Source: a virus (Duplodnaviria; Caudoviricetes). Taken from it: DNA of 64,000 nucleotides. A program made the translations under genes and the position numbers. Positions within the stretch are counted from its first letter, which is position 1, and the number at the start of each line of letters is the position of its first letter. The notes beneath the pieces are model-generated. The model ran no database searches. It was not told the origin of the DNA and was given only the letters and a program-made list of their open reading frames with translations. The DNA lies in the IMG/VR virus record IMGVR_UViG_3300023174_003901, positions 136,247 through 200,246 of that record; one strand, 5' to 3'. Positions 1 to 64,000 of this stretch are shown here, piece by piece.

Positions 1-58
1 GTTCTACAATGTGAATACGATCGTGCTCACGATCAAATAGTGCGTCAATGTAACTCAT
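1..58 (-). CDS. 5' end (truncated by window) of a probable family B DNA polymerase
   Basis: ATG at 58 with GGAG Shine-Dalgarno gives MSYIDALFDREHDRIHIVE, which resembles my recollection of PolB N-termini in large uncultured phages; only 19 codons visible. Confidence 0.5.
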   Translation of the reverse strand, partial: MSYIDALFDREHDRIHIVE

Positions 59-113
59 CTGTCTCCATTTGTGGCTGGTTGGCCATGATTCATGTTCGTC
101 AAGTGAACGATTC

Positions 114-422
114 TCAATTGCTTTGTATCAGCAATTTAATCAGCCCTGCGCTGTCAATAATACTTAGTATCAAGTAGTTGCCTAGGATACCAAAACTGCC
201 TCGCGTGTAAGCACACCAGGCCATGATCAGACATCCTGTGATGAATGCCGCATACAAGGGTATGAATGGCAAGTTGGGCACTGTGATAGCATAGGTTAGA
301 CTACAGCCGATGCTTATGACCCAACCCAACATCTCCAGGCAGAAACGCAGGGGATATTCGCGGTAGTCGGCTCGAACATAGTCCGCAACTGAACTGCGCC
401 ATTCTCGAAATGTTTGACTCAA
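114..422 (-). CDS. small multi-pass membrane protein
   Basis: 102 aa with about 3 hydrophobic segments; ATGA overlap with the upstream gene. Confidence 0.65.
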   Translation of the reverse strand: MSQTFREWRSSVADYVRADYREYPLRFCLEMLGWVISIGCSLTYAITVPNLPFIPLYAAFITGCLIMAWCAYTRGSFGILGNYLILSIIDSAGLIKLLIQSN

Positions 423-685
423 AGTGTTTTACCAACAGTTTCCAAGATGGTGTTGAGTTCGTCGTGATCTCGATTGGTCTCGCCCAATTTGGCCTTGTGT
501 GCAATCTTGATTGCTTTCTTTAAGGTAGCAGGTTTGATTTCTAATTCTTCAGCAATGGCCTTGATGGTGTCATTGAGGCCTTCGTTTAGGGTATCAACTT
601 CGTGTAGCACCTGCATGCCTTCGTTGATCAGTTGTGTGAGTTTGGCTTTGGCTTCGCCATTGAAAGTGCGGTTATAATCGCTCAT
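419..685 (-). CDS. small dsDNA-binding protein (T4 DsbA / GapR-like)
   Basis: Start revised to 685 (AAGGAG SD); helical LNDTIKAIAEELEIKPATLKKAIKIAHK pattern. Confidence 0.6.
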   Translation of the reverse strand: MSDYNRTFNGEAKAKLTQLINEGMQVLHEVDTLNEGLNDTIKAIAEELEIKPATLKKAIKIAHKAKLGETNRDHDELNTILETVGKTL

Positions 686-704
686 AAGTTCTCCTTGATC
701 ATGT

Positions 705-733
705 ATTATACATTGATGTGTTAACGAAAGCAA
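705..733 (-). promoter_or_regulatory. sigma70-type early promoter
   Basis: TTGCTT-N17-TATAAT with extended -10 TG, upstream of ATG 685. Confidence 0.7.
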
Positions 734-752
734 TGGGTTTGGTAAAGAAAAA

Positions 753-836
753 TGCTCACTTATGGGTTCCAGTAGCGAATTGGATGACCAAGGCAGCAGC
801 CGCCTACCCTCGCAACTAGTGCGGTCCTAAGGGTGT
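753..836 (-). ncRNA. candidate structured RNA (multi-stem, two possible loop-tail pseudoknots)
   Basis: Fills the intergenic gap; stems ACCCT/AGGGT, CGCA/TGCG, AGGC/GCCT, GGT-CA-TCCA/TGGAACC; 3' tail AGTGAGCA is complementary to loops CGCT and TGCT; followed by a U-rich run. Confidence 0.5.
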
Positions 837-838
837 TC

Positions 839-2914
839 TTATGATTGGATGATTTGTTTCAACAACGCTAGACGGCTTTCGCGCACAGGTGCTTTTGGTT
901 GCTGTTGTTGCTTGGCTTTTTCTTGTGCTCGGGCTTTTTCACCCACACGCTTAACCATGTCCTGATATTTTTTACCATAGTCGGCTTCTTTAGGTGGCAC
1001 GTAGTCGTCCTTGGCTTCCGGCAATACAGGATCCACATGCTTGCCTAAACGACTACGAATGTGATCTTTTTTGTCTTGGGTAGGAATAAGTTGTTGGACT
1101 GCACGAGGTCTATCTCCAGGCTTCCAATCTTTAACTTTGTTAATTTTATATCCTCTGCCAGGTTCCAACCCAAAAGTTTCTATGTCGCTTTTTGGCAGTC
1201 GAGAGCCAATGGTCACTGGCCCGTCTTCCGCCATGCCTTGCTTAATTGGAGGCAATCCTCTTAACTTGACATAAGCATCAAGAATATCGGATGCAAAATC
1301 TGTATCGTACATGAGCCAGTTTAATCGTTGACGACTTCCTAACTCTTGAATAGCAATGGCAAAAGCATATCGTTGCACTAAATTGTAAGAGGTAAGTTTA
1401 GGATGTTCGGCAAATACTTTTTCTGCTAAATCTTTCGCGTATTTACGGGCAAAAGAACGGCCAAAGCGTTCGCGAATTTTATCTGTTCTTTGTTGTGGAA
1501 TATTGTCTTCGCCTTCGTCCACACCTTGCTCAATCACATCAACACCGGCCTTGCTCTGCGGACTCAACATGCGTGTGATGTCTCTAGCATTGGCTTGAAT
1601 AATTTGCTTGCCAACTTCAACATTCTGTGGAGTAAGTTCTCTAGCCACTTTGTTAATTTTGTCAACGACAGGAAGCACTGGGCTTGGTCGAGAACCAAAC
1701 ATGCCTTCTTCCACGCCCTGGTCTTCAATCTGCATCGGATTCAAAGGATCATCTGTGTAAATAGTTCTTACATCGCTGCCTGCATCACTTAGTAATTCAT
1801 CAATCATGTCACTTACATCAGAATTATGCTGAGCCTGGAATCCGGCACGTTCACCTTGTGTGATATAAATCTTTGCTATTTTTGCTGCCTGATCTAGTTC
1901 AGACCTGCTGTAACCATCTTCGCCGCCAAACCTCTTGTAGTTGGCTAAAATTACTTTGCCTATCTCCGGTCCAGGGTCTGCCTTGGGCGCCGTCTTTTTG
2001 GCAATGCTAATGATTTGATCTAAATCCTCAATTTGATTTGTATTTTCAGGTGGCCCCATGCCTTGCCACACGTCTGAAACATATCCAGGTAATCCTGTGG
2101 TCTGTAAACTCTTGTTTATATCTACAAAAAATTTATTGATTTCCTTCACAGTCTTAACAATGTTTGTTGCAAGATAGGGGTAATTATTTGATGTGTATTC
2201 CTTTGCAGTGTCAAAGAACATTTCAGTAAAGCCCTGGCTTTGCCCAGAGTCAATTGAATCCCATCCATATTTTTTACCAATAGACATTAGTTGTTGTTCA
2301 ACTTGATCGGGAGTAAATTCTATTTTACCACTGAGAAATTGGTCAGGGTCGCCGATGTTGGTTGGTATTGGTTTGCCATTGCGGCTAACACCTTTGATTT
2401 TTTTTGACCCTTGCTCACTTGCAAAACTCACTGCTACATATCCAGTTACTGGAACATATTTAGGAGTTGATTTTTGTATGTTGCCCATCATCTTTTGAAA
2501 ACGTGGGTCGTCCGTTGGACCTTCCTCTACACCTTGCTCGTCTAGGCCACGATTGTGACGCCACTGACGAACGCTCTTGCCCCGGTCACGTGCGCTGCCT
2601 AGTTTGGGTCTTAGGTCGCCTCTTTTTTCAGTCACGTCTTGCTCGCCAAAGTCATCTGCCAACCGATCAAACACAATTTGTTCAATGCGTTCAAAGTCAT
2701 CGTCTGGATGGAGACCTGCGTCAATCACAACATCGTCATACATGTCTTGCACATATCGGCCAGCAGGAGTGTTGGCACTAAACAACTCATACAATGCGTC
2801 AAAGTCTTCGCGGGCCACAATGTTGCGCAGTTCCGCGTCAATTTCACTCATCACGCCTTCAGTCATGTCTTTTTCAAACACTTGGGGTAAGTTAAAAAAT
2901 TCGTTCAGTATCAT
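839..2914 (-). CDS. modular putative internal head (virion cargo) polyprotein
   Basis: 691 aa; leader MILNEFF; repeated linkers EQDVTE, EQGVEEG, DQGVEEG, EQGVDEG, KQGMAED. Confidence 0.6.
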   Translation of the reverse strand: MILNEFFNLPQVFEKDMTEGVMSEIDAELRNIVAREDFDALYELFSANTPAGRYVQDMYDDVVIDAGLHPDDDFERIEQIVFDRLADDFGEQDVTEKRGDLRPKLGSARDRGKSVRQWRHNRGLDEQGVEEGPTDDPRFQKMMGNIQKSTPKYVPVTGYVAVSFASEQGSKKIKGVSRNGKPIPTNIGDPDQFLSGKIEFTPDQVEQQLMSIGKKYGWDSIDSGQSQGFTEMFFDTAKEYTSNNYPYLATNIVKTVKEINKFFVDINKSLQTTGLPGYVSDVWQGMGPPENTNQIEDLDQIISIAKKTAPKADPGPEIGKVILANYKRFGGEDGYSRSELDQAAKIAKIYITQGERAGFQAQHNSDVSDMIDELLSDAGSDVRTIYTDDPLNPMQIEDQGVEEGMFGSRPSPVLPVVDKINKVARELTPQNVEVGKQIIQANARDITRMLSPQSKAGVDVIEQGVDEGEDNIPQQRTDKIRERFGRSFARKYAKDLAEKVFAEHPKLTSYNLVQRYAFAIAIQELGSRQRLNWLMYDTDFASDILDAYVKLRGLPPIKQGMAEDGPVTIGSRLPKSDIETFGLEPGRGYKINKVKDWKPGDRPRAVQQLIPTQDKKDHIRSRLGKHVDPVLPEAKDDYVPPKEADYGKKYQDMVKRVGEKARAQEKAKQQQQPKAPVRESRLALLKQIIQS

Positions 2915-3591
2915 TTGGCTTCTTCCACGTAGTCTGCACTAGAGTCTGGCTGCACAGCCGGACGTCTGGCACGGTATAGATTCACTGCCATCTCGGCTTC
3001 ATCTAATTCTTTGAAACTGGATGGCATGCTTCGAGTGCCATTGTGAATGGTAAACCCTCTGCGTTGATCGCCGTGTATCTCTAGTACTGAACCATCTTCT
3101 AGCGGAATAGTCTTGACAGGTGAACTTGCAGGCTCAGGAATGGTACTAACTTGGCCTTGTCCTGGACGCATCTCATCTACTTCAACATCTTCTTCTTGAC
3201 TGTCAGGATCTGTGGGATCATTGTCTTCAATGTCTCGAACTGCTTTGTCTTTGAGATCTTGATCTACTTTGACTTTGTCGGCCAACTGATCCAAATAGTG
3301 TGTTAGGTCTTTCTTGACCTTCGAAATCATGTCTTCTTCAATCTCGGACATGGTTTCTGCCAGGGGCATTTGCCCCACTTCTACATCATCACCAAACATG
3401 TAGCCAGCCGGGCTTGCTTTCCGATTGGCATCGCCGCCTAGTACAGGTCCTTGCTTGGGCATTTTGAACAGGGCCGGCATCTGTGGCACTGATTTCTGTT
3501 GTGCGTTCAAGCCTTTCTTGACTGTGGCGGGAGTTGTCTTTCCCTCAATCAAGTCCAAGCGTTGGAGGATGCTGTAGATATCGTCGCTCAT
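2911..3591 (-). CDS. acidic putative head-associated protein
   Basis: Start revised to 3591 (ATGA overlap with the dps stop); several [ILV]xE sites. Confidence 0.55.
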   Translation of the reverse strand: MSDDIYSILQRLDLIEGKTTPATVKKGLNAQQKSVPQMPALFKMPKQGPVLGGDANRKASPAGYMFGDDVEVGQMPLAETMSEIEEDMISKVKKDLTHYLDQLADKVKVDQDLKDKAVRDIEDNDPTDPDSQEEDVEVDEMRPGQGQVSTIPEPASSPVKTIPLEDGSVLEIHGDQRRGFTIHNGTRSMPSSFKELDEAEMAVNLYRARRPAVQPDSSADYVEEAK

Positions 3592-4028
3592 GCTCGTTCG
3601 ACTTTCAAGTAACTGGTCAGTTGCCAACGATATTTGCCATGAGCACTGAGTCGTTCTGCAATGAAGTTAGCAATACCTTGTTCGTTGGCGTCATTGGCTT
3701 CTGCAAAGCAACGATTCAACAAATCCAACATCTGATCATTGTTGGCCTTGAGTTCTTCTAACATGAGTCGAGCACGGGGAATCTTTGTCTGCCCTGAGAT
3801 CTCAGTGAGTTCGCTAAACCGCTCAAAACTTGCAGGCGAATATTCACCTAGGTAGCGGATGTATTCTGCTGTGGGATCAATGGCTGAGTAAGCATCTTCA
3901 TATATCTCTTGAAAGAACCCGTGGAGTTCGCTGAAGTCTGGCCCTTCTACATTCCAGTGGAAGCCATGGGCTTTCAAGTAGTAAGCAAAATTAGTTGCTA
4001 ATAGAATTTTTAAACTGTCCGCGAGCAT
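3588..4028 (-). CDS. dps: Dps / DNA-protecting ferritin-like protein
   Basis: KAHGFHWNVEGPDFSELHGFF...D..AEYIR ferroxidase signature; 146 aa. Confidence 0.92.
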   Translation of the reverse strand: MLADSLKILLATNFAYYLKAHGFHWNVEGPDFSELHGFFQEIYEDAYSAIDPTAEYIRYLGEYSPASFERFSELTEISGQTKIPRARLMLEELKANNDQMLDLLNRCFAEANDANEQGIANFIAERLSAHGKYRWQLTSYLKVERA

Positions 4029-4203
4029 TTTTGTTCCTTTTGTATTCCTGGGGCGTGTTAGGCGTCAGGTCCCTAGTATATTTACCACTTAACATTGATC
4101 CGCCTGATCTTGCGACCATGCCCAAGGGCTGTGCGATAGTGGCTATACTACCTGCACTTGAGGTGGCAGCAGACGAATTTTCCAGGATTTCACGTGCTCT
4201 CAT
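3991..4203 (-). CDS. small protein with capsid-targeting-like leader
   Basis: MRAREILE then S/A/G-rich segment; AAGGA SD. Confidence 0.55.
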   Translation of the reverse strand: MRAREILENSSAATSSAGSIATIAQPLGMVARSGGSMLSGKYTRDLTPNTPQEYKRNKNARGQFKNSISN

Positions 4204-4492
4204 GGGGATATATCCTTAACATAGTATTTTTTATTCTTGCACTGGGTGGGCCTGAATCCACACGCAGGTTTTTAACTGTTAATCGGGCTTGACTGGGTTC
4301 AACCAGTTCATAGCGTATGTCGTACTTGCCTGGCTCAGCATACACAGGAATCAACTCTTCCAAATACTGTTCCTGCCAGATGTACGTGCGTTCCACAAAC
4401 AGTTCGTTGCCCACAAATAATCTATACACAGGCGGCCGATCCTTCCAGTCACAGTAGACATCACACTTGATCATGACATGCTCGCGGCTCAT
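4190..4492 (-). CDS. hypothetical beta-rich protein
   Basis: 100 aa, translationally coupled on both sides. Confidence 0.6.
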   Translation of the reverse strand: MSREHVMIKCDVYCDWKDRPPVYRLFVGNELFVERTYIWQEQYLEELIPVYAEPGKYDIRYELVEPSQARLTVKNLRVDSGPPSARIKNTMLRIYPHEST

Positions 4493-6009
4493 TATTCGCT
4501 CTTGTTGCCCCAGTTGGCAGCACCTTTTTTACGACACTGAACCAAGGCTCCGGACGCATAGGCCGACGGCCATACTTTGTATCTGCTTTTTACTTTGTAA
4601 TAACAAGCATCTTGTTTTTCATTTATCATCAACTCACTGAACATGGGGCCGCCACAGTTGGGACAGTGTTGTTCCTGCACAGATTTATCCTTAAGGCCCT
4701 GCACCGCAGTTGTGCGTCGGGGATCAGGAGCAGGTGCAGTGTCGGCACTGGGCAAGAACTTGACTATTGATTGCTTGGTCAGTGGACCCAATACACCATC
4801 CACATCTAAATTGGCATTGAATTTTTTGTTCAGCATCTGTTGTATTCTGCGGATTTCGTCTGAATTCTTTTGGCCTAGTGTTTCGTTAACAAATTCTTGT
4901 ATGGTATCTTTTGCTACGTCTTGCTGACCTGGTAATGTATCAGAAACGGTTATCATATTTTCAGGAACTATTTGTACGGGAACGCGGCCTTGGTAGCCTG
5001 CTACTTGATAGGCCAGGAACCGGTGATTGCCATCTATTACAAAAAGTTGTCCATTATCGTTCCACACCAGCAAAGGTTTTAACACACCATTTTGTTTTAA
5101 TTCTGGTAAAAGTTTGTTAGTTACCCAATCAGCAATTTTAGGATCTTTCATTGATTTATGCTTTTCCCACATGCGCAATTTATTGAACGGTACCAAGGTA
5201 GACGGCAAACTTTTCTTGATGTTATCATCTATTGTGGCACCTCTATGATTGGTATACACAATCACTGGTTTTTGTTCTGACCCTTCTGCTACATCTTCAT
5301 TTTTCTTTTTGTTCTTTACACAGTTGGGATACCTTTTGCCAAACATGGTTTTCATGCCTTCTTTGTGATAGCCTTTCCAGCAGGCTTCTTCTAAATCCAC
5401 GCCCTCGTCAGTTTTCTTGTTGGCATTGATGTAGGCACGATACACCGCGGCTGCTGATGCCTTGCCGGCTGCCCGGGCACGTTGTTCCATGGCCACTGCG
5501 GCCTGTATCTTGTGTGCATGGCTCCGACCACTGTTGCGTATCTTTGCAACACTGGCACGTGCGTCTTCAACTGTGGCAAACTTCAAGCCAGTTATGGTGC
5601 CTCGAGGATTCTCATCTGTGTATAAATCACTATGTTTCTTTGAATCAGCAGGTTGCCCTGGTTTCCTAGCAATTCGTGGGCTTTCCGTCACAGGCCGTTG
5701 CCAGGCACGGGCCGGAACGTTAAGTGTTTTTTCCAAATGTTTTAGTGAAGCATTTGTCAACAAGTCTGTGCTGTCTCTACCGGGTTGATAATACCACTTG
5801 CCACTTTTGGTTTGTCTTAGCCCCATAATCTTTAAATCAAGATGGTTGAAACTGCGGCCACCTCGAGCCACATCAAAGAAGTAGAGTGTGTCAGCAGGGT
5901 TGGTCACTGATTCTGTCTTGGGCTTTTTGCCGGCCTTTCGCATGGCAATGGCAATAGCGGCCTGCTGTGCAGGGTTGGCTGCTTCTGAGAAGAAATCACC
6001 GAGTATCAT
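4492..6009 (-). CDS. modular polyprotein: basic mini-domains + ParB/Srx-like + peptidoglycan-binding-like + Zn ribbon
   Basis: Leader MILGDFFSE; PLLV...VIDGNHR; LDVDGVLGPLT; CPNC; linkers VTE/LEE/VAE/VQE/INE. Confidence 0.65.
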   Translation of the reverse strand: MILGDFFSEAANPAQQAAIAIAMRKAGKKPKTESVTNPADTLYFFDVARGGRSFNHLDLKIMGLRQTKSGKWYYQPGRDSTDLLTNASLKHLEKTLNVPARAWQRPVTESPRIARKPGQPADSKKHSDLYTDENPRGTITGLKFATVEDARASVAKIRNSGRSHAHKIQAAVAMEQRARAAGKASAAAVYRAYINANKKTDEGVDLEEACWKGYHKEGMKTMFGKRYPNCVKNKKKNEDVAEGSEQKPVIVYTNHRGATIDDNIKKSLPSTLVPFNKLRMWEKHKSMKDPKIADWVTNKLLPELKQNGVLKPLLVWNDNGQLFVIDGNHRFLAYQVAGYQGRVPVQIVPENMITVSDTLPGQQDVAKDTIQEFVNETLGQKNSDEIRRIQQMLNKKFNANLDVDGVLGPLTKQSIVKFLPSADTAPAPDPRRTTAVQGLKDKSVQEQHCPNCGGPMFSELMINEKQDACYYKVKSRYKVWPSAYASGALVQCRKKGAANWGNKSE

Positions 6010-6272
6010 GATTTTTTCCTCTTTGTAGACACATTGATGGCTGGGCCTGAGCGTTCAGGATTGGGATCTTGTTTGCGTTTGCGGCTAGCGGCACTTGCAC
6101 GACCTTTCTTGCCCAGTGAGTGTGCCTTGGAGGCAGGCAAGCACTTGGGTTTGCCTTCAGAATCTGATCCTCTGGCACAATCGCCGCGGATTTTACCATC
6201 AGGACCAAATCGTACCCATTTGTCTTTAAACCACTTGCGTAGGTTTTCGTTCATGAATTCATCGGCTCTCAT
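6006..6272 (-). CDS. small basic protein with capsid-targeting-like leader
   Basis: MRADEFMNE then NLRKWFKDKWVRFG...C..G....GKPKCLP module. Confidence 0.7.
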   Translation of the reverse strand: MRADEFMNENLRKWFKDKWVRFGPDGKIRGDCARGSDSEGKPKCLPASKAHSLGKKGRASAASRKRKQDPNPERSGPAINVSTKRKKS

Positions 6273-6277
6273 ATGTT

Positions 6278-6283
6278 TACTTA
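6278..6283 (-). promoter_or_regulatory. late-promoter-like TAAGTA
   Basis: 5 nt before ATG 6272, no SD. Confidence 0.5.
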
Positions 6284-6296
6284 GCCCTGTCGGCTT

Positions 6297-6767
6297 TTAC
6301 CTTATTCTGTGCAGTAGATAAACTGTGGTGTTGGCCATGTCACTGCGATCCAATCTATAACCCCAGGCCTGAGCATAGCGTTGCACCAGGCGATCATAGA
6401 GATTGCTTCGGCTCATGGGTTTCTGTCCAGGCTCAACATCTTTGTCGGCTGTGAAACGCAGGGTTTCAGGCTGTTCCATTTCTATGAATTGACCAATAGC
6501 GGTCAACACTGTGGCAAACACTCGCTGAGCATCACCGGCTCCGGAAATGTCCAGGCGATTGTCGCGCCAAAATTCAACTACCCAATCTTCATTGTCGGCC
6601 ACATCAGAATCAGTATAGAAATTGATTGTGAGATTGGTGCCATCTGGCAGTCGTGCTAAGGCATCATATCTAGGATCCTGTTCAGCACCGGGCTCGTCCT
6701 GATTGTTGTCCCAGTGAAATGCATAGGGTTGGTCAAATGCTTCTAAGATAATATCTGTGACCCTCAT
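6297..6767 (-). CDS. hypothetical protein with capsid-targeting-like leader
   Basis: MRVTDIILE leader; ATGA-coupled. Confidence 0.6.
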   Translation of the reverse strand: MRVTDIILEAFDQPYAFHWDNNQDEPGAEQDPRYDALARLPDGTNLTINFYTDSDVADNEDWVVEFWRDNRLDISGAGDAQRVFATVLTAIGQFIEMEQPETLRFTADKDVEPGQKPMSRSNLYDRLVQRYAQAWGYRLDRSDMANTTVYLLHRIR

Positions 6768-8206
6768 TTTTTCTTTGCCTTTGCTCTACCAGCCTTCATA
6801 TTGGCCAACCAGTGTGCCATGCGTTGCTTTTCACCTGAACTATTTTTAGCAGTTTTTCTCAGACTGCTTACTGATGCCTTGGTGTTCACACCTGAACGCT
6901 TGGCAAGTCCTTTGCGGCCAGGATTCTTGCCATCAGCAAAGTTTTCTGCTACACCTTGCTTGGGAATCAACAATTCAGGCATACGATACTCACTGACATC
7001 TACTGGATATGGCTGTAGTGATGCTTTGTATAATTCGGCATACTGTTGTTTTTCTTCGGATGTCTTGGCTCTGTAAAACTTGTTGGCAATGGCCATGTCG
7101 CCCACCAAAGTTCCTGGTGGAATTGAAATCTTTTTTGGACCATAGTATTTTAATTTGTCAGAATCTTTGTTGGTCAAACTGTAAAAGGTTGATTCCCATT
7201 TGTCCGGGTGCAAGGCATATTGTGCTGTTGTTCTTTCTGGCACAAACTCTGCAAGTGTATCTGCACCAGGATGAAATTTACCTAACTTGGATAAACTTAT
7301 AGCAGTATCATTGCTTTCGCCTTCCGCAACAACCGGTTTGACAGGAACATAGGCAGGCACACTGGTCATGCCTGCTTCTACCGCGGCTACAGCACGATGG
7401 TTGCCATCAATGATCCAACCCTGTGAATCAACCACAATGGGCATACTTTTTAACACTGATCCAATCCGTGGTATCAATTCTTGAACTTTGTCATTGTCCA
7501 CCCAGTTCACACGATTGTAAGGATCCGGTTCTTCGCCATCAGGATCCAAGTTCAGTTGTGACAAGGGAATACTCTTTAATTCCCACTCAGGATGATCAGT
7601 TATGCTGTATTCAATGTCAAATGCTTCTGGAGCATGAGCACGTTTGACATAATCAAGCACTTGGTCGGCCGCCATGGATTCTGTTATGCCTGGCCTGCTT
7701 TGTGCCACGGCCACATAGGCAGGACCAACGTAGCCATCAGGATACCGGGCAAAGTGTTGTATGGTTCTATGCCAACCTTCCAACAGTTCATAACCGTTGC
7801 CAAATTTAATTAATATTGCAGGTTCTCGACTCACACCGCCCTGTTGTATCAATGCCGCTTGTGTGGCATGTCTTTCAGCATCTTTGGGTATGCCCATACC
7901 CATGTCACTGGTGCCGCCTGCACGACCAATTAACTTTCGTTTGCTCTTCGGCTCAAACATGTCCATGGTAAACTTCATGTTGGGTACAAGTTGCCAAGGG
8001 TTGACATTAGGACTTAGTCCTGCATCTGCGATCATTTCGATAATTTCATCTTTGACTGCTCTACTATCAGTGGTGTAATTTTTATTTTTACCGCGACCTT
8101 TGTACAACCAGTCTTGCACAACATATTCTGGCCATGTGGGAACAATGCTTCGGATGTATTGATACATCCTGTCTCTGAGTTCTATTAAAAATTCACTTGC
8201 TCTCAT
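6764..8206 (-). CDS. modular polyprotein with two ParB/Srx-like domains and a basic C-terminal mini-domain
   Basis: MRASEFLIE; LLEGWHR and IIDGNHR motifs; linkers PGITE, PVVAE, KQGVAE. Confidence 0.7.
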   Translation of the reverse strand: MRASEFLIELRDRMYQYIRSIVPTWPEYVVQDWLYKGRGKNKNYTTDSRAVKDEIIEMIADAGLSPNVNPWQLVPNMKFTMDMFEPKSKRKLIGRAGGTSDMGMGIPKDAERHATQAALIQQGGVSREPAILIKFGNGYELLEGWHRTIQHFARYPDGYVGPAYVAVAQSRPGITESMAADQVLDYVKRAHAPEAFDIEYSITDHPEWELKSIPLSQLNLDPDGEEPDPYNRVNWVDNDKVQELIPRIGSVLKSMPIVVDSQGWIIDGNHRAVAAVEAGMTSVPAYVPVKPVVAEGESNDTAISLSKLGKFHPGADTLAEFVPERTTAQYALHPDKWESTFYSLTNKDSDKLKYYGPKKISIPPGTLVGDMAIANKFYRAKTSEEKQQYAELYKASLQPYPVDVSEYRMPELLIPKQGVAENFADGKNPGRKGLAKRSGVNTKASVSSLRKTAKNSSGEKQRMAHWLANMKAGRAKAKKK

Positions 8207-11200
8207 ATCATCACCGGCAACACTTCAATATCTGCACCTGGTGCAGGGGATAACGATCCTTGACGACGTTGATCCTGCAACCAAGTTTGTGCAATGCGAT
8301 TGGCATCTGCTTGATTGTTGCCTACACCACGGAAGCGCCATACTTCTTCGCCATCAATCATGACTCGCCACTGTCCACTAAAACTATTGCCAGGCGGTGC
8401 CGAACTGGCCTGATCTGTGGTGCCAAACAAGTCTCTGAATGAGTAATCCGTGTTGCGGCCATTGGTACGGTCCGGGAAGTTCTGTGCCACATCCATGGGA
8501 ACTTCGGGAATTTCCTGCTGTGCCGCAACTGGATTGAATATCACCTGCAGACTCAGTTGACGGGCATCAACACCATGTCTGCGGGCTGTGTCGTCTCGTA
8601 CCGCCAGGGCCTGATCCTGACTGGCACCACGTACGGTGTTGAGTGTCTCGTCAGTCTCACGATCCACTATGCGCCAGTCACGTGGAATTTGAGAAGGTTG
8701 AGGTCTGATCTCTTGGAATCCGTAGTCTTCAGTAGTTGTGGGCAGGCCAGCGGCTGCCAGCCACTCTCCATAAATTCTGTTGGCATCTCTGCGATCGTCA
8801 GCACGGAATCTAAACACAGGGTTAGTATTGAACCGATCCACAACTGCATAGTTGGCGTTGGTTGATTGACTTGGCAAGCCCAGGCGGTTCTCCATGTCGG
8901 TCTGTGTGCCTACGTTGGCCCCACTGCCTGTACCTCTAGTTCTCACACCGTAGAGATCGTGCCGTCCAGTGGAAATAAGTGCCATGGCTTGACGTTGTGC
9001 CGCGCCACGATCAGTTATGGGTTGTCCGCCCTGAAGAAGATTAACCGTACTGTTGCCAGTTTGTCTGTTGTAAACTTCCCAAGGCCCAGGTCCGGTAGGC
9101 CGCAAAGGGTTGGACGCGGCGTCTTGATCGGTATTACCGCTGCCATCCACAGGTCTAGCACCAAACAACAAGCGAGCATCTACTGTGCCTATGCCGTGGG
9201 GACCAAAATTGATATAATCATCTAATCTTGTGTTTACATCTGATTGATTGCGAGCAGAGAATTCAGTGTCGGGGACGGCCTCACCAGTGCGTCTATCGAA
9301 CAGTTCATAGGTTCCTGTGCCGGTCTGTGGTGCGCCAGGTTTGTCTGGTTGTTCATCGTAGGGCCGTAAAACTTCAGCATCCATTTGAGCCAGAGTGTTG
9401 ACCAAGAGTGGTTCGCCCCATTCTTTTGCAGCCTTCTGTTTGGCTTCTTCTTCTGAGGTAGCAACCACTTCCACTGTGTAACTATATTGGCCAGCATTCT
9501 TGCCGTATTTGTAAACTTTCCACCACATTTTTTGGCCGTCAGTCTTGCCACGTTTGATATTGCGTTGTAACTGTGCCTGTTTGATAAAACTACGCAGGGC
9601 CGCTTTGGGAATCTTGCCGGCCACATAGTCACTAAAGTACTTGATGGTGTCGTCATCTCGGTTGTTTTCAGTCAACATTTTGTAGAGTTTGGTCAGGTAC
9701 TCTTGACGATACATTTCAGGATTTAGTGCCGCACTCATGGCCACAGTAAATCTCAACAGAGTGTTTTCAATCTTGTCAAAATTTTCGTCCAACCAGTCGC
9801 CACCGGGTGAGCGGAATTCAATGTGTCCATCCTTGGTGTTGATTGATGTATACTTGCTGGTGATGCCTGAGTGTATGGCCTTGCTGGCCAACTGATCCAA
9901 GTTGCCCTTCATCTTGTCCAACAACTGGGCGGCATTGTCAGGATTGTCACGCACAGCCCGTTTCACAATGTCCAGTGCTGATTTGGCATAGGTGTTGCCA
10001 CTACGACCAAATGCATCCAGCACATATTTGTCACCCATGAGCAGGGCCAGTTTAACAAAGTCCAAGTTTTCTCTACTGTAGTCCGGCACAGAGATATTGA
10101 TGTGCAGGCCAGTTGAATCATTGGTGTAACAACCATACTCCTTGGCCCAGCGTTTGACTTTGTTCAAGTCGCTGAGTATTTCATCAATAGGCAAGGGTGG
10201 ACTCACAAACTCCAGGCCTTGATCGTTGGGATCATCTGGTTCCAGGCTGCCATCTGGTTCCACCACATATCGTATTTGAGTTGGGCTGGGACGGATTGTA
10301 CTGCCTGAGTGATAGTTGCCACTGGCTCTGACATCGCGACCAATGGCATTTTCAAACTCTTGTGCCACATCTTCAATGCTGGCTTCGCCACCGCTTTGGG
10401 GGTCGCTCCAGTGCGGCCAACTCATGCTGTAGGCATTTTCAATTTCGCTCATGTTACTTAGATCTGCACCATCCAACCAGTCGCTTTCGTCATAACTTTC
10501 TTGATTTTCTTCGCGGAACTCTTCGTAGGCTGTTTGATATTGATCACTCACAGGATCAGCATGAACATTGGCAGCATATTCTTCCAGGGCTTCTGTGCGT
10601 TCCAGGTCAGATTTTTCCTCTGGATTCCACTCTGACTCGTCTACGTTTTCTTTAACCCATTGATATATGTATTCCTCACCCCCACTGTCCCAGTCGTCGG
10701 AGATCTTTTGATCCAACCATTCTGTATAGTCGTTCCGCATGCTGTCACGCATCTCATCGCAACTGCGGCGACTGTTCCAGTCACCATCATAGAAAAAGTC
10801 ATATGCATCCTGTATGCTACGGCAACGTTGGTCGTAGTCGTAGTCGGGTTCCTGGTCGGCATCACCGCTGCCGCCTTCAACATTGGGCACAATCATTTCA
10901 AATTCCATACCGGCTATGGCGCCGGTCTTGGCAGCCTCTCGACGCAGGTTCTTTGAACCCATATTGATTTCAAACAGGTCTTGTTGTTTGAATTGAGCCA
11001 GTTCCTCTGCTAAACTTTCGTTTAGTTTGGCGGTCAACAATGCAGGACGACCTTGAGCGTCTGTTTGTAGTCCTAGTTTGTTGGCTTCTTTGCCCACAGC
11101 ACCTGGTCGAACGTCTCGAGTCAAGGCCATGATAAAGCGTGGATCACGGGCCTGTTTCTTTGTGGGAATGTATCCTGAGGCTTCCTCCAATGGCACATGG

Positions 11201-12300
11201 GCAAACATCTCAGGATGTTTCTCTGCCCAGTGACGCATGATGCGACCTGCCATGGCATTGGCTTCATCTTCATAGGGACTGCCTGTCTCTCCGGCATTGT
11301 CGGGTAGTTTTTGTTTCTCTGCTTGCTTGCGATGTGTAAACTCATGGGCCATGGTTCGCAGGATGTCTAGAGTGTGGCGGCCTGCTGTGGCCAAGTGTAG
11401 CACATTGTTTTCGGGCTCATATTGACCAAACGATCCTGTCTGTTCACTCCAGTCTGTGCTGGTATGCAATTCAATACGGGGTGATTTCTTGATACCCAGG
11501 TACTCTATACAACTCTGTGCAAACTGATTGATAGTGTCTTGTAGTCCATCTTCAGACTCTGTGGTAAAGCCATAAGTCACATGTGGCTTGGCACGTTCAT
11601 CAATACTGAGTTCTTGGTCCTTGGCAGCATTTCTGGCATCTACTAACTTTTGAATATAACCTTGTGTGCGCAACATCTTGAATGCAAGATTCTCAGGACC
11701 AAACTCGCCATGCTCATCAAGACCGCTTTGGCGTAGTTGTCGAATCTTGGCCATCAAATCAGCCATGACCGCATGGTCTTGAGTCTTGATAGCATCTTGG
11801 ATGCGTTGTTTTAAATCTTGATACTTGCTACGAGTGTTTTGATCCACAACATCAGCACGTTGACGACGTGGTACTTGAATCCAGTCGTTGCGGAGCAAAC
11901 TGTATTCACCTTGTGTCACATGTGGTTGGTCTACATCTTGCACATACAGTTCAACATCATAGCCGCCAATCTTGATGTTGTGCTGATTGTTATATGCGTA
12001 CTTTTTGGCATCAAACAATTCACGATATACCTCATCATTGGGTATGTCAACCACAAGGTGCAGGTCTATGTCTGAATTGGGGGTATATGTGTAAGCGGCG
12101 TTTGATCCGCTGAGTGTGATGTCTTTTAGATCGAGATCTTTCACGCCCAGTGTTGCACGAAAATCATCTGCAATTTTCATCAGTGCGTCACGCACTTGGG
12201 GCTTCAAATGCTCGTCCTGGCCCCATATTCGGGGGTTTAGACGAGCATTGAATTTTACAGCGTCGGAAAGTTTATAGCGGTCTAACTCATGGAGATTCAT
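8203..12300 (-). CDS. Pol-beta-like nucleotidyltransferase + HExxH metallopeptidase + putative amidoligase + C-terminal repeats
   Basis: GSNAAY...SDIDLH; AHEFTH; GMEFEM / EPDGSL / GLEFVSPP / TGLHINIS; 1365 aa. Confidence 0.75.
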   Translation of the reverse strand: MNLHELDRYKLSDAVKFNARLNPRIWGQDEHLKPQVRDALMKIADDFRATLGVKDLDLKDITLSGSNAAYTYTPNSDIDLHLVVDIPNDEVYRELFDAKKYAYNNQHNIKIGGYDVELYVQDVDQPHVTQGEYSLLRNDWIQVPRRQRADVVDQNTRSKYQDLKQRIQDAIKTQDHAVMADLMAKIRQLRQSGLDEHGEFGPENLAFKMLRTQGYIQKLVDARNAAKDQELSIDERAKPHVTYGFTTESEDGLQDTINQFAQSCIEYLGIKKSPRIELHTSTDWSEQTGSFGQYEPENNVLHLATAGRHTLDILRTMAHEFTHRKQAEKQKLPDNAGETGSPYEDEANAMAGRIMRHWAEKHPEMFAHVPLEEASGYIPTKKQARDPRFIMALTRDVRPGAVGKEANKLGLQTDAQGRPALLTAKLNESLAEELAQFKQQDLFEINMGSKNLRREAAKTGAIAGMEFEMIVPNVEGGSGDADQEPDYDYDQRCRSIQDAYDFFYDGDWNSRRSCDEMRDSMRNDYTEWLDQKISDDWDSGGEEYIYQWVKENVDESEWNPEEKSDLERTEALEEYAANVHADPVSDQYQTAYEEFREENQESYDESDWLDGADLSNMSEIENAYSMSWPHWSDPQSGGEASIEDVAQEFENAIGRDVRASGNYHSGSTIRPSPTQIRYVVEPDGSLEPDDPNDQGLEFVSPPLPIDEILSDLNKVKRWAKEYGCYTNDSTGLHINISVPDYSRENLDFVKLALLMGDKYVLDAFGRSGNTYAKSALDIVKRAVRDNPDNAAQLLDKMKGNLDQLASKAIHSGITSKYTSINTKDGHIEFRSPGGDWLDENFDKIENTLLRFTVAMSAALNPEMYRQEYLTKLYKMLTENNRDDDTIKYFSDYVAGKIPKAALRSFIKQAQLQRNIKRGKTDGQKMWWKVYKYGKNAGQYSYTVEVVATSEEEAKQKAAKEWGEPLLVNTLAQMDAEVLRPYDEQPDKPGAPQTGTGTYELFDRRTGEAVPDTEFSARNQSDVNTRLDDYINFGPHGIGTVDARLLFGARPVDGSGNTDQDAASNPLRPTGPGPWEVYNRQTGNSTVNLLQGGQPITDRGAAQRQAMALISTGRHDLYGVRTRGTGSGANVGTQTDMENRLGLPSQSTNANYAVVDRFNTNPVFRFRADDRRDANRIYGEWLAAAGLPTTTEDYGFQEIRPQPSQIPRDWRIVDRETDETLNTVRGASQDQALAVRDDTARRHGVDARQLSLQVIFNPVAAQQEIPEVPMDVAQNFPDRTNGRNTDYSFRDLFGTTDQASSAPPGNSFSGQWRVMIDGEEVWRFRGVGNNQADANRIAQTWLQDQRRQGSLSPAPGADIEVLPVMI

Positions 12301-12305
12301 GAGTG

Positions 12306-12311
12306 TATTTA
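12306..12311 (-). promoter_or_regulatory. late-promoter-like TAAATA
   Basis: 5 nt before ATG 12300, no SD. Confidence 0.6.
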
Positions 12312-12314
12312 CCG

Positions 12315-13253
12315 TTAAGCGGCTTTGGTGGCCTTGACTTTCTTATCTGCCTTTTTATCTACTTTTTTGCTGGTTGCAATCACTTTTGCTTCCACAGGCA
12401 CCGCAGTTGTTTGTGCGGCAGCGGCAGCAATCTGATTGTTCACAGCAATTTCATGCAGGTCTTGATACAGTTTGTCCTGTGTTTGATAGTCAAACACATA
12501 GGTACCTGTATGTCGGAGCAACACACGGCGATCAATCCAGACTTGGCCACCCAGGTCACGCCAGTTTTCACAGAATGTCCAGTCTTCTGAGTAGTAACGA
12601 TTTTCACGCACTGCTGTGTCAAAGTAGGTTTTCATGTAAGGGTTAAGAACAGGGTCCAGACCAATATCATTGGTAAATGGCTTCACAGCAGGGTGTGCAT
12701 TGAGTTTCTCAAACACTTCACGCTTCATGAGCAAGAAGCCCGTGCCGGTCTTGGTAACTTCAACCAAGCCTGATGGATCATCTTGTGGTGTGCCAGGAAT
12801 GCCGTTCACGCACCATTTCACTGGCAACGACTTCATTGGATACAATCCGCCTACCACATCCTTTTGATGGTTCAACATGGCCAACAAGTGCCAGGGCTCC
12901 CAACCAATGTCAGCGTCAATAAACATCAAGTGTGTGGATTCTTTTGTGTGCAAGAACTTGGCAGTGAGTGTGTTACGTGCGCGGCTAATAAGTGATTCAT
13001 TAGTCATGGTTTCTACTGTCCAATCAATGCCCAGTTGACGAGCAGTGTTAGCCCACTTGATATAACTCATGAATGTTGATTCAGTCAGCATACCACCATA
13101 ACATGGCATGCAAATATGCACTCGTGTGGTTTTCAAATAATCAAGATTTACTTGAATTTGGTTCTGTGGTTGTCCATTTGGAGTTTCCTGCGGTGCCAAT
13201 GGCACGTCTGAAGGCAGTGTGGCTGGGGGTGTGGTTCCGGTTTGGGTTATCAT
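12315..13253 (-). CDS. GT-A fold glycosyltransferase-like protein
   Basis: ICMPCY...ESLISRARN...HLMFIDADIGW (DxD)...YYSEDWTFC. Confidence 0.75.
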   Translation of the reverse strand: MITQTGTTPPATLPSDVPLAPQETPNGQPQNQIQVNLDYLKTTRVHICMPCYGGMLTESTFMSYIKWANTARQLGIDWTVETMTNESLISRARNTLTAKFLHTKESTHLMFIDADIGWEPWHLLAMLNHQKDVVGGLYPMKSLPVKWCVNGIPGTPQDDPSGLVEVTKTGTGFLLMKREVFEKLNAHPAVKPFTNDIGLDPVLNPYMKTYFDTAVRENRYYSEDWTFCENWRDLGGQVWIDRRVLLRHTGTYVFDYQTQDKLYQDLHEIAVNNQIAAAAAQTTAVPVEAKVIATSKKVDKKADKKVKATKAA

Positions 13254-13277
13254 AAGTTCCTCGTTAAAATTGTATAA

Positions 13278-13283
13278 TATTTA
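13278..13283 (-). promoter_or_regulatory. late-promoter-like TAAATA
   Basis: Upstream of GAGGA SD and ATG 13253, inside a CGTTAAA/TTTAACG inverted repeat. Confidence 0.55.
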
Positions 13284-13302
13284 ACGAGTTTAGCACAGGG
13301 CG

Positions 13303-14340
13303 TTATTTTTTGCGACCTGCACAATGAGCACGTTGACTAAAACCTCGAGGATTGGCACAATTGATACTGCTCTTGTACTTTTGACTCCACTTTTCTTCTA
13401 TGTAGTCTTCACTGACCGGAGTATCTGCGGCAGTCCATTCAAAATCACTGTCACGCACTCCAAACTTTTTGCTGAGTTTGGCCAGTAGTGCATCCAGTAC
13501 TGTTGCGGGCACATTCTTGGCCACCACACGCCGGCCACTACTGCGAGGATCAGGACGATAGAATATGTCAATTCGTTTGGGATTAACATTGTGTGTTTCA
13601 TCTACATTGTTGCTGTTCAATTGGTCTTCAATATCACTGCCAATTTCGTGTCCGGCCACACGCATGCCCAGTGTGCCCATGGTTCCAAGTTCTGTGGCGG
13701 CGGCCAGTCTTCCGCCCAAGGCCGCACCCAGTGCAGGTAAGAATTCATTCAGTTGTTCACCAATGGCTGTGTCCAACATTTTAACAACTGTGGCTGCCAG
13801 TTTAGGATTGGTTTGTGTTTTGGGATAAAGGCTCATTACCAAGGCTGTCTTGCGTTTGTCATTCAGTGTGGGCCAGGCAGTACGAATTTCTGTAGCCGAC
13901 GTCATGCCAGGACCAAACTCCACAGTGGGCAAGTAAGTCATGTAAGCGTGTCGGTTCATGGGATAAAGAACGTCTTGTCCTGCCAGTGGTTGCAGATACG
14001 CTGGGTTGCCATCTTTTTTGATGCCACCTGCTTGTGGCGGCTTGTTGGCGTCTTTTTCTGAACGCACAAATATCAATTGTGTATCTTCGGGATTGTAATT
14101 TTTGGTAATTTCTTCAGCACGAAATGGTGATTTAACTTGATAAAAGTCTCCGGGCTTGACTCCAGCCAACTGGGCTAGTTTTTCTTTTATTTTAAAAGGA
14201 AACGGACGCTGACTTGTGTCATTGGTGGCAGCCACTTTGATATCGGCACCAGGAAACGCTTCTTGTGCAGATTGATAAAGTGCGTGGTGTCCGGCGTGAA
14301 AAGGATGAAATCCGCCAGGCATGATAACCAATTGTTTCAT
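13303..14340 (-). CDS. HxGH (cytidylyltransferase-like) nucleotidyltransferase with appended modules
   Basis: Start revised to 14340; IMPGGFHPFHAGH; C-terminal LNE/VDE/VSE/IEE-delimited modules. Confidence 0.7.
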   Translation of the reverse strand: MKQLVIMPGGFHPFHAGHHALYQSAQEAFPGADIKVAATNDTSQRPFPFKIKEKLAQLAGVKPGDFYQVKSPFRAEEITKNYNPEDTQLIFVRSEKDANKPPQAGGIKKDGNPAYLQPLAGQDVLYPMNRHAYMTYLPTVEFGPGMTSATEIRTAWPTLNDKRKTALVMSLYPKTQTNPKLAATVVKMLDTAIGEQLNEFLPALGAALGGRLAAATELGTMGTLGMRVAGHEIGSDIEDQLNSNNVDETHNVNPKRIDIFYRPDPRSSGRRVVAKNVPATVLDALLAKLSKKFGVRDSDFEWTAADTPVSEDYIEEKWSQKYKSSINCANPRGFSQRAHCAGRKK

Positions 14341-14345
14341 ACCTG

Positions 14346-14351
14346 TATTTA
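14346..14351 (-). promoter_or_regulatory. late-promoter-like TAAATA
   Basis: 5 nt before ATG 14340. Confidence 0.6.
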
Positions 14352-14354
14352 GCG

Positions 14355-14789
14355 TTACATGTTTTCCAAAAGCCACAAGTACACAGGCGTGGCAAATTCT
14401 AACTCAATTGTGCCATTGCAACCCATATCGCCAAAGAATTGATCTTGGATTTCGGGACCTGTACCATTGAGATTGTGTCGATAAACAGCATGGTCATGAA
14501 CAATTTGTGTACAATCAATTTCGTCAAACAAAATTTCAGTCACGCTTAATAATGAATCAGACACAATGTTGCCTTGATCATCAACTTGGGTATGTTCAGG
14601 TAGTTTGTTTTTTAGTGTGATACGCAATGAGTGCTTGCCATCGTCATCACTGAATTCATGCGCAACAACTGTAGGATCGTTCACGTGATCCTGATCAAAC
14701 ACACAGGTATTGTCAATCCACACTTCACAACCCAGTGACATGGCAGTATTACTAGGGGCCACAACACAGGAAAATTTTACAGTATTCAT
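14355..14789 (-). CDS. hypothetical beta-rich protein
   Basis: 144 aa ORF in a co-directional operon. Confidence 0.6.
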   Translation of the reverse strand: MNTVKFSCVVAPSNTAMSLGCEVWIDNTCVFDQDHVNDPTVVAHEFSDDDGKHSLRITLKNKLPEHTQVDDQGNIVSDSLLSVTEILFDEIDCTQIVHDHAVYRHNLNGTGPEIQDQFFGDMGCNGTIELEFATPVYLWLLENM

Positions 14790-14792
14790 AGT

Positions 14793-15170
14793 TTAATAGG
14801 TTGCTGAAACTAGTTCAATTGTGCCATCGGTGAAATTTGTGATCACAGCACGTAGCCAAGTAAAATTGCCCAGCACACTGTCGTAGTGTACATCAGTGAT
14901 TGTGGTAGAATCTGCTGTGCTGCCGTCGCCGTAACTGGTCACATCAAACCACTGAACTGTGGCAGGATCTTGGTCCAAGGTGGCTTGTATAGTTACATCA
15001 CCTTGTACCCCGAGAAAACGCCACTGGATTGTTTGCACACCACCACGCCCGCGATAGTAATTGGCTGCCTTTTGTGGGTCACCAATAAAGTCCTCACTGG
15101 ATCCATCATAGTTGCCCGAAGGCACACCATGCGTGGTTGAAGCCAACAGGGTCACAGTGGTTGTGGCCAT
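14793..15170 (-). CDS. putative structural beta-sandwich protein
   Basis: 125 aa, T/G/D-rich, MATTT start typical of virion proteins. Confidence 0.55.
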   Translation of the reverse strand: MATTTVTLLASTTHGVPSGNYDGSSEDFIGDPQKAANYYRGRGGVQTIQWRFLGVQGDVTIQATLDQDPATVQWFDVTSYGDGSTADSTTITDVHYDSVLGNFTWLRAVITNFTDGTIELVSATY

Positions 15171-15334
15171 TATGCTCGTTCAACTTCCACAATGATACCT
15201 GCACCTGTCAGTTCTTCCACAACTGCTTGTAGGGCTGTTACTGTGTCGTCGCTGACAATTTCAGTGCCTGCATCCAAATCTTTGACCAATTTTGATAGTT
15301 TGATCACAACTATTTCTTCGATGATTTTTGCCAT
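15170..15334 (-). CDS. 54-aa hypothetical protein missed by the ORF track
   Basis: MAKIIEEIVVIKLSKLVKD...VEVERA*; TAAATA 7 nt upstream; stop overlaps the next ATG. Confidence 0.7.
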   Translation of the reverse strand: MAKIIEEIVVIKLSKLVKDLDAGTEIVSDDTVTALQAVVEELTGAGIIVEVERA

Positions 15335-15341
15335 AGTACAC

Positions 15342-15347
15342 TATTTA
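15342..15347 (-). promoter_or_regulatory. late-promoter-like TAAATA
   Basis: 7 nt before ATG 15334. Confidence 0.55.
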
Positions 15348-15989
15348 GCCGCGGGCCACAATGGGCAGGGTCTTTTTTACAATGCCCGGAACTGCCATGT
15401 TAATCAGAAAATCTGCTTGGGGCTCGTTGTGGTCCACAAAATAGTTGCCCATGAGCCACATGCGTCGGCCTTCTACTAGCATTTGAAATCCTGGACTCAG
15501 TCTAAATTGATCTGGTCTAGCCTGAAAGTACCCACGAAGATTTTGAAGTTCGTGGTCTCTCAGCCAACGTTCTCGAAAGAATGTTCTGTAACTGTGTCGG
15601 GGATTCTTTAGAGTGACCGCATCGGGCTGTAAACTCACACTGACCTGGGTGCAATTAGTAACCACTAGTCCACCAACACCATTGAGATTCTTAAAATCCG
15701 CAGGATGGTTGGTGTAAAGATACATGGCATGTGTGCTGACTGTGCGTTTGAAAGGATTCGGACGACACAGCAAGTAGTCACACACACCAATCAAATCATG
15801 CTGTTCTTCTTCGGTTATTTTTTGTCGAAAATTCCCTGACGGCGGCCATGCATTGCGATAATGTATAGATTTTAAAGCCTTGATAGGATCCAAAACTCTC
15901 AGCACATTAACGTTCTTTAAGAAAAAAGAGATGCAGTAATGATACTGTCCAAAGAACAGTTGATTGCGTTCAATCGGCTTAAACTTCAT
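15345..15989 (-). CDS. hypothetical protein
   Basis: Start revised to MKFKPIE (15989), overlapping the clpA stop. Confidence 0.6.
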   Translation of the reverse strand: MKFKPIERNQLFFGQYHYCISFFLKNVNVLRVLDPIKALKSIHYRNAWPPSGNFRQKITEEEQHDLIGVCDYLLCRPNPFKRTVSTHAMYLYTNHPADFKNLNGVGGLVVTNCTQVSVSLQPDAVTLKNPRHSYRTFFRERWLRDHELQNLRGYFQARPDQFRLSPGFQMLVEGRRMWLMGNYFVDHNEPQADFLINMAVPGIVKKTLPIVARG

Positions 15990-18246
15990 TGGCAATCCTG
16001 ATAATGCCATCATCTCCTACTATAGTATCCGCTCTGGGCGTGATATCAAAATGCACAGCGTCATCTGCCATGGTAGCCATGATATCACAATCGCTCAGGC
16101 GCTCAAACAAGATCTTCTTGGATAGCGGTACACGAATAAGTTCGTCAATTTTACGACTGAGTGGTCTCGCACCCATCTTCGAATCATAGCCCTTGAGAGC
16201 AAGCATGTCAACGACTGATTCGGAAAGATTGAGACGTATACCTTTTGTATGCAAACTTGTCTTGAGTTCGTCCACAAACTTGACCACAACTTTCTTGATG
16301 GCCAAGGTGTCCAGTTTGACAAACTTGCAGATTTGATCGATACGATTACGTAGTTCGGGTTTAAAAAAGTTCTTAAGTGCTTTATCATCTTCGCCTGTCT
16401 TTTCAAAACTACCAAATCCAATGTTGTTGGCTTCTGAATCCTGTGAGCCCAAGTTTGATGTCATAATAATGATACAGTTCTTGACATCTACCCGCTTGCC
16501 ATTGCTTGAAGTAATGTGTCCTTCGTCCAGCATCTGTAGCAGAATGTTTGAAACATCTTGGTGTGCTTTTTCAATTTCGTCAAACAAGATCACAGCAAAA
16601 GGATTCTTGCTGATATCTGAAATCAGTTTACCACCACCAATATTGCCATCTTCAAAGCCCACATAGCCCGGAGGAGCACCAATTAAACTTGATACTGTAT
16701 GACGCTCTTGATACTCACTCATGTCGTACTTGAGCAGGTGCATGTCTAAGTTTGCGGCCAGTAGTTTGGCCAATTCTGTTTTACCTGTACCTGTTGGGCC
16801 CAGGAACAAGAAACTGGCCATCGGACGATTAGGGTTGCCAATGCCCGAGAAGTTGATGTACACACGCTCTAGTACAGAGTCTACTGCGCCATCCTGTCCA
16901 TACAGTTTCTGCTTGATGTTTGATTCAAGATCCACAATCTTGGCAGAACGTTCGTTCTGCAAGCGATCCACAGGTATACTGGTCACCCGGGCCACTTGTG
17001 CCATGATCAAATCTTGGGTCACAGTGAGTTGGCCCTGATCTTTCACACGCTCTCGAGCACAGGCCGCATCCAACAAGTCAATTGATTTGTCAGGGTTCTT
17101 CTTGTCGTGTATGTAACGTCCACTCAGTTCCACTGCGGCGGTCATAGCCTCCGTGTCAATCAGCACATTATGAAACGTCTCGAGCCTGGGAGATAAACCA
17201 ATAAGAATTTTCTCTGTGGTGTCACGATCTGGCTCATCGATTGCCAAGCGGTAGAATCGACGCATAAGCGCCCGATCCTTTTCAAAACTCTCATAGTATT
17301 CTTCCCATGTGGTTGACGCTACAACTTTTAAACTGCCCCGGGTGATAGCCGGCTTTAACATGTTGGCAAAGTCCAAGGCGCCATTTGACCCTGCTCCAGC
17401 ACCTTGCATGGTGTGTGCTTCGTCAATGAACAAGATACACTTCTTCTTGCTTTCTAAAGCCTGGATCACCATCTTGAACTTTTCTTCAAACTCGCCGCGG
17501 TACTTGCTTCCTGCCAACAGTGACCCGATCTCCAATGACCACACTTCGTGATCCTTCAAGAATTCAGGCACACGTCCGGCTGAGATTTCTTGTGCTAGGC
17601 CTTCCACGATACAAGTTTTGCCCACACCAGGATCGCCCACCATGAGCACATTGGCCTTGAAGCGTCGAGCCAGCACAGCAATCATTTCTTCCAGTTCAGT
17701 AGCACGACCAATCAAGGGTTCCAGTCGATCTTTCTGTGCCATAGCAGTAAGACTCACACAATGCTCGTCCAGCACTTCGGTGGCCTGACGATCGCTCATA
17801 CGGTTGGCTTCTCCTTGAGCATAGTTAACTTGCCAGAACTCCACAAACTCCTGTTTGGTCACTCCGTACTTGAGCAAGAAGTAGTGTGAATGACTGTTGC
17901 CTTCGCCCATGAGCGCAAGATACAGGTCCACAGTAGTAACTGATCTCCGTCCGGTAAACAGCACCTGTGTCAAGGCACGATTAAATGTGCGTTCCAGGGC
18001 TGTGGTTTTCCTGGGCGTGATATCTGGGTCAGTTGACACTAGACTTTGACAACTGTCTAAGTAAGCACACAGTTCGGTTTCGAACATGGCCACATCTGTG
18101 CCAAATTTAGTTAGGCAGCGACGAAATGGTTCGTGTCTAATAAGGCTCAGTAACACATGTTCAGTCAACACATATTCGTGTTGCCAGGTGCGGGCAATTT
18201 TGACCGCGTTTTCGATAATACTTTCAATTTCTGGGTTGTGTTGCAT
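15979..18246 (-). CDS. clpA: ClpA-like AAA+ chaperone/protease ATPase subunit
   Basis: Clp N-domain; GDPGVGKT and FIDEAH; second AAA GPTGTGKT, FDEIEKAH; SLIGAPPGYVG. Confidence 0.93.
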   Translation of the reverse strand: MQHNPEIESIIENAVKIARTWQHEYVLTEHVLLSLIRHEPFRRCLTKFGTDVAMFETELCAYLDSCQSLVSTDPDITPRKTTALERTFNRALTQVLFTGRRSVTTVDLYLALMGEGNSHSHYFLLKYGVTKQEFVEFWQVNYAQGEANRMSDRQATEVLDEHCVSLTAMAQKDRLEPLIGRATELEEMIAVLARRFKANVLMVGDPGVGKTCIVEGLAQEISAGRVPEFLKDHEVWSLEIGSLLAGSKYRGEFEEKFKMVIQALESKKKCILFIDEAHTMQGAGAGSNGALDFANMLKPAITRGSLKVVASTTWEEYYESFEKDRALMRRFYRLAIDEPDRDTTEKILIGLSPRLETFHNVLIDTEAMTAAVELSGRYIHDKKNPDKSIDLLDAACARERVKDQGQLTVTQDLIMAQVARVTSIPVDRLQNERSAKIVDLESNIKQKLYGQDGAVDSVLERVYINFSGIGNPNRPMASFLFLGPTGTGKTELAKLLAANLDMHLLKYDMSEYQERHTVSSLIGAPPGYVGFEDGNIGGGKLISDISKNPFAVILFDEIEKAHQDVSNILLQMLDEGHITSSNGKRVDVKNCIIIMTSNLGSQDSEANNIGFGSFEKTGEDDKALKNFFKPELRNRIDQICKFVKLDTLAIKKVVVKFVDELKTSLHTKGIRLNLSESVVDMLALKGYDSKMGARPLSRKIDELIRVPLSKKILFERLSDCDIMATMADDAVHFDITPRADTIVGDDGIIRIANEV

Positions 18247-18280
18247 GTGATTGTGTCCTGAAGAGGTTGTCATACAATTG

Positions 18281-18309
18281 ATTATACATGAATAGGGCTG
18301 GGCAAGCAA
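18281..18309 (-). promoter_or_regulatory. sigma70-type promoter for clpA
   Basis: TTGCTT-N17-TATAAT, extended TG. Confidence 0.6.
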
Positions 18310-18324
18310 CCTTTATGGCTCAAT

Positions 18325-18330
18325 TACTTA
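18325..18330 (-). promoter_or_regulatory. late-promoter-like TAAGTA overlapping the dnaJ stop
   Basis: The TAA is the dnaJ stop codon. Confidence 0.35.
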
Positions 18331-19119
18331 GCCACCAATTTCTTGTTTGATAGCAGCCATTAATTCTGGAGAAACTGTGGCGGGCATGGTGGCTTGTAGT
18401 CGAACCAACATGTCTCCGCGTGTGCCTGAACGATCCGGTAAACCTCGACCCTTGGCACGTAGTAGTGTTCCGGGTGCAGTATTGAGAGGAACTGTCAGAG
18501 CCAAATGGTTGCCCAGAATGTCTGTGACTGCAACGTCACCTCCGGCGACCAGACACCAAAATGAGACAGGTGCTTCAGTTATCAAAGTGGCACCGTTGCG
18601 TTGCCAGCGTGGGTTAGGGTGGATTCGGTAAGTGATCACCAGGTCCTGACCACCCGGAGCAAGATTGTCGTATTTCACATGATCACCATCTTCGATGCCA
18701 TTGGGAATGTTTACTTGTACATTGTGTGCGCCTGTATGTGTGCCCATGCTCACAGTTCTAGGTCCAGGGTAGGCCACATCCTGTAAGGTGATCCAAAGAG
18801 TCATTCTTGAGTGTTGAGCACGTGGTGGGTGCTGTTGTTGAAACTTGGCGCCAAACATGTCAAATATGGTATTGAAATCAAAGTTGGCATTGAAGTTTGG
18901 TCCGCCGCCGAACCCGCCGAACTGTGGTTGTGGTGAGTCATACTGTGACCGTTTGGCCACATCGCCTAACACATCATAGGCGGCTTGTATTTCTTGAAAC
19001 TTTTGAGTATCACCACCCTTGTCTGGATGATTTTTACTGGCTAGTTTGCGAAAAGCCCGTTTGATTTCGTCAGCAGTGGCAGTTCGAGCAACACCTAGCG
19101 TTGCATAGTGATCGGGCAT
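18328..19119 (-). CDS. dnaJ: DnaJ/CbpA-type co-chaperone
   Basis: J domain with HPD (NHPDKGGD), G/F-rich linker and DnaJ_C region, no Zn finger. Confidence 0.9.
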   Translation of the reverse strand: MPDHYATLGVARTATADEIKRAFRKLASKNHPDKGGDTQKFQEIQAAYDVLGDVAKRSQYDSPQPQFGGFGGGPNFNANFDFNTIFDMFGAKFQQQHPPRAQHSRMTLWITLQDVAYPGPRTVSMGTHTGAHNVQVNIPNGIEDGDHVKYDNLAPGGQDLVITYRIHPNPRWQRNGATLITEAPVSFWCLVAGGDVAVTDILGNHLALTVPLNTAPGTLLRAKGRGLPDRSGTRGDMLVRLQATMPATVSPELMAAIKQEIGG

Positions 19120-19123
19120 GAAA

Positions 19124-19154
19124 AAGTCCTGTATGTTTTAATTATACAGGACTT
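19124..19154 (-). terminator. intrinsic terminator
   Basis: 11-bp perfect stem AAGTCCTGTAT/ATACAGGACTT, 9-nt loop, ends in a U-tract on the minus strand. Confidence 0.7.
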
Positions 19155-19169
19155 AGAGGGTAGTGTCTA
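19141..19169 (-). promoter_or_regulatory. sigma70-type promoter for dnaJ
   Basis: TAGACA-N17-TATAAT with TG; the -10 box lies in the hairpin. Confidence 0.6.
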
Positions 19170-19403
19170 TTATTTCTTTTCGACTTCGAGTTTCTTGTGT
19201 TGCTTGACGTCTTTACACGTTTGTTTAACAACACCTTTGGCATCCTTTACAGGCTGGCCATCTTTGACAACGTCAACACAGACCCGCTTGGTTTCTTTTT
19301 GTGCTTTGGCTGCTTCTGCCTTGGCTACGTCTGCTGAGTGTGAGTCAGCGGCCAATGCCGGGACACAAAACATTAATCCTGCTACAAATATAATATTTTT
19401 CAT
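19170..19403 (-). CDS. small secreted Lys-rich protein with a Cys pair
   Basis: Signal peptide (VPALA/AD); CVDV...QTCKDV. Confidence 0.65.
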   Translation of the reverse strand: MKNIIFVAGLMFCVPALAADSHSADVAKAEAAKAQKETKRVCVDVVKDGQPVKDAKGVVKQTCKDVKQHKKLEVEKK

Positions 19404-19404
19404 T

Positions 19405-19734
19405 TTACTTTCCTACCTTTTGATTAAGTTGTCTCAACTTCTCTTCGTGGATAGATATATGTTCTCTATTCTGTTGGATAGAATCACGGTTCTTTTGAAT
19501 TTCGGCTGTTAAGTCTTGGCGTAGTTTTTCACGAGCAAGTTCGCTACTTGTATTAGATGCTTGTTTGTTATCGCTTGTGACTACTAAACTTACTTTGCTT
19601 TCCAACACTGTTATCTGATGATTTAGCGTTGATACTGCATTTAGCAGGTAACCCACACCTGCTATGATAAGTGGTAATAGAGCAAACAACATTTTCTCTA
19701 TAAACACACCTTTTGCTGATTCTTCTTGAGCCAT
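19405..19734 (-). CDS. single-TM coiled-coil membrane protein
   Basis: N-terminal TM segment followed by coiled coil; next to the holin-like gene. Confidence 0.6.
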   Translation of the reverse strand: MAQEESAKGVFIEKMLFALLPLIIAGVGYLLNAVSTLNHQITVLESKVSLVVTSDNKQASNTSSELAREKLRQDLTAEIQKNRDSIQQNREHISIHEEKLRQLNQKVGK

Positions 19735-19754
19735 TTTGTTTTCCTTTATAGTTA

Positions 19755-20306
19755 TTATCGTTCTGGGAATGGTGGTATCACAGGGGCGGGTTTCCCACCA
19801 AATCCTGTAGTGACTTCAGCCGCTGGCGCTCCAAATCCTGCACTGCTACTAGGCCCTGCTGAAGGTGCGCTTCCAAAGCCGCTTCCCACGCCCAGGGGTT
19901 GTGATCCCCATGAGTTAGTGACTGGTGCGCCAACTGCGGCGGGTGCGCTGGGTTGAGGAACTGCTGCCGGGGGTGCGTAGGTTGTTCCTCCGCTGACTGG
20001 TATGGATAATCCGCCATTGTTAGCCCCTCCTAGTTTTTCTTGTGTACGACCGTAGGCTGCAATACCCAGCACAGCACCCATGGCAATGTGATACAGGCCT
20101 GCACCTTGTAAGGTGATGGGTTGCCATTGCACGTTGACTTGACCTTTTGAAATGGCCTGTAGCACTGACCACAGCACAGGAAATATCACAAAGTCTGCAA
20201 TACAGGTCAGCATGTAACTCCAGCCCATCATGGGACGCCATTTTGAGTTCATCCAGTCTTCTTTTTTCTTTTCTGATTCCGACATCGGTTTTTGTTCTTC
20301 TGCCAT
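19755..20306 (-). CDS. holin-like protein (3TM / GTA-holin type)
   Basis: DWMNSKWRPMMGW...GAGLYHIAMGAVLGIAAYGRTQEK with P/G/A-rich tail. Confidence 0.65.
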   Translation of the reverse strand: MAEEQKPMSESEKKKEDWMNSKWRPMMGWSYMLTCIADFVIFPVLWSVLQAISKGQVNVQWQPITLQGAGLYHIAMGAVLGIAAYGRTQEKLGGANNGGLSIPVSGGTTYAPPAAVPQPSAPAAVGAPVTNSWGSQPLGVGSGFGSAPSAGPSSSAGFGAPAAEVTTGFGGKPAPVIPPFPER

Positions 20307-20322
20307 GTCTGCCCCTTTTGAA

Positions 20323-20328
20323 TATTTA
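20323..20328 (-). promoter_or_regulatory. late-promoter-like TAAATA
   Basis: AATAAATATT upstream of the holin-like gene SD. Confidence 0.55.
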
Positions 20329-20335
20329 TTATGAT

Positions 20336-21109
20336 TTACGGATGTAGTGTGCTGTAAATTACACCACTATTGGTCATGGTAAAGTTGTTGTTGCTAGAAT
20401 CAGCCAGGTACGTGCCGGCGGAATTCACTTGTAGCAACAATGAAGTGTTGGCTATGTTGGGCAATGGCGCTGACGGAGCAGTGAATCCTGAAGTGTACAG
20501 GGCCGACTTGGTCACACGCACACTGCTCATGTAGCCATTAAAATATCTGCCAGCGGAACTGGATCCCAGTGTCAATTGATCAGTCACTTGTGATGAACCC
20601 ACATTTGTAGTAATGATATTGGCGCCTGACGCTTGATTTGTTTGCAAGGTACCATTCACAAACAAGTAAACGTTGGGTCCATTTATGGTCATGGCCACAT
20701 AGTACCAGACGCCTTCAGACAGTTGTGTTGTGGTTGCCACTAATTTGTTATATGAACCATTGTATATAAACAGTTGCAAATAACCATTGCTCTGCACATT
20801 CCATCCCCAAGGAGTGGTGGCCAGGTCTGCTGAGTAATTGCCTATGATCCAACTTTCTTCGCCGGTTTGACCGGTCTTGGTTCCATTGAATGAAGTGATG
20901 TTGATAAATGCTTCCAGCGTGAATACACTTGAAGTGGTCAATTGCCCGCCGGTCAGCAGATTGATGTTGGTAGAACCTGGGCTACTGACGGGTGTCTGTA
21001 GATACGCGGCAGCCGGAGTAAAATTCATACTGCCGGTGGCAACAGGTCCGCCACTTATTGAGATGCCTGTTCCAATATTGATTCCGCTGCCGATACTAAT
21101 TCCCATCAT
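20336..21109 (-). CDS. LamG/concanavalin A-like virion protein
   Basis: FTLEAFI...WYYVAM...LFVNG...FNGYMSSVRVTK. Confidence 0.8.
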   Translation of the reverse strand: MMGISIGSGINIGTGISISGGPVATGSMNFTPAAAYLQTPVSSPGSTNINLLTGGQLTTSSVFTLEAFINITSFNGTKTGQTGEESWIIGNYSADLATTPWGWNVQSNGYLQLFIYNGSYNKLVATTTQLSEGVWYYVAMTINGPNVYLFVNGTLQTNQASGANIITTNVGSSQVTDQLTLGSSSAGRYFNGYMSSVRVTKSALYTSGFTAPSAPLPNIANTSLLLQVNSAGTYLADSSNNNFTMTNSGVIYSTLHP

Positions 21110-21122
21110 GTGCTCCTTCTAA

Positions 21123-21128
21123 TATTTA
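21123..21128 (-). promoter_or_regulatory. late-promoter-like TAAATA
   Basis: Directly follows the stop of the upstream gene; same TAATAAATATT context as 20323. Confidence 0.55.
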
Positions 21129-21848
21129 TTATAATCCGTATCTGCTTTTTACCGCATCATAATTTTGTGTGATTTCAATTGTGGATAGCGCACGATTATA
21201 AACCAACACTTGTGAAATTCTTGCTGTGGCAAATTCACCAGCATCTGGATCACCACCAACAAAAAACGGCATGGCAGTCACTCTCAAATCTGGTTGGTCA
21301 GCGTCTCTCAAGCCCACTTGTGTGCCATTCACATACATCTTCATGTTGGCTGTGCCGGCCTGTGTGCCATCGTAAATCACACATATATTCTGCCAGACAT
21401 TGAGTGTGAACAATTGGAATATTTCTGCAGGATACATTTCAAATTTTTGAGTGGTCAATTTGTAAAATCTAAGAAGGGTAGTTCCTCTATAGCCCATGAG
21501 AACAAAACTGTCTGAATTTCCTGTTGGATATGCCCAGATGTTCCAGGTAAATGCAGTGGCAGATGTTTGTATCGGCGTCTGATAGGTAAAACTGGTTCTT
21601 TGTGATCCAGCACTTCCAAAACTAAAATAACTTGCATCTCCAGCAGATGTAAATGTAGGACTGTTGACCAGTGTTCCGTTGTTGCCGTTGCCGCTGATGT
21701 CATTCCAGGCAGTGCCTGAGCCGGAATAACTGGAGGTCTGTCCGGCGTCAATATACACTTGTAACCCTGTGGTAACTATGTCAGGACCGGGAGTGCTTCT
21801 TACGGTGATTCCTGGACCTATGGTAATTCCTGGACCTATTACTGGCAT
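21129..21848 (-). CDS. LamG/concanavalin A-like virion protein
   Basis: GLQVYIDAG..SSYSGSGTAWNDISGNGNNGTL...VLVYNRALS..EITQNY. Confidence 0.85.
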   Translation of the reverse strand: MPVIGPGITIGPGITVRSTPGPDIVTTGLQVYIDAGQTSSYSGSGTAWNDISGNGNNGTLVNSPTFTSAGDASYFSFGSAGSQRTSFTYQTPIQTSATAFTWNIWAYPTGNSDSFVLMGYRGTTLLRFYKLTTQKFEMYPAEIFQLFTLNVWQNICVIYDGTQAGTANMKMYVNGTQVGLRDADQPDLRVTAMPFFVGGDPDAGEFATARISQVLVYNRALSTIEITQNYDAVKSRYGL

Positions 21849-21857
21849 GGTTTGTCC

Positions 21858-22622
21858 TTAAAACGGTACTGTTGCTGTTTGTGTCACTGTGCCATTGTTG
21901 GTCACAGTCTGTGTGCTCGATGTGTCTGTGGTCACTGCCGCGCCCAACATCAAGTACTTGGTGTTTGCGCCTGATGTGAGTGGTGCTGACGGTGCAGTGA
22001 TTGTGGCACTGTTGCTGTCATACACAGCCGCACCTGTAGTGATTCTTAGGTTGGTGATGTTGCCAGGCCAGTAGCCACCATAGTATCTGGCCACCCAGTT
22101 ATTGTCGCCCCAGACCTGACTGTCTGTTTGTGTACCGCCCGAAGGACTGCCGCCGCCTACGGCACCGGTTGCCCGTGTGCAAGTCACGTAGTTGGCAGTG
22201 TTGGAGAAAGTTCCAACCCACATGGTTTCCAAGTCAGTTGTGGCATTGCGATTCAGCACTATGTATTGCCACTGACCTATTTTAAATGTACCTGCTGACC
22301 AGGTGTAAGAGGGCTGATATCCACCGCCGTATCTGTCCAGGGTAATGTTGGAATCACTGGTGAGAAACATGCTCATGCCCACACTTTGATCAGTGCCTAT
22401 CAGTGCCCGATTGGAGAAGTCACCGGTGTTGTAGAACCAGCCTTCTATAGTAAATGCGCCGGCTGCCGGAGTCCACCCAGGAGTCATGCTGATATACTGA
22501 CTGGTTCCGTTAAACCCTAAACTACCTGCCAGGGGTGTGTAGAGATTGGGAGGATCTCCGCCCATAAAAATGCCGCCACCTATGTTGATTCCGCCACCAA
22601 TTGCTATTCCTGGTAATGCCAT
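21858..22622 (-). CDS. LamG/concanavalin A-like virion protein
   Basis: FTIEGWFY...WQYIVL...GNITNLRIT...YDSN. Confidence 0.75.
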   Translation of the reverse strand: MALPGIAIGGGINIGGGIFMGGDPPNLYTPLAGSLGFNGTSQYISMTPGWTPAAGAFTIEGWFYNTGDFSNRALIGTDQSVGMSMFLTSDSNITLDRYGGGYQPSYTWSAGTFKIGQWQYIVLNRNATTDLETMWVGTFSNTANYVTCTRATGAVGGGSPSGGTQTDSQVWGDNNWVARYYGGYWPGNITNLRITTGAAVYDSNSATITAPSAPLTSGANTKYLMLGAAVTTDTSSTQTVTNNGTVTQTATVPF

Positions 22623-22623
22623 A

Positions 22624-23166
22624 TTATACTCCTGGTATCCATAACCAAACGGCCTGGCTCATCAAAAGCAAGGCAAATGCGCCAACACCTATGCTGGCTC
22701 GATACAAACTGTTCTTCACGCTGAGTATACTGGCAGTGAGTAAAACAATAGCAATCTGCAACAGACTGCCTGCGTATGTGTACCAAGGGCTACGTTGCTT
22801 GGCCACTGCACGATCTGCTTCAAGAGCACGTGCTTTAGTCATTAGTTCTTTCTTGCCTTCGCCTGTGGCAGGATCACTTTCATATCTGGCAATCTTTTTG
22901 CTGAGTGCGGCAACTTTGTTCACATCCTTGCGGGCCATGGCATCATCCAGGGCCATTTCTGCCAAGGTACCTTTGATACTCTTGGCTTGATAAAATGCCC
23001 AGGTGTTGTTGGCTTCAATTGTGTCGTTTAAGATACGACTGCTATTGCCATTGCCCAGGTATGTGTTGATGGCCAACAAGGCTGCCATGACCACAATGAC
23101 CCATCCGGCTTTGTCTTTGATTTGTGCTTCACGTTCTGAACGTGATAATTGTTTTTGTTCTGTCAT
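22624..23166 (-). CDS. DUF4337-like membrane protein
   Basis: Start revised to 23166 (GGAG SD); ANNTWAFYQAKSIK motif with flanking TM helices. Confidence 0.65.
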   Translation of the reverse strand: MTEQKQLSRSEREAQIKDKAGWVIVVMAALLAINTYLGNGNSSRILNDTIEANNTWAFYQAKSIKGTLAEMALDDAMARKDVNKVAALSKKIARYESDPATGEGKKELMTKARALEADRAVAKQRSPWYTYAGSLLQIAIVLLTASILSVKNSLYRASIGVGAFALLLMSQAVWLWIPGV

Positions 23167-23185
23167 GATTTCTCCGTTGACATTG

Positions 23186-23191
23186 TATTTA
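23186..23191 (-). promoter_or_regulatory. late-promoter-like TAAATA
   Basis: Overlaps the stop of the amidinotransferase gene. Confidence 0.5.
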
Positions 23192-24181
23192 ACCACGAGC
23201 AGGGAAATAATCTTCTACTGTGCTTTGACGGCGTATGTCCACGGTCAAGCAGTGCATGGCACCGTCCCAGAAACTTCTGGTGCGAAATGGCACCCAGTGT
23301 ACTGTTATACCGCGACGGGACAGTTCTTCTGCTAGTTTTTCATTCTCTGCTAACATAATTACATTTGATTCATTTATACTCAGGCAGTTTAATTCAAAAT
23401 AGGTTTCTGTGTAGTTGCCCACCCAGTCCTGGGCATGCTGAACAATGTGATCGTTGAACATGCGATTTGTGCCCACGGTGGTGTCATAAAACTTGCCATT
23501 GTACACAGGATAAGGTTGCTGGTAGCCTATGCTGGGGTGTGCATGATACGTGGGGTTGTCTAGATATATGATTTCCCAGCCGGGAAATGTGCGTTCGTAT
23601 CCGTTGAAATAATGATTGGCCAGGATCAGTCCAGGCTTTAACACAGCAAAACACCCGTCCATGTGCCCACCGTTCTGTTCTACCTGCACTCGATATTCAG
23701 GCCACCAATTGCGATACTCAATGTCAAATACATCTGTGTCCAACACAATGTCGCGACCCACACGCACAACATTGGCACCGTGTACAAACCTATGCGGACT
23801 GGTCATTTGCTGGCATCTTGGGTCTTGAACATATTGATCAATGATCCAATCCCAACAACTGCCTGCAGAATCCGTTTGATACAGAGTGTGACCAATGACC
23901 ACATGATCGTCCCGGGGCACAATGGGTGGCTTTTGTAATATGCCGTTTTTTAAATGATTGTCTATGCTTGTGAATTGTGGCCGTTGCACCGTCACATTGA
24001 ATGATTCAATTGTGCGTTGTATTGAATTCAAATCCTCTTGTGTTATTTCAGTTAATTGTTGAAATACATCTCTAATCTCTGGGGCAAAATGCTCATACCA
24101 GGACGCAGGATAAACATCTCCCAACCAACATTCTTCCAGTTGTGACCACGAGTTGTGACTGTTGATAGTCGGTAATGTCAA
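23189..24181 (-). CDS. amidinotransferase (glycine/inosamine-phosphate amidinotransferase family)
   Basis: NSHNSWSQLEE start; PRD; GHMDG; C-terminal GAMHCLTVDIRR catalytic Cys motif. Confidence 0.8.
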   Translation of the reverse strand: MTLPTINSHNSWSQLEECWLGDVYPASWYEHFAPEIRDVFQQLTEITQEDLNSIQRTIESFNVTVQRPQFTSIDNHLKNGILQKPPIVPRDDHVVIGHTLYQTDSAGSCWDWIIDQYVQDPRCQQMTSPHRFVHGANVVRVGRDIVLDTDVFDIEYRNWWPEYRVQVEQNGGHMDGCFAVLKPGLILANHYFNGYERTFPGWEIIYLDNPTYHAHPSIGYQQPYPVYNGKFYDTTVGTNRMFNDHIVQHAQDWVGNYTETYFELNCLSINESNVIMLAENEKLAEELSRRGITVHWVPFRTRSFWDGAMHCLTVDIRRQSTVEDYFPARG

Positions 24182-24799
24182 TCAAGCACCCAGTACGTGT
24201 AATGCGTGTTCAGTATGACTGATACGATCGTCCAGGCCAATGTAGCCACCATTGATGGCACGAGTCAGGCCTTTGACATCATTTGCATCAGCAAAGCGAT
24301 TTAAATTGTTTTGTTCCCAGAACCAGCAGGCTGACTGTGCGGCACCTTCAAAGGTGGCCAAGTATTCGCTTGCTTCTTCTACTGTGATACCCAATGACCC
24401 TGCAAAGAATGTGTAGTTGTCTTTGCCTGTGAGTTGTATAAGTCCACGTCCGCAGTATCTATAGCCGTCGCCTGACGCTTCGTCGCCATTGCCCATTCTT
24501 TTGGCGTAGACTCTATTGGCAATCCGTTCAGGTTTATTGGCGTATTGTTGTGCCAATTCAGCAGTGGGAAAATACTTGGCAAATGTCTTTTGTAGGCTGA
24601 CTGCTTTGTAATTCAAATTCTCTTTGATAAAAACAAAATTTCCTGACTCATGTGCGCATTGTGCTATGAAATGTGCAACTCTTAATGGAGTATTAATTTC
24701 GTAGTCGTCCAACAATTGCTCTAGTGCTTCATACCAGTGATCAATATGCGGATTCTTGACCATTTGTTTTAATTGGTCTTTTGTCAAGATTGTGCTCAT
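24182..24799 (-). CDS. GH19 endolysin
   Basis: FIAQCAHESG...ENLNY...GRGLIQLTGKDNY...INGG. Confidence 0.9.
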   Translation of the reverse strand: MSTILTKDQLKQMVKNPHIDHWYEALEQLLDDYEINTPLRVAHFIAQCAHESGNFVFIKENLNYKAVSLQKTFAKYFPTAELAQQYANKPERIANRVYAKRMGNGDEASGDGYRYCGRGLIQLTGKDNYTFFAGSLGITVEEASEYLATFEGAAQSACWFWEQNNLNRFADANDVKGLTRAINGGYIGLDDRISHTEHALHVLGA

Positions 24800-25107
24800 T
24801 TTTGGGCTCCTTCATGTATTATTTTTTGTATGCGGTACCATTCTTGCCAGGCATCTGTCTTTACTGCACACTCATAATAGGTACTGTAGTTGACAGTGAC
24901 TGTGTTGGCCACATCACTTAACTTAGCATTGTCCTTTAACTTTTGCAAGTCAGGACACACAGTCATTGCACCCTTGCCAGGCGGTTCAGGGAATTTTGCT
25001 GTGACAGGCACTGCTGTGGCACATCCTGATATGGCCAGAATCACCATAATGACTAGAGAAAATATAATCAGACTTGATATAACCTGTTGGTCTCGTTGAT
25101 CTTTCAT
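24796..25107 (-). CDS. o-spanin (Rz1-like lipoprotein)
   Basis: Lipobox ISG-C, Pro-rich, second Cys; coupled to the i-spanin. Confidence 0.75.
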   Translation of the reverse strand: MKDQRDQQVISSLIIFSLVIMVILAISGCATAVPVTAKFPEPPGKGAMTVCPDLQKLKDNAKLSDVANTVTVNYSTYYECAVKTDAWQEWYRIQKIIHEGAQK

Positions 25108-25547
25108 TTTGGCGGCGCCTCCGCGGCACGATTGTGTGCGTCAATAAATGGTGGTGGAATCACGCATTGGTCATTGTATCGCACAACTTCACGGTCAACA
25201 TACTGTCGGATGTATGTCATGCGCTGGCGGATTTCTGTTGTTTGTTTTTGTGTCTTGGAATCAATTTGGGCATTGGCTTCTGCTGATGCTTTTTCTGCCT
25301 CGGCCAAGCGTGCCTCTACTGCTGCCACACGCTCACGCCATTCTGTTTCCACAGCAATACCGCCGCGAAAGTAAACACCCAGCACTAGTAACGCAATGCC
25401 GGCCAGTTTAAAGCCCAGTTGATAGGGCCATAATACAGGAACACGATGTGCAACAAAGCCTGCCGCAGTGGCCACAATACCTGTGAGTAACAAGATATTA
25501 CAGAACCATAAGATAACAGAGTCAGGGAGAAAGTGTAGGATAAACAT
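25104..25547 (-). CDS. i-spanin (Rz-like)
   Basis: N-terminal TM segments, A/E/K-rich coiled coil, C-terminal Cys. Confidence 0.7.
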   Translation of the reverse strand: MFILHFLPDSVILWFCNILLLTGIVATAAGFVAHRVPVLWPYQLGFKLAGIALLVLGVYFRGGIAVETEWRERVAAVEARLAEAEKASAEANAQIDSKTQKQTTEIRQRMTYIRQYVDREVVRYNDQCVIPPPFIDAHNRAAEAPPK

Positions 25548-25555
25548 TATGCTAA

Positions 25556-25561
25556 TATTTA
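25556..25561 (-). promoter_or_regulatory. late-promoter-like TAAATA for the spanin-endolysin operon
   Basis: 8 nt before ATG 25547. Confidence 0.55.
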
Positions 25562-25568
25562 TCGTTGA

Positions 25569-25574
25569 TAACTA
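25569..25574 (+). promoter_or_regulatory. late-promoter-like variant TAACTA (divergent)
   Basis: 4 nt before ATG 25579. Confidence 0.4.
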
Positions 25575-25578
25575 CTTG

Positions 25579-26820
25579 ATGAATGTTCTAATTCTTACAC
25601 CGGATGCAGTGGGCAGTACTTTGTTGCAACGTATGTTGACCATTTACATGCAATTTCATGCGTTTGGCCGTCCAGTTATCAACCTACACGAACTGACCAA
25701 TGGCCTGGCCCGATACTACAGCCCTGAATTCAATCAAGAATTGGTCAGTAAACATGCCTTGAAAGAGTGGGGATATCATCAGTCACTGGCACAGGTGACT
25801 GAGATGTTGAGCAGTGTGGATCACTACAAAACGTCAAGACTTGCACACTATCATATTGTGCGCCGCGGGGACTCCGTGGCGGAACAAATTCCATTTTATA
25901 ATTATCTCAATGAGAATTTTTTTGTAATTGCCTGCCGACGTGAGAACGTGTTTGAGCATGCGCTCAGCATGACTCTCAGCACTGTGACAAAAAAACTCAA
26001 TGTGTACGATGTGTATGAAAAAGTAGACACTTTTTATGACATGTACAAATCTGGGATCAACCTGGATGCCACAGTATTTGAGCGCCAATTGACAGCCTAC
26101 AAAAATTATCTCACCTGGAGTGAACAGTATTTTGATATTGGTGCATATTTCCATTACGAAAAAGATATTCCCAGACTGGAACAATACATCCTAAATCTGC
26201 CGGTATTTGCCGCACAGGCCACACAGATAACCTGGGATCAAAATTTCGGGCACAGTTTCAATGACTGGAATCAAATGCACTATATCCGTAGCAATCCTAG
26301 TGCATTGTCCTGTCTGCCCGCACAGGCCGTGGAAAAATTGTTGTTGACTCTGGATCCAGTTGATGATTATCAACAGCACAGTCAGCCAGAAATGCCGCCT
26401 GTTTATTCTGCCGCAGATCTTGCGGCGCTGCCTGAACATGTGGTCAACACCTGGACTCGTGACGTGATCAGCCGCACAGGCATTGTGCCTTTCCTGGACT
26501 CAGAAAAACAGCAAAAACTAGCACCATATGAGTCTGGTTATGCCATGGCCAAAGCCACAATAGATCAAATGATCCAATTAGGCATAATGGTCAGTGGCCC
26601 GCCTATCAAAAAACAAACACTAGATGACAAGCACCAAATAATCAAAAATTTTGATCAATTGATCACAGTGTACAACCATTGGATTGAACAAAATCCTGGT
26701 ATTGGAGAGCCCATTGACAGTGATAAAATACAGAATCAAATATCAACAGAATCTAACTTCTGGAATTCAATTATGAATTCAAAAGATTCTGTACCTGCGT
26801 TGCTACCCATTCAGCCGTGA
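25579..26820 (+). CDS. P-loop sulfotransferase-like protein
   Basis: Start revised to MNVLILTPDAVGSTLLQR (resembles the 5'-PSB loop); CRRENVFEHALS; FHYE. Confidence 0.5.
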   Translation: MNVLILTPDAVGSTLLQRMLTIYMQFHAFGRPVINLHELTNGLARYYSPEFNQELVSKHALKEWGYHQSLAQVTEMLSSVDHYKTSRLAHYHIVRRGDSVAEQIPFYNYLNENFFVIACRRENVFEHALSMTLSTVTKKLNVYDVYEKVDTFYDMYKSGINLDATVFERQLTAYKNYLTWSEQYFDIGAYFHYEKDIPRLEQYILNLPVFAAQATQITWDQNFGHSFNDWNQMHYIRSNPSALSCLPAQAVEKLLLTLDPVDDYQQHSQPEMPPVYSAADLAALPEHVVNTWTRDVISRTGIVPFLDSEKQQKLAPYESGYAMAKATIDQMIQLGIMVSGPPIKKQTLDDKHQIIKNFDQLITVYNHWIEQNPGIGEPIDSDKIQNQISTESNFWNSIMNSKDSVPALLPIQP

Positions 26821-27634
26821 GGAGATCAAAGTGCAGTCCGTCACGTGCTCGATCCAGATATTCAACTCTTATTAAATCACACAAAAACTCAGGATGACTC
26901 TGTTGTATTGCTTGAAACTCCAGCAAGCCCTTGATATCTATACCGTGTAGTGTGCGCAATTCTGTGACAATTTCGGGATAAAGATCCTGACATTCTGTTG
27001 AACTTGATGGCAACAGAATTGGCCAATTAGGATCACGTGTTTTTTGCCAGGCCGCATCAGTAAAGGAGTTATTGCTGAAGTTTGGCACAATAGATTCTAT
27101 CACACGTGAATTTGCACAATGTGTACGAACCTTTTTCCTACATGAATAGAAATTTTCAAAATCCTGTATATCAGTTGACTTCACATGATGCTGACGACGA
27201 TCCAGATCCGACAGGTCAGCGTCAGGGTGTTCTCGACGATGCAAATAACTCCACATTATCACAATGTCACTGGGTCCGGCAAGATCATATGCATCACATG
27301 CTGTTCTAGCAATCCATTCATTGCTGGCCCCGTCCATGGCCACCGTGATCACACGGCGCTGACTGTGTTGGCTCAGCACTTGAGGCCAGGTGTGCTCAAA
27401 GCAACTGCCCAGGCCTACGGTAAAACTATCACCCAGGCACCACACAGCAGACTCTAAATCCTCCGGCCATTCCTGATCTCTAAATCCTCTGCTGTTGTAT
27501 CGGTAGTCAATTGAGTGTGGCCATTGTGTGAACACTTCCCGGTCTAAACATCTGTTCAAACTGTCCATTCCAGAATAGTCAAACTGTTGGTTGGCAAGTT
27601 CAGGCAGGGTCAATGGACCATTGACTGCGTTCAT
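26771..27634 (-). CDS. SGNH/GDSL-like protein
   Basis: YRYNSRGFRD...WCLGDSFTVG...AMDGASNEWI...DGLH. Confidence 0.65.
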   Translation of the reverse strand: MNAVNGPLTLPELANQQFDYSGMDSLNRCLDREVFTQWPHSIDYRYNSRGFRDQEWPEDLESAVWCLGDSFTVGLGSCFEHTWPQVLSQHSQRRVITVAMDGASNEWIARTACDAYDLAGPSDIVIMWSYLHRREHPDADLSDLDRRQHHVKSTDIQDFENFYSCRKKVRTHCANSRVIESIVPNFSNNSFTDAAWQKTRDPNWPILLPSSSTECQDLYPEIVTELRTLHGIDIKGLLEFQAIQQSHPEFLCDLIRVEYLDRARDGLHFDLLTAEWVATQVQNLLNS

Positions 27635-27646
27635 ATTTGACCCTGG

Positions 27647-27871
27647 TTAATCTTTGTCTGTGACAATTACTGCCACATTATCTACCCAGACCATTCGCCC
27701 AACACAAGCAATATTCCATTTGGTTTCACCATGCTCTTGAGTGCATTCTGTGTAGGTTTCGCCAATCAATCTCACATCTTTGGCCAGATGTTCCGTACCA
27801 TTTTCAAATATGCGCCAAACCAATTCTGAGCCATTGTGTCGGGTGTTGAATCTCACGTGGTACTTATTCAA
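27647..27871 (-). CDS. hypothetical protein
   Basis: 74 aa, TTG start, fills the gap. Confidence 0.55.
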   Translation of the reverse strand: MNKYHVRFNTRHNGSELVWRIFENGTEHLAKDVRLIGETYTECTQEHGETKWNIACVGRMVWVDNVAVIVTDKD

Positions 27872-28706
27872 GGCCCAGAGACTTTCTTATATTGGTCGCA
27901 GAGATATTGGTAATCGATTGGTCAAAGGATTCTTGCTCGATTGTGTAACCCACGTCGCGACCATAAGTGATATTAACAATATTAGGAACAACCTGAATTT
28001 CATATTGACCTTGGTATACAGTATCTAAATCCCTGCGTATGAAGTATTTAACTTGCTCAATGGCAAAAGGATTTGTGCCTTGCCAACCCTGGCAATCACG
28101 TATTTGTATAACCACCTGCCCTGTTTTGGCAATGGCACGTTCAAACAAGGCACGATGTCCTGCATGCCACGGCTGCCAGCGACCCAGCATTTGCACAGTT
28201 TCCTTTTGCCAATCGAATGTGGGTCTACGGCGATTCTCAATTATGTGCTCGCCCACAAATTCCACCCATTTCTCTGCGTTCTGTTCTGTAATGCGGAAAT
28301 CATAAACTTCAGGTGGCACAAACATCCGGTTGGTGTCTTCAAAACGGCCTTTTTCAATTGTGTCAATCCAAATGCACCAATCTGCTTTGAAATTGTTGCG
28401 CATTTCCACCAAGGGTGCCACAAAGTCCACAATACAATAGTCAGTATTGGCTTCGTCTGCTAGGTCTCGCATGCGCAGACTTTGTCTAACTCGTCCTTCT
28501 GTTGAGAAGTCCCAATCATTGTAGTGTCTACGCACTTCGTCGGCATTGAGCCATGCCACTGTGATTCGAGCATCAGCAATGGGTCTTAGACTGTGCTCAT
28601 TGATGGGTGTGATGTGATCTTCGAGATAGCGTTTTAATCGTTCTGCAAAGTAGGTTTTGCCCGAGCCGGGCAGGCCCATTATTAATATGCGTTTAGGTGT
28701 TTTCAT
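27864..28706 (-). CDS. adenylylsulfate-kinase-like + HxGH nucleotidyltransferase fusion
   Basis: GLPGSGKT...LNADEVR...DWDFS..GR; C-terminal GRWQPWHAGH. Confidence 0.75.
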   Translation of the reverse strand: MKTPKRILIMGLPGSGKTYFAERLKRYLEDHITPINEHSLRPIADARITVAWLNADEVRRHYNDWDFSTEGRVRQSLRMRDLADEANTDYCIVDFVAPLVEMRNNFKADWCIWIDTIEKGRFEDTNRMFVPPEVYDFRITEQNAEKWVEFVGEHIIENRRRPTFDWQKETVQMLGRWQPWHAGHRALFERAIAKTGQVVIQIRDCQGWQGTNPFAIEQVKYFIRRDLDTVYQGQYEIQVVPNIVNITYGRDVGYTIEQESFDQSITNISATNIRKSLGLE

Positions 28707-29328
28707 AGTAGTTCTCCAGTATAAATTTGGCTATAGATTCATGTTCAGAATCTGAGGGGTGTTTGACATGTGGTATTAATTTATTAGTTATTAAATCATT
28801 GATAGTTAAATCCACTAATTTTATTTGTTTTGCATCACAATGTGCTTGGATTGCCTGCCGATAATTCCGAGTCTTTTTTGCCATTTCCTGGCTGTCAAAA
28901 TAATTTTCAATCAAGAATGGGTACACCGCAGATAGATCATTTATCGCCTGATCACTATCGCCGGTGAACCATGCTCCATGCTCGCGCTTGTCGTGCATTT
29001 CAAAGTTGACTAAATCAATCATGCTACTGGCCCAATTGGGCAACACAAACCAATGTCGATTTTGATTTTTCCAATACAGTCGTTCATTGCTGGTCCACAT
29101 CACAACAACAGAATGTATATTGTTTGCGCTGTGTAAATGGTCCATGACACTGTGAAATATGTATTCATTTGACGCACCACTCAAGGCAACATTTACTAGT
29201 TCTGTGTTTAATGCTCGAGACATATAAGCAGAGTAGGATCTTTTGACATTTTCTTCATGCATGAATCCGTTGTACAACTCTGCACCGTGAGTGACTGAAC
29301 ATCCTGACACCAGTAACTTTTGTTTCAT
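28693..29328 (-). CDS. SGNH/GDSL-like protein
   Basis: LVSGCSVTHG...NVALSGASNEYI...HPSD..H. Confidence 0.6.
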   Translation of the reverse strand: MKQKLLVSGCSVTHGAELYNGFMHEENVKRSYSAYMSRALNTELVNVALSGASNEYIFHSVMDHLHSANNIHSVVVMWTSNERLYWKNQNRHWFVLPNWASSMIDLVNFEMHDKREHGAWFTGDSDQAINDLSAVYPFLIENYFDSQEMAKKTRNYRQAIQAHCDAKQIKLVDLTINDLITNKLIPHVKHPSDSEHESIAKFILENYYENT

Positions 29329-29945
29329 GTGTGTTTTCTACTAGCGTGTCGTGCAAGATCATCTGTGGCGTGATGTGCAATGGGTTTAAAATACTTGGCA
29401 TTTGCATCCGTTGCTAATATATCCTTTAATCTGGGATCTGCTGTGGCAATTGGGAAGGCCAGTTGTTGTTGAATATTTTCTAGATATCGTTGGCCATAAA
29501 GATGCAGTAATTCATAACTCAAGAACACAGGTGCTGCCAATTGATCAAACTCTGCCAGGGCCGTGCTCAATGTAGTTGCGCCACGGACACGGGACTGTTG
29601 CATTTGAACTATGTTCTGATCACGTCCTAACACAGCAAACTTTATACGTAGACCTGCTATTTGCAATTTAGACACAAATGCTTTGAAATTGGGCACCGTA
29701 GGCACACCATTATTCATATACGGCACACTCATTGACGTCACATACCAGTCGCTCTGAGCCCATCTGTAGTATCGCAATTGATCAGGATCCTGCCAGTACT
29801 GTGCAAATGGCTCTTGATCATGTCCTATCCAATAATCCGTTAATAGTGCTGACCATCCTGAGACCTGAGGGTGTAGGGCAAATATCTTGCTCCATAAGTG
29901 ATTGCCTGCGCCTTGCGGGCCTGTTAAGATTAATATTGTTTTCAT
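29325..29945 (-). CDS. P-loop sulfotransferase/kinase-like protein
   Basis: LILTGPQGAGNHLWSK...LGRD...LSYE. Confidence 0.5.
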   Translation of the reverse strand: MKTILILTGPQGAGNHLWSKIFALHPQVSGWSALLTDYWIGHDQEPFAQYWQDPDQLRYYRWAQSDWYVTSMSVPYMNNGVPTVPNFKAFVSKLQIAGLRIKFAVLGRDQNIVQMQQSRVRGATTLSTALAEFDQLAAPVFLSYELLHLYGQRYLENIQQQLAFPIATADPRLKDILATDANAKYFKPIAHHATDDLARHASRKHT

Positions 29946-30592
29946 CGGGGTAGTGCCGCTAGGTAGTCCATGGTTGCGGCAGTTCGTATGCCTGTTAATT
30001 GCAATGTCACGCGAGGATCAAAGCCTGCGTTGGCTGTGCAGTGTGGAATATTGGCCCAGTCAAATGTTGTTACATCTCCTGCCCGCCAATGGTTGTAGTG
30101 ATAATTGCCGTATTCCCAGAACTGTCCTGGCTGCCACGCTGTCAATTGAATCATTATACGCATGATGCTGTCAGGGTGTTCGGGGCTCCATTTCTGCAAT
30201 TTATCTATGTGTAGATTCCATACTTCTCCAGGCTGCTGTACGTGTATGCGATTCATGCAGTCTTCCAGTGCAAAAGCATCACTGATACGCTGTAGACTTT
30301 CAGGCATGCGCCACGTCAAATGTGAAATAGGCAAGTCCGCAGGCATGCCATTTGCCGTCAAATCATATTCTTCTTTTTCAAGTTCTTCCGGCGGCGCTTC
30401 CAGTCCTTCACCTTTGTAACCACGTGTGGCCCAGGTTGCAGGTCGTGCGTTTGCAACAATATCCGTTAAGTCGTGAGCCCACGTGGGTTCTATACAGCCC
30501 AAGTATGCAACAACCGTTTCCGGCCGATCTATTTGTTTAGGATCAAAATGATAGGTGCTCTTGGACTTTGATATTTCCCAATTTGATTTCAT
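29942..30592 (-). CDS. 2OG-Fe(II) oxygenase / cupin-like protein
   Basis: Q.PG..WNLHID (HxD)...PHCTAN...RVTLQLTG. Confidence 0.65.
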   Translation of the reverse strand: MKSNWEISKSKSTYHFDPKQIDRPETVVAYLGCIEPTWAHDLTDIVANARPATWATRGYKGEGLEAPPEELEKEEYDLTANGMPADLPISHLTWRMPESLQRISDAFALEDCMNRIHVQQPGEVWNLHIDKLQKWSPEHPDSIMRIMIQLTAWQPGQFWEYGNYHYNHWRAGDVTTFDWANIPHCTANAGFDPRVTLQLTGIRTAATMDYLAALPR

Positions 30593-31209
30593 ATCACTGT
30601 TACCCTTATGTTTGATTGACCATAGTTTTGGCTGTATTCACCTGGCGGCCAATCAAGATTCAATATACTGGCCAACTCGTGATTTGTCAGCGGGTGCCTT
30701 CCGTAATATTGAAGTTGTGCCGCTACTATACCTGCATTTTGCTCGCGAATTATACCAGCCATTGTTTTTAAGTTCTTGTAATAGTCATGATACAGTGGAT
30801 ATGTGATGTCAAAATGGCCGCACTTGACCCACCAACCTAAACAAGCGTCATCATCACGATGCACCAACACTATGGGGCAGTCAGGCCATGTTGCTTTGAT
30901 ATAATCAATATGATTGGCAAACACGTGACTTTTGATAATTCTAATTCCTGTGCCCGAAAATGGCCTATCAAATTCTGCTTCGCACTGGTCTTTTGTGTAT
31001 TGATCCAATTGATCAAAGAAATGGCCGAATTCCATTCCAGGATCAAAATACGCACCCAAGTGCATTAATTCTCGCCGGCCACTCGCATCGTGATAATATG
31101 TACGTGCGTCAGAATAGTCAGAACGATCAATATCGGAACTGTAATAAATGTTCTTTACTACACTTGACCATTTAGAGCCTGGAGCGCCAGCCACAAAGAT
31201 ATATTTCAT
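30589..31209 (-). CDS. P-loop sulfotransferase-like protein
   Basis: IFVAGAPGSKWSSV...IIKSH...VLVHRD. Confidence 0.5.
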   Translation of the reverse strand: MKYIFVAGAPGSKWSSVVKNIYYSSDIDRSDYSDARTYYHDASGRRELMHLGAYFDPGMEFGHFFDQLDQYTKDQCEAEFDRPFSGTGIRIIKSHVFANHIDYIKATWPDCPIVLVHRDDDACLGWWVKCGHFDITYPLYHDYYKNLKTMAGIIREQNAGIVAAQLQYYGRHPLTNHELASILNLDWPPGEYSQNYGQSNIRVTVI

Positions 31210-32183
31210 TCTTTACTTAAATCAATTTTACTCAGCACAGGAATAAAGGCGGCTCTTAGGTCATCCATGTGTCGTTTTAATCCAGCAGGAGTTAGTTCAT
31301 CTTCAGCATAAAAGATAACATTGGCATCCGTATATTCTCGATATTCTGCACTACGAACAGCGGCTGAGAACTGTTGTTGATACCAGTCTGCGATATCCTT
31401 AGATGTACCAGGAGGCAATTGAATTGACCACGCGGCATATACGTTAATGCCAGGTGTGACTGTGTTCAATAACGGAACTGCAGGAAACTGTGGCATTCGC
31501 CTTGTGCCGGTAAATCCAATGGGCTTTACCTTGCCCCCATCAATTAATGATTTGGCCACTGCAATGGGCACAATACCAAATTCTGTTCCTATCTTACCAT
31601 CCCATTGACCCACACTTTGCAGTGCAGGAACAGGGCCATTGAATTTGATGCTTTTAACAACATCCTTGTTGCCCCGGCCCTTGTCCATTAGGTATTCAAA
31701 TGCAGTACGATGCGCACCGCCACCAATGGCCACATTGATATTTCTACCCGATTGAATATATTTTACAAAGTCCTGAGGAGTTTCAATCCCACTCTTTACA
31801 CTTGCAACTAGTACCAATGGTGATTTACCCATTGTGAGCACATCAACAAATGAATCGTAATTGTATTTTTTGATGTTCTTTTCCCAGATGTCGTTTGTGA
31901 CATAACTGCTCATGTGGCTGGGCAGATTAATGGTGTGCCCATCATTGGCGGCTTCTAAAAACCGGTTGTTGGCAATCACACTGTCTGCGCCAGGAATGTT
32001 TTGTACAACATACACAAAGTTGGGATTGCGCTTCTGCACAATTTCAGCCAGTTTGCGGAAGGCCATTTCGTTTCCGGCCCCGGGGGTGTTGCCAATAACA
32101 ACTGTGACAGGACGTGTGGGCTCCCAGGCAAATGCCATGACAGGCGCCAGTAGTGCGGCGATTAATAATTTTTTGATTGACAT
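31206..32183 (-). CDS. Bug/TctC tripartite tricarboxylate transporter substrate-binding protein
   Basis: Signal peptide; P.RPVTVVI...PG; NIPGA; DGHTI; FPAVP; AWSIQLPPGT. Confidence 0.85.
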   Translation of the reverse strand: MSIKKLLIAALLAPVMAFAWEPTRPVTVVIGNTPGAGNEMAFRKLAEIVQKRNPNFVYVVQNIPGADSVIANNRFLEAANDGHTINLPSHMSSYVTNDIWEKNIKKYNYDSFVDVLTMGKSPLVLVASVKSGIETPQDFVKYIQSGRNINVAIGGGAHRTAFEYLMDKGRGNKDVVKSIKFNGPVPALQSVGQWDGKIGTEFGIVPIAVAKSLIDGGKVKPIGFTGTRRMPQFPAVPLLNTVTPGINVYAAWSIQLPPGTSKDIADWYQQQFSAAVRSAEYREYTDANVIFYAEDELTPAGLKRHMDDLRAAFIPVLSKIDLSKE

Positions 32184-32193
32184 GCGGACTCCT

Positions 32194-32199
32194 TAAATA
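32194..32199 (+). promoter_or_regulatory. late-promoter-like TAAATA (rightward)
   Basis: Upstream of the plus-strand gene at 32236. Confidence 0.5.
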
Positions 32200-32217
32200 G
32201 TATTTGAAAATCAACTT

Positions 32218-32223
32218 TATTTA
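32218..32223 (-). promoter_or_regulatory. late-promoter-like TAAATA (leftward)
   Basis: Upstream of the AGGAG SD of the Bug gene. Confidence 0.5.
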
Positions 32224-32235
32224 CCAAAATTTCTT

Positions 32236-32961
32236 ATGAACACCAAAATTTTTAACCTCTTAACAAAAAATTTGCAACTAGCGTTTAATTTACCCAAGTA
32301 TGCAAATATTTCTATTGATGCTGATACTGTTGTACAAGACCTGCCCTGGACCCCAGCACGTTATTCAAAGTTCAAGGACGCTGTGGAAGCAGAGTTATCG
32401 TTGCCTTGCGATTATGTGGGTACATTACGAAGCATAGTAGACGATCTTTCAGAACGTTATATTCTACGTTTCTTCAGTGAAATATGGAAGCCACGCACAG
32501 GCGACTATGAACACACAGGTTGGGAACTTGCTGATGAGATCAACAAATTAAATCCTGAGCGTGTGTTGGACGTGGGCTGTGGCTATCACCCATTCAAAGG
32601 GCGCATACAGAACATTGTTGGAATTGACCCTTACAATAACTGTGCAGATTATGAAGTTGATATCTTAGAGTACCGAGTCAAGCATCAATACGATGTTATT
32701 ATTGCGCTGGGATCAATCAACTTTAATAGTCGAGACGAAATTGAGCAACGTTTTGCACACTGTGTGAGTTTGTTGAAACAGGGTGGAAAATTTTACTTAC
32801 GTGCCAATCCTGGTATCACACACAAAACAGGACCTTATGTGGAAATATTCCCCTGGACATTTGAAGTAGTAAATGAATTTGCTGAGCAGTACAATTTACA
32901 TTTGGATACCTACAAAAAGGATGCCAATGATCGATTGTATTTTGTCTATACCAAACTGTGA
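32236..32961 (+). CDS. class I SAM-dependent methyltransferase with a small helical N-terminal domain
   Basis: VLDVGCGY motif I; GID; YDVIIALGSINF. Confidence 0.8.
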   Translation: MNTKIFNLLTKNLQLAFNLPKYANISIDADTVVQDLPWTPARYSKFKDAVEAELSLPCDYVGTLRSIVDDLSERYILRFFSEIWKPRTGDYEHTGWELADEINKLNPERVLDVGCGYHPFKGRIQNIVGIDPYNNCADYEVDILEYRVKHQYDVIIALGSINFNSRDEIEQRFAHCVSLLKQGGKFYLRANPGITHKTGPYVEIFPWTFEVVNEFAEQYNLHLDTYKKDANDRLYFVYTKL

Positions 32962-33590
32962 TTTTGCAGGTAGTTGGCGGCTGCAGAATGTGCCTGTTCC
33001 AATGGATGATGATATTCTGTACTAATAGCATGCCCATTGCGTTGACTCCAGGCCACAAAGTTTGCACCGTCAAACAAATGCAAGTGTGGCGCAATTTTTT
33101 GTTGTAATTGTGCAATGCCTGGACTGATGTTCCATCTTGAATCCAGCAATAATTCGTCCATGTAAGTCATGCAAAACTTTGCTCCCACGGACTGTAGTGC
33201 TTGCACAGCACAATCAATCCAAATTAAATTGTTTAATTTGTCTGTGTATTCTGCTTGGAAGTGTCGATAATAAAATTCTGCTCGCTCATGTTGATCCCAA
33301 GGCAAGACAGAATGCCATTGATTGTTGCCAGCATACATATAGTCCCAACGATTTACAAAAGTCCAATTGATTACATAAACATCACTGCTGTGTTGTGCCA
33401 CCTGATCCAGTATGTTGTTTAGTATTTGTAAATTGCCCGATCCTGGCCTGGCATAACACTGATACTCCAATCCTTGACGTTGGGCAATTATGGCCGGCCA
33501 TGTCAATTGACTGTATTTTTTTGATTTGGTGGTAATGTCAGAAAGATCACTGCCAAAAATAAAACTGCACCCGAAACTTTTCAACTTCAT
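32946..33590 (-). CDS. SGNH/GDSL-like protein
   Basis: KSFGCSFIFG...ARPGSGNLQI...HHPL..AH. Confidence 0.6.
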   Translation of the reverse strand: MKLKSFGCSFIFGSDLSDITTKSKKYSQLTWPAIIAQRQGLEYQCYARPGSGNLQILNNILDQVAQHSSDVYVINWTFVNRWDYMYAGNNQWHSVLPWDQHERAEFYYRHFQAEYTDKLNNLIWIDCAVQALQSVGAKFCMTYMDELLLDSRWNISPGIAQLQQKIAPHLHLFDGANFVAWSQRNGHAISTEYHHPLEQAHSAAANYLQNHSLV

Positions 33591-33624
33591 AGTGCAGTTA
33601 TATATTGTGAATTATATGTGTAGT

Positions 33625-34374
33625 TTATTTTCCAGCCACTGCCAGTGCGGCGCCTTTGTTGAAACTGGGACTCCAGGGACTGTTGGCCTGAACCAAACCT
33701 TTGCGCTTGCTCCAATTGTAGCCAGCACGATGTCCTGAGCAGTCCTTGGTACAGGTTGAGCCCAGGAACTGTAATTCACTCAATTGCTCACGTCCTTTGA
33801 TGCCAATGACCATTGAGCGTTGATACTCAGTTTCAGGATCTTCCAGGTCCCATGTGCCTGAATACAGTACTGATTCTAATGGATATGCCTGTAACAGTTC
33901 TTCAGGAGATTCGTATGCGTTTTGTTCCACAGCATCTCGTCCTTGCATGATCACCAGGGTGCCGTCAGGAATATTATCAAACCATCCGTGGTCAGCAATG
34001 TCGTTGATGCTGGTGTTTATGACTAGTCCGGGCTGTTCAAGTTGTCTGTAGTCTAGTTCATTGACATCAGCCTGCATGTGTTCCACACCTGAAATATTCA
34101 TATCTTGTTGCAATTGCTGACCAGTACGCAACCATTCGCCTCGTTGTTCTACATCCACAATTCGATCAATAGGCACGCCTGTTCTGCGTAGGATTGTGCT
34201 GAGATTGCTGTACCAAGAGCCCAGTATGTAAGCAACAGGTACTGATTCAACGCCCTGTTGTTCCAGTATCAATTTGAGTTCACGGGCCAGCCACAGTTTG
34301 CTGAACACCAGATCCGGCGTGTAACTGCCCTCTAAACTAGGGCCGCTGGATTCAAAGATATCACCCAGATTCAT
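33625..34374 (-). CDS. methyltransferase-like protein with capsid-targeting-like leader and basic C-terminal mini-domain
   Basis: MNLGDIFE; SKLWL; ILGSWY; D.N..; VINTS; LSE then FLGSTCTKDCSGHRAGY. Confidence 0.55.
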   Translation of the reverse strand: MNLGDIFESSGPSLEGSYTPDLVFSKLWLARELKLILEQQGVESVPVAYILGSWYSNLSTILRRTGVPIDRIVDVEQRGEWLRTGQQLQQDMNISGVEHMQADVNELDYRQLEQPGLVINTSINDIADHGWFDNIPDGTLVIMQGRDAVEQNAYESPEELLQAYPLESVLYSGTWDLEDPETEYQRSMVIGIKGREQLSELQFLGSTCTKDCSGHRAGYNWSKRKGLVQANSPWSPSFNKGAALAVAGK

Positions 34375-34803
34375 TTAGTTGGCCTTTTGCCCGCGATCTT
34401 TTTCAGTGATAGGACCGCCTACTACCCAGCCCGCACAGGTTCTGGTTCCAGCACATTTAAAGTGTAGAAAATTGCAGTAGCCAAGATCACTCAAGTTTAT
34501 TGTGGCCACAGCGTCTGCATGTTTTTCATCGCCTTGGATTCCTGACTCGATACACTTGCGCATACTGTCACTGGCATCAAACGCCGCACAGTTGCCGCAA
34601 AGCATGGTCTTTACAGTTTTTTCTGGCACCGCCCAACGCTTGGCAGCACCTGCCCAATAGTCGCCTGGCTCTAGTGGATTAGCCGGGCCGTAGTGATAGT
34701 CGTCAATGGCTGTTTGGCGATTTTTAAGATTTAAGGTGATATCATGCGTGGCAATAGGACAGCCCTTTTGCACCGCTTCCACAAGATTGATGTACTGTCT
34801 CAT
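34375..34803 (-). CDS. Cys-rich (CxxC...GYC...C...CxxW) protein with capsid-targeting-like leader
   Basis: MRQYINLVE; CGNC; GYCNFLHFKCAGTRTCAGW. Confidence 0.6.
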   Translation of the reverse strand: MRQYINLVEAVQKGCPIATHDITLNLKNRQTAIDDYHYGPANPLEPGDYWAGAAKRWAVPEKTVKTMLCGNCAAFDASDSMRKCIESGIQGDEKHADAVATINLSDLGYCNFLHFKCAGTRTCAGWVVGGPITEKDRGQKAN

Positions 34804-34811
34804 TGGGTACC

Positions 34812-35726
34812 TTAGGCCTTTTTGGGCAATGCTTTGTAGTTGGATTTCTTGTCAGCGCGATTAAACTCTCGTGCTACTGATTGTTTGATGCCTACTTTGC
34901 GAGCAAACTCGGGATTGTGCGCAGCCGCTGCCATTGTGCGGAACTGTGCTTGGCTTGTGGACTTTTCATTCAAGTCGCCTTCGTGTACTCCGGTATCTGC
35001 CATAGCATGGCCCACAGCATGGCCGTGTGCTCCTCCGGCCACAGCACCCTGTGCCACGTGTCCTGCCGCTTGGCCAGCACGTTTTTGCCAATTAGGGTCA
35101 GGAGTAAAAGACTTTTTAATATTGTCCCATACACCTTCTGTTAAATCTTCTGCGGCCCATGAGACGTAACTATCGCCATTGATGTCACCAGCACGTATCA
35201 CAAACACGCCACCGTTGTCGTAGCCGCCTTCGTCTTCGCCAATTTCCCAGCCCATTTTTGCCAGTGCGGCTTCAATTTGCATTTGTGTTGCTTCGTCTCC
35301 GGCCCACCACATTCTAGCGTAGTTATGTAAGGCATCGTCTTCACCGCCACTGTCACCATCATCGGCTGCAAATTCATTTAGGCCTTCGCTCAAGTCCTCA
35401 TCTGAAAAGGCCATAAAATCATATGGTCCCCACTTTTGTCCTGTGCGACTGTCTATAGTGTCATCGTGATCACCATATTCATAGTAGTCATCACTGTAGA
35501 TTTCCACACCGTCAAAGTCACCATTGTAATCAATATGCAGTTTACGTGTTTTACCATCAGGACAAACAATGCCGCGATTTAGTAAACGTTCAACATCTTG
35601 TTGACTCTTGATACCTTTTTGCAGACTACCTGTGTCAAAGGTACCATTGTACCAGGCCGAGGCCAGGGCTTGGAAGTAGTTGCCTGAATCTCCGCCACCT
35701 GAGGGTGCAAATTCTCTCAGTCTCAT
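34812..35726 (-). CDS. modular acidic polyprotein with a basic C-terminal mini-domain
   Basis: MRLRE-FAP; LSE, LNE-FAA, LTE, VHE and LNE linkers. Confidence 0.6.
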   Translation of the reverse strand: MRLREFAPSGGGDSGNYFQALASAWYNGTFDTGSLQKGIKSQQDVERLLNRGIVCPDGKTRKLHIDYNGDFDGVEIYSDDYYEYGDHDDTIDSRTGQKWGPYDFMAFSDEDLSEGLNEFAADDGDSGGEDDALHNYARMWWAGDEATQMQIEAALAKMGWEIGEDEGGYDNGGVFVIRAGDINGDSYVSWAAEDLTEGVWDNIKKSFTPDPNWQKRAGQAAGHVAQGAVAGGAHGHAVGHAMADTGVHEGDLNEKSTSQAQFRTMAAAAHNPEFARKVGIKQSVAREFNRADKKSNYKALPKKA

Positions 35727-36307
35727 AGGATACCTGCGGCGGATTGTATCGTGCGAATAGCATCATCTCGATCGTAAGTGGCCTTCACAGGCAAACCTGC
35801 GGCCGTGCGCCATTCGTTGAGATCGCGCTCTGTGCGCTCGCGATACTCTCTTGGACTGAGTGGCACCAAGCGAGCAAATTCTTCAGTACTCCAAGGGTGT
35901 GTCTTTTCCTTGTAGACCATGGTCCAGTCTTCAGGTTCAAACTCTGTTAGTGTAGCCAGGTCTTCCAAGAGTTCGTTGATCTGCTCAGGAGCGGCTCTGC
36001 GACGTCGCATTTCCACGTAAACCAGATATCTATTGGGTTTGATTTCGCCAGGGCTTTGATCAGCGTCCAGCACAAAGTCATAGCCTTTTTCAAACCAATT
36101 CATCAGGTCCTTGGCAGCGGCTTTGTCACGGGCAAAGAAACTCACAACAATGATGTCATCATCGTCACCCATTTTGGATGAGAATTCATCAATGTGAATA
36201 GTGGGCTTGAGTATGCCCTCAAGGTCTTTGTAGCCAAGACCTTCAAGAAGCGACTGGCGGTGCGGCTGCAATTGGTGCTCCTGGTTGTTGTAGTGATTGT
36301 TGTGCAT
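35723..36307 (-). CDS. conserved-type hypothetical phage protein
   Basis: LLEGLGYKDL...IDEFSSKMG; start uncertain (overlaps the upstream gene). Confidence 0.6.
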   Translation of the reverse strand: MHNNHYNNQEHQLQPHRQSLLEGLGYKDLEGILKPTIHIDEFSSKMGDDDDIIVVSFFARDKAAAKDLMNWFEKGYDFVLDADQSPGEIKPNRYLVYVEMRRRRAAPEQINELLEDLATLTEFEPEDWTMVYKEKTHPWSTEEFARLVPLSPREYRERTERDLNEWRTAAGLPVKATYDRDDAIRTIQSAAGIL

Positions 36308-36851
36308 TTTCTGCGCTCTGGTCATTTTGATATTGTTCTCCATCAAGATCTTCTTGATAGGCTGAATCCAAATCTTCTAGATCAATTTCCTCGTCTTCCA
36401 ACTCAATTGATCCTGTGCGGATGTCTGAAATCAAGGCCTTGGGCATGACAATTTCCACCAGCCATACATGTTTGTCCACCAAGCGAGCGGTGTGCGTACC
36501 AGCCATGTAGTCTGCAGGTTGCTCCACTTTGATGGGTATTTTGATAGTGGTTTTTTTGAACTTGACATCGCAATCAAACGGCAGCAGTCGACGTGCGCCA
36601 CGTGGATCAGGCATGAGTTTTTCCGGCCACATAAAGATACAGCCCACTTTGTACTTGCCAATGTCGGGACCTTGTACCAGTTCACCGCGGTCCCAGTTTT
36701 TGAATGCATACAAGTCCATTTCGTCCAGCACACGCTCAAAATCCAGGAGAGTAAGCAAACTGCCTTCTGATAGATAGATATCGCGGATGTTGTCAGCCAC
36801 CATCCAGTAATCCTGATGATCTTTAAAAATTGCTTCGTCTTTGAGTGCCAT
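36243..36851 (-). CDS. conserved-type hypothetical phage protein
   Basis: Start revised to 36851; LLDFERVLDEMDLYAFKNW; acidic tail. Confidence 0.65.
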   Translation of the reverse strand: MALKDEAIFKDHQDYWMVADNIRDIYLSEGSLLTLLDFERVLDEMDLYAFKNWDRGELVQGPDIGKYKVGCIFMWPEKLMPDPRGARRLLPFDCDVKFKKTTIKIPIKVEQPADYMAGTHTARLVDKHVWLVEIVMPKALISDIRTGSIELEDEEIDLEDLDSAYQEDLDGEQYQNDQSAENAQQSLQQPGAPIAAAPPVAS

Positions 36852-36856
36852 GCAGA

Positions 36857-36862
36857 TATTTA
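36857..36862 (-). promoter_or_regulatory. late-promoter-like TAAATA
   Basis: 5 nt before ATG 36851. Confidence 0.6.
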
Positions 36863-36967
36863 TGGCAAACATCAATTCCGGGTTTGTTTAAATTTGCTCC
36901 GGACAGTGGAATACTTATGCTAGAAATATCTGAAATACATGGTCAGAAAACTCCGGGCTAACTCACC

Positions 36968-36973
36968 TAAATA
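36968..36973 (+). promoter_or_regulatory. late-promoter-like TAAATA for phoH
   Basis: Upstream of AAGGAG SD and TTG 37015. Confidence 0.5.
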
Positions 36974-37014
36974 TTCACACAGCCAGACCGGCTGTTTCAA
37001 AAGGAGAATCGCAC

Positions 37015-37749
37015 TTGAGTAGAAACAGAGGCGCTAAGGCGCAACAACGTATGCAAACAAACATTGAAAACACAATTCCGTTTAACACACAACCAAAGGC
37101 ACGACAACGACCCATAGAACTAATACCCAAAACACGAAACCAAGAGCATCTCATACTAAATCTACTCGACGCAGACCAACACATCATTGTAACAGCAGGG
37201 CCAGCAGGAACTGGTAAAACCTATCTAGCCATGCTGGCAGCGGTCAAAGCCTTCAGAAGCGGCGAAGCCAAGCGTATCGTTCTAACTCGTCCCGCCATCG
37301 GCGTGGAGGATGAACAACATGGCTTCTTACCCGGCAATCTAGTGGCCAAAATGGAACCCTGGACAAGACCCTTGCTTGATGTACTGCGTGAGTATTACCG
37401 GCCCGCTGAGATCACTGCCATGATCGAAGAAGGCAACATTGAAATTTCACCCTTGGCCTACATGCGTGGACGCACGTTCAAGCATGCCTGGATCATTGCA
37501 GATGAAATGCAAAACGCTACTCCCGCACAAATGAAAATGCTCCTGAGCCGCATCGGCACCGGCAGCAAGATTGTGGTAACTGGAGATGTGGAACAAGCAG
37601 ATCGCAAAGAGCACAACAATGGACTGTTGGATCTGTGTATCAAATTAGAGGCACGGCCCGTGGCAGGTATGGCTGTGTGCAGACTGACCGGAAAAGATAT
37701 CCAGCGTCACCCTATAATTGGCTCAGTGCTGAGATTGTACGAAGATTAG
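37015..37749 (+). CDS. phoH: PhoH-like ATPase
   Basis: GPAGTGKT; RIVLTRPA; GFLPG; LAYMRGRTF; DEMQN; VTGD..Q.D. Confidence 0.93.
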   Translation: MSRNRGAKAQQRMQTNIENTIPFNTQPKARQRPIELIPKTRNQEHLILNLLDADQHIIVTAGPAGTGKTYLAMLAAVKAFRSGEAKRIVLTRPAIGVEDEQHGFLPGNLVAKMEPWTRPLLDVLREYYRPAEITAMIEEGNIEISPLAYMRGRTFKHAWIIADEMQNATPAQMKMLLSRIGTGSKIVVTGDVEQADRKEHNNGLLDLCIKLEARPVAGMAVCRLTGKDIQRHPIIGSVLRLYED

Positions 37750-38360
37750 GAGGTGACGATTTCGTAAATTTCTCGCCAGTTTTTGACTACCGGAATTTGT
37801 TCGTTGACATGATTCATATTATGCCCATGCTCCATCAGGATGCTACGTAAACCTAAATCTAGTCCAACTTCAGCATTTTCCGGTTTGTCTTCAATCCAGT
37901 GACAACCAGAATTCTGATACTCACTCAATGCATCATTCTTGTCTGCACCGGTGTCCAAACACACAATGCGTTCAAATGCAGTTTTTCCAAATAACTTACG
38001 TAGATTCATTTCTCTCAGTTTGCCGGCGTTGGCATCAAGACTTAGACTGGTAATACAGTGAAATACGTAACCGTGTTCTTCGTGCAAGCGTTTGACATAA
38101 TACATGGCATCACGTAATGGAGGCAAAAAACCAATGGCAGCCGATTCGTTAAAAATCTTAATCAACTTGCGACCTTGTTCATGGTCAATTCCGTAGCGTT
38201 GTCCTATATCATACATGAACTGACTGCCTTCAGTTCTCACAAAGCCATGCTCTTCCATCCAGACTGAGAAGGCATATTCCCAATCTAAGATAACGCCGTC
38301 GGCATCAACTAGGATCAACTGTTTGGGGTTGTACTTCTGGGGTTTCTTCAGGTTTGACAA
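37746..38360 (-). CDS. HAD-family phosphatase (5'-nucleotidase-like)
   Basis: LVDADGVILDW; CITS; WIED. Confidence 0.75.
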   Translation of the reverse strand: MSNLKKPQKYNPKQLILVDADGVILDWEYAFSVWMEEHGFVRTEGSQFMYDIGQRYGIDHEQGRKLIKIFNESAAIGFLPPLRDAMYYVKRLHEEHGYVFHCITSLSLDANAGKLREMNLRKLFGKTAFERIVCLDTGADKNDALSEYQNSGCHWIEDKPENAEVGLDLGLRSILMEHGHNMNHVNEQIPVVKNWREIYEIVTS

Positions 38361-38613
38361 TTTCGTATCCGTTCTCTTTTAGTAAGCGTTCAATAATGTT
38401 TTCATAATATTGATTGTAGTAGGAAACAATTCGGTCCCAATCTCTAGGAACCACTGTACCAACCATGCTACATTTTACTACAGAAAGGGTGCGAAAGTCA
38501 AGTATTACATTGCAAGTTTGAATGTCTCGCTTTTTTAGATTTCGGCTGATTGCGGTGCTTTCGTCAATTTGGCCATTGGGTTTTTTATAGTAGGTAATTA
38601 ATAGATATCTCAT
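38305..38613 (-). CDS. hypothetical protein
   Basis: 102 aa; TAAGTA 4 nt upstream. Confidence 0.6.
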   Translation of the reverse strand: MRYLLITYYKKPNGQIDESTAISRNLKKRDIQTCNVILDFRTLSVVKCSMVGTVVPRDWDRIVSYYNQYYENIIERLLKENGYEIVKPEETPEVQPQTVDPS

Positions 38614-39323
38614 GCTGTACTTAAATGCTTTTGATGGTGTTGTAAATTTTTTCTGTTACGATCAACAAGTGCGTCCAACAACACAAGATTGGGTGATATT
38701 TCCAATTGATTGCACAGTTGTTTGTATGCTGCCAGAGTCCCGGTAAAATCAACAAAAAAATCTCCATACATTATTTCTAAATCTGCGCTGGGCAAATGCT
38801 TTGATTCGGCGCTTGATGTAGTTGGAACAAGTTCACTATAGGTTAATTTTCCTTGTTTGAACAAATTCAAACAATGTTTGCGTTTTTCTTTGCCTTGGTT
38901 GCCTAGCATGAACTTAATTTCAGCAAAGTCGTTGGGCCCCAACACACGATCAAGTATTTTTCTTTTGAAATCTTCAGCAATTTGAAATTCATACCCTTCA
39001 CAGTTGATGCGTATAAATCTTGCCTGATTGATTTTTTTTAATATGTCTACATGTTCGGGCCATTTATACAAATGATAAGGAATACAGATGTGTTGAATAT
39101 TGTGTTCACTGCAGAGATTGTTAAAATTCAACAAATATTCAGTAAAGTTTATTTGCCAATCAGGCGTGATTAAACTGTGAGAATTCAACCATTTTTGCAA
39201 ATAGTTAGGATCATCCTGTGTGTTGATTTCTAACTGTTGTCCAAAATGTGCAGACAACCAACTGGCTATGAATTCCCCGCCTGCACCTTCCTGATAATCA
39301 ATTACAATTAGTTGTTTGAGCAT
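38610..39323 (-). CDS. P-loop sulfotransferase-like protein
   Basis: VIDYQEGAGGEFIASWL; PYH; EIMYGD. Confidence 0.45.
   Translation of the reverse strand: MLKQLIVIDYQEGAGGEFIASWLSAHFGQQLEINTQDDPNYLQKWLNSHSLITPDWQINFTEYLLNFNNLCSEHNIQHICIPYHLYKWPEHVDILKKINQARFIRINCEGYEFQIAEDFKRKILDRVLGPNDFAEIKFMLGNQGKEKRKHCLNLFKQGKLTYSELVPTTSSAESKHLPSADLEIMYGDFFVDFTGTLAAYKQLCNQLEISPNLVLLDALVDRNRKNLQHHQKHLSTA
38618..38623 (-). promoter_or_regulatory. late-promoter-like TAAGTA
   Basis: 4 nt before ATG 38613, inside the end of the upstream gene. Confidence 0.45.
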
Positions 39324-39873
39324 GACTTAACGATTTTATTGTTTTGGCCCAGATCTTGTGAGTGTTTGGTCCTGGGTGAGTACCTGAAACATCTTGATCA
39401 CACGATGGCATGAGATTGATAGCCTTGGATCGCGATTGTCCAGAACTGATATGCAAACAACCAGGTGCCAGGATTTTGACCTGTTGAATCAGTGCATCAA
39501 CATCTTCTTGATCTCGATCAATCCAAAAAAATACAATACGAGTTGTTGGTGTGTAGCATGTTGATTCAACAAAATTTGACAAGTTGGTCACACTGTGATG
39601 ATTCATGTAATTGCCCGACAATCCATAATTTTGACTGCGTTCAAACTGTGATGTCAATATATCCAATTCGGCAACACCAGTTCCAAACACAATGCTGTTG
39701 CCAAAAAATGCCCAATCTGCTGGCCAATTGTAGTTTTGACTATGCCGATACCCTTGATTATTAAATCGATATTCAATCAACCCAGTGGAATCTTTACCCC
39801 ATGCACGTACAGTCTGACCACGATGGTTCCATGCTGGTTGATAACAGTTGTTAATTGATTTGTCCAAGTTCAA
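39298..39873 (-). CDS. SGNH/GDSL-like protein
   Basis: YRFNNQGYR...FFGNSIVFG...NYGLSG...D..GTHPG..TH. Confidence 0.6.
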   Translation of the reverse strand: MNLDKSINNCYQPAWNHRGQTVRAWGKDSTGLIEYRFNNQGYRHSQNYNWPADWAFFGNSIVFGTGVAELDILTSQFERSQNYGLSGNYMNHHSVTNLSNFVESTCYTPTTRIVFFWIDRDQEDVDALIQQVKILAPGCLHISSGQSRSKAINLMPSCDQDVSGTHPGPNTHKIWAKTIKSLSHAQTTNCN

Positions 39874-40774
39874 TCAAGGTAGCACTCAAGTTGATCTCTT
39901 GATCAGCCACTAGAGGAATTTTAGCAATGCCATCACGAATGATCACAATGGCTTGATCCTGCTGTTCAGGGGTCTTTCCAAACAAGTCCAAGTTGTTGTA
40001 CATCCATGTGAATATTTCATTGGCTTCTTCCGGCGTGGAACTTTGACACATGAGTGTTCTTGCGTCGCGAACTCTGCCTTGTTTGAACAGGTCCACACAC
40101 TCCAGTCGCCAGTCGCCCATGCTCTTGTCCGCGGCCTTGGGTGCAATCAATTGTCCTGACTGGCTGTTGGGCTGTAACAAGTTCAGGCACTTGCGTAGAT
40201 CTGGGTACGTGGCCTTGACATAGGTGTCCAGCACATCAAGATCAAACTCCACACCTTCTGTGACCAGCACAGTTGCGGCTCTGGCAGTGAACTCTGTGTG
40301 ATCAGTTTTGGCAATGTGAAACCCTTGGCAACGTGAGTGCAAAGGTGGAATAATCTTTGATGGATAGTTGCAAGTGAGAATGAAACGAACAGTTTGGCTA
40401 TAGTCTTCCATCAAGTTGCGAAGTGCTGGTTGAACTGTGTTTACTCCTAGATAATCAGCCTCATCTACCAGCACAATTTTTAATTCACCAAACGGCATGG
40501 TCTGACAGAATGATATCAATTTGTCTACCCAGGCAATCACACGACCTTCTTTGGAACCATTGGCATACATCACATCATATTCATCCACACCCAGTTGATT
40601 GATCAGCAGTTTGGCCAAGGTTGTTTTGCCTGTGCCTGCTGGACCCGACAACAACAGATGCGGAATACTTTTATCTTGAATCCATTGCTCAACTTGTTCA
40701 CGTTGTGCATCGTCCACAAACACATAGCCATCTACAGTTTTTGGCCTATACTTTTCTACCCATAGTTCTTTCAT
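39851..40774 (-). CDS. sliding-clamp loader small subunit (RFC / T4 gp44-like)
   Basis: WVEKYRP; PHLLLSGPAGTGKTT; VDEAD; CNY; LHSRC. Confidence 0.92.
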   Translation of the reverse strand: MKELWVEKYRPKTVDGYVFVDDAQREQVEQWIQDKSIPHLLLSGPAGTGKTTLAKLLINQLGVDEYDVMYANGSKEGRVIAWVDKLISFCQTMPFGELKIVLVDEADYLGVNTVQPALRNLMEDYSQTVRFILTCNYPSKIIPPLHSRCQGFHIAKTDHTEFTARAATVLVTEGVEFDLDVLDTYVKATYPDLRKCLNLLQPNSQSGQLIAPKAADKSMGDWRLECVDLFKQGRVRDARTLMCQSSTPEEANEIFTWMYNNLDLFGKTPEQQDQAIVIIRDGIAKIPLVADQEINLSATLIELGQIN

Positions 40775-41247
40775 TGCTTCAATGCCTTTATTGTTTCTGC
40801 TGCCACTACTCTTTTACGTAAACTTGAACTGGAGAACGAATGATCTCTGCCGTTGAACACCAGTTCAATCCCGCGCATGCCACATTCCTCATAGCCAGAA
40901 AAGTTTTGGTGTTGATATTCCACACCCAGCACACGAACATCAACTGGCAGGATCAGCAACAAGTCCACAAGATCTTGTTCGGTTTGGTATACAACAACTT
41001 CATCAACGTAACGGCATGCGGCCAACTGTATCTGTCGCTCAACAATACTTTGTATAGGGCGATTTTTGGTGTCTGGCCGATCGATAGTTGGGTCCGTTTG
41101 TAACCCACAGATCAGATAGTCACAATGATTCTTGGCTTCACTCAGCATGGCAATGTGGCCTGCATGTGGGCCCATGTCAAAGGTTGAGAAAGTAATGCCA
41201 ATGCGCTTACCTTCTGATTTGAGTTGTTTGATGTGGTTGAATATCAT
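40771..41247 (-). CDS. glycerol-3-phosphate cytidylyltransferase-like protein
   Basis: GITFSTFD..HAGH...YLICGL..D...YVDEV...R.H..SSS. Confidence 0.85.
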   Translation of the reverse strand: MIFNHIKQLKSEGKRIGITFSTFDMGPHAGHIAMLSEAKNHCDYLICGLQTDPTIDRPDTKNRPIQSIVERQIQLAACRYVDEVVVYQTEQDLVDLLLILPVDVRVLGVEYQHQNFSGYEECGMRGIELVFNGRDHSFSSSSLRKRVVAAETIKALKQ

Positions 41248-41474
41248 TTTTTAAGTATGTTGACAATGCATTCTGCTTCTTGTTCGCGAAGCCATTCCTC
41301 TTCACCAGCAAAGCCTGACGTCTTTTTCAGCATCTCGTCTACAGCAAATTTTACACGATACAAGTCTTGTTTGCAAGGCCAATTGACATAACCCGTCATG
41401 TAAGGGTCGTTGGCACCACGGTACATCTTTTGGCATTCGCCAATGACGTTTTTTACATTCCAATCTATAATCAA
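41244..41474 (-). CDS. hypothetical protein
   Basis: 76 aa, ATGA-coupled. Confidence 0.6.
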   Translation of the reverse strand: MIIDWNVKNVIGECQKMYRGANDPYMTGYVNWPCKQDLYRVKFAVDEMLKKTSGFAGEEEWLREQEAECIVNILKK

Positions 41475-41872
41475 TTGTGTTGCATCCAGTCTGGCTTGGC
41501 TTCCACATGAATGGCCGTGCTAAAAGTTTCGTCTTTGGGCTCTTCGTCTGTTTGTATCAGTATGTCTTTGGGGTCAACTCGGCGTAGTGTTTGTTTGCCG
41601 TTTTCATCTTCGATATCGATACCACGTGTCCAACGACCGTGTGCAATACACACCCATTCGCCTACCCGGACATCATGTTGTTCTGGACCCACAGCATACA
41701 CCTGTCCCCAGCGTGGACGAATACCTGTGCTCTTGCCGTTGTCGTTGAGCAACACAATACCACCTGTGGTAAAGCGTTGGTCAAATGTCATTTCTCCCAC
41801 GATAACTGAGTCGTTTAAGGGACGCAGTTGATCTCGGGTGATCTGATGTGCTTGATATGCTAATTTTGTCAT
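41471..41872 (-). CDS. groES: GroES-like co-chaperonin
   Basis: LRPLNDSVIV...T.GGIVL...GQVYAVGP...VRVGEWV...KDIL. Confidence 0.85.
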   Translation of the reverse strand: MTKLAYQAHQITRDQLRPLNDSVIVGEMTFDQRFTTGGIVLLNDNGKSTGIRPRWGQVYAVGPEQHDVRVGEWVCIAHGRWTRGIDIEDENGKQTLRRVDPKDILIQTDEEPKDETFSTAIHVEAKPDWMQHN

Positions 41873-42273
41873 TCTTGATCCTTGAGTTTTTCTGCACGAG
41901 CCATGGCAGCCGCCAGACCCTGTGTGGGTGCATCGCCCTTGAGTTCTACCTTTTCCCCACGTTCCATGGCTTCACGCTTGGCCTGGCGTTGCTGGCGATC
42001 CTGTTCCAGTTGTTCTGCTTCAGTCAACTTTGGTTCTGGAGTTGGATTACGATTGCTTGTGGGTATTGGTCCTGCGTTGGCATTGGTTTGACGATTGAGA
42101 TTTCGGTTTACTTGTTGGCCACGAGTGGCCACAACATGTCCGTGATTGTCAATAATATCACCACGTGCGTTGGCTTTCATGTTGCCCACAGCACGAACAT
42201 TTTCGTTTTGTACCATCATGGCACCCAGGTCCACAATCTTGCCTTGTGCAGTTCGATAGGTTTTTTGTGTCAT
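41869..42273 (-). CDS. hypothetical protein
   Basis: AAGGAG SD; RTAQGK.VD...AVGNM..NARGD. Confidence 0.65.
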   Translation of the reverse strand: MTQKTYRTAQGKIVDLGAMMVQNENVRAVGNMKANARGDIIDNHGHVVATRGQQVNRNLNRQTNANAGPIPTSNRNPTPEPKLTEAEQLEQDRQQRQAKREAMERGEKVELKGDAPTQGLAAAMARAEKLKDQE

Positions 42274-42292
42274 TGTTTTTCTCCTTGATTTT

Positions 42293-42298
42293 TATTTA
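42293..42298 (-). promoter_or_regulatory. late-promoter-like TAAATA
   Basis: Overlaps the upstream stop; precedes the SD of the gene at 42273. Confidence 0.5.
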
Positions 42299-42823
42299 AC
42301 GCAGGAACTCTGCAGGATCTAATTCATAGTATAAACTGTCAATTCTGTGTACGCCCAACAGGTATAACACATAACTGGCCACACTAGATCCTCGACCCAC
42401 GCCCCATATCACATGATTTTGTTTCATAACGTCCACTAGATACTTCAAGTAACGCAAAAGATCAAACAGGCCACGCTCTTGATACTGTAACAGTTCTGCA
42501 CCACAGCGTTGTAGTTGTGCTTCTGTAGCACAAAGTTTCAGCACATGTTCTGCAATGTCCAACGTCCGGTATTCTTCGGGCATGTGCCATGTGCTTTGTT
42601 GCATGTGATCAAACACTGCTTGAGCATCCGGTTCTGACCAGTGTGTGAAATCAGGCACATGCTCCAACCAAAAGGCCGCGGCTTCTATGTCCACGGAATC
42701 GTCTACCAGGGTGCCGCCCACACTTTCGAGATCACGCCCTTGCATGACCAAGTTGATTAGATCTGCTTCACCTAGTACAATTTGTCCTACACTATCAGTT
42801 TTCATCGGGCCCAAACTTTGCAA
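42296..42823 (-). CDS. short DNA polymerase III alpha (DnaE)-like protein
   Basis: WGVGRGSSVASYVLYLLGVHRID..Y.L....FLR matches the DnaE GRGS region; only 175 aa. Confidence 0.7.
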   Translation of the reverse strand: MQSLGPMKTDSVGQIVLGEADLINLVMQGRDLESVGGTLVDDSVDIEAAAFWLEHVPDFTHWSEPDAQAVFDHMQQSTWHMPEEYRTLDIAEHVLKLCATEAQLQRCGAELLQYQERGLFDLLRYLKYLVDVMKQNHVIWGVGRGSSVASYVLYLLGVHRIDSLYYELDPAEFLR

Positions 42824-43409
42824 ATACCACGGTGTTGCCAGTGTTGCCAGTGTTGTCGGTGGGTTCTACATCTGACCATTCCAGTTCAAGATCCTGCCAA
42901 CTCAGTGTTCTACTGAGTTTGACCACATGTTTCTTACTAGCAGAGGATTTGAAATCGGAATGCACGGGTGTGTGATCCTGCCACCAGCCCGGTTGTGCCA
43001 TAGGGCCTGCGCTTTCACGGTCACTGTGCAGGTATCGCACATTATCCCCCAAATCACTTTGTATGGTCACACCGTTCACAAACATTCGCTCCTGCAATAT
43101 AGCATTGAGTTTGCAGTATAACGCAATACCAATGATCTGGTCAATGGGTTGTTCAGGCATGGTGGTTACTTTGATTCCGGCCGAAGTCAGTGCTTGGATC
43201 TGCGTGACATCATTTTGATGAATGTACACAGTATTGGCCATTTCGTTGTAGACAAAGTGATTGAGTCTATTCAGACTGACCACATGATCATCTGCGTTGG
43301 AAGTATTGGTTGTGATGGCCAATTCTATGTTGTAACTGTTGATCTGTAGACAGTTTTCAAACCAGATGGCGGCACGCCATTGCATGTCATATTCTAATCT
43401 TACGTTCAT
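42795..43409 (-). CDS. hypothetical protein
   Basis: 204 aa, coupled. Confidence 0.6.
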   Translation of the reverse strand: MNVRLEYDMQWRAAIWFENCLQINSYNIELAITTNTSNADDHVVSLNRLNHFVYNEMANTVYIHQNDVTQIQALTSAGIKVTTMPEQPIDQIIGIALYCKLNAILQERMFVNGVTIQSDLGDNVRYLHSDRESAGPMAQPGWWQDHTPVHSDFKSSASKKHVVKLSRTLSWQDLELEWSDVEPTDNTGNTGNTVVFAKFGPDEN

Positions 43410-43642
43410 GATATATCAATCTTGGAATTAAAAGGATCTTCCCCGTCTTTGGGTCGGTAAAGTTCGGCTGTTTTTTCTTGTTGTTTGGTTGTGTAACTGC
43501 TCAGGGCCATTCGTATTTGATCACAGAGGTAGGGATTACCAGACCGCATGGCAATGCCCAATTTTTTATGAAGTTCGGAAATTTTCGACCCCAGTTGTTC
43601 CAGGGTCAAACCATCTAGATCATTGATGAATGGATGTTCCAT
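43406..43642 (-). CDS. hypothetical helical protein
   Basis: AAGGAG SD; downstream of a sigma70 promoter. Confidence 0.65.
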   Translation of the reverse strand: MEHPFINDLDGLTLEQLGSKISELHKKLGIAMRSGNPYLCDQIRMALSSYTTKQQEKTAELYRPKDGEDPFNSKIDIS

Positions 43643-43660
43643 GTTACTCCTTGTGTGTAG

Positions 43661-43689
43661 AGTATACAGGAATTACAGTGGCCTGTCAA
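43661..43689 (-). promoter_or_regulatory. sigma70-type promoter
   Basis: TTGACA-N17-TATACT with extended TG. Confidence 0.75.
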
Positions 43690-43695
43690 TACCTG

Positions 43696-44577
43696 TTAGG
43701 CAAATGCTACACCATTGGCGCCGATGGCAAACCATTTGGCATTGATGTACATCAAGGTACAAGCATCACCAATGTCATTGAACGTAATTGTTCCTGAACC
43801 GCTTGATTTCCAGCCGGCATTTGAAACAGTGATCACCATGTCTCCAGAATCAGCATACATGGCAAACACTTTGATTTGTCCTGCAACTCCGGCTGCCAGC
43901 GTGGCAGTTTCTGAGGTAGAAGTTGAAAAATAACTGGTAGTTTTGCCCAAACTGGCGGCAGCACTTGCAGCCAAATCTTCAGAACTGGGCAAGTACAATG
44001 GATCTCTGTTGCGGTTAAGATCAACAATGCTGATTGCGGAACCACCATTAACCGTGGTAAATTCAAATATGAAGGTTCCTGTAGTACTGAAGGTGATTAT
44101 GTTTGAGGCATAACCTTGCAAGTTTGCAGTACCAATAGACACAGCGGCTGGCAGTGTTAGCGTATGTGCTGTGCTGGCCACGGTGATCCGCAACACAATT
44201 GAAGCCGCCACGCCCGAGGCAGGAAAGTTAGTAAATCCCAGTGTGACTGAACCCGATGTGGTTAGAGTTTGATAAGAGCCGTTGTCCCAATCCAGTGTAA
44301 CTGTACCTGATGTGGTACCCAACGGATTGACCGCTCCAGCAACTTGACTAGCCTCAAAGTTGTACAACAAACTCCCGTTCATGTTGTTGTCCAAAGTGGT
44401 TCCGGTCAACGCGGCTTTCAGCACAGCATTATTTTGCAGATCAGTAATTTCATCGGCTGCATATTGAAAGTTGGTTGAGGTATTGGTAAAATTGTCACGA
44501 AAGCCTTGGCTGTCGTTGTCTTGCCCGGCTACTGGATAAGCGCCGTCAATGTCGTTTGGGTTAATTTGGCTGGTCAT
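43696..44577 (-). CDS. putative tail/baseplate structural protein
   Basis: YPVAGQDNDSQGFRDNF N-terminus, T/S/G-rich beta body. Confidence 0.65.
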   Translation of the reverse strand: MTSQINPNDIDGAYPVAGQDNDSQGFRDNFTNTSTNFQYAADEITDLQNNAVLKAALTGTTLDNNMNGSLLYNFEASQVAGAVNPLGTTSGTVTLDWDNGSYQTLTTSGSVTLGFTNFPASGVAASIVLRITVASTAHTLTLPAAVSIGTANLQGYASNIITFSTTGTFIFEFTTVNGGSAISIVDLNRNRDPLYLPSSEDLAASAAASLGKTTSYFSTSTSETATLAAGVAGQIKVFAMYADSGDMVITVSNAGWKSSGSGTITFNDIGDACTLMYINAKWFAIGANGVAFA

Positions 44578-44589
44578 TTTTTTTCCTTG

Positions 44590-47199
44590 TTACACTAATA
44601 TATTCCGTCTGGGAAACACAAGATATTTATCGTAAACGTCTGTGCTGGAGTACATATCTACTGGTGCTTCAAATCTCATACTTGAAGCATCAAATGTGGT
44701 TATTTCACCGCTGGCTACCACAAAGTTAAACGTGGCTCCTGTGCCCGATCCAGTAATATCAGTTCCTGAAATACCGGTATAAGTGTCACCGCTAGAGAAA
44801 CGTGGTGCTTGACCTTGCAAGGTTACCAAGGTTATGTTCCCAGTATTGCCCACATCTTGCACTCTAATTGTGATGTCATTGATGCCATCATCTCCCCCAA
44901 CTTGGGATCCTAAAATTAAAATTTCATCACCGGGATAAACAATTATTCCGGTTGTACTACGCTCAATACCACGATATCCAGTTCCGCCACCGCCTCCAAT
45001 GGCAGTGACCTGGTAGTGCAAGAGCAAATCAAATGTGGTTGAATTTGGCACAAAAGGAGGTTGAGAACTGACCCATCGTTGAACAGTTGGGTTCCAATTC
45101 TTGGTCAACAATCGATCCAGTTCATAGCGATCAACTTTGAAGTCTACCCGGTTCAGTTGATCTCCATACTGCTGGGCTATGTTGTAGGCCACTTGTCCAG
45201 ACTTACCGGGCATGCAATAACAAATTACCCAGGCAGGAGTAAAGCCCAGTACTCGCCCGTTTGCCTGTTTGCTCAACATCCAACGTGGCAACAGTTTTGA
45301 AATTTGTCCCACGGTATCAATCACTTGGTCTCGCATGTTGATCAGGCTATTGGGATACACTGTGGCAATTTCTGTAGAGTCAAATTGATTGATTGGATAG
45401 GGCAAGGTCACACTCTTGCTCACGCTTTGTCCTGAATTGTTCACTAGATCATCAATGATACTGCTATACACCACTTCATACAATACATTGCCTGCATCAT
45501 CAAGTGCCCGTGCTGTTTGAATTGACCCCAGCACAAGATTTTTCCAGTAGTGATTGATTACCAAACTACTGACATAGGCTTCGTAGGTGGCCGCAGTAAG
45601 TCCATAGGCATGTTCATATATCACATTCTTGGCAATGCCAAAGTTGGGATCATCAATACGATACACCAGATCAACTGGAATAATATCTTGATTCTGAATC
45701 AACTGATTGATCAAATCTCTGTCTGCTTGTGGGGGCATGCATTTGATGTAGAGATTTTCGTAGGGTTCGTTGTACTCTCGTAACACAGTTATGGAGAACG
45801 TTTTAAACACACTGATCAAGCCATCTTGACTGTAGGCGTTTACTGTGAATGTGTATACGGAATCAAATGTTGTGGTGCCTTGGTCAAATGTTGTGGTTCC
45901 AAGATCCACAGCAAAGGTGTTGAAACTCACACGTCCTGCAATGTCTCCTGATGACAACAACTGTAGGCCTTGTGGCAACTTGTTGTACACACCAATGTTA
46001 GGGGAGGGATATGATCCTGGCATGAGACGATACTGCAAAAGTCGCCCACCCAAGGTATTGACTGCTGCCACATATAATGTACTGGTGCTGCCATTGATGA
46101 TAGTGCCAAGATCGGCGGCGGTCAACCAGGTAACATCGGTGTTGACTTGTCCAACCAGAGTCAGTGAGAACGTATAATTTTCACTGCGATATTGTGGGTA
46201 AGCGGCTTTTCTTACATAGATTTCGAAATTGTAGATATTTTCTGTGGCACCTTGATAGGGCAGGTAACCATATAACCAACCGGTTTGCAGATCAAGAGTG
46301 GTACCAGGCGGCAATGCACTTGTGGATCCATCAGTTTGATATTCTAAATATTCAATAGCATCGCTATCGAAGTCTAGGCCAATAAACTGATAGGCCCAGA
46401 AATTGTCACTACGAACTTGTCCCAAGTCGCTGGGCTCAGAGTTGACCAAGAATGGTAGATATACATTGGTTTCATCGGCAGTGACAAAAGTGTTGTCTGC
46501 TGTGATATCTATTGTGTCAGCCGTTAATGAACTACGGCTATAAACATAAATCTCAAATGTGCGTATGTTTGTTTCTCTACCATCATTGAGTTCCAGTGTA
46601 AATTGATAGTTGGTATTGAGACTATTGGTAGCAAAATCAAATGGGTATTGATCAAAAGGTGTGGCATCAAACCCTGGGGTTTGTTCAACAGGAACCAATG
46701 GCACAATGTATCCTGTGATCAAACCGGTTGGGCTTAAACTTAGTCCTGGAGGTAATGTACCGGCAGCCAATGATATCACAACATTGTCTCCAGGATTGGG
46801 ATCGGATATTTCAATTTGAATGGGAGCAATAGGTGCGCCGTCGTAGAATGTACCCACATTGCCTGCTGGAGTTACAAATACCGGAGGCACCTGTGACAGC
46901 ACAGTAAAATCAAATGTTCTATCGGCAAAACGTGGCGGAATTGAGTTGCTACTTGCTCTAATCACAAATCGACTGTCAACATTGTTTATACCGTTGATAA
47001 CATAAGGTATACCTTTTAATAGGCCACTTGTGGTACATTGTATACCTAAGGGCAAAGCACCTGCAATTGCTCTATAGGTCACTGCGGTAGGATCAAACGG
47101 ATCAGCAGGATCTGTTGCTACCAATTGAATTTGGTAGAACTCACCTTCGGGTATGGTACCCAAGTGGCCTGCGGCAGTTTGCCACTGTGGCTGTGCCAT
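44590..47199 (-). CDS. baseplate wedge-like protein with Ig/cadherin-like repeats
   Basis: Repeated G.LPPGL.L..TGLI.G motifs followed by Y.FT; located in the structural cluster. Confidence 0.65.
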   Translation of the reverse strand: MAQPQWQTAAGHLGTIPEGEFYQIQLVATDPADPFDPTAVTYRAIAGALPLGIQCTTSGLLKGIPYVINGINNVDSRFVIRASSNSIPPRFADRTFDFTVLSQVPPVFVTPAGNVGTFYDGAPIAPIQIEISDPNPGDNVVISLAAGTLPPGLSLSPTGLITGYIVPLVPVEQTPGFDATPFDQYPFDFATNSLNTNYQFTLELNDGRETNIRTFEIYVYSRSSLTADTIDITADNTFVTADETNVYLPFLVNSEPSDLGQVRSDNFWAYQFIGLDFDSDAIEYLEYQTDGSTSALPPGTTLDLQTGWLYGYLPYQGATENIYNFEIYVRKAAYPQYRSENYTFSLTLVGQVNTDVTWLTAADLGTIINGSTSTLYVAAVNTLGGRLLQYRLMPGSYPSPNIGVYNKLPQGLQLLSSGDIAGRVSFNTFAVDLGTTTFDQGTTTFDSVYTFTVNAYSQDGLISVFKTFSITVLREYNEPYENLYIKCMPPQADRDLINQLIQNQDIIPVDLVYRIDDPNFGIAKNVIYEHAYGLTAATYEAYVSSLVINHYWKNLVLGSIQTARALDDAGNVLYEVVYSSIIDDLVNNSGQSVSKSVTLPYPINQFDSTEIATVYPNSLINMRDQVIDTVGQISKLLPRWMLSKQANGRVLGFTPAWVICYCMPGKSGQVAYNIAQQYGDQLNRVDFKVDRYELDRLLTKNWNPTVQRWVSSQPPFVPNSTTFDLLLHYQVTAIGGGGGTGYRGIERSTTGIIVYPGDEILILGSQVGGDDGINDITIRVQDVGNTGNITLVTLQGQAPRFSSGDTYTGISGTDITGSGTGATFNFVVASGEITTFDASSMRFEAPVDMYSSTDVYDKYLVFPRRNILV

Positions 47200-49418
47200 T
47201 ACATTCTTCCTACAACTATTTCAATTATTCCTGAATCACCATTAAAGTTTACAAGTGCTTTACCAATCACGGTTCCCATTGCTGGTGTTGTACAGGCTTG
47301 TGCCCATCCATTGCCAGCAGATACCATCATGTCGCCTTTGCGCACCGGACCAATAACCAGGGTTGGCACACGCCCGGTTAGAGCCACTGCGGCACGGTGC
47401 TCAGCATCAAGTCCTGAGTTCATCAAGTAACTGGGCTTCTCTGATATTACACCAGCCACTCTTGGGTCGCTGGGTGTGATAGATTTTGTAACTTCTTGAT
47501 CGCCGCCAAAACTCACCACAGTACCAGGAGCGTACTCAGCATCTGCTGAGTATACCTCAGCCAAGTCAGCATACAATGCTGTGGTTGCTTGAGCAAACAC
47601 CTGATTGAAATACTTGCTGGATGATCCGATATTGCCCACTGCATTGCCGGCACCATTTATAATGGCAGTGGCAGCATTACCACTATTGATTGTGATAGCA
47701 CCAGTGGCGCTGATCAGTCCACCTGTTAAGAAATTACCGGCTGTGATATTACCCGAGCCTGAAATTGCTCCGCCGGCACCGGACGTAACAATATTACCGC
47801 CTGTGATGTTACCCGATGCACTTACTATACCAGTTACGTATGCACCTGAAGTAGCAAACACAGTTACGTTCGATGTTCCGCCAACTCCAACTGCAACGTT
47901 GCCGCCAGAACTGACCACAGTAACATTACTATTACCCAAATTGATATTAGCAACTGAAGTGATAACTCCGCTTAACAAAGCACCATTACCCAGGATGTAA
48001 CTACCAGATATGTTGCCAGTGGCACTTACGACTCCACCAAAAGATGCATCGTGTGCATATAAATTGCCTGTGCCTGTATCTAGAGTGACGTTTCCACCGG
48101 TAATGTTGCCAGTTGTAGATACTACTGCACCCAAGAAACTTGTGCCGGTTATGGTACTGGTTGAACTTATTAGCCCACCGGTCAAGATGTTGCCACCAGT
48201 TACGTTACCACTTACTGATACTACGGCACCAGTGAAACTGGCCACGTTCACAATGTTAGTGAATATGCCGTTGTTGGCTGTGACGTTACCTGTAACAGAA
48301 ACAAGACCACCAGTGAAACTGGCCACGTTCACAACGTTGGTAAACATGCCATTGTTGGCTGTGACGTTGCCTGTGACACTCACCACGGCACCTGTATGAC
48401 TGGCCACGTTCACAACGTTGGTAAACATGCCATTGTTGGCCAAGACATTGCCGGTGACACTCAATAAATTAGTATCTGACGCAAAAGTCAATCCGGAGGC
48501 GGCACCTGCATTACCATTAGAGTTAAAGAGTACCTGTGTGTTTGACCCAGGAACTGTTAGGTTACCAGAAATATTGCCGGCAAAGTTACCCACAAAATAT
48601 CCAGATGTGTTTATGTTACCGCTGGCACTTATTTGGCCACCTGTTGACAAGTTACCACCTGACACGTTGCCTGATGATATGATGTTGCCACTGGCACTGA
48701 CTATACCTGTTACATACTCGCCTGTGGTGGCAAATACTGCTACATTCGATGTTCCGCCTACACCAACACTGATGTTGCCGCCTGAACTTACCACTGTGAC
48801 GTTTGATGTGCCTGAATTGATATTAGCGACCGAAGTGATAACGCCTGTTAAGCAAGCGCCATTACCAAAAATATAGTTACCAGTCACATTGCCCGAGGCT
48901 GATACTAAGCCTCCAGTCAGTAAATTACCTGACTGTGTGTTGCCACTAACTGTGAGTGAAGTTAAAGAACCAACACTAGTAATGTTTGGTTGTGCGTTGG
49001 TATACACTGTGCCAGCAGCCAATGCATTGGCAACTTGTCCAGTGATATTACCTGCTGGAATTGAAGTCAATAATGACCCATTGCCCACAATGTAAGCACC
49101 TGTAATATTGCCTGTAGCACTAATCAATCCACCTGTGAGCAAATTACCGCCGGTGATGTTGGCAGTAGCACTAATCAATCCGCCAGTTCTTATATTACCA
49201 CCAGTCACGTTGGCAGTGGCACTGATCAGTCCACCTGTGAGCAAATTACCACCGGTGATATTGCCAGTAGCAGTCACAGTCACCGCATTGGTTGTTATAA
49301 AACTTCCTAGAGTGTTTGCTGTTACCTTGTAAGTTGCGCCGCTGTAGTCAGCAGGGACTACTGTAGCACCATCGATGGTGTTGGTATTGGTTAATCCCGA
49401 TATGGTTGTATCTGCCAT
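47199..49418 (-). CDS. tail fibre with GNITGGN repeats and a C-terminal chaperone/autocleavage-like domain
   Basis: Repeats xATGNITGGNLLTGGLIS; C-terminal ALYADLAE.Y...GTVV...GRVP...KGD...IGKAL. Confidence 0.75.
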   Translation of the reverse strand: MADTTISGLTNTNTIDGATVVPADYSGATYKVTANTLGSFITTNAVTVTATGNITGGNLLTGGLISATANVTGGNIRTGGLISATANITGGNLLTGGLISATGNITGAYIVGNGSLLTSIPAGNITGQVANALAAGTVYTNAQPNITSVGSLTSLTVSGNTQSGNLLTGGLVSASGNVTGNYIFGNGACLTGVITSVANINSGTSNVTVVSSGGNISVGVGGTSNVAVFATTGEYVTGIVSASGNIISSGNVSGGNLSTGGQISASGNINTSGYFVGNFAGNISGNLTVPGSNTQVLFNSNGNAGAASGLTFASDTNLLSVTGNVLANNGMFTNVVNVASHTGAVVSVTGNVTANNGMFTNVVNVASFTGGLVSVTGNVTANNGIFTNIVNVASFTGAVVSVSGNVTGGNILTGGLISSTSTITGTSFLGAVVSTTGNITGGNVTLDTGTGNLYAHDASFGGVVSATGNISGSYILGNGALLSGVITSVANINLGNSNVTVVSSGGNVAVGVGGTSNVTVFATSGAYVTGIVSASGNITGGNIVTSGAGGAISGSGNITAGNFLTGGLISATGAITINSGNAATAIINGAGNAVGNIGSSSKYFNQVFAQATTALYADLAEVYSADAEYAPGTVVSFGGDQEVTKSITPSDPRVAGVISEKPSYLMNSGLDAEHRAAVALTGRVPTLVIGPVRKGDMMVSAGNGWAQACTTPAMGTVIGKALVNFNGDSGIIEIVVGRM
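47560..47612. repeat. 53-bp perfect repeat, copy 1 (copy 2 at 49942-49994)
   Basis: gccaagtcagcatacaatgctgtggttgcttgagcaaacacctgattgaaata is identical in both fibre genes. Confidence 0.9.
48237..48440. repeat. 81-bp (27-aa) tandem repeat, about 3 copies
   Basis: actggccacgttcacaa starts at 48237, 48318 and 48399. Confidence 0.85.
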
Positions 49419-49429
49419 TTTCTATTTCC

Positions 49430-49570
49430 TTAAATTGTAATAAATTTGTCGCCCGCGAGCGTGGTAATATAAAGTCCACTTATAGTGGTAATATAACTAC
49501 CGCTGGGTGTGCCTCCTTGAAGTACCCACCCAGATCCTATTTGCCATCCTGATCCAATTGATAAACTCAT
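49430..49570 (-). CDS. 46-aa microprotein with IGxG N-terminus, missed by the ORF track
   Basis: MSLSIGSGWQIGSGWVLQGG...DKFITI*; GGAAA upstream; fills the gap between the fibre genes. Confidence 0.65.
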   Translation of the reverse strand: MSLSIGSGWQIGSGWVLQGGTPSGSYITTISGLYITTLAGDKFITI

Positions 49571-49580
49571 AATATTTTCC

Positions 49581-51542
49581 TTACAGTCTTCCTACCACAA
49601 TTTCAATTGTGCCTTCTACGCCGTCAAAATCTTCCAAGGCCTTGCCAATAACAGCGCCCGACATTGGTTCGGCTTCTGCACGGGCCCGACCACTACTGGT
49701 TGAAACCATCATGTCGCCTTTGACCACTGGACCAATTACCTGAGTGGGCACTCGACCAGTCAGTGCTACCACAGCACAATGTTCTGCTTCAAGTCCGGAG
49801 TTCATTAGGTAACTGGGTTTCTCGGATATTATCCCAGCCACTCTGCGACTGGAATCTACGGTACTTACGGTCACTTCTTGGGTGCCACCAAATACAACCA
49901 CAGTACCTGCAGAATATTTAGCATCTGCTGAATATACCTCGGCCAAGTCAGCATACAATGCTGTGGTTGCTTGAGCAAACACCTGATTGAAATAATTACT
50001 GGATGATCCAATGTTGCCCACAGCATTGCCATTGGCGTTTACAATGTTGCCTGCAGTTACATTGCCAGTGCCCACAGTCAAGTTGCCGCCAGTGATGTTA
50101 CCGGTGGCTGTGATCAATCCGCTGGTTAAGAAATTACCAGCAGTGATATTGCCTGTGCCTGAAATTGCTCCACCAGCACCGATTGTGGTAAGTCCAATTG
50201 ATGTAATGTTACCAGCAGAACTAATCAAGCCACCTGTTAAAATATTACCACCAGTGATGTTGGCAGCGGCTGATACTTGGCCACCTGTGATCAAGTTACC
50301 ACCCGTGATGTTGCCTGACGCACTTACTACGCCTGTTACATATTCTCCTGATGTAGCAAACACAGCCACATTTGATGTCCCGCCAACTCCAACTGCAACG
50401 TTGCCACCTGAACTCACAATAACAACATTACTTGTGCCTGAATTGATATTAGCAACTGAAGTGATCACACCAGTTAGTAAAGCGCCATTGCCCAAGAAAT
50501 ATGTGGCTGCGACGTTACCAGACGCAGATACCAGCCCACCTGTTGTGATGTTACCACCAGTTACGTTGGCAGTTACAGATACAACTGAACCCAATAAACT
50601 TGAACCAGTAACAGTACCTGTAGAACTTATCAAACCCGCAGTTAACAAGTTGCCACCAGTTACGTTGGCAGTTACAGATACAACTGAACCCAATAAACTT
50701 GAACCGGTAACAGTACCTGTAGAACTTATCAAACCCGCAGTTAACAAGTTGCCACTGGTTACATTGCCACTTGCACTCACAACACCAGCAATGATCAAAC
50801 CTGCAGTGGTCAATGTAAAGACGTTGGTCACACCGGCCACGTTACCAACGATGTTTCCGCCTGAGGCAGGAATATTCATTTCACTGGTGCCATTGAGCAA
50901 TTTGCTTGCCGCACCCACGTTGCCCGATGCAACAACACCAGTTAAACCTGCACCGTTACCTGTGAAGAATGCCGCAGTGATATTGCCCACAGCACTGACT
51001 TGTCCAGCAGTTATCACGTTACCACCTGTGATATTGCCAGTTGCCGTCACCAGCCCACTGGTTGCAATATTACTGCCCACAATGTTACCTGTCACTGTGG
51101 CTGACACAATATTACCGGTCAAACTCAGTTGACCCGCAGTCAACAAGTTGCTGACTATTGCGTTGTTGGCTGAACTATTGCCCGATGCTGTCACCGTGAC
51201 CGCAGTCACAGCGCCAAGACCTTGAATTGTTCCGGTACTGATCACAGTACCAGTCACGCTGAGATTGCCGAGAGTGGCCAGTCCTGACGAATTTAGGGTT
51301 CCTGCTACATTAACGCCGGTACCAGTGACTGTGAGCACATTGGCAGTGCCGGCTGAGGAAATAACCACATTTCCATTGACTAGAGGAATATTTACATTGC
51401 TAGAACCATTGGAAATACCACTTACACCACTGGTGGCAAAAAGTTGACTGAAATTGTTATTGGTTTTGGCAAATGCCTCGCGCAGTGGGTCGCCCAAGCC
51501 GTCATTTGGCGCAGTCCCTATATCGATTACTTCTTGAGTCAT
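49581..51542 (-). CDS. second tail fibre paralog
   Basis: IDIGTAPNDGLGDPLREAF.K.NNNF N-terminus (T4 baseplate/fibre-type), same repeats and C-terminal domain. Confidence 0.78.
   Translation of the reverse strand: MTQEVIDIGTAPNDGLGDPLREAFAKTNNNFSQLFATSGVSGISNGSSNVNIPLVNGNVVISSAGTANVLTVTGTGVNVAGTLNSSGLATLGNLSVTGTVISTGTIQGLGAVTAVTVTASGNSSANNAIVSNLLTAGQLSLTGNIVSATVTGNIVGSNIATSGLVTATGNITGGNVITAGQVSAVGNITAAFFTGNGAGLTGVVASGNVGAASKLLNGTSEMNIPASGGNIVGNVAGVTNVFTLTTAGLIIAGVVSASGNVTSGNLLTAGLISSTGTVTGSSLLGSVVSVTANVTGGNLLTAGLISSTGTVTGSSLLGSVVSVTANVTGGNITTGGLVSASGNVAATYFLGNGALLTGVITSVANINSGTSNVVIVSSGGNVAVGVGGTSNVAVFATSGEYVTGVVSASGNITGGNLITGGQVSAAANITGGNILTGGLISSAGNITSIGLTTIGAGGAISGTGNITAGNFLTSGLITATGNITGGNLTVGTGNVTAGNIVNANGNAVGNIGSSSNYFNQVFAQATTALYADLAEVYSADAKYSAGTVVVFGGTQEVTVSTVDSSRRVAGIISEKPSYLMNSGLEAEHCAVVALTGRVPTQVIGPVVKGDMMVSTSSGRARAEAEPMSGAVIGKALEDFDGVEGTIEIVVGRL
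49942..49994. repeat. 53-bp perfect repeat, copy 2
   Basis: Identical to 47560-47612. Confidence 0.9.
50554..50755. repeat. 99-bp (33-aa) near-perfect tandem duplication
   Basis: Units start at 50554 and 50653, one mismatch seen; encodes GNLLTAGLISSTGTVTGSSLLGSVVSVTANVTG twice. Confidence 0.9.
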
Positions 51543-51561
51543 AGATCTGTATCCTCTGCTG

Positions 51562-51567
51562 TATTTA
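51562..51567 (-). promoter_or_regulatory. late-promoter-like TAAATA for the fibre/baseplate operon
   Basis: Upstream of GAGGA SD and ATG 51542. Confidence 0.6.
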
Positions 51568-51595
51568 GCGGCAGAGAAGGTCTATGTGTTTTGGG

Positions 51596-51916
51596 CTACA
51601 CGGAAAAACTGCTTCCGCAACCGCAGGTGGTTTGTGCTTGAGGATTGTTGATTACAAAACTACTGCCCATGATATCTTCTTTGTAGTCAATGGTAGCACC
51701 CTGCAGGTACTGCATGCTCATGGAGTCGACCACTACCTTCACCTCTTCGTAGGCAAAATCAAAGTCATCTTCGTTTTGCATTTCGTCAAAAGTGAATCCA
51801 TAACTCATGCCCGAACAGCCGCCACCCTGCACAAACACTCGGAGCATGAGATCAGGGTTGCCTTCTTCAGCCACAAGTTCACGAAGTTTCTCAACTGCGC
51901 CAGATTCTAGTTTCAT
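51596..51916 (-). CDS. erpA: A-type Fe-S carrier (ErpA/IscA/HesB)
   Basis: [17 protein letters not shown]...[13 protein letters not shown]...[11 protein letters not shown]. Confidence 0.92.
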
Positions 51917-51928
51917 AATGTACCTACT

Positions 51929-52471
51929 TTATAGTCTATCAGAACAAACGTCCCAATTGATGATACGCCAGATATTGTCCAGGTATTTTTCTTTTTCCCA
52001 CTGGTAGTCCAAGGCCCAAACATGTTCCCACCAGTCAATAAGTACGCATATATCTGTACGCACTGCATGATTGCGAATGGTTTTGATTTCACCACCGGTG
52101 CTCAAATACACCCACCCAGAACCTTGGATCTTCATTGCGACTTTTTTAACTTCATCCTGGAAGTTTTCGTAACTCTTGAACTTGCGTTCAATCAGTTCCA
52201 GTACAGCACCACGTGGGCGGTTGTTGCCTTTGGGAGGTTGCAATTGTGGAAAAAACTTGTTGTGTAAGAAACTGCCAGCACGATTGAAATCTGAATCACC
52301 TTCGCCGGCGTTGTAGCGTTTGGCATAGCCCTTGGCCAAATGCTCATAATGATAATTGATACTGTCTCCGCTGAGCACAGGATTTAGGTCGTCTTCACCG
52401 TATGGCAAAGGGATTGTTTCCAATTTGGCTGGACGGGTTGTTGCTTCTAATAAATCGATGTGTTTGCGCAT
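51929..52471 (-). CDS. sod: Fe/Mn superoxide dismutase with a capsid-targeting-like leader
   Basis: Start revised to 52471; LPY...L.P...YHYEH; LHNKFF; GSGWVYL; DWWEH..ALDY. Confidence 0.88.
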   Translation of the reverse strand: MRKHIDLLEATTRPAKLETIPLPYGEDDLNPVLSGDSINYHYEHLAKGYAKRYNAGEGDSDFNRAGSFLHNKFFPQLQPPKGNNRPRGAVLELIERKFKSYENFQDEVKKVAMKIQGSGWVYLSTGGEIKTIRNHAVRTDICVLIDWWEHVWALDYQWEKEKYLDNIWRIINWDVCSDRL

Positions 52472-52475
52472 GTTG

Positions 52476-52481
52476 TATTTA
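52476..52481 (-). promoter_or_regulatory. late-promoter-like TAAATA
   Basis: 4 nt before ATG 52471. Confidence 0.6.
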
Positions 52482-53564
52482 TTGCATGATATAACTTGTG
52501 TCAATGTAAGTGGTTTTGTAGATATCTGCTTTTCTATACAAAAGAAACTTCCATTCCGATTCGATGTAAGCATTGTGTTCCATGTCCATCCATATCAACA
52601 ACTCACCAAGTTCAATTGGTCTAGGATCAATTACATACAACACATGGTCCACGATTTCTTTAGGATTTCGGTATTCCTCGGTTGCAAAGCGTTCCAATCT
52701 TCCTGATCTTCCGCCAAAGCCTTGAATTTCATCAATGATGTGTTGGCCAGACTCAATTTCTACTATGTCCCAAGCGTCGAAGTAATTGTGTATTTGTTCG
52801 GGCCAGTTAGTGTATATTTTTATTTTTGGTTTTATTGGGTATTGACTCCGCCAGGCGGAATAACTATCCCAAATATTATAACTGTTAATATTACTAAAAT
52901 TATCAAACTTGTCTAATTTGTTTTCGATTGATAGAAAATAAATTTTATTTTTTATTAATTCAGTGATTAACATAACTTTTGCTGAATCGTGTGGCGGGTT
53001 GTTATCTAATTGTAGAACATTGTGCAACATCTCAGTGGATGTTATTTCTTTGGGATCAGATAGCATGGTGCTTGATTGCCCTAATTCAACTAACTCGAAG
53101 CCCAACACACTATTCCACGGATCACGTTTATGCATGCCAGTTGCCACAGACCTGCTACCACCATTTACCCATTTACTATAATTGCACAATGTAGGAAAAT
53201 TCCATACCGTGTCACTGGCCAGTCTACACATGTACATGATAAATGATGCACTTTGATATGAACCCCTATTCTCAAAAAAATGATCCGACCATTGACAAGA
53301 CTTGTATGCTGACAAATCAATGAGTTGTTGTACTAATTGATTTCGTACCTGCAAAAATCTGTCAATATAAACTTGTTTATGAAAATGTCCATAATACAAA
53401 ACTGCATATAAATTCAAAAAAGGAACAATGTCATCGGTTGCAGGTATGATTGTTTCTGCGGAGAACTCTATTTTACCTAATTGGAAATTATAAAAAGATT
53501 GCTTGCGTAAATCGGTTGCTGACATAAAATTATTTTCTACAAGTGATACGTCTCTTGAGATCAC
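52479..53564 (-). CDS. hypothetical protein (AT-rich)
   Basis: 361 aa, ATGA-coupled to the radical SAM gene. Confidence 0.6.
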   Translation of the reverse strand: MISRDVSLVENNFMSATDLRKQSFYNFQLGKIEFSAETIIPATDDIVPFLNLYAVLYYGHFHKQVYIDRFLQVRNQLVQQLIDLSAYKSCQWSDHFFENRGSYQSASFIMYMCRLASDTVWNFPTLCNYSKWVNGGSRSVATGMHKRDPWNSVLGFELVELGQSSTMLSDPKEITSTEMLHNVLQLDNNPPHDSAKVMLITELIKNKIYFLSIENKLDKFDNFSNINSYNIWDSYSAWRSQYPIKPKIKIYTNWPEQIHNYFDAWDIVEIESGQHIIDEIQGFGGRSGRLERFATEEYRNPKEIVDHVLYVIDPRPIELGELLIWMDMEHNAYIESEWKFLLYRKADIYKTTYIDTSYIMQ

Positions 53565-55126
53565 ATGGTTTCATGATTGAGTTCCAAAATGTAACTTCTT
53601 GCGGCCTCTAATTCAGGTATGTAATCTGCTAGTTTTGTGCCGCGAGCACGGTCCAACTGATCGTTGTATGCAAAAAAATCTTTGAGATCTTTGAGGTCAC
53701 AAACTGGATTATTGTTGTAATGATTGTAAATGCTGTCTATACCACTTTTGCAACTTTTACCATTGGAATGATACACAGATGTCTGCATGCATTTGAGCAT
53801 GGATTCAACTACTAGATCTTGACGAGGATGATTGAATGCTGACTGCCAAGCCAGGTAATTGATTTGTAGATAGATAGCAGTAAACGGGAATTCACGATCT
53901 AAAAATTCAAACAACAGATGCAAGTTGGTCACATTGTAAATACCCGGCACAGTGTTAATACTGACAGAATGACCAAGATTCTGTATCATGTGTGCATTTG
54001 CTATGACTCGGTCCCATTTGGATCCTGATCTCCAGTAGTCATTGACCTTGGCGTACCCATCAATGCTGAAACTAAAATTGGTGTTGGGAAAATGCGAAAC
54101 TGTTTCTAAAAATTCGTCAGAAAATTTTACTCCGTTGGTACACATGGTGAGATTGAAATCTGTCTGATTTTTCTTGATGCACTGTTTCATAAAGTCCAGA
54201 ACTTCTGGCATGATCGTGGGTTCGCCGCCTTGAAAATAAACAGTAGATTTGCTGTCTAAGTCGTCTATGCTGATTTGATCTAGAGTTGACGTGCTGGGAG
54301 TCCACATCATGGTACCGGGTGTGACAATATTGAATTTTTTTAATTCTTTACCAATGGGCTCACTGAACGCTGGTTGACAACCTCTACATTTGATGTTGCA
54401 ATGATTACCTGTGTGAATTTCGTAAAAATAAGGGTGTTGAATTTTCTCCAGATCTTCAACTGTTTCTAAATCCAATTGCACTGCCCAGTCCATGGTTTCA
54501 AATTGCCTGTAACTTTCAATGTCATGATCTTCATACTCATAACACACTTTGCAATGTTCTGGCAGTTTGTGACCTTGTAACATTGAATCGCGAATTTGGG
54601 TATAATTAGGATCAGACTTCCAGTCTTGAAATTGATCAATTTTGGTCACCGCAGTGTCAGCACGTGAACATAATCTAAGTTCTTTTCCGTCATTGAAGAA
54701 ATTAATCCATGGGTATATACAAAAACTTTTGTTTTCTTTGTACACCAAGTCGGACCAATATAAGATTTTTTTAATATTTTTATTGTTACGAAATACAGTA
54801 TCACACCCCATTTGTTCCAGTTTGACCATTAACTTAAATGTGGCCTGCATGCATTTCCAATGACTCCATTGAGCCTGCGGCTGATCTAACATGACAATCA
54901 AATCAAATTTTGATGCAAATGAAATTAAATCGCCCCAGGGAATGTCTACCACAGTGGTATGATAAAATCCTGGTTGGTCATGAACAACCTTAGATTCGAT
55001 TACTAGTCCATGATTGACAATGTCGTGTTCTGTTGCCAGAGTTGACACTTGATGATCTGTAGATTCATTGTTGTTGCCAAGGAATAGTACTCGAGCAGTT
55101 GAATCATTTAATTTTACATGATACAT
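53561..55126 (-). CDS. radical SAM protein with an N-terminal SPASM/twitch-like segment
   Basis: FCIYPW...C; C..CY..E; CNIKCRGC (CxxxCxxC); FQGGEPT; CTNG; SIDG. Confidence 0.88.
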   Translation of the reverse strand: MYHVKLNDSTARVLFLGNNNESTDHQVSTLATEHDIVNHGLVIESKVVHDQPGFYHTTVVDIPWGDLISFASKFDLIVMLDQPQAQWSHWKCMQATFKLMVKLEQMGCDTVFRNNKNIKKILYWSDLVYKENKSFCIYPWINFFNDGKELRLCSRADTAVTKIDQFQDWKSDPNYTQIRDSMLQGHKLPEHCKVCYEYEDHDIESYRQFETMDWAVQLDLETVEDLEKIQHPYFYEIHTGNHCNIKCRGCQPAFSEPIGKELKKFNIVTPGTMMWTPSTSTLDQISIDDLDSKSTVYFQGGEPTIMPEVLDFMKQCIKKNQTDFNLTMCTNGVKFSDEFLETVSHFPNTNFSFSIDGYAKVNDYWRSGSKWDRVIANAHMIQNLGHSVSINTVPGIYNVTNLHLLFEFLDREFPFTAIYLQINYLAWQSAFNHPRQDLVVESMLKCMQTSVYHSNGKSCKSGIDSIYNHYNNNPVCDLKDLKDFFAYNDQLDRARGTKLADYIPELEAARSYILELNHETM

Positions 55127-55128
55127 GT

Positions 55129-55347
55129 TTACTTGCGTCGGGTAATACGACCCTTGGTAAGATCGTAGGGTGAAAATTCCATTTCAACCCGATCTCCTAG
55201 CAACACCTTGATGTTGTTTTTGCGCATACGCCCACTCAAGTGTCCTAATACCTGAGCGTCTATGTTGTCTAACTTGACCCTAAACATGGTAGCCGGTAGT
55301 ACCTCTTCAACACGGCCTTCCATGTTTATAATATCTTCTTTTGCCAT
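55129..55347 (-). CDS. infA: translation initiation factor IF-1
   Basis: MAKEDII.MEG.V.EVLP...FRV.L...[28 protein letters not shown]; 72 aa. Confidence 0.95.
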
Positions 55348-55354
55348 AAGCAAT

Positions 55355-55360
55355 TACTTA
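55355..55360 (-). promoter_or_regulatory. late-promoter-like TAAGTA
   Basis: 7 nt before ATG 55347; the TAA is the upstream stop. Confidence 0.45.
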
Positions 55361-55750
55361 TTGGAAATCCAGGGTAGCCGTGACCTTTTTGAGTCGTTCA
55401 AAACGGAAACTGCGCCACTCCTGCTTTTCCAAATCAAACACACGGATACTGTGCGGGTCGGGTTCTTTTTTGGGTTTCCGACTCTCACGCACAATGCCAT
55501 CCACTGGAGCGGTACTTGTGGTTGGTGCTACCGGTCGAACAGGGATTCTACTGTGATCCAGCGTACACAACATGTCACGGTCGGTACCATCTGCTTTGGT
55601 GAATGTCACAGTGGCTTCACTGTTTTGTAATAGGCCTCTAATCCATTCACGTATTTGTTCTTTGACCTGATCATCTGCTTCTTGATATTGAGTGCCAGGC
55701 TGGCTTCTGAGCAAGCGAACCACTTCATCTTTTTCCCACATACCACCCAT
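55358..55750 (-). CDS. WYL_2 / SH3-like beta-barrel protein
   Basis: Start revised (AAAGGAG SD); VTFTKADG..R...CTL...FDLEKQEWRSFR. Confidence 0.75.
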   Translation of the reverse strand: MGGMWEKDEVVRLLRSQPGTQYQEADDQVKEQIREWIRGLLQNSEATVTFTKADGTDRDMLCTLDHSRIPVRPVAPTTSTAPVDGIVRESRKPKKEPDPHSIRVFDLEKQEWRSFRFERLKKVTATLDFQ

Positions 55751-55788
55751 TTCAAAATCTCCTTTATAGGTTAATAAACGTTTTTTAA

Positions 55789-56181
55789 TCATCCACGACG
55801 CATTCTGGAAATTTCTACTGCTTCTTCGTCTGAGAACACAGGTACAGCATTTGATTTGTGCATGGTAGCAATACCTTTGACCTTGGTACCTGTGTATACT
55901 TTTGGCGGTGCCAAGGTGGCGTTGCCACCTGTGTCAACACTGGGAATATGATGCGTGGTCATACGGCCTTCTGGTGCGGACAATTTGTATACCAAGGGCT
56001 CGGCCTTCATAGCACGTTTGCGACGCTTTTCTTCTAACTCAAGGCCTTGGCGTTTGAGTAGTTCTTTCCAACTTGCATCGAGTTCACGGGCACGTTGTGC
56101 TTCTTCAGCATTACGAAATTTTACTTTGCCCTTCTTGCGACCGTTGAGGCTGAGACTGGGGTGATGTAAGTGCATGGTCAT
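55789..56181 (-). CDS. conserved-type basic hypothetical protein
   Basis: Start revised (GAGG SD); YTGTKVKGIATMHKSNAVPVF. Confidence 0.7.
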   Translation of the reverse strand: MTMHLHHPSLSLNGRKKGKVKFRNAEEAQRARELDASWKELLKRQGLELEEKRRKRAMKAEPLVYKLSAPEGRMTTHHIPSVDTGGNATLAPPKVYTGTKVKGIATMHKSNAVPVFSDEEAVEISRMRRG

Positions 56182-56183
56182 AA

Positions 56184-56399
56184 TTATTCCTCTCGTTGAA
56201 TACTGGCCCAAGCCAGCCACTGTTTAAATGCATTATATACTGATTGGGCTTCTTTGTCATCCGCAGGAATCTTTTCCCCACGCACCCAAAAACCATCAGG
56301 TGTTATTCTGAGCATTTCTTGACCGCCATGAGAGTGAAAAGCAATAGCATCGTCTTTTACTCCCACAGTACCATAGTCGGTGGGATCAGTATCAGTCAT
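56184..56399 (-). CDS. hypothetical protein
   Basis: Start revised to MTDTDP (ATGA overlap); 71 aa. Confidence 0.55.
   Translation of the reverse strand: MTDTDPTDYGTVGVKDDAIAFHSHGGQEMLRITPDGFWVRGEKIPADDKEAQSVYNAFKQWLAWASIQREE
56232..56260 (-). promoter_or_regulatory. sigma70-type promoter inside the upstream CDS
   Basis: ATGACA-N17-TATAAT. Confidence 0.45.
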
Positions 56400-56623
56400 T
56401 TGTATAGTAACTCCATGGTGTATTCTGTATCTCGCATGTGGGCAACAGGCTTGATCCATCCTTTGTTGATACAAGTTTGAAGTATCTGAAAATAGTTGTC
56501 GGGGCAATTGTTTGAAATCTCAATTCCTGCACGTGGTATCAGTGTTATACCGTCGGGGCTGAAATTAAAGTCAGTGTCTTTAGGCCTCAGCGTCCGGAAT
56601 GTGTGTGTAGAAGTCTCAAACAT
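56396..56623 (-). CDS. hypothetical protein
   Basis: 75 aa, directly behind a sigma70 promoter. Confidence 0.6.
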   Translation of the reverse strand: MFETSTHTFRTLRPKDTDFNFSPDGITLIPRAGIEISNNCPDNYFQILQTCINKGWIKPVAHMRDTEYTMELLYK

Positions 56624-56629
56624 GTCTAC

Positions 56630-56658
56630 ATTATAGCAGAAACATGATTCCTAGTCAA
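56630..56658 (-). promoter_or_regulatory. sigma70-type promoter
   Basis: TTGACT-N17-TATAAT. Confidence 0.72.
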
Positions 56659-56672
56659 GTAATACCAAAGTA

Positions 56673-57005
56673 CTAGAACTGATCGGGCCAGTCTCTAAAC
56701 AAGGCGTGTTGTATGTTGCCCGAAACAAACTGGTTGAAACTTTTGTGCTTGACTTCCAATTCGCCTTCCAGTGGAGCCACACGACGGAACGCTGAATCCA
56801 TTTGACCCATGTCCTTAAACTCCATGATGATCATCCATTCTGGCATGTCTGCTATGCTACGGAATCCCATCTTGCATCTGGTAATTCTGTACGTCTCCAT
56901 TTTACCTTCTGAGATTAGGTGATCAAAGAAACTCTTCATTCCGTTGACCCATTCCAAGTCAGTGATGTCACCTTGTTTATCTGCCCAGATTGTATACAAG
57001 TCCAT
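56673..57005 (-). CDS. hypothetical ferredoxin-like/dimeric alpha-beta barrel-like protein
   Basis: 110 aa, coupled to the ATE-like gene. Confidence 0.6.
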   Translation of the reverse strand: MDLYTIWADKQGDITDLEWVNGMKSFFDHLISEGKMETYRITRCKMGFRSIADMPEWMIIMEFKDMGQMDSAFRRVAPLEGELEVKHKSFNQFVSGNIQHALFRDWPDQF

Positions 57006-57433
57006 TATAGTCTTCCTAATTCTTCGTAACCATCAAAGCGAGTCTTGTATTCAGACGCTTGACCTAGATACAAATATTCATAACCCAGTTGTTTGTAGTA
57101 GGCACATTCATGTTCAAGACTGCGTCTGCCCAGTTCCAGTTCTGGTTCATGATAGTTCCAGGCAAACTGTAGACTTTCTGCATTGCAACTGTCCCAGCGT
57201 CGACACAGGCTCCAGGCCACGATATCTGTGCCATTCCGATACACATGTGTGTCGTTGTGTGAGTCTTGAAACTGTTGCAAGAACAAAGGCATCACGCTCT
57301 CAAACTGTTTGTGGGCACAGTAATCACGATAGATCTGTTCATATGGTGCCAGGCCGCTGGCCCAGGTAAATCGTTCAGCACCGGGATAATAACTGTAGTT
57401 GGTTTTTGACAGATTGATTCTGCAAAATTTCAT
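57005..57433 (-). CDS. GNAT-fold protein resembling the C-terminus of arginyl/leucyl-tRNA-protein transferase (ATE/Bpt)
   Basis: VAWS...AES.QFAWNY..PELELG..SL.HECAYYKQLGYEYLYLG...YK..F. Confidence 0.6.
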   Translation of the reverse strand: MKFCRINLSKTNYSYYPGAERFTWASGLAPYEQIYRDYCAHKQFESVMPLFLQQFQDSHNDTHVYRNGTDIVAWSLCRRWDSCNAESLQFAWNYHEPELELGRRSLEHECAYYKQLGYEYLYLGQASEYKTRFDGYEELGRL

Positions 57434-57927
57434 TGACTTCGCCATGTTACCACCTGATCCAGTTCAGCCTGATTCCAGGTATTGTAGTAGCCTTTTGATT
57501 TGAGTTGTTCACTTGCTGTTGTTAGTTTGTCTAGTCGTTGAATTACCAATAGCCCACAATGACCAAAGTTCATGTGAACACCATTGACCAATTCCACAGC
57601 ATCCGGATGATCCTCAAGGATCACATAGTTTCTTGCCATCAGCACCTGCTGGTTGTATACTTTAATTAGTTTTTCTAGATCCAGGGCAGAAATTTTGGTA
57701 TGATCAAAACAAATGACCACAACTTCTTTGTATTCTAACTCGGGTAACTGTTGTTCAACTGTGGCCATCAATCTTTGGTGGCCACTATGCACAATCTTGA
57801 TTTGATTAGTAATTCTGGCCTGTCTAGCATAAGGGCATGGTGCCCACTGACCCAAGCCAGGGTGAGGCTGTTCAACAAAGTTAACCATCCAGTCAGTTAA
57901 CTTTTGTTCAATTTCTTCAGGGGTCAT
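57430..57927 (-). CDS. DUF1415-like protein
   Basis: W..NFVE......L....PCPYA; DHP; LLVIQR. Confidence 0.55.
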   Translation of the reverse strand: MTPEEIEQKLTDWMVNFVEQPHPGLGQWAPCPYARQARITNQIKIVHSGHQRLMATVEQQLPELEYKEVVVICFDHTKISALDLEKLIKVYNQQVLMARNYVILEDHPDAVELVNGVHMNFGHCGLLVIQRLDKLTTASEQLKSKGYYNTWNQAELDQVVTWRSQ

Positions 57928-58242
57928 TTACTTAAACAGGATCAGGGCCATGAATCCTGCTTGCAGTATAAATCCAAACCCAATTGTGATGATGTTCAAC
58001 ATGTCCCGGAGCACCACTGCCCGTAGGAACAGCAGGATCAGGCCACTCCACAAGAAAAAGATCATGTCCAGACCCGGAGTTTTATCGCTCAGTCCGGTCA
58101 TCAAGGCCAAGAAACTGGGCAGGGTTGCACAATGCAACACTATGACCGACAACCAGCCCAGAGTGTCTGCTGAAAGAGTTGCCAGGCTGTTGGTAATGTA
58201 GTCACGAATGGCAATGATTGTGACAGGCAGATTGAAAGGCAT
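57928..58242 (-). CDS. multi-pass membrane protein
   Basis: About 3 hydrophobic helices. Confidence 0.65.
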   Translation of the reverse strand: MPFNLPVTIIAIRDYITNSLATLSADTLGWLSVIVLHCATLPSFLALMTGLSDKTPGLDMIFFLWSGLILLFLRAVVLRDMLNIITIGFGFILQAGFMALILFK

Positions 58243-58817
58243 TAGCGTTCTCCGTAAAAGATGTGACGACCAATTTTATCAATTTTGGGCAGTTTCCAGC
58301 CCGGGCTGACATAATCTGCATGATAATAAAGTGCGCCTTTTAAGCCGGGCAGTCTAAAGTTTTCTAATAGAACTTTTTTGGCCACCAATTCAGATTCTGC
58401 CCACAAGGGCGGGTGTACTGGTCGAGTTTTGTGTGTGGTTTCACACACCCAACTGAACTGGCAAATTACTCGTTCATAGAATACGTTTTTTTGATAGATC
58501 ACACCGCAAACTGAATCACCAAATTTTCCGTGGGCCACACGGTTCATTGTGACTTGGGCCACTGCTACTTTGCCTTCAAAAGGCTCCGAGGCTGCTTCCC
58601 AGTAGATGTTGCGAGTCAAGCATTCCAGTTGCTTGATTTTTTCTGTAGTGCTGACATAGCCCGCTGGCATGGCTTCAACACCTGCGCGGAGTTCGCTGAG
58701 TTTGTGATTGCATACAGCGATCACCGCAAGGGCAATGATCCAAAGTCCTGCGACTCGGAACGCCCTTGAACTCCAGATTGCGATTTGATCGCTGATGTGG
58801 TTTACTTGTGCTTTCAT
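58242..58817 (-). CDS. SleB-like cell wall hydrolase (Hydrolase_2)
   Basis: CLTRNIYWEA..EPFEGKVAVAQVTMNRV; CGVIYQ; QFSW; ALYYHADYVSPGW; IGRHIFY. Confidence 0.9.
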   Translation of the reverse strand: MKAQVNHISDQIAIWSSRAFRVAGLWIIALAVIAVCNHKLSELRAGVEAMPAGYVSTTEKIKQLECLTRNIYWEAASEPFEGKVAVAQVTMNRVAHGKFGDSVCGVIYQKNVFYERVICQFSWVCETTHKTRPVHPPLWAESELVAKKVLLENFRLPGLKGALYYHADYVSPGWKLPKIDKIGRHIFYGER

Positions 58818-58825
58818 GGTAGTTT

Positions 58826-58831
58826 TACTTA
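58826..58831 (-). promoter_or_regulatory. late-promoter-like TAAGTA
   Basis: 8 nt before ATG 58817. Confidence 0.45.
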
Positions 58832-58876
58832 CTCAATGGGTTGCAGAACCGGGCTCAGACCGGGCAAAAATGGTAC

Positions 58877-58894
58877 CGTTTTGGTGTAAACGGC
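58877..58894 (-). terminator. possible weak terminator downstream of nadE
   Basis: CCGTTT/AAACGG stem with a U-run a few nt downstream. Confidence 0.3.
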
Positions 58895-58899
58895 GTAGT

Positions 58900-59676
58900 T
58901 TACTCAGATATTTTGCACACAGGAATTGGTTCCATCTTGTGCAGATTTCTGGCGCGAATTGCTCGATACTTTTTAAGATTTGCTTTTTCTGTACTGGTTA
59001 CAGACTGGTCTCCGGACTCGTCCAGCCACATAGTTCGTTCCAGTTCAGGATAGGTCATGCCCAGTTGTCCTTCGTCTGTGCGGTCATCATCCCAGAGTCC
59101 GTCAGTGGGTTCTGCGTCAATGATTTCTTGTGGCAAACCAAATTCACTGCCCATAGCCCAAACGTCTGTTTTCATGCAGTCGCCAATGGGGCTGATGTCC
59201 ACGCCACCGTCACCGTACTTGGTAAAGAAGCCCACACCAAAATCCTCTACCCGGTTGCCTGTGCCTACCACAATTCCACCATAACTTTGCGCAATTTGAT
59301 ATAGAGTCATCATGCGCAATCTAGCACGGCTGTTGGCAAATGCTAGGGTTATGTCCGTGCTGTCTCGGCAAATGGGTTCAAGTTTCTTTTCAAATGATGT
59401 GAACACTGGGGTTAGATCCATGCTCACATGGGTGACGTTTTTGTAACGTTCCAGCAACCAGTTGGCCTGCATACTGCTACGATTATCTAGTTTCCGATTT
59501 TGACGGATTGGCATTTGAACCACAATGGTCTTGAGTCCTGTTTCGGCACACAGAGTGGATACCACACTGGAGTCAATGCCGCCGGAAATTCCCACCACCA
59601 AAGTGTCAATTTTGGCACTCCGGGCGTAGGCTTTGATCCACTTGGTGATGTGTTTGATTCTTTGTCGGGGTGTCAT
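58900..59676 (-). CDS. nadE: NH3-dependent NAD+ synthetase
   Basis: VVGISGGIDSS; N.RARLRM..LY; GTGN..E; GFFTKYGDG; PTDGL. Confidence 0.93.
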   Translation of the reverse strand: MTPRQRIKHITKWIKAYARSAKIDTLVVGISGGIDSSVVSTLCAETGLKTIVVQMPIRQNRKLDNRSSMQANWLLERYKNVTHVSMDLTPVFTSFEKKLEPICRDSTDITLAFANSRARLRMMTLYQIAQSYGGIVVGTGNRVEDFGVGFFTKYGDGGVDISPIGDCMKTDVWAMGSEFGLPQEIIDAEPTDGLWDDDRTDEGQLGMTYPELERTMWLDESGDQSVTSTEKANLKKYRAIRARNLHKMEPIPVCKISE

Positions 59677-60206
59677 TTGATCTCCGGTTTAGGCATGGCC
59701 TTTAGTTTGTTCCACATATCTGATTTTTCCTTGCATTTTTTCTCTAACTTACGATATCTCTCACCTAACTTACGCAATTGGTCCCACTCCTTTTCCATTT
59801 CAGGATTGGGAGCGAGTATGTTCAATCGTTCTTCAACCTTCTCCATCCAGGTCTTGAGACTCTTTTCATTGATCAAGAGATCAGCGTTTTCACCTTTGAT
59901 GTGAACTGTGTTGTTGGGCTGAATGTTTTGATTGGCAAAAGTATATCCGCCAGTATTGTTAGTAGTTGTAGTCCAAACAGTTGGGCTGATATTACTACCA
60001 CCACCAATGGACACATTGGGTATAGCACCGTATGAAGGGTGACTTGTACCACTACTGTAGGTTGTGAGAGGGTCAATGCCATTAATTGTTAACTGCTCGA
60101 TAGGATTTGCTTCCCACTTCCAGTCTAGTGCTTTGTAGTCTTCTACTTCTACTCTTGAGTTGAGTTGGGCGAGGTATTCGTCGAGGCTGATTTGGTCATT
60201 AGCCAT
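59673..60206 (-). CDS. hypothetical protein
   Basis: Start revised to MANDQ (AAGGA SD). Confidence 0.6.
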   Translation of the reverse strand: MANDQISLDEYLAQLNSRVEVEDYKALDWKWEANPIEQLTINGIDPLTTYSSGTSHPSYGAIPNVSIGGGSNISPTVWTTTTNNTGGYTFANQNIQPNNTVHIKGENADLLINEKSLKTWMEKVEERLNILAPNPEMEKEWDQLRKLGERYRKLEKKCKEKSDMWNKLKAMPKPEIK

Positions 60207-60340
60207 GTGCCGTCCTTGTTGTCTTTCCATTCAATTGTGTCGCCCACTTGCCAACCAAGTTGGGCACACACTTCTGTACCAAGGTCCAGGAGTAGTTCTC
60301 CAGGATTGTCTGGGTCTTCAACCACTTGAACCATTGGCAT
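60149..60340 (-). CDS. AbrB/MazE-like small DNA-binding protein
   Basis: ELLLDL...V..QLGWQVGDTIEW. Confidence 0.6.
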   Translation of the reverse strand: MPMVQVVEDPDNPGELLLDLGTEVCAQLGWQVGDTIEWKDNKDGTWLMTKSASTNTSPNSTQE

Positions 60341-60525
60341 TACTTGGCTGCCAGGGCTTCTTTTTCAGCAGTGATTTCTTTGCGGCGCTCTTTGATACCC
60401 TTGGTCATTTCTTGCAGGGCCTTGCGAGCACGAGCGGCAGCGGCCTTGACACCTTTGGTAGTGAATTTTTCGTTTTCGGCAATGTAGTTTTCGTAAGCGG
60501 CTACGATTTGTTCATGATTGGTCAT
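60340..60525 (-). CDS. histone H1-like (Hc1-type) basic protein
   Basis: ENEKFTTKGVKAAAARARKALQEM......RKEI. Confidence 0.7.
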   Translation of the reverse strand: MTNHEQIVAAYENYIAENEKFTTKGVKAAAARARKALQEMTKGIKERRKEITAEKEALAAK

Positions 60526-60742
60526 TTGATTTCTCCTTGATTATGACAATATCTACTTGAGGTAGATCTTCTAAGTTGGCAATTGATTCGTATGATCGAT
60601 TGCCCAGTGCAACCACTCGAACTGAGCGATTGCCTATCCATTCCGCCAACAGTTGATCCTGTTGCCAAACTGAGTCTGAATCGGCACTGCCTGCGGACAC
60701 AAGGGCCTGGTGCCAAGTAACAACAATTGGTGTAGTAGACAT
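60512..60742 (-). CDS. hypothetical protein
   Basis: 76 aa, directly behind a sigma70 promoter. Confidence 0.55.
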   Translation of the reverse strand: MSTTPIVVTWHQALVSAGSADSDSVWQQDQLLAEWIGNRSVRVVALGNRSYESIANLEDLPQVDIVIIKEKSNDQS

Positions 60743-60748
60743 AGTGCT

Positions 60749-60777
60749 ATTATATACGCCTGCACACGGTCTGTCAA
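60749..60777 (-). promoter_or_regulatory. sigma70-type promoter (consensus)
   Basis: TTGACA-N17-TATAAT. Confidence 0.8.
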
Positions 60778-60779
60778 GA

Positions 60780-61025
60780 TTATTCTATGAAAATATGGCG
60801 ACGTTGCCAGGTATCCCAGATGGTTATTTGATCCCAGTTGCCACGCCAACTGACCTGGAACAGGCTGAGGCTACGTTGGTCAAACAATCTCATACGTCCA
60901 CCAGCAATGGATGCTGAGGCAGTGGGATTTCGTTTTTGCCAGTCCTTGAGTCTTTGTTCGCCTTGTGATTCGTGGAGTACCACGATGTAGAGAGCCTCGC
61001 TCTCGGTCTTGTTATATTTTGCCAT
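60780..61025 (-). CDS. hypothetical protein
   Basis: 81 aa in a co-directional array. Confidence 0.55.
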   Translation of the reverse strand: MAKYNKTESEALYIVVLHESQGEQRLKDWQKRNPTASASIAGGRMRLFDQRSLSLFQVSWRGNWDQITIWDTWQRRHIFIE

Positions 61026-61084
61026 CGAGTTGGGTCGCAGTTAGTGGACCCGATATTATTTACACCAATTCAATCTTTTTGTTC

Positions 61085-61111
61085 AAAAAGAAACGGCCAC
61101 TTAGGGCCGTT
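61085..61111 (-). terminator. intrinsic terminator
   Basis: AACGGCC/GGCCGTT stem, 6-nt loop, followed by TCTTTTT on the minus strand, 20 nt after a stop. Confidence 0.75.
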
Positions 61112-61130
61112 GCTTTGGGAAGTCATCCGC

Positions 61131-61466
61131 TTAGGCAGAGACTTTTGCGTCTACCGATTTGGTAGAGACTGTGGCCTTTGTAGCCTTGACCATGATCTCG
61201 CCCTTCTTGGCGATCTTGCTTTTCTCGGCCAACTTGTTAGCGACCGCAAAGCCAGCATCACCTGCGGTGATACCTTGCTCTTGCAAATACTGCAAGGCTT
61301 CCAACTTGCTCATTGCCTTGGGCAACTCAACCAAGTTGATGTTGGTACAGTTGTTCTTGCTCAAGATTTTCACACGAGCAACCAAGTCATTTGCAAAACG
61401 AGCCTTGGTAGTACCATCCGGGTTTGTTGCAGTGCCCGCCACTGTAAAGAGTTTTTCCGATGCCAT
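61131..61466 (-). CDS. Lys/Ala-tailed hypothetical protein
   Basis: FTVAG...KARFAND...LVELP..MSK.EA; AAAGG SD. Confidence 0.7.
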   Translation of the reverse strand: MASEKLFTVAGTATNPDGTTKARFANDLVARVKILSKNNCTNINLVELPKAMSKLEALQYLQEQGITAGDAGFAVANKLAEKSKIAKKGEIMVKATKATVSTKSVDAKVSA

Positions 61467-61526
61467 AATAAATGCCTTTCAAAGTGCTTTTAAGTTTAAA
61501 AAATGTTGCTGTTAACAACATATCTA

Positions 61527-61555
61527 ATTGTAACAGAATGGTTGATTTTGGTCAA
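61527..61555 (-). promoter_or_regulatory. sigma70-type early promoter
   Basis: TTGACC-N17-TACAAT; GGTTGA-N6-TCAACC palindrome over the -35. Confidence 0.7.
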
Positions 61556-61593
61556 CCAATTCTGCCACAAAAGATTGGGTAGTTTTGCCAAAA

Positions 61594-61788
61594 TTATTCT
61601 TTTGGCTCAAGGTTTTGTCCGATTTTTTTACCCGATAGCAATAAGTTTGCTACCGAAACAAACAGGCTCAAACAACCATACGCCATATCACCTCGAGAAA
61701 AGTAATCGGCGGCAGTCATCAACGCAATACCTGACACAAAGCCAGATATCACATCTTGGTGTTTTACAAACCATGCATAAAATTTCAT
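61594..61788 (-). CDS. small 2-TM membrane protein
   Basis: 64 aa, hydrophobic, coupled. Confidence 0.55.
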   Translation of the reverse strand: MKFYAWFVKHQDVISGFVSGIALMTAADYFSRGDMAYGCLSLFVSVANLLLSGKKIGQNLEPKE

Positions 61789-61967
61789 ATTAAGTCCTTA
61801 AACATTTCTTTCCGACCTTGTTCGCCCAAAGTTTGGTCAAATAATTCTTTGGTACGTTGTAACATGGCACAGGCCATCATTAGTAACTCATTGCCATCAT
61901 CACACATCATGATCTGACGATCAACCGGTACCATGAGTTCGGCCATGCGTTTTTGTACGTCACTCAC
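61785..61967 (-). CDS. hypothetical protein
   Basis: 60 aa, coupled. Confidence 0.6.
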   Translation of the reverse strand: MSDVQKRMAELMVPVDRQIMMCDDGNELLMMACAMLQRTKELFDQTLGEQGRKEMFKDLI

Positions 61968-62158
61968 ATTTTTCTTTCGTGAATCATGCTTTCAAATGTG
62001 CTCCACAGTTGTTCAAATTTGAGTTCGTATAAAGTGGCCACTGCTTCAACGGCGTGTTCGCCCTTCTCAGCGACCAATCGTAGATCGTCTGTGATTTTCC
62101 AGCAGTCTAAAATTTGTTGTTCCAGATCGAAACGGTCTGATGTTTTTGTTTTGGTCAT
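61964..62158 (-). CDS. hypothetical protein
   Basis: RFDLEQQILDCW.ITDDL; coupled. Confidence 0.6.
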   Translation of the reverse strand: MTKTKTSDRFDLEQQILDCWKITDDLRLVAEKGEHAVEAVATLYELKFEQLWSTFESMIHERKM

Positions 62159-62283
62159 TGTGCCAGTTCCTTGCTCTGAGTTTGGATGGTCTGTACGCCT
62201 TTGTCAAACATTCGAGCAATGCCCGAAAATCCCACAGCACTGACCACCAAGCCTAGAATGAATCCAATTATGAGTTTGCTCAT
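62155..62283 (-). CDS. 42-aa membrane microprotein missed by the ORF track
   Basis: MSKLIIGFILGLVVSAVGFSGIARMFDKGVQTIQTQSKELAQ*; AAGGA SD; ATGA overlap downstream. Confidence 0.65.
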   Translation of the reverse strand: MSKLIIGFILGLVVSAVGFSGIARMFDKGVQTIQTQSKELAQ

Positions 62284-62292
62284 GATGTGTCC

Positions 62293-63072
62293 TTAGATAA
62301 TGCTCACGCGATTGAGTTGAGTGGAGCCGTCTCTGTGAGCCTTGACGGTTCCTTGGATAGTGTGTTTTGCATCCTTCGCCAGTTCTTGGCGGTATGCAAA
62401 AAACACAGCAGAGTTGTCTTGGGTAACGCCAGTGGCGTACCAGGTGTTCCATTGCTGACTGTAGTTTGATTTGATGATCTCCACGTCCAGTTGCACTTTG
62501 TCACCAGGGGTGCCGATCAAGGCGCCTGATGTTTGGCGCACACGTTCCTGCACAGCCTGGCGCTCCAAACTGCGGGTATGACTTTGTGGGAGACATGCAA
62601 CCACAGCCAATTCCAACTTGTGTTTTACAGTATCAAACTCATCTTCAACTGCCAAGACCTTGCTGACAGCACCGTCAAACTCTGTGAGTTTGTTTTTAAG
62701 AGCACGGAAGGTAATGTCGTTTTGCAAGAACTTGCGGCACTCCTGACCCTGTGAAATATCTTCCACAGTGAGTTGAGCAGGGTTGGCCAAAATGTCCACC
62801 ATGATGTCGCGGTTGCGACGTTTGTCTACCACGGTATTGCTGGACATTTCTGGATCAACCTTGTACACAGTCTCTTTAATATAAGAGCCATTGATACGTT
62901 GTGCCGCCACTGCCGCACCCCAAACATTGTCCACTGAGTGCTTGATGCCCTCGGGCTTGGCACGAGATTTCCATTGACGGCGTGGCTGATCGGTTTCGTC
63001 AGCATCAGCCGCATGGTCCATCATACGAACTTCACGGGCTGTCATATTTGATACATCTACAAATCCTGGCAT
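62293..63072 (-). CDS. hypothetical protein with an OB-fold-like C-terminus
   Basis: IG..GDKVQLDVEII...TIQGTVKAH...TQLNRV. Confidence 0.6.
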   Translation of the reverse strand: MPGFVDVSNMTAREVRMMDHAADADETDQPRRQWKSRAKPEGIKHSVDNVWGAAVAAQRINGSYIKETVYKVDPEMSSNTVVDKRRNRDIMVDILANPAQLTVEDISQGQECRKFLQNDITFRALKNKLTEFDGAVSKVLAVEDEFDTVKHKLELAVVACLPQSHTRSLERQAVQERVRQTSGALIGTPGDKVQLDVEIIKSNYSQQWNTWYATGVTQDNSAVFFAYRQELAKDAKHTIQGTVKAHRDGSTQLNRVSII

Positions 63073-63123
63073 ATTAGATATTCCTGAGTGATTCGATTAA
63101 TAAGATTATGGCCATTGCTACGT

Positions 63124-63441
63124 TCATGCTGTCACCATCTGACCTTCAACGATCTCCAGCATGTTGGCCGGGATCTTCCACAAGCCACCGTCTCTGTCAC
63201 TACGAACTGTGACATATTTAATAGCAATCTTTTTTACTGTGCCTGTGGCACCAGAAGGGTTTTTGGAACTGATCCAACGAACTTGAACGCCTACATCCAA
63301 TTGGCGCTTGACCTGCTTGCGAAGACTGGCCTGTGCAAAACGGATGGCGTCAGCCATGCTACGAAGTTCTACATCAGTCCAGGTACCAAACATGATAGAA
63401 GAATTAATTTGCTGAATTGATGTAAGTTTTTCCATTTTCAA
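63124..63441 (-). CDS. hypothetical protein with an SH3/KOW-like C-terminus
   Basis: LDVGVQV.W...GTVKKIAIKYVTV...W.IPANML. Confidence 0.6.
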   Translation of the reverse strand: MKMEKLTSIQQINSSIMFGTWTDVELRSMADAIRFAQASLRKQVKRQLDVGVQVRWISSKNPSGATGTVKKIAIKYVTVRSDRDGGLWKIPANMLEIVEGQMVTA

Positions 63442-63467
63442 ACTCCCTTTTTGCTGAACATGTCCGT

Positions 63468-63496
63468 ATTATAGCATTTTGGTGATTATTGGTCAA
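63468..63496 (-). promoter_or_regulatory. sigma70-type early promoter
   Basis: TTGACC-N17-TATAAT. Confidence 0.75.
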
Positions 63497-63918
63497 CCTT
63501 TTACAAATGTAGTACTTTCGTATACATTATTAAACAGTTGTTCTGTGGGCACGTTGTGCTCCTTGTAGCCTTCGACCACCATGTCAAAATATCCCTGCCC
63601 TGGAAGGTTATCCAAGTTGCCGGGTTGCATGTAGTAAGTTTCGGCCATCACAACACGATCTTCGTGTGCCACACGCAGGGCACGGCGATTGTAGTAGAGA
63701 GGATAACCTTCCAGGCGATCCAGGCTGTTCAAGTGAAAATCATCAATGGTCCACAGCACCCCATCCACATAGGAGCCTTTGCATTTGACCACGTCAGCGT
63801 GGATGGCAAATCTAAACGAGTAATCGATCAGGCGAGCGTGACCCAGACTCAATGCACCAGGGCATCGCTGGGCCATACCTCTACGATTGGTATTCATGCC
63901 ATAAGCAAAGTAAAGCAA
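63493..63918 (-). CDS. gamma-glutamylcyclotransferase (AIG2-like)
   Basis: LYFAYGMN...RCP...GVLW...LDRLEGYP..Y.R. Confidence 0.85.
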   Translation of the reverse strand: MLYFAYGMNTNRRGMAQRCPGALSLGHARLIDYSFRFAIHADVVKCKGSYVDGVLWTIDDFHLNSLDRLEGYPLYYNRRALRVAHEDRVVMAETYYMQPGNLDNLPGQGYFDMVVEGYKEHNVPTEQLFNNVYESTTFVKG

Positions 63919-63923
63919 AAGTA

Positions 63924-64000
63924 TTACCTCTGAAAGTCTACAAGACGTTGCACAAGAATGCCGTGTTCAGCATCCATCTCTTCGTTCGAAACATAAAAGT
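63924..64000 (-). CDS. 3' end of a gene truncated by the window edge
   Basis: Open frame ...FYVSNEEMDAEHGILVQRLVDFQR* ending just before the GGCT start. Confidence 0.4.
   Translation of the reverse strand, partial: FYVSNEEMDAEHGILVQRLVDFQR

Follow-up and report, generated by a model that had tools for sequence, protein, structure and literature searches.

A family of pseudoknotted RNAs in large aquatic phages with two arms complementary to helices 69 and 70 of 23S rRNA

Antisense RNAs of the CopA/CopT and RNA I/RNA II type present their recognition sequences in loops, and bacterial sRNAs derived from 3′ UTRs are also known. TURBS elements, found in caliciviruses and influenza B, pair with helix 26 of 18S rRNA upstream of an overlapping stop-start in eukaryotes. 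The known small ribozymes are knotted RNAs of small size with invariant unpaired bases and variable neighbours. Helix 69 of 23S rRNA, a modified hairpin of high stability that is buried in 70S ribosomes, forms a main intersubunit contact and acts in recycling, late 50S assembly and termination. Its action in termination and its modification late in assembly have been described (PMC5449589). The operator in the T4/T2 gene 32 mRNA involves an H-type pseudoknot followed by an A/U-rich stretch (PMC3014915), and the aptamer of the SAM/SAH riboswitch involves a C8:G17 pair closing G9-G10-C11-U12-N13-C14-C15-U16, a tail of A35-N36-U37-G38-G39-A40-G41-C42, and pairing of the ligand adenine with U16 (PMC6411933, PMC7367207). 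The toxins MazF-mt6 and MazF-mt3 are reported to cut UUCCU at the ribosomal A site (PMC5086665). A literature search found no description of a phage RNA pairing with the large-subunit core.

The RNA element and its family

The element occupies positions 753 to 836, on the minus strand, of the window (the whole 64,000-nt stretch of DNA analysed), and is the single match in its own genome, a 200-kb phage contig that is 58% complete. It takes up the space from the stop of a 691-aa gene to the promoter of a dsbA gene, with a GC content of 56% against 31% in the downstream spacer. From its 5′ end, the RNA consists of a P1 stem (806–834; 830–834 pairing with 806–810), whose length and register vary within the family, and a P1b hairpin (811–823; 820–823 pairing with 811–814); a P2 hairpin (791–805; 802–805 pairing with 791–794), whose 7-nt loop (795–801) makes the pseudoknot; a P3 stem with an internal loop (765–789; 787–789/765–767 and 781–784/768–771), the inner pairs of which covary; and a pseudoknot tail (753–760), followed by a U-rich run (744–752). 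The four stems, tail and U-run given in a preliminary description of this DNA are all present on the minus strand. Further 3′, on the same strand (691–733), lie a promoter-like −35 TTGCTT (728–733) and −10 TATAAT (705–710) and the Shine-Dalgarno (691–696) of the downstream gene; the hexamers, previously called a sigma70 promoter, are visible in the sequence, but the consensus scanner did not list them. The segments AGGCGU and ACGCC could pair with one another within the RNA, as an alternative to the pairing with 23S rRNA considered below.

The evidence for an RNA comes from homologues, since the folding energy of 753–836 alone is at chance level relative to shuffles (z = −0.25; family mean −0.5). 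Pattern scans of viral and metagenome contigs yielded at least 368 distinct parsed elements from large aquatic phage contigs, and loci collected via DsbA contain the same motif with different stem sequences. Among 72 diverse members, 96.4% of cells pair, compared with 76.7% in shuffles and 33–45% when the pairing partners are slid, and two-sided changes are present at nine of the 12 pairs (all four of P2, both inner pairs of P3 and three knot pairs), which bears out the earlier proposal of a conserved pseudoknotted RNA. G-U far exceeds A-C in the stems (72:11 in outer P3, 20:2 in inner P3 and 25:1 in P2), which places the RNA on the minus strand, in the same direction as the genes; this bias rules out a plus-strand mimic of rRNA, the difference in minimum free energy between strands being uninformative. 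The failure to assign a named Rfam family was reproduced with Rfam 15, in which neither the gathering threshold nor E ≤ 10 gave a match and the best scores (<17 bits) were at chance level. No published description of the element was found in the literature, the 10,000-candidate list of PMC10690425 being outside the comparison. The element is a real, uncatalogued family of knotted RNA, common to hundreds of large aquatic phages.

The knot in the window is formed by loop bases 2–4, G800-C799-U798, pairing with the end of the tail, C754-G755-A756. Across the family, 25 of 27 distinct loop/tail combinations pair, against a shuffle mean of 9.5 (p 5e-5), in a parse blind to knot pairing. The near-invariant AGUG of the tail (757–760), which most search patterns fixed, pairs with the CU of the P2 loop in one of two registers. 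Register A, which joins loop C6 to tail G4 and leaves the loop-end U unpaired, gives a contiguous 5-bp helix in 11 variant loop/tail types, with position 5 covarying between A:U and C:G; register B, with AGU paired to the last three loop bases for a helix of at most 6 bp, suits short-tail variants. Both are feasible for the loop type of this window. The loop ends in CU in 279 of the 294 elements where the patterns left it unconstrained, and the closing pair is C:G in 319 of 368. Pairing of the tail with the P2 loop had been anticipated in the preliminary description, but the register given there (UGCU:AGCA) holds in one of 82 non-main-type loops, and the additional P3 loop:tail pairing (CGCU:AGUG) is unsupported, with almost no covariation and disruption in the alternative loop classes.

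This knot resembles the SAM/SAH riboswitch (RF01727), sharing the H-type fold, the closing C:G and the single G in loop 1, G-C-U:A-G-C pairs with a terminal C:G, and an insertion between hairpin and tail. In the main type, the core C[G-G-C-U-N-C-U]G and its tail A-G-U-G-A-G-C-A differ from the SAM/SAH core only in lacking the C14:G39 pair, two variants carry the full riboswitch tail AGUGGAGCA, and the loop-end U lies between the C:G closing pair and a C:G knot pair and is accompanied by an A-N-U linker, as at the ligand site. The two differ in that the phage P2 is Watson-Crick throughout, without the non-canonical P1 extension (A13-C26/A14-G25), the G16 triple on C21:G47 is lacking, and the five-pair knot with one looped-out base is replaced by four pairs plus a bulge (main type), five pairs without a bulge or the 6-bp alternative; the phage RNA also has extra domains antisense to 23S rRNA. 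The RF01727 model gave no match at the element, and the closest variant scored 8.7 bits where the cut-off is 40. The Shine-Dalgarno that the riboswitch has inside its knot is lacking in variant tails such as AGUGCC, and no metK was found downstream among the representatives scanned of 58 downstream families. A search of viral contigs for true SAM/SAH riboswitches or bridging forms returned at least 119 matches, none of them convincing. As judged from sequence, the likeness is one of resemblance and not of membership.

Several other kinds of element were considered. Small self-cleaving ribozymes (HDV-like, twister, twister sister, pistol, hatchet and hammerhead), one of the earlier suggestions, are disfavoured by the lack of any Rfam model match, of circularly permuted forms and of multiple copies, and we take the helix order P1, P2, knot, P3 to fit no known topology of this kind. 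An intrinsic terminator was rejected, none being called on the minus strand; a U-run (at least five U within 8 nt) is present in 60 of 191 homologues, against 8 of 191 in the control, and the tail separates it from P3. A tRNA or tRNA-like element was also rejected, as there is no tRNA in the window, the position equivalent to A58 is C or U in the P3 loop and the ends are unpaired. A purine-rich RAAY precedes P1 in 161 of 191 homologues, compared with 61–69 in controls.

Genomic setting

The 691-aa gene upstream (839–2914, minus strand) has its stop 6 nt before arm 1 of the RNA and belongs to no Pfam or PHROG family; the protein contains repeated QGVEEG / DVTE-type linkers. Downstream lies the gene of an 88-aa DsbA-like DNA-binding protein (419–685, minus strand), the positional marker of the RNA family, which is followed outside the window by a probable DNA polymerase gene, an order that is the same in cultured relatives. 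The element is mostly 0.05–4.8 kb before dsbA, and where the fetched locus includes dsbA this is downstream, on the same strand and within 4.8 kb in 66/66 and 53/53 cases of two sets; some loci comprise more than 5 kb and have no dsbA. The gene is immediately next to the element in only 71 of 263 loci, with others intervening in about 73%, so the late-to-early operon junction envisaged in the preliminary description is not the general setting.

A promoter motif is present between the element and the ATG in 67 of the 71 loci where dsbA is next, there as a −10-like hexamer, and in 135 of the 192 with other genes, and a Shine-Dalgarno motif in 29 of these 192. With downstream genes of 58 families, most of them with their own promoter motif after the element, the riboswitch proposed earlier is unlikely in the form of a 5′-leader switch. 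The upstream stop is within 20 nt of the element in 223 of 267 cases, in 36 of which it is a UAG inside arm 1; a signal for stop-codon readthrough or frameshifting was rejected, there being no frame bias (60/75/52). Because it adjoins the upstream stop and the next gene has its own promoter, the element is a 3′-end element and not the leader of the next gene.

Besides the contig of the window, 16 of 20 other large contigs have one strong match. Two of the 20 have two copies, one through an inverted duplication and one through a second copy without arm 1, and two have no model match yet contain diverged forms. The inverted duplication (L322, G021) is perfect over at least 954 bp and probably reflects an assembly or amplification artefact. 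The nearest cultured phages by DsbA are PA5oct, Paride, Atu_ph07, Phosso and SCTP-2, all at less than 50% identity; blastn of the element against cultured phages gave no match, no full element was found genome-wide in PA5oct, Atu_ph07, Phosso and SCTP-2, and none near dsbA in Paride. A scan of GTDB gave one true match, on a contig that also bears a phage dsbA, the other four being chance matches. Two contigs of a Haliscomenobacter MAG (L268 and L395) carry the element, one of them with a phage dsbA; they are probably phage contigs binned with the bacterium, or else a hint of the host, and the element was not found in the bacterial genomes of GTDB except on such probable phage contigs. Contigs from RNA libraries of relatives span the element, with DNA carry-over possible and ends and level unreadable from contigs.

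Other features were noted around the element. In 11 of 287 elements, a conserved micro-ORF of about 25 codons (YPVYPE...PYSPV type) has its end 5–11 nt ahead of arm 1 (L081, L101, L191, L283, L341, L362, L414, L470 and others); it is found 0.5–1.6 kb upstream in about 20 more, and is not found in the contig of the window. A protein family of 350–390 aa (L292:10606–11778 and L093:8199–9302, both minus strand, and relatives), with members 25–45% identical, no Pfam/PHROG match and unnamed viral Atlas clusters, is encoded directly after the element in about 25 of the 30 loci that have it. Other next genes include isocitrate lyase, fatty-acid desaturase, radical SAM proteins, terminase and, in 5 of 263 cases (L202, L221, L463, L476 and L495), S-adenosylhomocysteine hydrolase (ahcY); the adjacency in all five ahcY loci was rejected as a special link, since terminase (5/5) and two unknown families behave alike. 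In late-type genes of this contig and of family loci, TAAATA often stands some 5 nt ahead of the ATG and a Shine-Dalgarno is lacking, a pattern which suggests that late mRNAs are leaderless. The contig also encodes 24 tRNA genes and a permuted tmRNA with the tag ANDEQFALAA (G000:C1:99182–111086, outside the window).

Complementarity to 23S rRNA and its interpretation

Two segments of the RNA are complementary to adjacent stretches of 23S rRNA, for which the E. coli rrnH operon served as reference. Arm 1 (CCUUAGGACCG, 822–832, minus strand) is the exact complement of rrlH 1920–1930 (E. coli numbering), a stretch made up of helix 69's 3′ strand and the junction with helix 70, and arm 2, the P3 loop (772–780, minus strand), contains at 772–779 the exact complement of 1930–1937 (UUCGCUAC; match 1929/30–1937). 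The target stretch is identical in Halomonas and Terriglobus, and the joint probability of both arms matching adjacently by chance is about 2e-5. Past three mismatches, 811–818 in P1b extends arm 1 in register on 1909–1916 with one G-U, and no other site in the three rRNAs pairs as well as this duplex of arm 1 (−29.8 kcal/mol, against −20.4 elsewhere). In the family, the sequence GUU[A/G]C, complementary to 1910–1914, is present in 142 of 240 inserts and in 2 of 240 P3 control regions, the helix 69 window, one of 226, is ranked first for 16 and among the first three for 29 of the 37 members sampled, and arm 1 is also kept in 29 unique elements reached through dsbA loci. A lone 11-nt rRNA match is common by chance (about 200 per strand in this genome), so the case for a 23S target rests on conservation and adjacency. 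The invariance of the arms is partly built in, as the patterns fixed parts of them, a bias that the dsbA-anchored and cross-pattern sets reduce without removing, and not every substitution in arm 1 preserves wobble pairing (6 of 14). These two conserved arms antisense to helices 69–70, which hold the most conserved exposed bases of the RNA, are the main feature of the element, one which the first reading of this DNA overlooked.

The P3 loop falls into three main sequence classes across the family. The second (39 parsed members) is complementary to 1971–1976, within the neighbouring stretch 1968–1979, and its unconstrained 3′ flank matches 1970–1968 at about 60% for each position; the third (82 members) matches 1964–1969, a weaker and ambiguous 6-nt match (p about 0.06). 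The AGUCGUGCCC loop class also fits 2543–2552 with three wobbles, leaving its target ambiguous, and the CCGGGAAU class (two members) is without a clear rRNA target. Long forms carry AGGCGUCA, complementary to 1827–1834. Swapping of the P3 loop to a neighbouring rRNA strand fits a guide and is hard to explain by catalysis or descent alone.

Two complete genomes contain altered copies. The 352-kb genome G005 has, before dsbA, a second copy that has lost arm 1 (L402:1470–1565), in which arm 2 is extended and complementary to 1927–1936 (n = 1), and its full copy precedes a terminase-like gene some 190 kb distant. The 364-kb genome G004 has a diverged form (L028:2200–2325) with arm 1 and a complement to 1828–1835, in which the P2, P3 and knot portion is unrecognised by the family model.

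At 794–803 (minus strand) the P2 hairpin is also complementary to 519–528 of 16S rRNA, and this match to the 530 loop (517–528) extends over 10–11 nt (p about 0.02) in 174 of 177 main-type members. This match is probably due to chance, as it is lost in loop variants that keep the knot. A DNA decoy for an I-CeuI-type endonuclease site was rejected, the halves of the site being separated here and exchanged in order.

Pairing with 23S rRNA in some form is probable. More specifically, and with a little less than even confidence, we favour a 3′-UTR RNA that blocks or holds the 50S subunit, while this is free or immature, by pairing in trans with domain IV of 23S rRNA; structure, strand, conservation, complementarity and position are observed, and expression, release as a separate RNA, binding and an effect on the ribosome are inferred. 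The element would be transcribed as the 3′ end of the upstream transcript, in this phage a late one for a cargo protein, and might be released at the RAAY before P1 and then trimmed to the knot. Arm 1 and the P1b loop would invade helix 69 (1909–1930), the P3 loop would take the adjacent strand of helix 70 (1930–1937) or, in other members, the opposite strands (1964–1979), and P2 and the pseudoknot would act as a scaffold and cap the 3′ end. The likeliest target would be a free or immature 50S subunit or pre-23S rRNA in which helices 69–71 are open, and the likeliest effect may be to keep such subunits from maturing or from joining into 70S ribosomes, or to tag them for degradation. Action in trans is suited by the fact that neighbouring genes vary and the element stays, usually once per genome. 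Against such a blocker stands the stability of helix 69 and its burial in 70S ribosomes, and against inhibition the need of a late phage for working ribosomes, which makes the benefit doubtful.

The same complementarity could act in cis, with the element tethering the released 50S subunit after the upstream stop and promoting recycling or re-initiation on the next, often leaderless, gene, in the manner of a TURBS working on the large subunit. The closeness to upstream stops, some of them within arm 1, the scarcity of Shine-Dalgarno motifs in non-dsbA downstream genes and the role of helix 69 in termination (PMC5449589) are in line with this, but between the element and most of the genes that follow there is a separate promoter motif, a single copy per genome contrasts with hundreds of gene junctions, there is no frame or spacing rule, and the tight packing may just reflect a compact genome; we consider this reading unlikely. 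Distinctly unlikely is a protein-binding or 3′-protective element without rRNA pairing, such as a terminator-like end, a replication-protein operator as in T4 gene 32, or a decoy. Some 65 nt ahead of the start of dsbA, an H-type knot and then a U/A-rich stretch recall the gene 32 operator (PMC3014915), the position before dsbA and the polymerase is fixed, and U-runs are enriched over the control. Yet other genes mostly intervene, a promoter for dsbA alone follows the element, two thirds of homologues have no U-run, and the G-U bias places the RNA on the strand antisense to rRNA and not on the one mimicking it; this reading also leaves the complementarity unexplained.

Pairing in trans has also to be weighed against readings that centre on the knot. 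A new class of self-cleaving ribozyme, or else an orphan riboswitch, with the rRNA complement a relic of captured rDNA, would account for the small size, knot, many invariant unpaired bases and variable neighbours, and for the RAAY before P1, but Rfam gave no match, there is no permuted form and copies are mostly single; a relic would decay, and a P3 loop swapped among three unrelated classes is ill-suited to a catalytic loop and fits a guide, making this reading quite unlikely too. Improbable, in our view, is an RNA whose arms are guides and whose knot is an adenosine-cofactor pocket of SAM/SAH type, either gated by ligand or modifying or cutting 23S rRNA at the junction of helices 69 and 70, alone or with a protein. 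The near-identity of the cores, the two variants with the riboswitch tail and the 11 loop/tail types whose 5-bp knot leaves the conserved U free, as in the ligand site, count for it; the RF01727 scores, the loss of the extension and of the G16 triple partner, the short-tail variants that suit a 6-bp register consuming the U, and the lack of SAM-gene enrichment, with ahcY as rare as noted above, count against. The narrower form of a guide RNA or trans-acting ribozyme, with arms that would clamp the helix 69–70 junction and a knot that would hold an adenosine cofactor to sense it or modify the ribosome, appears highly improbable.

If pairing in trans is correct, a natural 85-nt RNA that opens helix 69 would represent a new kind of control of translation or ribosome biogenesis and a natural model for antisense antibacterials. 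With the target conserved in the bacteria checked, the claim is addressable with E. coli ribosomes despite the uncultured host.

Comparison with known systems

The E. coli 23S sequence reads UUCCU at 1939–1943, adjoining the arm 2 target, and we take this to be the cut site of the MazF-mt toxins. These are proteins and not RNA, but they act on a neighbouring conserved part of 23S rRNA and thereby show that the region is reachable and important.

The T4/T2 gene 32 operator shares with the phage element the H-type pseudoknot, the A/U-rich stretch and a location near DNA-replication genes. Unlike that operator, the element is not placed before an SSB gene, has two extra domains, and is followed by varying genes with their own promoter, and so is not part of their leader. 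TURBS are similar in being viral RNA elements at a stop codon with complementarity to host rRNA, but theirs is to the small subunit and upstream of an overlapping stop-start, whereas the phage element is complementary to large-subunit rRNA, lies downstream of the stop and follows no stop-start or frame rule.

The RNA family is widespread and falls outside the definitions of its nearest known kinds. What it has in common with base-pairing antisense sRNAs is conserved, exposed segments complementary to a defined RNA target. Like CopA/CopT, RNA I/RNA II and the 3′-UTR sRNAs, it displays recognition loops and is located in a 3′ UTR, and the main P3 loop contains the YUNR motif of such loops, UUCG; unlike them, it has rRNA as its candidate target, is not encoded opposite that target, has a pseudoknot and no terminator hairpin, and presents two separate arms in parallel order.

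Follow-up and report, generated by a model that had tools for sequence, protein, structure and literature searches.

Capsid-targeting-like leaders and matching linker sites on the putative cargo proteins of an uncultured giant phage

The window, a 64,000-nt stretch of IMG/VR record IMGVR_UViG_3300023174_003901, contains a cargo operon running from 12300 to 839, a gene row running from 36851 to 33625 and a gene for a Fe/Mn superoxide dismutase (SOD) (Table 1). The operons are tight, and the start codons of most leader genes overlap the preceding stop codon (ATGA). The 1365-aa protein scores above the cut-offs of the Pfam families NTP_transf_2 (Pol-beta nucleotidyltransferase, 22.4 bits) and Amidoligase_2 (29.4 bits), and a zincin motif, HEFTH, can be read in its sequence. 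The ParB-like segment of the 480-aa protein is also found in the 505-aa protein, whose ParB_N match is weak (16.9 bits, below cut-off). In the AlphaFold2 (AF2) model of the 249-aa protein, the pLDDT exceeds 90 in the core, with disorder on either side; methyltransferases fill the whole top 50 of its Foldseek matches (E about 1e-8). The match of the SOD to cellular SODs begins at residues 18-20, which correspond to their residues 4-5; judged by this match, the leader is an addition of about 15 residues ahead of the cellular fold. The Dps/ferritin-like protein begins with MLADSLKILL, in which no leader could be read.

Table 1. Genes and promoter-like motifs of the window; a slash marks a predicted cut site, and PSSM scores are in bits.
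Feature	Position	Strand	Leader or N-terminus (position)	PSSM	Remarks
TAAATA late-promoter-like motif	12306..12311	-			5 nt 5' of the ATG of the 1365-aa gene; heads operon 12300->839
1365-aa multidomain ("polyvalent"-type) protein	8203..12300	-	MNLHELD (12280-12300), leader-like	below 0	first gene of cargo operon
480-aa cargo protein	6764..8206	-	MRASEFLIE (8180-8206)	21.3	ParB-like domain(s); best PSSM score
156-aa acidic protein	6297..6767	-	MRVTDIILE (6741-6767)	16.1	mature part begins AFDQPYAF
88-aa protein	6006..6272	-	MRADEFMNE (6246-6272)	17.5	mature part 79 aa, pI 10.9
505-aa modular protein	4492..6009	-	MILGDFFSE (5983-6009)	4.6	ParB-like domain
70-aa protein	3991..4203	-	MRAREILE (4180-4203)	18.7	mature part 62 aa, pI 10.6
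Dps/ferritin-like gene	3588..4028	-			in cargo operon, context only; Pfam Ferritin 66.9 bits
226-aa protein	2911..3591	-	MSDDIYSILQRLDLIE/G (3544-3591)		same operon; candidate 16-aa leader
691-aa polyprotein-like gene	839..2914	-	MILNEFFNLPQVFE (2873-2914)	3.7	14-aa leader
TAAATA late-promoter-like motif	36857..36862	-			before 202-aa gene (start 36851), head of row to 33625
304-aa acidic protein	34812..35726	-	MRLRE/F (35712-35726)	8.1	short leader
142-aa protein	34375..34803	-	MRQYINLVE/A (34777-34803)	2.5	variant leader
249-aa protein	33625..34374	-	MNLGDIFE (34351-34374)		class I SAM-methyltransferase fold (residues 11-197)
(A)TAAATA late-promoter-like motif	52476..52481	-			4 nt 5' of SOD start codon; conserved before orthologues
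Fe/Mn superoxide dismutase, 180 aa	51929..52471	-	MRKHIDLLE/A (52445-52471)	0.2	Pfam Sod_Fe_C 74 bits

The original prediction listed at least 11 leaders resembling the capsid-targeting sequence (CTS) of T4, and all 11 quoted N-termini were found at their start positions in minus-strand genes. The leaders follow the consensus M-[RK]-[AILV]-x-[ED]-[FLI]-[ILVF]-x-E, then a small residue, which has E-F-[IL]-x-E in common with T4 MKTYQEFIAE. With motif patterns defined in part once the data had been seen, the strict pattern was found 8-10 times among the 232 genes of the phage's own genome, where about 0.3 are expected. A position-specific scoring matrix (PSSM) trained solely on leaders from related contigs and then run on this genome gave seven starts of at least 8 bits versus 0.36 expected, namely 8206, 4203, 6272, 6767, 34374, 35726 and, outside the window, 100638 of G000. 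In a comparison set of 80 related IMG/VR loci that together span 1.09 Mb, 195 of 3846 first ATGs (5.1%) carry the motif, versus 24 of 8471 internal ATGs (0.28%). Of 133 unique leaders, 115 have a hydrophobic residue at position 7, which the search pattern did not demand.

By these measures, six of the 11 leaders are strong (8206, 4203, 6272, 6767, 34374 and 35726), and four belong to variant subclasses. Two of these, 6009 and 2914, share the form MIL-x-[DE]-FF, which recurs in relatives; the other two, 34803 and 52471, constitute a subclass of their own, M-R-x-x-I-[ND]-L-[VLI]-E-A, which is kept across every orthologue examined. The 142-aa protein retains M-R-x-[YFL]-[IL]-[NK]-[LI]-[IV]-E-A in six orthologues, and x-R-x-x-[IL]-[DN]-L-[VIL]-E-A-[ST]-T is kept in 80 phage orthologues of the SOD. 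The eleventh, 12300, probably lies outside the family. The N-terminus of the 1365-aa protein is conserved as part of its family in nine relatives; however, its membership is doubtful because its PSSM score is below 0 and it has no Glu cut site, and the protein lacks a convincing leader. Absent from the first list was the 226-aa protein, the N-terminus of which is kept in relatives as MSNDIRSILDRLATVEG. The claim that the domains behind the leaders are unrelated holds for most of the proteins, but not for 6009 and 8206, which are both ParB-like (30% identity over 113 aa). Likewise, "enzymatic cargo" fits about half of the members, but several are small, very basic and probably DNA-binding. The cargo set comprises the SOD, a methyltransferase fold, a kinase-like fold, two ParB-like proteins, the 1365-aa nucleotidyltransferase/amidoligase protein and very basic small proteins, the modules of which have a pI of 10.6-11.9, as is the case for T4 internal proteins.

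The same type of site is found within the larger proteins. A linker site, typically (Q/E)(G/D)-V-x-E followed by G, is present in the 480-, 505- and 691-aa proteins, and the linker motif is ten times denser in cargo proteins (3.0 vs 0.30 per 1000 aa). The 480-aa protein contains the site QGVAE/N (6944-6958), followed by a 59-aa C-terminal module with a pI of 11.9 (6764-6943), which was found in 50 distinct contexts, each time after x-x-E. In the 505-aa protein, EDVAE/G (5284-5298) and a module boundary at SVQE/Q were identified, and the linkers of the 691-aa protein are QGVEE/G (2522-2536 and 1706-1720), QGVDE/G (1514-1528) and QGMAE/D (1226-1240). EDLSE/G and EDLTE/G sites are located within the 304-aa protein, and in the 249-aa protein the site EQLSE/L (33775-33789) precedes an appended module of 48 aa. 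AF2 models depict the leaders and linker flanks as disordered around compact domains.

The most compelling evidence comes from modules that can be followed between stand-alone and polyprotein forms in relatives, where four conserved modules stand directly after a leader or an internal linker, with x-x-E before each of them. Modules homologous to the 156-aa protein are found behind a leader or behind internal GVTE, GITE or VWE; the module of the 88-aa protein recurs within larger ORFs after VIEE, ELEE or DIEE; and a module homologous to the 304-aa protein follows KNLDE/F within a 980-aa ORF. The leader of the 691-aa protein is fused to another body in L044, and the module following it stands behind GVAE in L003. 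M-[RK]-x-x-E-I-x-E precedes the same module in 14 of 14 homologues of the 70-aa protein, and Glu8 of the 249-aa protein is invariant in seven homologues despite differing leaders. When 124 modules were examined in 140 distinct internal contexts, Glu occupied P1 in 102 of these contexts and V, L, I or M occupied P3 in 95; P3 is not hydrophobic in about one third. At the sequence level, the hydrophobic-x-Glu motif at module boundaries is conserved in stand-alone and polyprotein forms alike. Alternatively, the Glu ahead of each module could be a residue of the module rather than a cut site. The leader concept is already known from T4; what is new is the apparent interchangeability of leaders and polyprotein linkers.

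A gp21-like protease, which was to be sought elsewhere in the genome, was found there: the phage encodes a T4 gp21-type S77 prohead protease (88 bits), whose gene lies among the genes for the portal, two small core proteins, a scaffold-like protein and the major capsid protein, in T4 gene order. The leaders end in the Glu-terminated hydrophobic-x-Glu motif of this protease family. Proteases of the gp21 type are held to act within assembled proheads. The motif TAAATA-N4-6-ATG precedes portal, head-core and tail genes, the head of the cargo operon and the genes for the SOD and the kinase-like protein, and leaders are confined to operons or genes headed by it. In this genome, the leader motif is found on none of the replication genes, where its presence would have spoken against packaging. 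In cultured relatives, the product of the small core-protein gene after the portal begins with the canonical leader, which is MKINDIITE in PA5oct gp150, a protein whose annotation records its detection in virions by ESI-MS/MS, and MKLVELFE in Vibrio phage 2.275.O; in the gp67-like protein of the phage studied here (MILNEIYD), Asp stands where the Glu of the cut site is expected. The expanded leader family was not found in PA5oct, a cultured relative with virion mass spectrometry, which therefore gives no direct support beyond gp150.

In T4, the CTS alone is sufficient for packaging and is the only part shared by the internal proteins of T-even phages (PMC9026906, PMC3012670, PMC5694885), and its residues 4 and 7 specify targeting (PMC9026906). 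The CTS of IPII and IPIII and the related propeptides of IPI, Alt and gp24 are removed by gp21 (Mullaney and Black 1996; PMC9026906, PMC3012670, PMC5694885). IPII and IPIII begin with MKTYQEFIAE/A, and gp67, gp68, gp21, gp22 and gp24 likewise begin with 6-13 residues ending in hydrophobic-x-Glu. As in T4, a short N-terminal peptide with a hydrophobic-x-Glu end and a small residue behind it is carried by otherwise unrelated proteins, several of which are small and basic, and the S77 protease family and the head-gene order agree. However, the N-terminal half of the leader has one residue fewer, and the leader is found on at least 12-14 proteins in 58% of a genome, compared to a handful in T4. 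Moreover, and in contrast to T4, the cargo includes recognisable enzymes, and the same site links polyprotein modules, which move between stand-alone and polyprotein forms. The phage, of roughly 350 kb, is related to the PA5oct/Rak2-type jumbo phages and is no T-even phage.

Other phages load proteins into their heads as well. In phiKZ, 201phi2-1 and SPN3US, head and ejection proteins are cut at S/A/G-x-E by a gp21-related protease, and the propeptides are thought to serve as targeting signals (PMC5694885, PMC10052503). These phages share with the one described here many internal head proteins with Glu cut sites, several per protein (predicted in our case), and a gp21-related protease; however, most of their propeptides exceed 100 residues, are not conserved between proteins and have a small P3 (A/S/G), whereas the leaders studied here comprise 5-16 residues, are conserved across the cargo and share the hydrophobic P3 of T4, and the head genes are T4/PA5oct-like rather than phiKZ-like. 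For polyvalent proteins, which show extensive mosaicism, packaging and delivery along with the DNA have been predicted (Iyer, Burroughs, Anand, de Souza and Aravind 2017; PMC5512222). Like the present cargo, they are large late-gene proteins that combine conflict-type domains (ParB-like, zincin peptidase and Pol-beta nucleotidyltransferase); an amidoligase is not mentioned in the text of that paper. Autoprocessing by the zincin was proposed there and no N-terminal address tag was described, whereas here prohead-protease-type sites are found at domain boundaries and modules also exist as leader-tagged single genes. The Dar antirestriction proteins of phage P1 are packaged into the head, some are N-terminally processed, and they are injected with the DNA (PMC9024508, PMC5512222). 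By description, they resemble the present cargo as enzymatic or defence-countering proteins that are, as presumed here, loaded into the capsid; by the same comparison, P1 relies on ordered protein-protein incorporation without a short shared leader and belongs to another head-assembly lineage.

The original prediction of a generalised CTS is supported, and each computational test that was able to contradict it came out in its favour. It is probable that the leaders are T4-type capsid-targeting propeptides and that the cargo is loaded, cut and mostly expelled with the DNA; we infer targeting, cleavage, retention in the virion and injection from the biology of T4. Cargo genes would be transcribed from late promoters late in infection, and the N-terminal peptide of 5-16 residues would tether each protein to the prohead's scaffolding core during assembly. 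There, the S77 protease, active only within the prohead, would cut after the Glu of hydrophobic-x-Glu and thereby remove the leader. Since their modules are joined by a cut-type site, the 480-, 505- and 691-aa polyproteins would be loaded as one unit and then cut into separate mature modules. The mature modules would remain in the filled head, and most of them are probably expelled into the host along with the DNA, among them the SOD, the methyltransferase-fold, kinase-like, ParB-like and nucleotidyltransferase-zincin-amidoligase proteins and several basic proteins of 60-80 aa. The leader tag on enzymes and the same cut site inside polyproteins suggest that this uncultured giant lake phage, if the reading is correct, probably delivers an enzyme kit together with its DNA.

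Injection, unlike packaging, has no sequence signature, and the cargo might be packaged by means of the same capsid-targeting propeptide and yet work inside the virion, which would make an injected enzyme arsenal the wrong description for most members. Basic modules could then condense or neutralise the DNA, and the SOD, perhaps together with the Dps-like protein, could shield it from oxidation in sunlit water. This is unlikely, though three mature modules are extremely basic (pI 10.6-11.9), the habitat is lake water, a Dps/ferritin-like gene lies within the cargo operon and the SOD, with 77-90% identity in more than 200 contigs, resembles a housekeeping protein rather than a participant in an arms race. 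However, the Dps-like gene lacks a leader, the capsid offers no evident substrate to the kinase-like, methyltransferase, deaminase, ParB-like and nucleotidyltransferase/amidoligase cargo, modules are shuffled fast among relatives, as is typical of host-conflict proteins, and phage T4 injects its internal proteins as well as Alt (PMC3012670, PMC5512222).

That the hydrophobic-x-Glu sites serve processing only, with polyproteins acting in the infected cell and an N-terminal peptide that targets nothing to the prohead, is quite improbable. Candidate cutters would be the S77 protease, a host protease or the zincin domain of the 1365-aa protein with its HEFTH motif, in line with the autoprocessing proposed for polyvalent proteins by Iyer et al. 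(PMC5512222). Cutting and targeting are inseparable from sequence data; however, leader positions 2-7 are constrained beyond the needs of P3-P1, as in the T4 CTS, the leader resembles the N-termini of prohead-core proteins, and cargo and head genes have a promoter-like motif in common. That gp21-type proteases are held to act within assembled proheads also speaks against this reading. Least credible, and very improbable, is that the leaders are no protein signal but a nucleotide-level initiation context, microhomology for shuffling cassettes (like PeSL in T4-like phages) or a product of chance and composition. The leaders do show a codon bias (AGA for 58 of 72 Arg, GAA for 68 of 74 Glu at position 9) and modules are clearly shuffled among relatives, but the enrichment is 15- to 20-fold or more over internal ATGs and all internal positions, and the DNA upstream of the leaders is not conserved. 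Microhomology may coexist with protease sites and leaves the N-terminal Met-leaders unexplained. Conservation follows residue classes (R/K, E/D, F/L/I) with synonymous and conservative variation, and P2 is free to vary while P1 and P3 are kept.

All eleven short N-termini that had been proposed to resemble the capsid-targeting sequence (CTS) of phage T4 are present at the stated starts on the minus strand (11/11), in tightly packed operons whose start codons mostly overlap the preceding stop. The strict leader pattern was found 8-10 times among the 232 genes of this genome, compared with about 0.3 expected occurrences. The motif was also counted in relatives: across 80 loci totalling 1.09 Mb, it lies at 195 of 3846 first ATGs versus 24 of 8471 internal ATGs. 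The replication genes of this genome carry no leader. To avoid circularity, a position matrix was trained solely on leaders of related contigs and then applied to this genome, where it gave seven starts of at least 8 bits versus 0.36 expected. The starts of the 505-aa protein 6009 and the 691-aa polyprotein-like 2914 (proteins are named by start coordinate) form a weaker subclass, MIL-x-[DE]-FF, which recurs in relatives, and the 142-aa protein 34803 (MRQYINLVE) and the superoxide dismutase 52471 (MRKHIDLLE) represent a third subclass, which is kept in all orthologues examined.

The logo of 133 unique leaders reads M-[RK]-[AILV]-x-[ED]-[FLI]-[ILVF]-x-E, followed by S, A, G or T, and leader length ranges from 5 to 16 amino acids. 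Among 126 non-identical leader proteins of relatives with a locatable cut site, P3 is I, L, V, F or M in 125, and P1' is mostly S, A, G or T (P1 being the residue before the cut). Ten of the 11 listed starts end in hydrophobic-x-Glu if the 304-aa protein 35726 is read as MRLRE/F (the slash marks the predicted cut) and the leader of 2914 as 14 residues long. The exception is the 1365-aa protein 12300, whose membership in the leader family is doubtful: the start gains no score from the matrix, its conservation is that of its own protein family, and a Glu cut site is lacking.

Coordinates of leaders, cargo genes, head genes and promoter-like motifs (G000, the genome record in its own coordinates)
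Feature	Frame	Position	Remark
Leader starts of at least 8 bits	window	8206, 4203, 6272, 6767, 34374, 35726	position matrix
Leader start of at least 8 bits, MRFKEIFTE	G000	100638	position matrix; outside the window
Operon headed by the 1365-aa gene	window	12300 to 839
Dps/ferritin-like gene	window	3588-4028	no leader
NFADGK module	window	6764-6943	last 59 residues of the 480-aa protein
Cys/Lys-rich module	window	33625-33774	48 aa
Superoxide dismutase gene	window	51929-52471
Major capsid protein gene	G000	21427-22638
Peptidase_S77 gene	G000	23906-24349
297-aa acidic protein gene	G000	24425-25318	gp68 position
72-aa protein gene	G000	25441-25659	gp67 position
(A)TAAATA	window	12306-12311, 36857-36862, 52476-52481	late-promoter-like
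(A)TAAATA	G000	25664, 27453, 29597, 48641, 100643	late-promoter-like

The domains behind the leaders had been described as unrelated, which holds for most of them: BLAST among the 13 carriers of this genome detected a single shared domain, a ParB-like segment common to 6009 and the 480-aa protein 8206. The cargo protein 52471 can be classified as an Fe/Mn superoxide dismutase (SOD): it matches Sod_Fe_C with 74.2 bits, above the cut-off, and Sod_Fe_N with 24.8 bits, just under the 27-bit cut-off, and aligns to solved FeSODs over residues 18-179. Homology to the cellular enzymes starts at residue 18-20, so that about 15 residues have been added in front, and the leader pattern is kept in 80 orthologues. 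The 249-aa protein 34374 (MNLGDIFE) has a class I methyltransferase fold (pLDDT >90), from which the leader and a C-terminal module behind EQLSE stand apart as disordered. The protein starting at G000 100638 is a kinase-like protein of 190 aa with invariant GxGxxxxV, Lys, Asn and Asp; Foldseek returned protein kinases only, with weak scores (E about 1e-3, TM about 0.4, model pLDDT 70). Its homologues were collected by an exhaustive search of representatives, as a word-indexed search gave one near-identical match. The 1365-aa protein contains NTP_transf_2 and Amidoligase_2 domains above the Pfam cut-off, and its assignment as a zincin is based on a HEFTH motif alone; by its domain content, it fits the class of polyvalent proteins (PMC5512222). 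Three small mature modules are basic, with a pI of 10.6-11.9, and eight cargo proteins gave no Pfam match even at an E-value of 5. In relatives, leader proteins contain cytidine-deaminase, MafB19-type deaminase, Glyco_hydro_19, LysM, Pterin_4a, GP88 and DUF domains. A Dps/ferritin-like gene is located inside the cargo operon, and its start overlaps the end of the gene for the 70-aa leader protein 4203 by 38 nt in another frame. A frameshift fusion of these two genes was ruled out, as 14 of 14 homologues of the 70-aa gene stand alone. The Dps-like protein could be packaged along with SOD for joint oxidative protection.

The strongest indication of processing comes from the module boundaries. 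In relatives, conserved mature modules are found either directly behind an N-terminal leader or behind an internal linker, a hydrophobic-x-Glu site within a larger open reading frame. The 59-aa basic module starting with NFADGK occurs in 50 distinct contexts, among them MRANEFIIE/, MRAKEFITE/, QGVAE/, TPGMAE/, KDVDE/ and GLNE/, and Glu precedes the module in all of them. The NLRKWF, AFDQPY and small Ser/Ala-rich modules are likewise preceded by Glu, be it of a leader or a linker, and Glu8 of the methyltransferase module is invariant across homologues with differing leaders. When 124 leader-defined modules were traced to 140 distinct internal contexts, the preceding residue was Glu in 102 and P3 was V, L, I or M in 95, with G or Q often at P4/P5; several of the exceptions are alignment shifts of one residue. 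Cargo proteins of this genome contain 3.0 linker patterns per 1000 aa versus 0.30 in its other proteins, and the BLAST segment boundaries of the 480- and 505-aa proteins coincide with linker sites. Glu-preceded junctions are what would be predicted if a protease site were present at each module boundary. The same pattern also explains the merging of most leader proteins of the lineage by single-linkage clustering, even though the carriers in this genome are mutually unrelated except for the one ParB-like domain. The cluster of 125 leader proteins was initially taken as contradicting unrelated domains; this reading was dropped after pairwise BLAST within the genome in favour of mosaic module sharing in relatives.

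Dozens of contigs share the very basic NFADGK module (NFADGKNPG..., pI 11.9) at 85-100% identity, attached to completely different proteins and nearly always as the last module of the open reading frame. Its role might be that of an abundant internal protein that binds DNA, or of a second packaging signal at the C-terminus. The Cys/Lys-rich module behind EQLSE of the methyltransferase-fold protein is absent from its six homologues and exemplifies a recent addition via the linker.

A gp21-like protease, which was expected elsewhere in the genome, was indeed found: a Peptidase_S77 (PF03420, 87.9 bits) is encoded in the head module, and two related records, one of them rated 98% complete, encode this protease as well. 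The portal, protease and major head protein PHROG families follow the T4 gene order, the module being arranged as portal, 72-aa protein, 297-aa acidic protein, protease, 366-aa coiled scaffold-like protein and major capsid protein. In cultured relatives, the small gene behind the portal carries a canonical leader, MKINDIITE in PA5oct gp150 and MKLVELFE in Vibrio phage 2.275.O, and the annotation of gp150 records its detection in virions by ESI-MS/MS. At the sequence level, the cargo leaders thus resemble copies of a head-core N-terminus. PA5oct has no expanded leader family (8 pattern matches in the genome versus 6 in the control) and two extra in-frame matches are not virion proteins, so that gp150 alone lends support from this phage. 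In the phage studied here, the corresponding 72-aa protein starts with MILNEIYD, in which Asp takes the place of the cut-site Glu of the relatives; a T4 protein with Asp at this position is still loaded but is not cut (PMC9026906). The highly acidic 297-aa protein starts with MSKNRFEQLIE/Y. The major capsid protein and PA5oct gp154 each have two hydrophobic-x-Glu sites within the first 19 residues (MSEQLLE/S...ALLE/G and MSNRLFE/S...ALTE/G, respectively), which suggests a capsid propeptide much shorter than the 65 residues of T4 gp23.

The T4 record shows the same type of N-terminus: IPII and IPIII start with MKTYQEFIAE/A, and gp67, gp68, gp21, gp22 and gp24 each open with 6-13 residues ending in hydrophobic-x-Glu. 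The M-[KR] start and the E-F-[IL]-x-E core of the leaders also occur in MKTYQEFIAE; common descent is not provable from a resemblance that spans 9-10 residues only. As in T4, the leaders are short, are shared by unrelated mature parts and end in hydrophobic-x-Glu followed by a small residue; an S77 protease and T4-like core genes are encoded, and the small modules are basic like the T4 internal proteins. The ejection proteins of phiKZ-type phages, in contrast, have long variable propeptides with an S/A/G-x-E site, whereas the leaders described here are short and conserved with a hydrophobic P3. The 1365-aa protein resembles the polyvalent proteins (Iyer et al. 2017) in combining conflict-type domains in one polypeptide with a late-promoter-like motif upstream.

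Several other explanations for the leaders were considered. The search pattern left leader positions 3 and 7 free, yet both are constrained, and the codons vary synonymously; given this, the enrichment at first ATGs, the matrix result and the Glu-preceded junctions, an origin by chance or at the nucleotide level only is very unlikely. A function as secretion or membrane signal was ruled out, since the leaders are charged rather than hydrophobic. The best reading is T4-type capsid targeting, in which the leaders would direct cargo to the capsid and would then be cleaved in the prohead, with the scheme extended to polyproteins; the steps of targeting, cleavage and injection are taken from T4 (PMC9026906, PMC3012670, PMC5694885) and not from this phage. 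Alternatively, the cargo might serve inside the virion in DNA condensation or oxidative protection, which is plausible for SOD and the basic modules, but less so for the kinase, methyltransferase, deaminase and ParB modules. A broader version of the targeting scheme, which we regard as evenly poised between true and false, is that any module flanked by hydrophobic-x-Glu enters the prohead and is set free there by the S77 protease, either behind a Met-leader copied from the head-core protein or as part of a polyprotein. This would amount to a plug-and-play cargo system in which modules pass freely from single genes to polyproteins and back.

The IMG/VR virus record is 200,246 bp long, has a G+C content of 44.5% and a CheckV completeness of 58%, and ends with the 64-kb window; relatives carrying the same genes are 340-354 kb long. 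The region is present in lake and freshwater metagenomes of 14 studies and was found in no RNA run. Its major capsid protein shares 61-65% identity with the counterparts in PA5oct, Vibrio phage 2.275.O and Rak2-type jumbo phages. The lineage is an abundant group of PA5oct/Rak2-related jumbo phages of lakes with genomes of about 350 kb. In a 98%-complete relative of 354 kb, the protease is encoded together with some 8-10 genes for leader proteins, and the TAAATA promoter-like motif precedes several of these. Megablast of 12.4 kb of the cargo region and tblastn of the 480-aa cargo protein gave no match in cultured phages, and the cargo modules therefore seem confined to uncultured relatives. An excess of leader-pattern starts, such as MRASELFE and MRLSEIINE close to the capsid gene, was seen in two cultured jumbo relatives, Sinorhizobium phage Phosso (PV764938; 19 versus 7 in the reversed-pattern control) and Xanthomonas phage XaC1 (OR258281; 18 versus 9), which may serve as laboratory models for the leader.

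The CTS, and the idea of its use by T4-like phages to load varied proteins, have been published. Specific to the present case are the PA5oct/Rak2-related lake jumbo lineage, the enzyme-rich cargo and the apparent interchangeability of leaders with polyprotein linkers of the same predicted cut site, for which no description was found in the literature searched. Proteins injected by phages act ahead of any phage gene expression. They are prime candidates for counter-defence and host take-over, and identifying them in uncultured phages is very difficult. An address tag that can be recognised together with its cut site would make the injected set readable from sequence, flag new enzyme activities in the first seconds of infection and provide short natural packaging signals for foreign proteins in large capsids. 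If the broader scheme is true, leader and linker are a purely computational read-out of the injected protein set, which would span kinase-like, methyltransferase, deaminase, SOD, ParB-like, peptidoglycan-hydrolase and amidoligase modules in hundreds of uncultured genomes. The apparent interchange of modules between leader-tagged single genes and protease-linked polyproteins would also account for the assembly and maturation of polyvalent proteins.

A TAAATA-N4-6-ATG motif precedes the portal, 72-aa core, tail, 1365-aa, SOD and kinase-like genes as well as the gene heading the row that ends at 33625, and it is conserved upstream of the SOD orthologues. The gap between (A)TAAATA and ATG is merely 4-6 nt in head, tail and cargo genes. 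If the motif acts as a T4 late -10 element, transcripts would start at or close to the ATG and could not accommodate a Shine-Dalgarno sequence. About half of the SOD orthologues L112-L191 have an Ile or Leu codon in place of the Met codon of MRKHIDLLE. Judged by the most frequent upstream contexts, some of these have ATG-GAA just upstream, which would give the leader M-E-[IL]-R-x-x-L-x-L-V-E, and others have a context without such an ATG; where the start is displaced by two codons, the TAAATA-N4-ATG spacing is unchanged.

Follow-up and report, generated by a model that had tools for sequence, protein, structure and literature searches.

Genes and linkers of the module cluster

The window (64,000 nt, the whole stretch of DNA analysed) is the end of a 200-kb lake-phage contig from a large freshwater T4-like phage. 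Six proteins encoded in it, of 691, 505, 480, 1365, 357 and 304 aa, are strings of modules, and these genes and the others described here all lie on the minus strand. Modules have a median length of ~107 aa, are mostly basic, and are joined by a linker of consensus (E/Q)-Q-G-V-A-E-(G/A) or by a degenerate [ILVM]-x-E site; in the motifs below, a slash follows the Glu at the predicted cut. All of the strings that an earlier note had quoted as repeated linkers were present in the genes concerned.

The 691-aa polyprotein (P0001, 839..2914) begins with a capsid-targeting-like leader, MILNEFFNLPQVFEKDMTE/, at residues 1-19 (2858..2914), with a predicted cut after E19, followed by modules at residues 20-96, 97-131, 132-403, 404-467, 468-563, 564-633 and 634-691. 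Its linkers are EQDVTE/ (aa 91-96, 2627..2644), EQGVEE/G (aa 126-132, 2519..2539; DNA as the 21-nt consensus at 18/21 positions), DQGVEE/G (aa 398-404, 1703..1723), EQGVDE/G (aa 462-468, 1511..1531; 19/21 positions) and KQGMAE/D (aa 558-564, 1223..1243). A degenerate site, VLPE/A (aa 630-634, 1013..1027; joint 1020/1524 in relatives), precedes a constant C-terminal module. When P0001 was searched with HMMER against 1.84 billion representatives, the ends of the matching stretches clustered at E19, E96, E131, E403, E467, E563 and E633, with 134/268 ends at most 5 aa from one of the 7 sites vs 29.3 expected (p<5e-5).

The 505-aa polyprotein (P0002, 4492..6009) has the leader MILGDFFSE and the sites VTE/S (in PVTE/S, aa 106-110), LEE/A (in VDLEE/A, aa 204-209), VAE/G (in EDVAEG, aa 238-243), (QDVAK), IQE/F, VQE/Q (in SVQE, aa 443-446) and INE/K (in LMINE, aa 460-464). 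Among its modules are a ParB-like domain, a peptidoglycan-binding-like domain and two small Cys modules that cyanomyoviruses also have. A 156-aa single-module protein (6297..6767) has the leader MRVTDIILE/A, and its homolog L119 begins MRIKEIILE/S. The 480-aa polyprotein (P0003, 6764..8206) starts with MRASEFLIE and carries MFE/P, ITE/S (in PGITE, aa 172-176), VAE/G (in PVVAEG, aa 291-296) and QGVAE/N (in KQGVAE, aa 416-421). Two weak ParB-like domains were assigned to it, the first from a GWHR motif and the second as a weak Pfam/PHROG match, and its basic C-terminal module is also terminal in >20 other proteins.

According to Pfam and PHROGs, the 1365-aa protein (P0004, 8203..12300) consists of a nucleotidyltransferase at 1-234 (IDE/R), an HExxH zincin-like module at ~245-366 (LEE/A, within PLEE), a small module at 374-~428 (LNE/S, within KLNE), the site LFE/I (within DLFE), an amidoligase at ~445-900 and a long C-terminal part; each part was found alone or with other partners in relatives. 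The 357-aa protein (P0005, 13303..14376) comprises a cytidylyltransferase-like enzyme, a middle part bounded by LNE/F and VSE/D, and a C-terminal Cys module after IEE/K, and contains the strings QLNE, NVDE, PVSE and YIEE. A second small cluster (33625..35726) encodes a 249-aa protein (MNLGDIFE/S), a 142-aa protein (MRQYINLVE/A) and the 304-aa four-module polyprotein, with sites MRLRE/F, LSE/GLNE/F, LTE/G and VHE/GDLNE/K (strings DLSE-GLNE, DLTE and GVHE-GDLNE). The module start E-FA(P/A)xxG that the earlier note had reported was found both as MRLRE/FAPSGGG, opening this protein, and after QGLNE/FAPAGGGG in the 918-aa frame of a relative, where the same module follows.

Module exchange at the linkers

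The full linker is rare outside these genes. QGVxEG has three matches in the contig's 63,747-aa proteome, 3/3 of them in the 691-aa protein, and QG[VMIL]xE has seven, including four in that protein, one in the 480-aa protein and one in a head-core protein adjoining the protease. At the DNA level, the 21-nt linker consensus has 2 matches in the window at up to 3 mismatches vs 0.00 expected. Loose [ILVM]-x-E strings occur at 13.5 per 1000 aa throughout, which by itself is chance level, so these strings are meaningful only because they coincide with independently defined module edges.

Such edges, defined by homology, do fall on (Q/D)-G-V-x-E-G or [ILVM]-x-E sites, in agreement with the earlier proposal that the sites mark domain boundaries. 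Among 21 polyproteins compared by BLASTP, 23/115 alignment ends lay at most 3 aa from a site (7.1 expected), and in a blastn comparison of 130 ORFs, 348/1148 ends lay at most 12 nt from the linker 21-mer (43 expected). Module order differs among relatives; a fixed order, which would have contradicted shuffling, was not seen. In-frame module deletions and replacements in lake metagenome contigs end inside EQG/VDEG, at VLPE/A, EDVAEG and QQDVAK, and at PVTE/S, DLEE/A, QLNE/F and PVSE/D. Variants from other samples that are >90% identical have different module sets, with the joints always at linker sites. For P0001, variants at this level of identity carry other cassette sets between a constant leader and a constant tail, and EQGVDE/G bounds a natural module swap or deletion on one side. 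In variant P0011 the leader is joined directly to another module, an internal copy of the first module in L105 starts at G20, and the C-terminal module directly follows QGVAE/ or PGVAE/ in L048 and in variants P0008, P0016 and P0020. The mix-and-match arrangement is thus strongly supported by module edges that lie on the sites and by near-identical natural variants joined exactly at them: the linker is an exchange point at which related phages and co-occurring strains recombine the same modules.

The linker as DNA

Silent codon positions of the linker are fixed in relatives as well: GAGCAAGGTGTGGCGGAAGGC. At 36 GVAE sites, taken from loci found by protein similarity, Gly was GGT in 34/36, Val GTG in 31/36 and Ala GCG in 30/36, vs backgrounds of 39, 30 and 10%. 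The linker DNA in relatives is an 18-21 bp in-frame identity between otherwise unrelated cassettes, and the exact 18-mer was found in >120 IMG/VR viral stretches, with all 122 occurrences in frame and inside long ORFs. This conservation and wide spread had escaped the earlier note. The pattern is that of a DNA joint, presumably used by recombination. As the linker is near-invariant in the DNA of relatives and resembles a protease site in protein, it would therefore be read twice, as a putative protease site and as a recombination joint.

We considered whether assemblers had joined unrelated genes at the linker, a repeat of 18-21 nt, since metagenome assemblies are the source of all data. This has a negligible probability. 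Contigs of independent runs and studies match the window with 0 differences over stretches that span several linkers (X2 record 1, 1204-2781; X4 record 9, 901-1780), the repeat is shorter than the 31-nt words underlying those contigs, chimeras do not fit 122/122 occurrences in frame in long ORFs, and degenerate, non-repeated sites behave alike.

Leaders, head protease and predicted processing

The contig has a T4-type head module, including a Peptidase_S77 (gp21-type) protease. The head-core proteins adjoining the protease gene have the same leader and the same G-M-x-E motif as the polyproteins: gp67-like proteins begin MILNE, and gp68-like proteins in this genome and three relatives carry G-M-x-E followed by a small residue. 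In T4, the capsid targeting sequence MKTYQEFIAE is removed by cleavage (PMC8442874), and gp21 cuts after Glu in L/I-X-E (PMC9026906), a rule that the linker sites fit. Most of the module-string proteins of the window begin with a leader of the capsid-targeting kind, and such leaders were enriched on polyproteins (31/86) vs other ORFs (72/552; p=9e-7). A 238-aa protein (2911..3627), whose N-terminus ..DQLLES copies the major capsid protein start MSEQLLES, is a possible further head-addressed protein.

The module-string genes probably encode head-cargo polyproteins of a T4-core jumbo phage. The leader, M-x-[LIV]-x-[DE]-[FIL]-[FLI]-x-E, would direct the protein to the prohead scaffolding core, and is followed by 2 to >10 unrelated modules joined by the stereotyped linker or by degenerate [ILVM]-x-E. 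Once activated, the gp21-type prohead protease would cut after each linker Glu (aliphatic P3, Glu at P1), so that the leader is lost and each module becomes a small internal protein or enzyme of its own. The products would include nucleotidyltransferases, ParB-like nucleases, an amidoligase, a zincin-like peptidase and small basic Cys modules, all kept alongside the DNA and passed into the host when it is infected. Cutting inside the capsid is plausible from sequence; packaging and delivery are what we infer from the leaders and sites, and an anti-host or anti-defence role is suggested by domain content.

Several observations sit less easily with head cargo. The P3/P1 rule of T4 gp21 covers few residues, chance alone makes [ILVM]-x-E frequent, and Q-G at P5-P4 and G/A at P1' lie outside the rule. 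LKE/N, where the major capsid protein is probably matured, does not have the Q-G-V-A-E form. The linkers of the window itself are more degenerate in DNA than those of relatives (15-19 of 21 positions). P0005 lacks a leader, although its homologs have one, and P0004, at 1365 aa, would be a large cargo; T4 packs large fusion proteins, according to cited literature.

The proteins might instead stay whole, the linker being a flexible spacer with a DNA-level role as in-frame joint for domain shuffling and its likeness to a protease site coincidental. Conservation at silent positions and exchange points on the linker fit this, Q-G at P5-P4 is unnecessary under the known T4 rule, and the extended consensus (Q-G, G/A) could serve the DNA-level role alone. 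Polyvalent proteins of other phages can also be delivered uncleaved, e.g. the N4 virion RNA polymerase (PMC5512222). However, degenerate sites without DNA conservation retain the exact aliphatic-x-Glu at module edges (VTE, LEE, ITE, LPE, INE, LFE), and sites that occur as tandem pairs at a spacing of five residues (GLDE-QGVEE, DLSE-GLNE) are compatible with redundant cutting. The leaders, too, finish on aliphatic-x-Glu, and a module has the same start residue whether a leader or a linker precedes it, as seen for KWSxKYKSSINC, FAPxGGG and the RsoM2USA and Atu_ph07 amidoligases. Uncleaved proteins are an unlikely reading, though one to which we give some weight. The earlier note had expected disordered linkers. 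In two AlphaFold models, one of them of P0001, 9/9 tested sites and the leader lay in low-pLDDT coil and none in a confidently folded domain, which is weak proof of disorder because both models are poor (mean pLDDT 54.6 and 49.5).

Cutting by another peptidase, either the HExxH zincin-like module of P0004 and many relatives or a host protease, could take place in the cytoplasm and not in the prohead. The P0004 module weakly resembles the putative metallopeptidase family DUF6782 (E=0.001, below the cut-off), HExxH modules are frequent near or inside polyproteins of relatives, and embedded metallopeptidases are the published processing model for polyvalent proteins (PMC5512222). Against this, prohead proteases of the T4 and phiKZ types have a published signature of just this kind, a cut behind Glu with an aliphatic residue at P3, the head-core proteins beside the protease gene carry the same motif and leader, and Pfam/PHROG domain searches gave no significant match to the polyvalent-protein metallopeptidase family. 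We regard a different peptidase as very unlikely.

Even with packaging and cutting by the prohead enzyme, the products could be disposable core or scaffold filler, or DNA-condensing internal proteins, and not injected effectors. The composition of the modules (65% with pI >8, many tiny, most without an enzyme signature) is compatible with this, as is the leader common to the gp67-like core protein; T4 core proteins gp22, gp67 and gp68 are themselves cut into many pieces (PMC9026906). Several modules are enzymatic, however (nucleotidyltransferases, ParB-like nucleases, amidoligase, GNAT, LysM), and the extreme module turnover among near-identical strains resembles arms-race cargo and not structural filler, which makes this alternative quite unlikely.

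Relation to known systems

The proteins resemble T4 IPI, IPII, IPIII and Alt in several respects: a short leader at the N-terminus has aliphatic-x-Glu as its last residues (MKTF(x)QYL(x)E or MRAxEFIxE in several leaders of this phage group vs MKTYQEFIAE in T4), the genome has a gp21-family protease, the predicted products are small and for the most part basic, and a conserved address precedes hypervariable cargo (PMC3012670). A T4 internal protein is a single unit with one cut beside the leader (PMC8442874), whereas here each reading frame holds many unrelated modules, and the standard internal site between them is conserved as DNA and is the point of exchange. The polyvalent proteins of phages and conjugative elements (Iyer, Burroughs, Anand, de Souza and Aravind, 2017; PMC5512222) are likewise large mosaics of disparate conflict-type domains (ParB-like, nucleotidyltransferase, peptidase) that have been shuffled extensively, and the prediction is that they accompany the DNA and are split into individual units. 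In that model an embedded metallopeptidase does the processing, and there is no standard linker, prohead-protease site, capsid-targeting leader or DNA-conserved junction; none of the signature Pfam families of polyvalent proteins was matched here.

In the giant phages phiKZ, 201phi2-1 and SPN3US, a gp21-related protease recognizes a short motif in many proteins of the head, inner body and ejection cargo and cleaves behind its Glu; there are several sites per protein, and cargo is ejected into the host. These phages belong to a different lineage in which a shuffling linker is not described, and all identified cuts in SPN3US remove N-terminal propeptides, in contrast to the release of a series of functional modules. 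Bead-string virion proteins of T4-like cyanophages (S-SCSM1 gp29, Bellamy gp123 and the S-B43 'structural protein') have whole modules in common with P0002 and P0005, at 60-85% identity; [ILVM]-x-E sites bound their modules too, and the module order changes from phage to phage. In favour of packaging, S-SCSM1 gp29, in which two P0002 modules recur, carries the annotation 'virion protein', and mass spectrometry was used to determine the virion proteome of S-SCSM1. The cyanophage proteins lack the QGVAEG consensus and a reported DNA-level linker, and in the literature searched they are not described as polyproteins.

Polymorphic toxins also have a short conserved peptide at the border of an exchangeable cassette (VENN in CdiA, PxxxxDPxGL in Rhs), and the Rhs motif is a self-cleavage site as well. 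Such toxins are secreted by bacteria and carry a single variable cassette, at the C-terminus; they form no many-cassette arrays, are not virion cargo and are not cut by a capsid protease. Nothing comparable to the present arrangement was found in the literature searched. The earlier reading is thus supported in part: module shuffling at the linkers is borne out, and we infer that the proteins are packaged, cleaved by the head protease and used as effectors. Together, the results suggest a cassette system for capsid-packed proteins delivered with the DNA.

Module edges lie at Glu-terminated linker sites

The linker strings quoted in the earlier note were all present in the proteins named. The strict motif proved highly specific: the contig proteome (63,747 aa) contains QGVxEG three times, always within the 691-aa polyprotein P0001 (window 839-2914, minus strand), and QG[VMIL]xE occurs seven times, including four in P0001, one in the 480-aa protein P0003 and one in an acidic head-core protein adjoining the prohead protease, where it reads EEQGMAE/DD (a slash marks a predicted cut after Glu). 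The loose form, [ILVM]-x-E, is not informative alone, as it is found everywhere at 13.5 per 1000 aa, and was judged by position.

The proposal that these sites fall at domain boundaries was borne out by five independent tests (HMMER, BLASTP, nucleotide HSPs, AlphaFold and degenerate sites). HMMER against 1.84 billion representative proteins yielded 332 relatives of P0001, each matching single pieces (14/17-96/100, 123/128-389/404, 394/402-464/475, 466-564, 556/558-634 and 627/631-691), which occupy varied positions in relatives of 61 to 1601 aa. Internal ends of the matched stretches were within 5 aa of seven P0001 sites (E19, E96, E131, E403, E467, E563 and E633) in 134/268 cases, versus 29.3 expected (p<5e-5). 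Using BLASTP on 21 polyproteins, drawn from the window and from eight related loci, 23/115 HSP ends were within 3 aa of [GD][VMIL]xE sites (7.1 expected), and at the nucleotide level 348 of the 1148 HSP ends from 130 polyprotein ORFs were within 12 nt of the linker 21-mer (43 expected). The linkers may also be disordered: in AlphaFold models of the 691-aa and 480-aa proteins, which are modest overall (mean pLDDT 54.6 and 49.5), the leader and 9/9 sites were in coil with pLDDT <50, between better-predicted blocks.

Degenerate sites mark edges as the strict linkers do. The module after PVTE/S corresponds to the N-terminus of cyanophage Bellamy gp123, and the amidoligase after QDLFE/I can be aligned to amidoligases that stand alone in RsoM2USA and Atu_ph07 and start M..KLSE/L and M..KLTE/L. 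The KWSxKYKSSINC module is preceded by YIEE/, QLDE/ or N-terminal leaders such as MRAKEFISE/. For P0003, an alignment of 9 rows was used, a 30-row MAFFT version having placed short segments wrongly. The predicted P1 was Glu and P3 was V/L/M/I at every module edge examined. Three other accounts of the linker were ruled out: a 2A-like ribosome-skipping site (no NPGP), internal translation starts (no suitably spaced start codon after the Shine-Dalgarno-like AAGGTG) and an internal repeat or duplication (the linker flanks are unrelated).

Modules are rearranged between closely related variants

The mix-and-match behavior that the earlier note had suggested is seen directly in P0001 variants from other samples, which are >90% identical in part and hold other module arrangements. 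With the P0001 modules lettered in order behind the leader, variant P0008 reads leader-A-B-C-D-new-tail, P0011 joins the leader directly to module D, P0020 reads leader-A-B-new-tail, and P0010 has C then B, opposite to the window order. A leader MILNEFFNLPQVFEK.M.E and a tail ending LLKQIIQS recur in most variants; across many of the P0001 variants and relatives P0008-P0059, the first 19 residues and the last ~58 are constant and the inner cassettes differ. The P0001-type gene acts like a framed array, whose constant tail may have its own role in loading or DNA binding. Reading frames of the window contain 4-8 modules each; in relatives the number of linker sites reaches about 16.

In-frame joints, read from contigs of four lake runs aligned to the region, were located in P0001 at aa 464-632 (ends inside EQG-VDEG and at VLPE/A), in the 505-aa P0002 at aa 235-367 (KNEDVAEG and QQDVAK) and aa 104-206 (RPVTE/S and VDLEE/A), and in the 357-aa P0005 at aa 206-323 (EQLNE/F and PVSE/D). 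Mosaic arrangements of this kind could in principle arise from chimeric assembly; however, independent contigs match the window arrangement across several linkers with zero differences, which argues against an artefact and brings that explanation close to exclusion. These proteins are mosaics with edges at the sites, and modules have recently been exchanged there.

The linker is conserved as DNA

We examined codon use at 36 G-V-A-E sites from loci that were not selected on linker DNA, as they were found through protein similarity to P0001. The codons were GGT at 34/36, GTG at 31/36 and GCG at 30/36, compared to 39%, 30% and 10% background use in the same genes. Third codon positions carry ~0.8-1.4 bits of information across the linker core, compared to mostly 0.1-0.2 on either side, and the DNA consensus is GAGCAAGGTGTGGCGGAAGGC. 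The exact 18-mer GCAAGGTGTGGCGGAAGG is present in >120 IMG/VR stretches. Among the matches listed, it encodes an in-frame QGVAEG within long ORFs in 122/122 cases (median 527 aa, up to 1570 aa), and a Peptidase_S77 gene is on 3/5 of the largest contigs, the other two being incomplete. Linkers of the window itself follow the consensus less closely, matching it at 15-19 of 21 positions. The linker is conserved at the DNA level and widespread.

Conservation at silent positions would also be expected if the proteins stayed uncleaved and the linker were purely recombinational. We consider this unlikely, given the Glu-terminated sites described here and the leaders described below. Tentatively, and with somewhat less confidence than we place in cutting and delivery, we propose that the linker is dual-coded, serving as a head-protease site in the protein and as a near-invariant 18-21-bp in-frame junction for cassette exchange in the DNA. 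The genes would then be in-frame, integron-like cargo arrays framed by a capsid-address leader and a tail that both stay constant, forming a dedicated evolvability device for virion-delivered arsenals in hundreds of uncultured T4-core phages from freshwater and other aquatic sources. The 18-21-bp identity itself would drive recombination; in a stronger form, a purely hypothetical specific nuclease or recombinase may work on the 18-mer.

Head genes, protease and leaders

The viral contig is a single sequence of 200,246 bp, of which the window is the last 64 kb, with a CheckV completeness estimate of 58%. It encodes a gp21-type Peptidase_S77 prohead protease (PF03420, 87.9 bits, contig positions 23906-24349, in a minus-strand gene at about 23,760-24,400) and a gp23-type capsid protein (327 bits) in a head module of T4-type order: portal, small gp67-like protein, acidic gp68-like protein, protease, scaffold and capsid. 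Its capsid protein shares 61-65% identity with counterparts in the jumbo-phage group of PA5oct, Vibrio 2.275.O, Atu_ph07 and XaC1. The cargo region was found almost unchanged in lake and freshwater metagenomes of several studies. Neither megablast with the region nor tblastn with P0001 gave a match in 50,697 phage records, so no cultured close relative is available. No T4 late promoter (TATAAATA) was found in the window.

In T4, the capsid targeting sequence MKTYQEFIAE is taken off by gp21 (PMC8442874; PMC10229621). Window proteins likewise carry a leader of ~10 aa ending in aliphatic-x-Glu, with starts including MILNEFFNLPQVFE.. (MILNEFF..), MILGDFFSE, MRASEFLIE, MRVTDIILE, MNLGDIFE, MRQYINLVE and MRLRE/F. 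Counted as M-x(2-4)-[DEQN]-[ILVFYM]-[ILVFAM]-x(0-2)-E, the pattern opens 31/86 complete polyproteins in relatives, compared to 72/552 other ORFs (p=9e-7); these 72 are mostly single-module proteins starting MRAxEFIxE or MKTFxQYLxE. The likeness to the T4 leader is one of pattern, as ~10 residues are too few to prove homology. Core proteins of the gp67-like type, in this phage and in relatives, start MILNE.., MILNEFF.. or MILMELLE, and each of the gp68-like acidic core proteins holds a G-M-x-E after which the next residue is small or acidic (A, G, S or D). The contig encodes both polyproteins with T4-like leaders and a matching protease.

Several neighboring genes were also recorded. A 238-aa protein (TTG start, window 2911-3627, minus strand) begins ..ATDQLLESR, matching the MSEQLLESR start of the major capsid protein (contig 21427-22638), which may reflect a propeptide in common or a second way of addressing proteins to the head. 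A full DnaJ (J domain and C-terminal domain) and a 776-aa chaperone of the ClpA/ClpB type with two AAA+ domains (Clp_N + AAA + AAA_2 + ClpB_D2-small) are encoded at window 15979-19119 (minus strand), on the strand of the cargo run and about 1.6 kb upstream of it; that an unfoldase and co-chaperone adjoining polyprotein cargo might aid its loading or folding is speculation. Three neighboring paralogs (254, 257 and 239 aa; window 20336-22622, minus strand) have Gly/Ile-rich N-termini, and the one examined contains a lectin domain of the concanavalin-A type (Laminin_G_3, E=9e-14); a role in fibres or decoration is possible. Further along on the minus strand are a radical SAM enzyme (window 53561-55126; PF04055, E=1.3e-12) and translation initiation factor IF-1 (window 55129-55353; PF01176, E=2.8e-21).

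Module content

Domains recognized in the window using Pfam and PHROGs are a nucleotidyltransferase, an amidoligase, a cytidylyltransferase-like domain and weak ParB-like domains (in P0002 and P0003), with GNAT, LysM, DUF5661 and DUF6886 recognized in relatives; most modules have no Pfam or PHROGs match. Foldseek of P0001 against the PDB, including its conserved 272-aa module, gave no match with E below 0.017. The 599 segments have a median length of 107 aa and a median pI of 9.07, with 65% above pI 8, reminiscent of the basic T4 internal proteins (PMC8442874). Single-linkage clustering chained 182 of the segments into one group, so family counts can be given only as hundreds, mostly singletons. 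At the C-terminus of P0003 (aa 422-480, window 6941-6764), a module of pI 11.9, NFADGKNPGRKG...AKAKKK, is also the extreme C-terminus of >20 otherwise different proteins in related contigs, and may serve as a tail for DNA binding or anchoring.

In T4, gp21 cleaves behind the Glu of L/I-X-E and reduces core proteins to many fragments (PMC9026906), and the modules could accordingly be disposable core filler. Recognizable enzyme domains are among the modules; we regard filler as quite unlikely and favor effectors. The earlier note gave window 839-14340 for the cargo polyproteins. This stands for the module-string genes, but a Dps/ferritin-like protein between two cargo genes (window 3588-4028, minus strand; PF00210, E=2.4e-18) and a glycosyltransferase-like gene among them lack the leader, so not all of this run belongs to the system.

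Relation to known systems

T4 internal proteins match the polyproteins in leader pattern and in the gp21-family protease within a T4-type head module. However, each of their genes encodes a single protein with one cut, next to the leader (PMC8442874, PMC3012670), whereas the present frames hold 4-8 modules, making these a variant rather than a plain member of T4-type cargo. Polyvalent proteins (Iyer et al. 2017, PMC5512222) similarly combine many disparate conflict-related domains per polypeptide in mosaic architectures, and are held to be processed by an embedded zincin-like metallopeptidase. The sole candidate for such a signature here is in the 1365-aa P0004 (nucleotidyltransferase, HExxH module and amidoligase), whose HExxH module has a sub-threshold match to DUF6782 (E=0.001, 18.8 bits, cut-off 27); a sequence search for a relative of solved structure found none. 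Most of the polyproteins here lack a peptidase module. We regard cutting by a peptidase other than the prohead protease, for example the HExxH module, as very unlikely. In phiKZ/SPN3US-type phages, N-terminal propeptides are cut off head proteins, while the present predicted cuts fall between functional modules and the capsid protein is closest to those of the T4-core jumbo phages PA5oct, Atu_ph07 and Vibrio 2.275.O.

Packaging has indirect support from bead-string proteins of T4-like cyanophages, which have two small Cys modules in common with P0002 (60-85% identity); their modules are likewise bounded by [ILVM]-x-E and differ in order from phage to phage. One of these sharing modules with P0002, S-SCSM1 gp29, is annotated as 'virion protein'; the S-SCSM1 virion proteome was obtained by mass spectrometry (PMC9602691), and gp29 is not listed in the available part of its supplement. 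NMNAT- or cytidylyltransferase-like enzymes are repeatedly present in cyanomyovirus virions (PMC9602691). The P0005 enzyme was considered as a relative of these, but has no BLAST-level link, its C-terminal Cys module alone matching cyanophages, so this precedent holds only at the superfamily level (PF01467). In T4-like cyanophages (Synechococcus phage Bellamy gene 122, L003:5843-5998, and neighbors), the small and large terminase genes flank the bead-string gene, and a free-standing 51-aa KWSxKYKSSINC-type module is encoded just upstream.

The papers searched on T4 internal, phiKZ-like and polyvalent proteins do not mention such linkers. Searches by motif strings returned only alpha-synuclein and unrelated papers, and combined terms gave nothing closer. 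We class these proteins as capsid-targeted cargo of the T4 type, organized as polyproteins whose linker has a dual use.

Proposed mechanism and implications

Taken from prohead targeting to effector function, the following chain is probably correct. The leader would target the polyproteins to the prohead, where the prohead protease would cut them after the linker Glu; the freed modules would persist in the head, be injected and act as effectors. One gene would thereby supply a whole kit of small proteins entering the host with the DNA, and phages could reshuffle this kit among themselves at a standard joint. This would explain the fast renewal of first-minute counter-defence and takeover functions in large phages, and would give a context to hundreds of unannotated small domains as candidate injected effectors or defence-system inhibitors. 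It would also provide a natural modular design rule, leader plus linker, by which several proteins could be loaded into T4-type capsids. A coding linker conserved at its silent sites also offers a clean case of selection on DNA for recombination within a reading frame.
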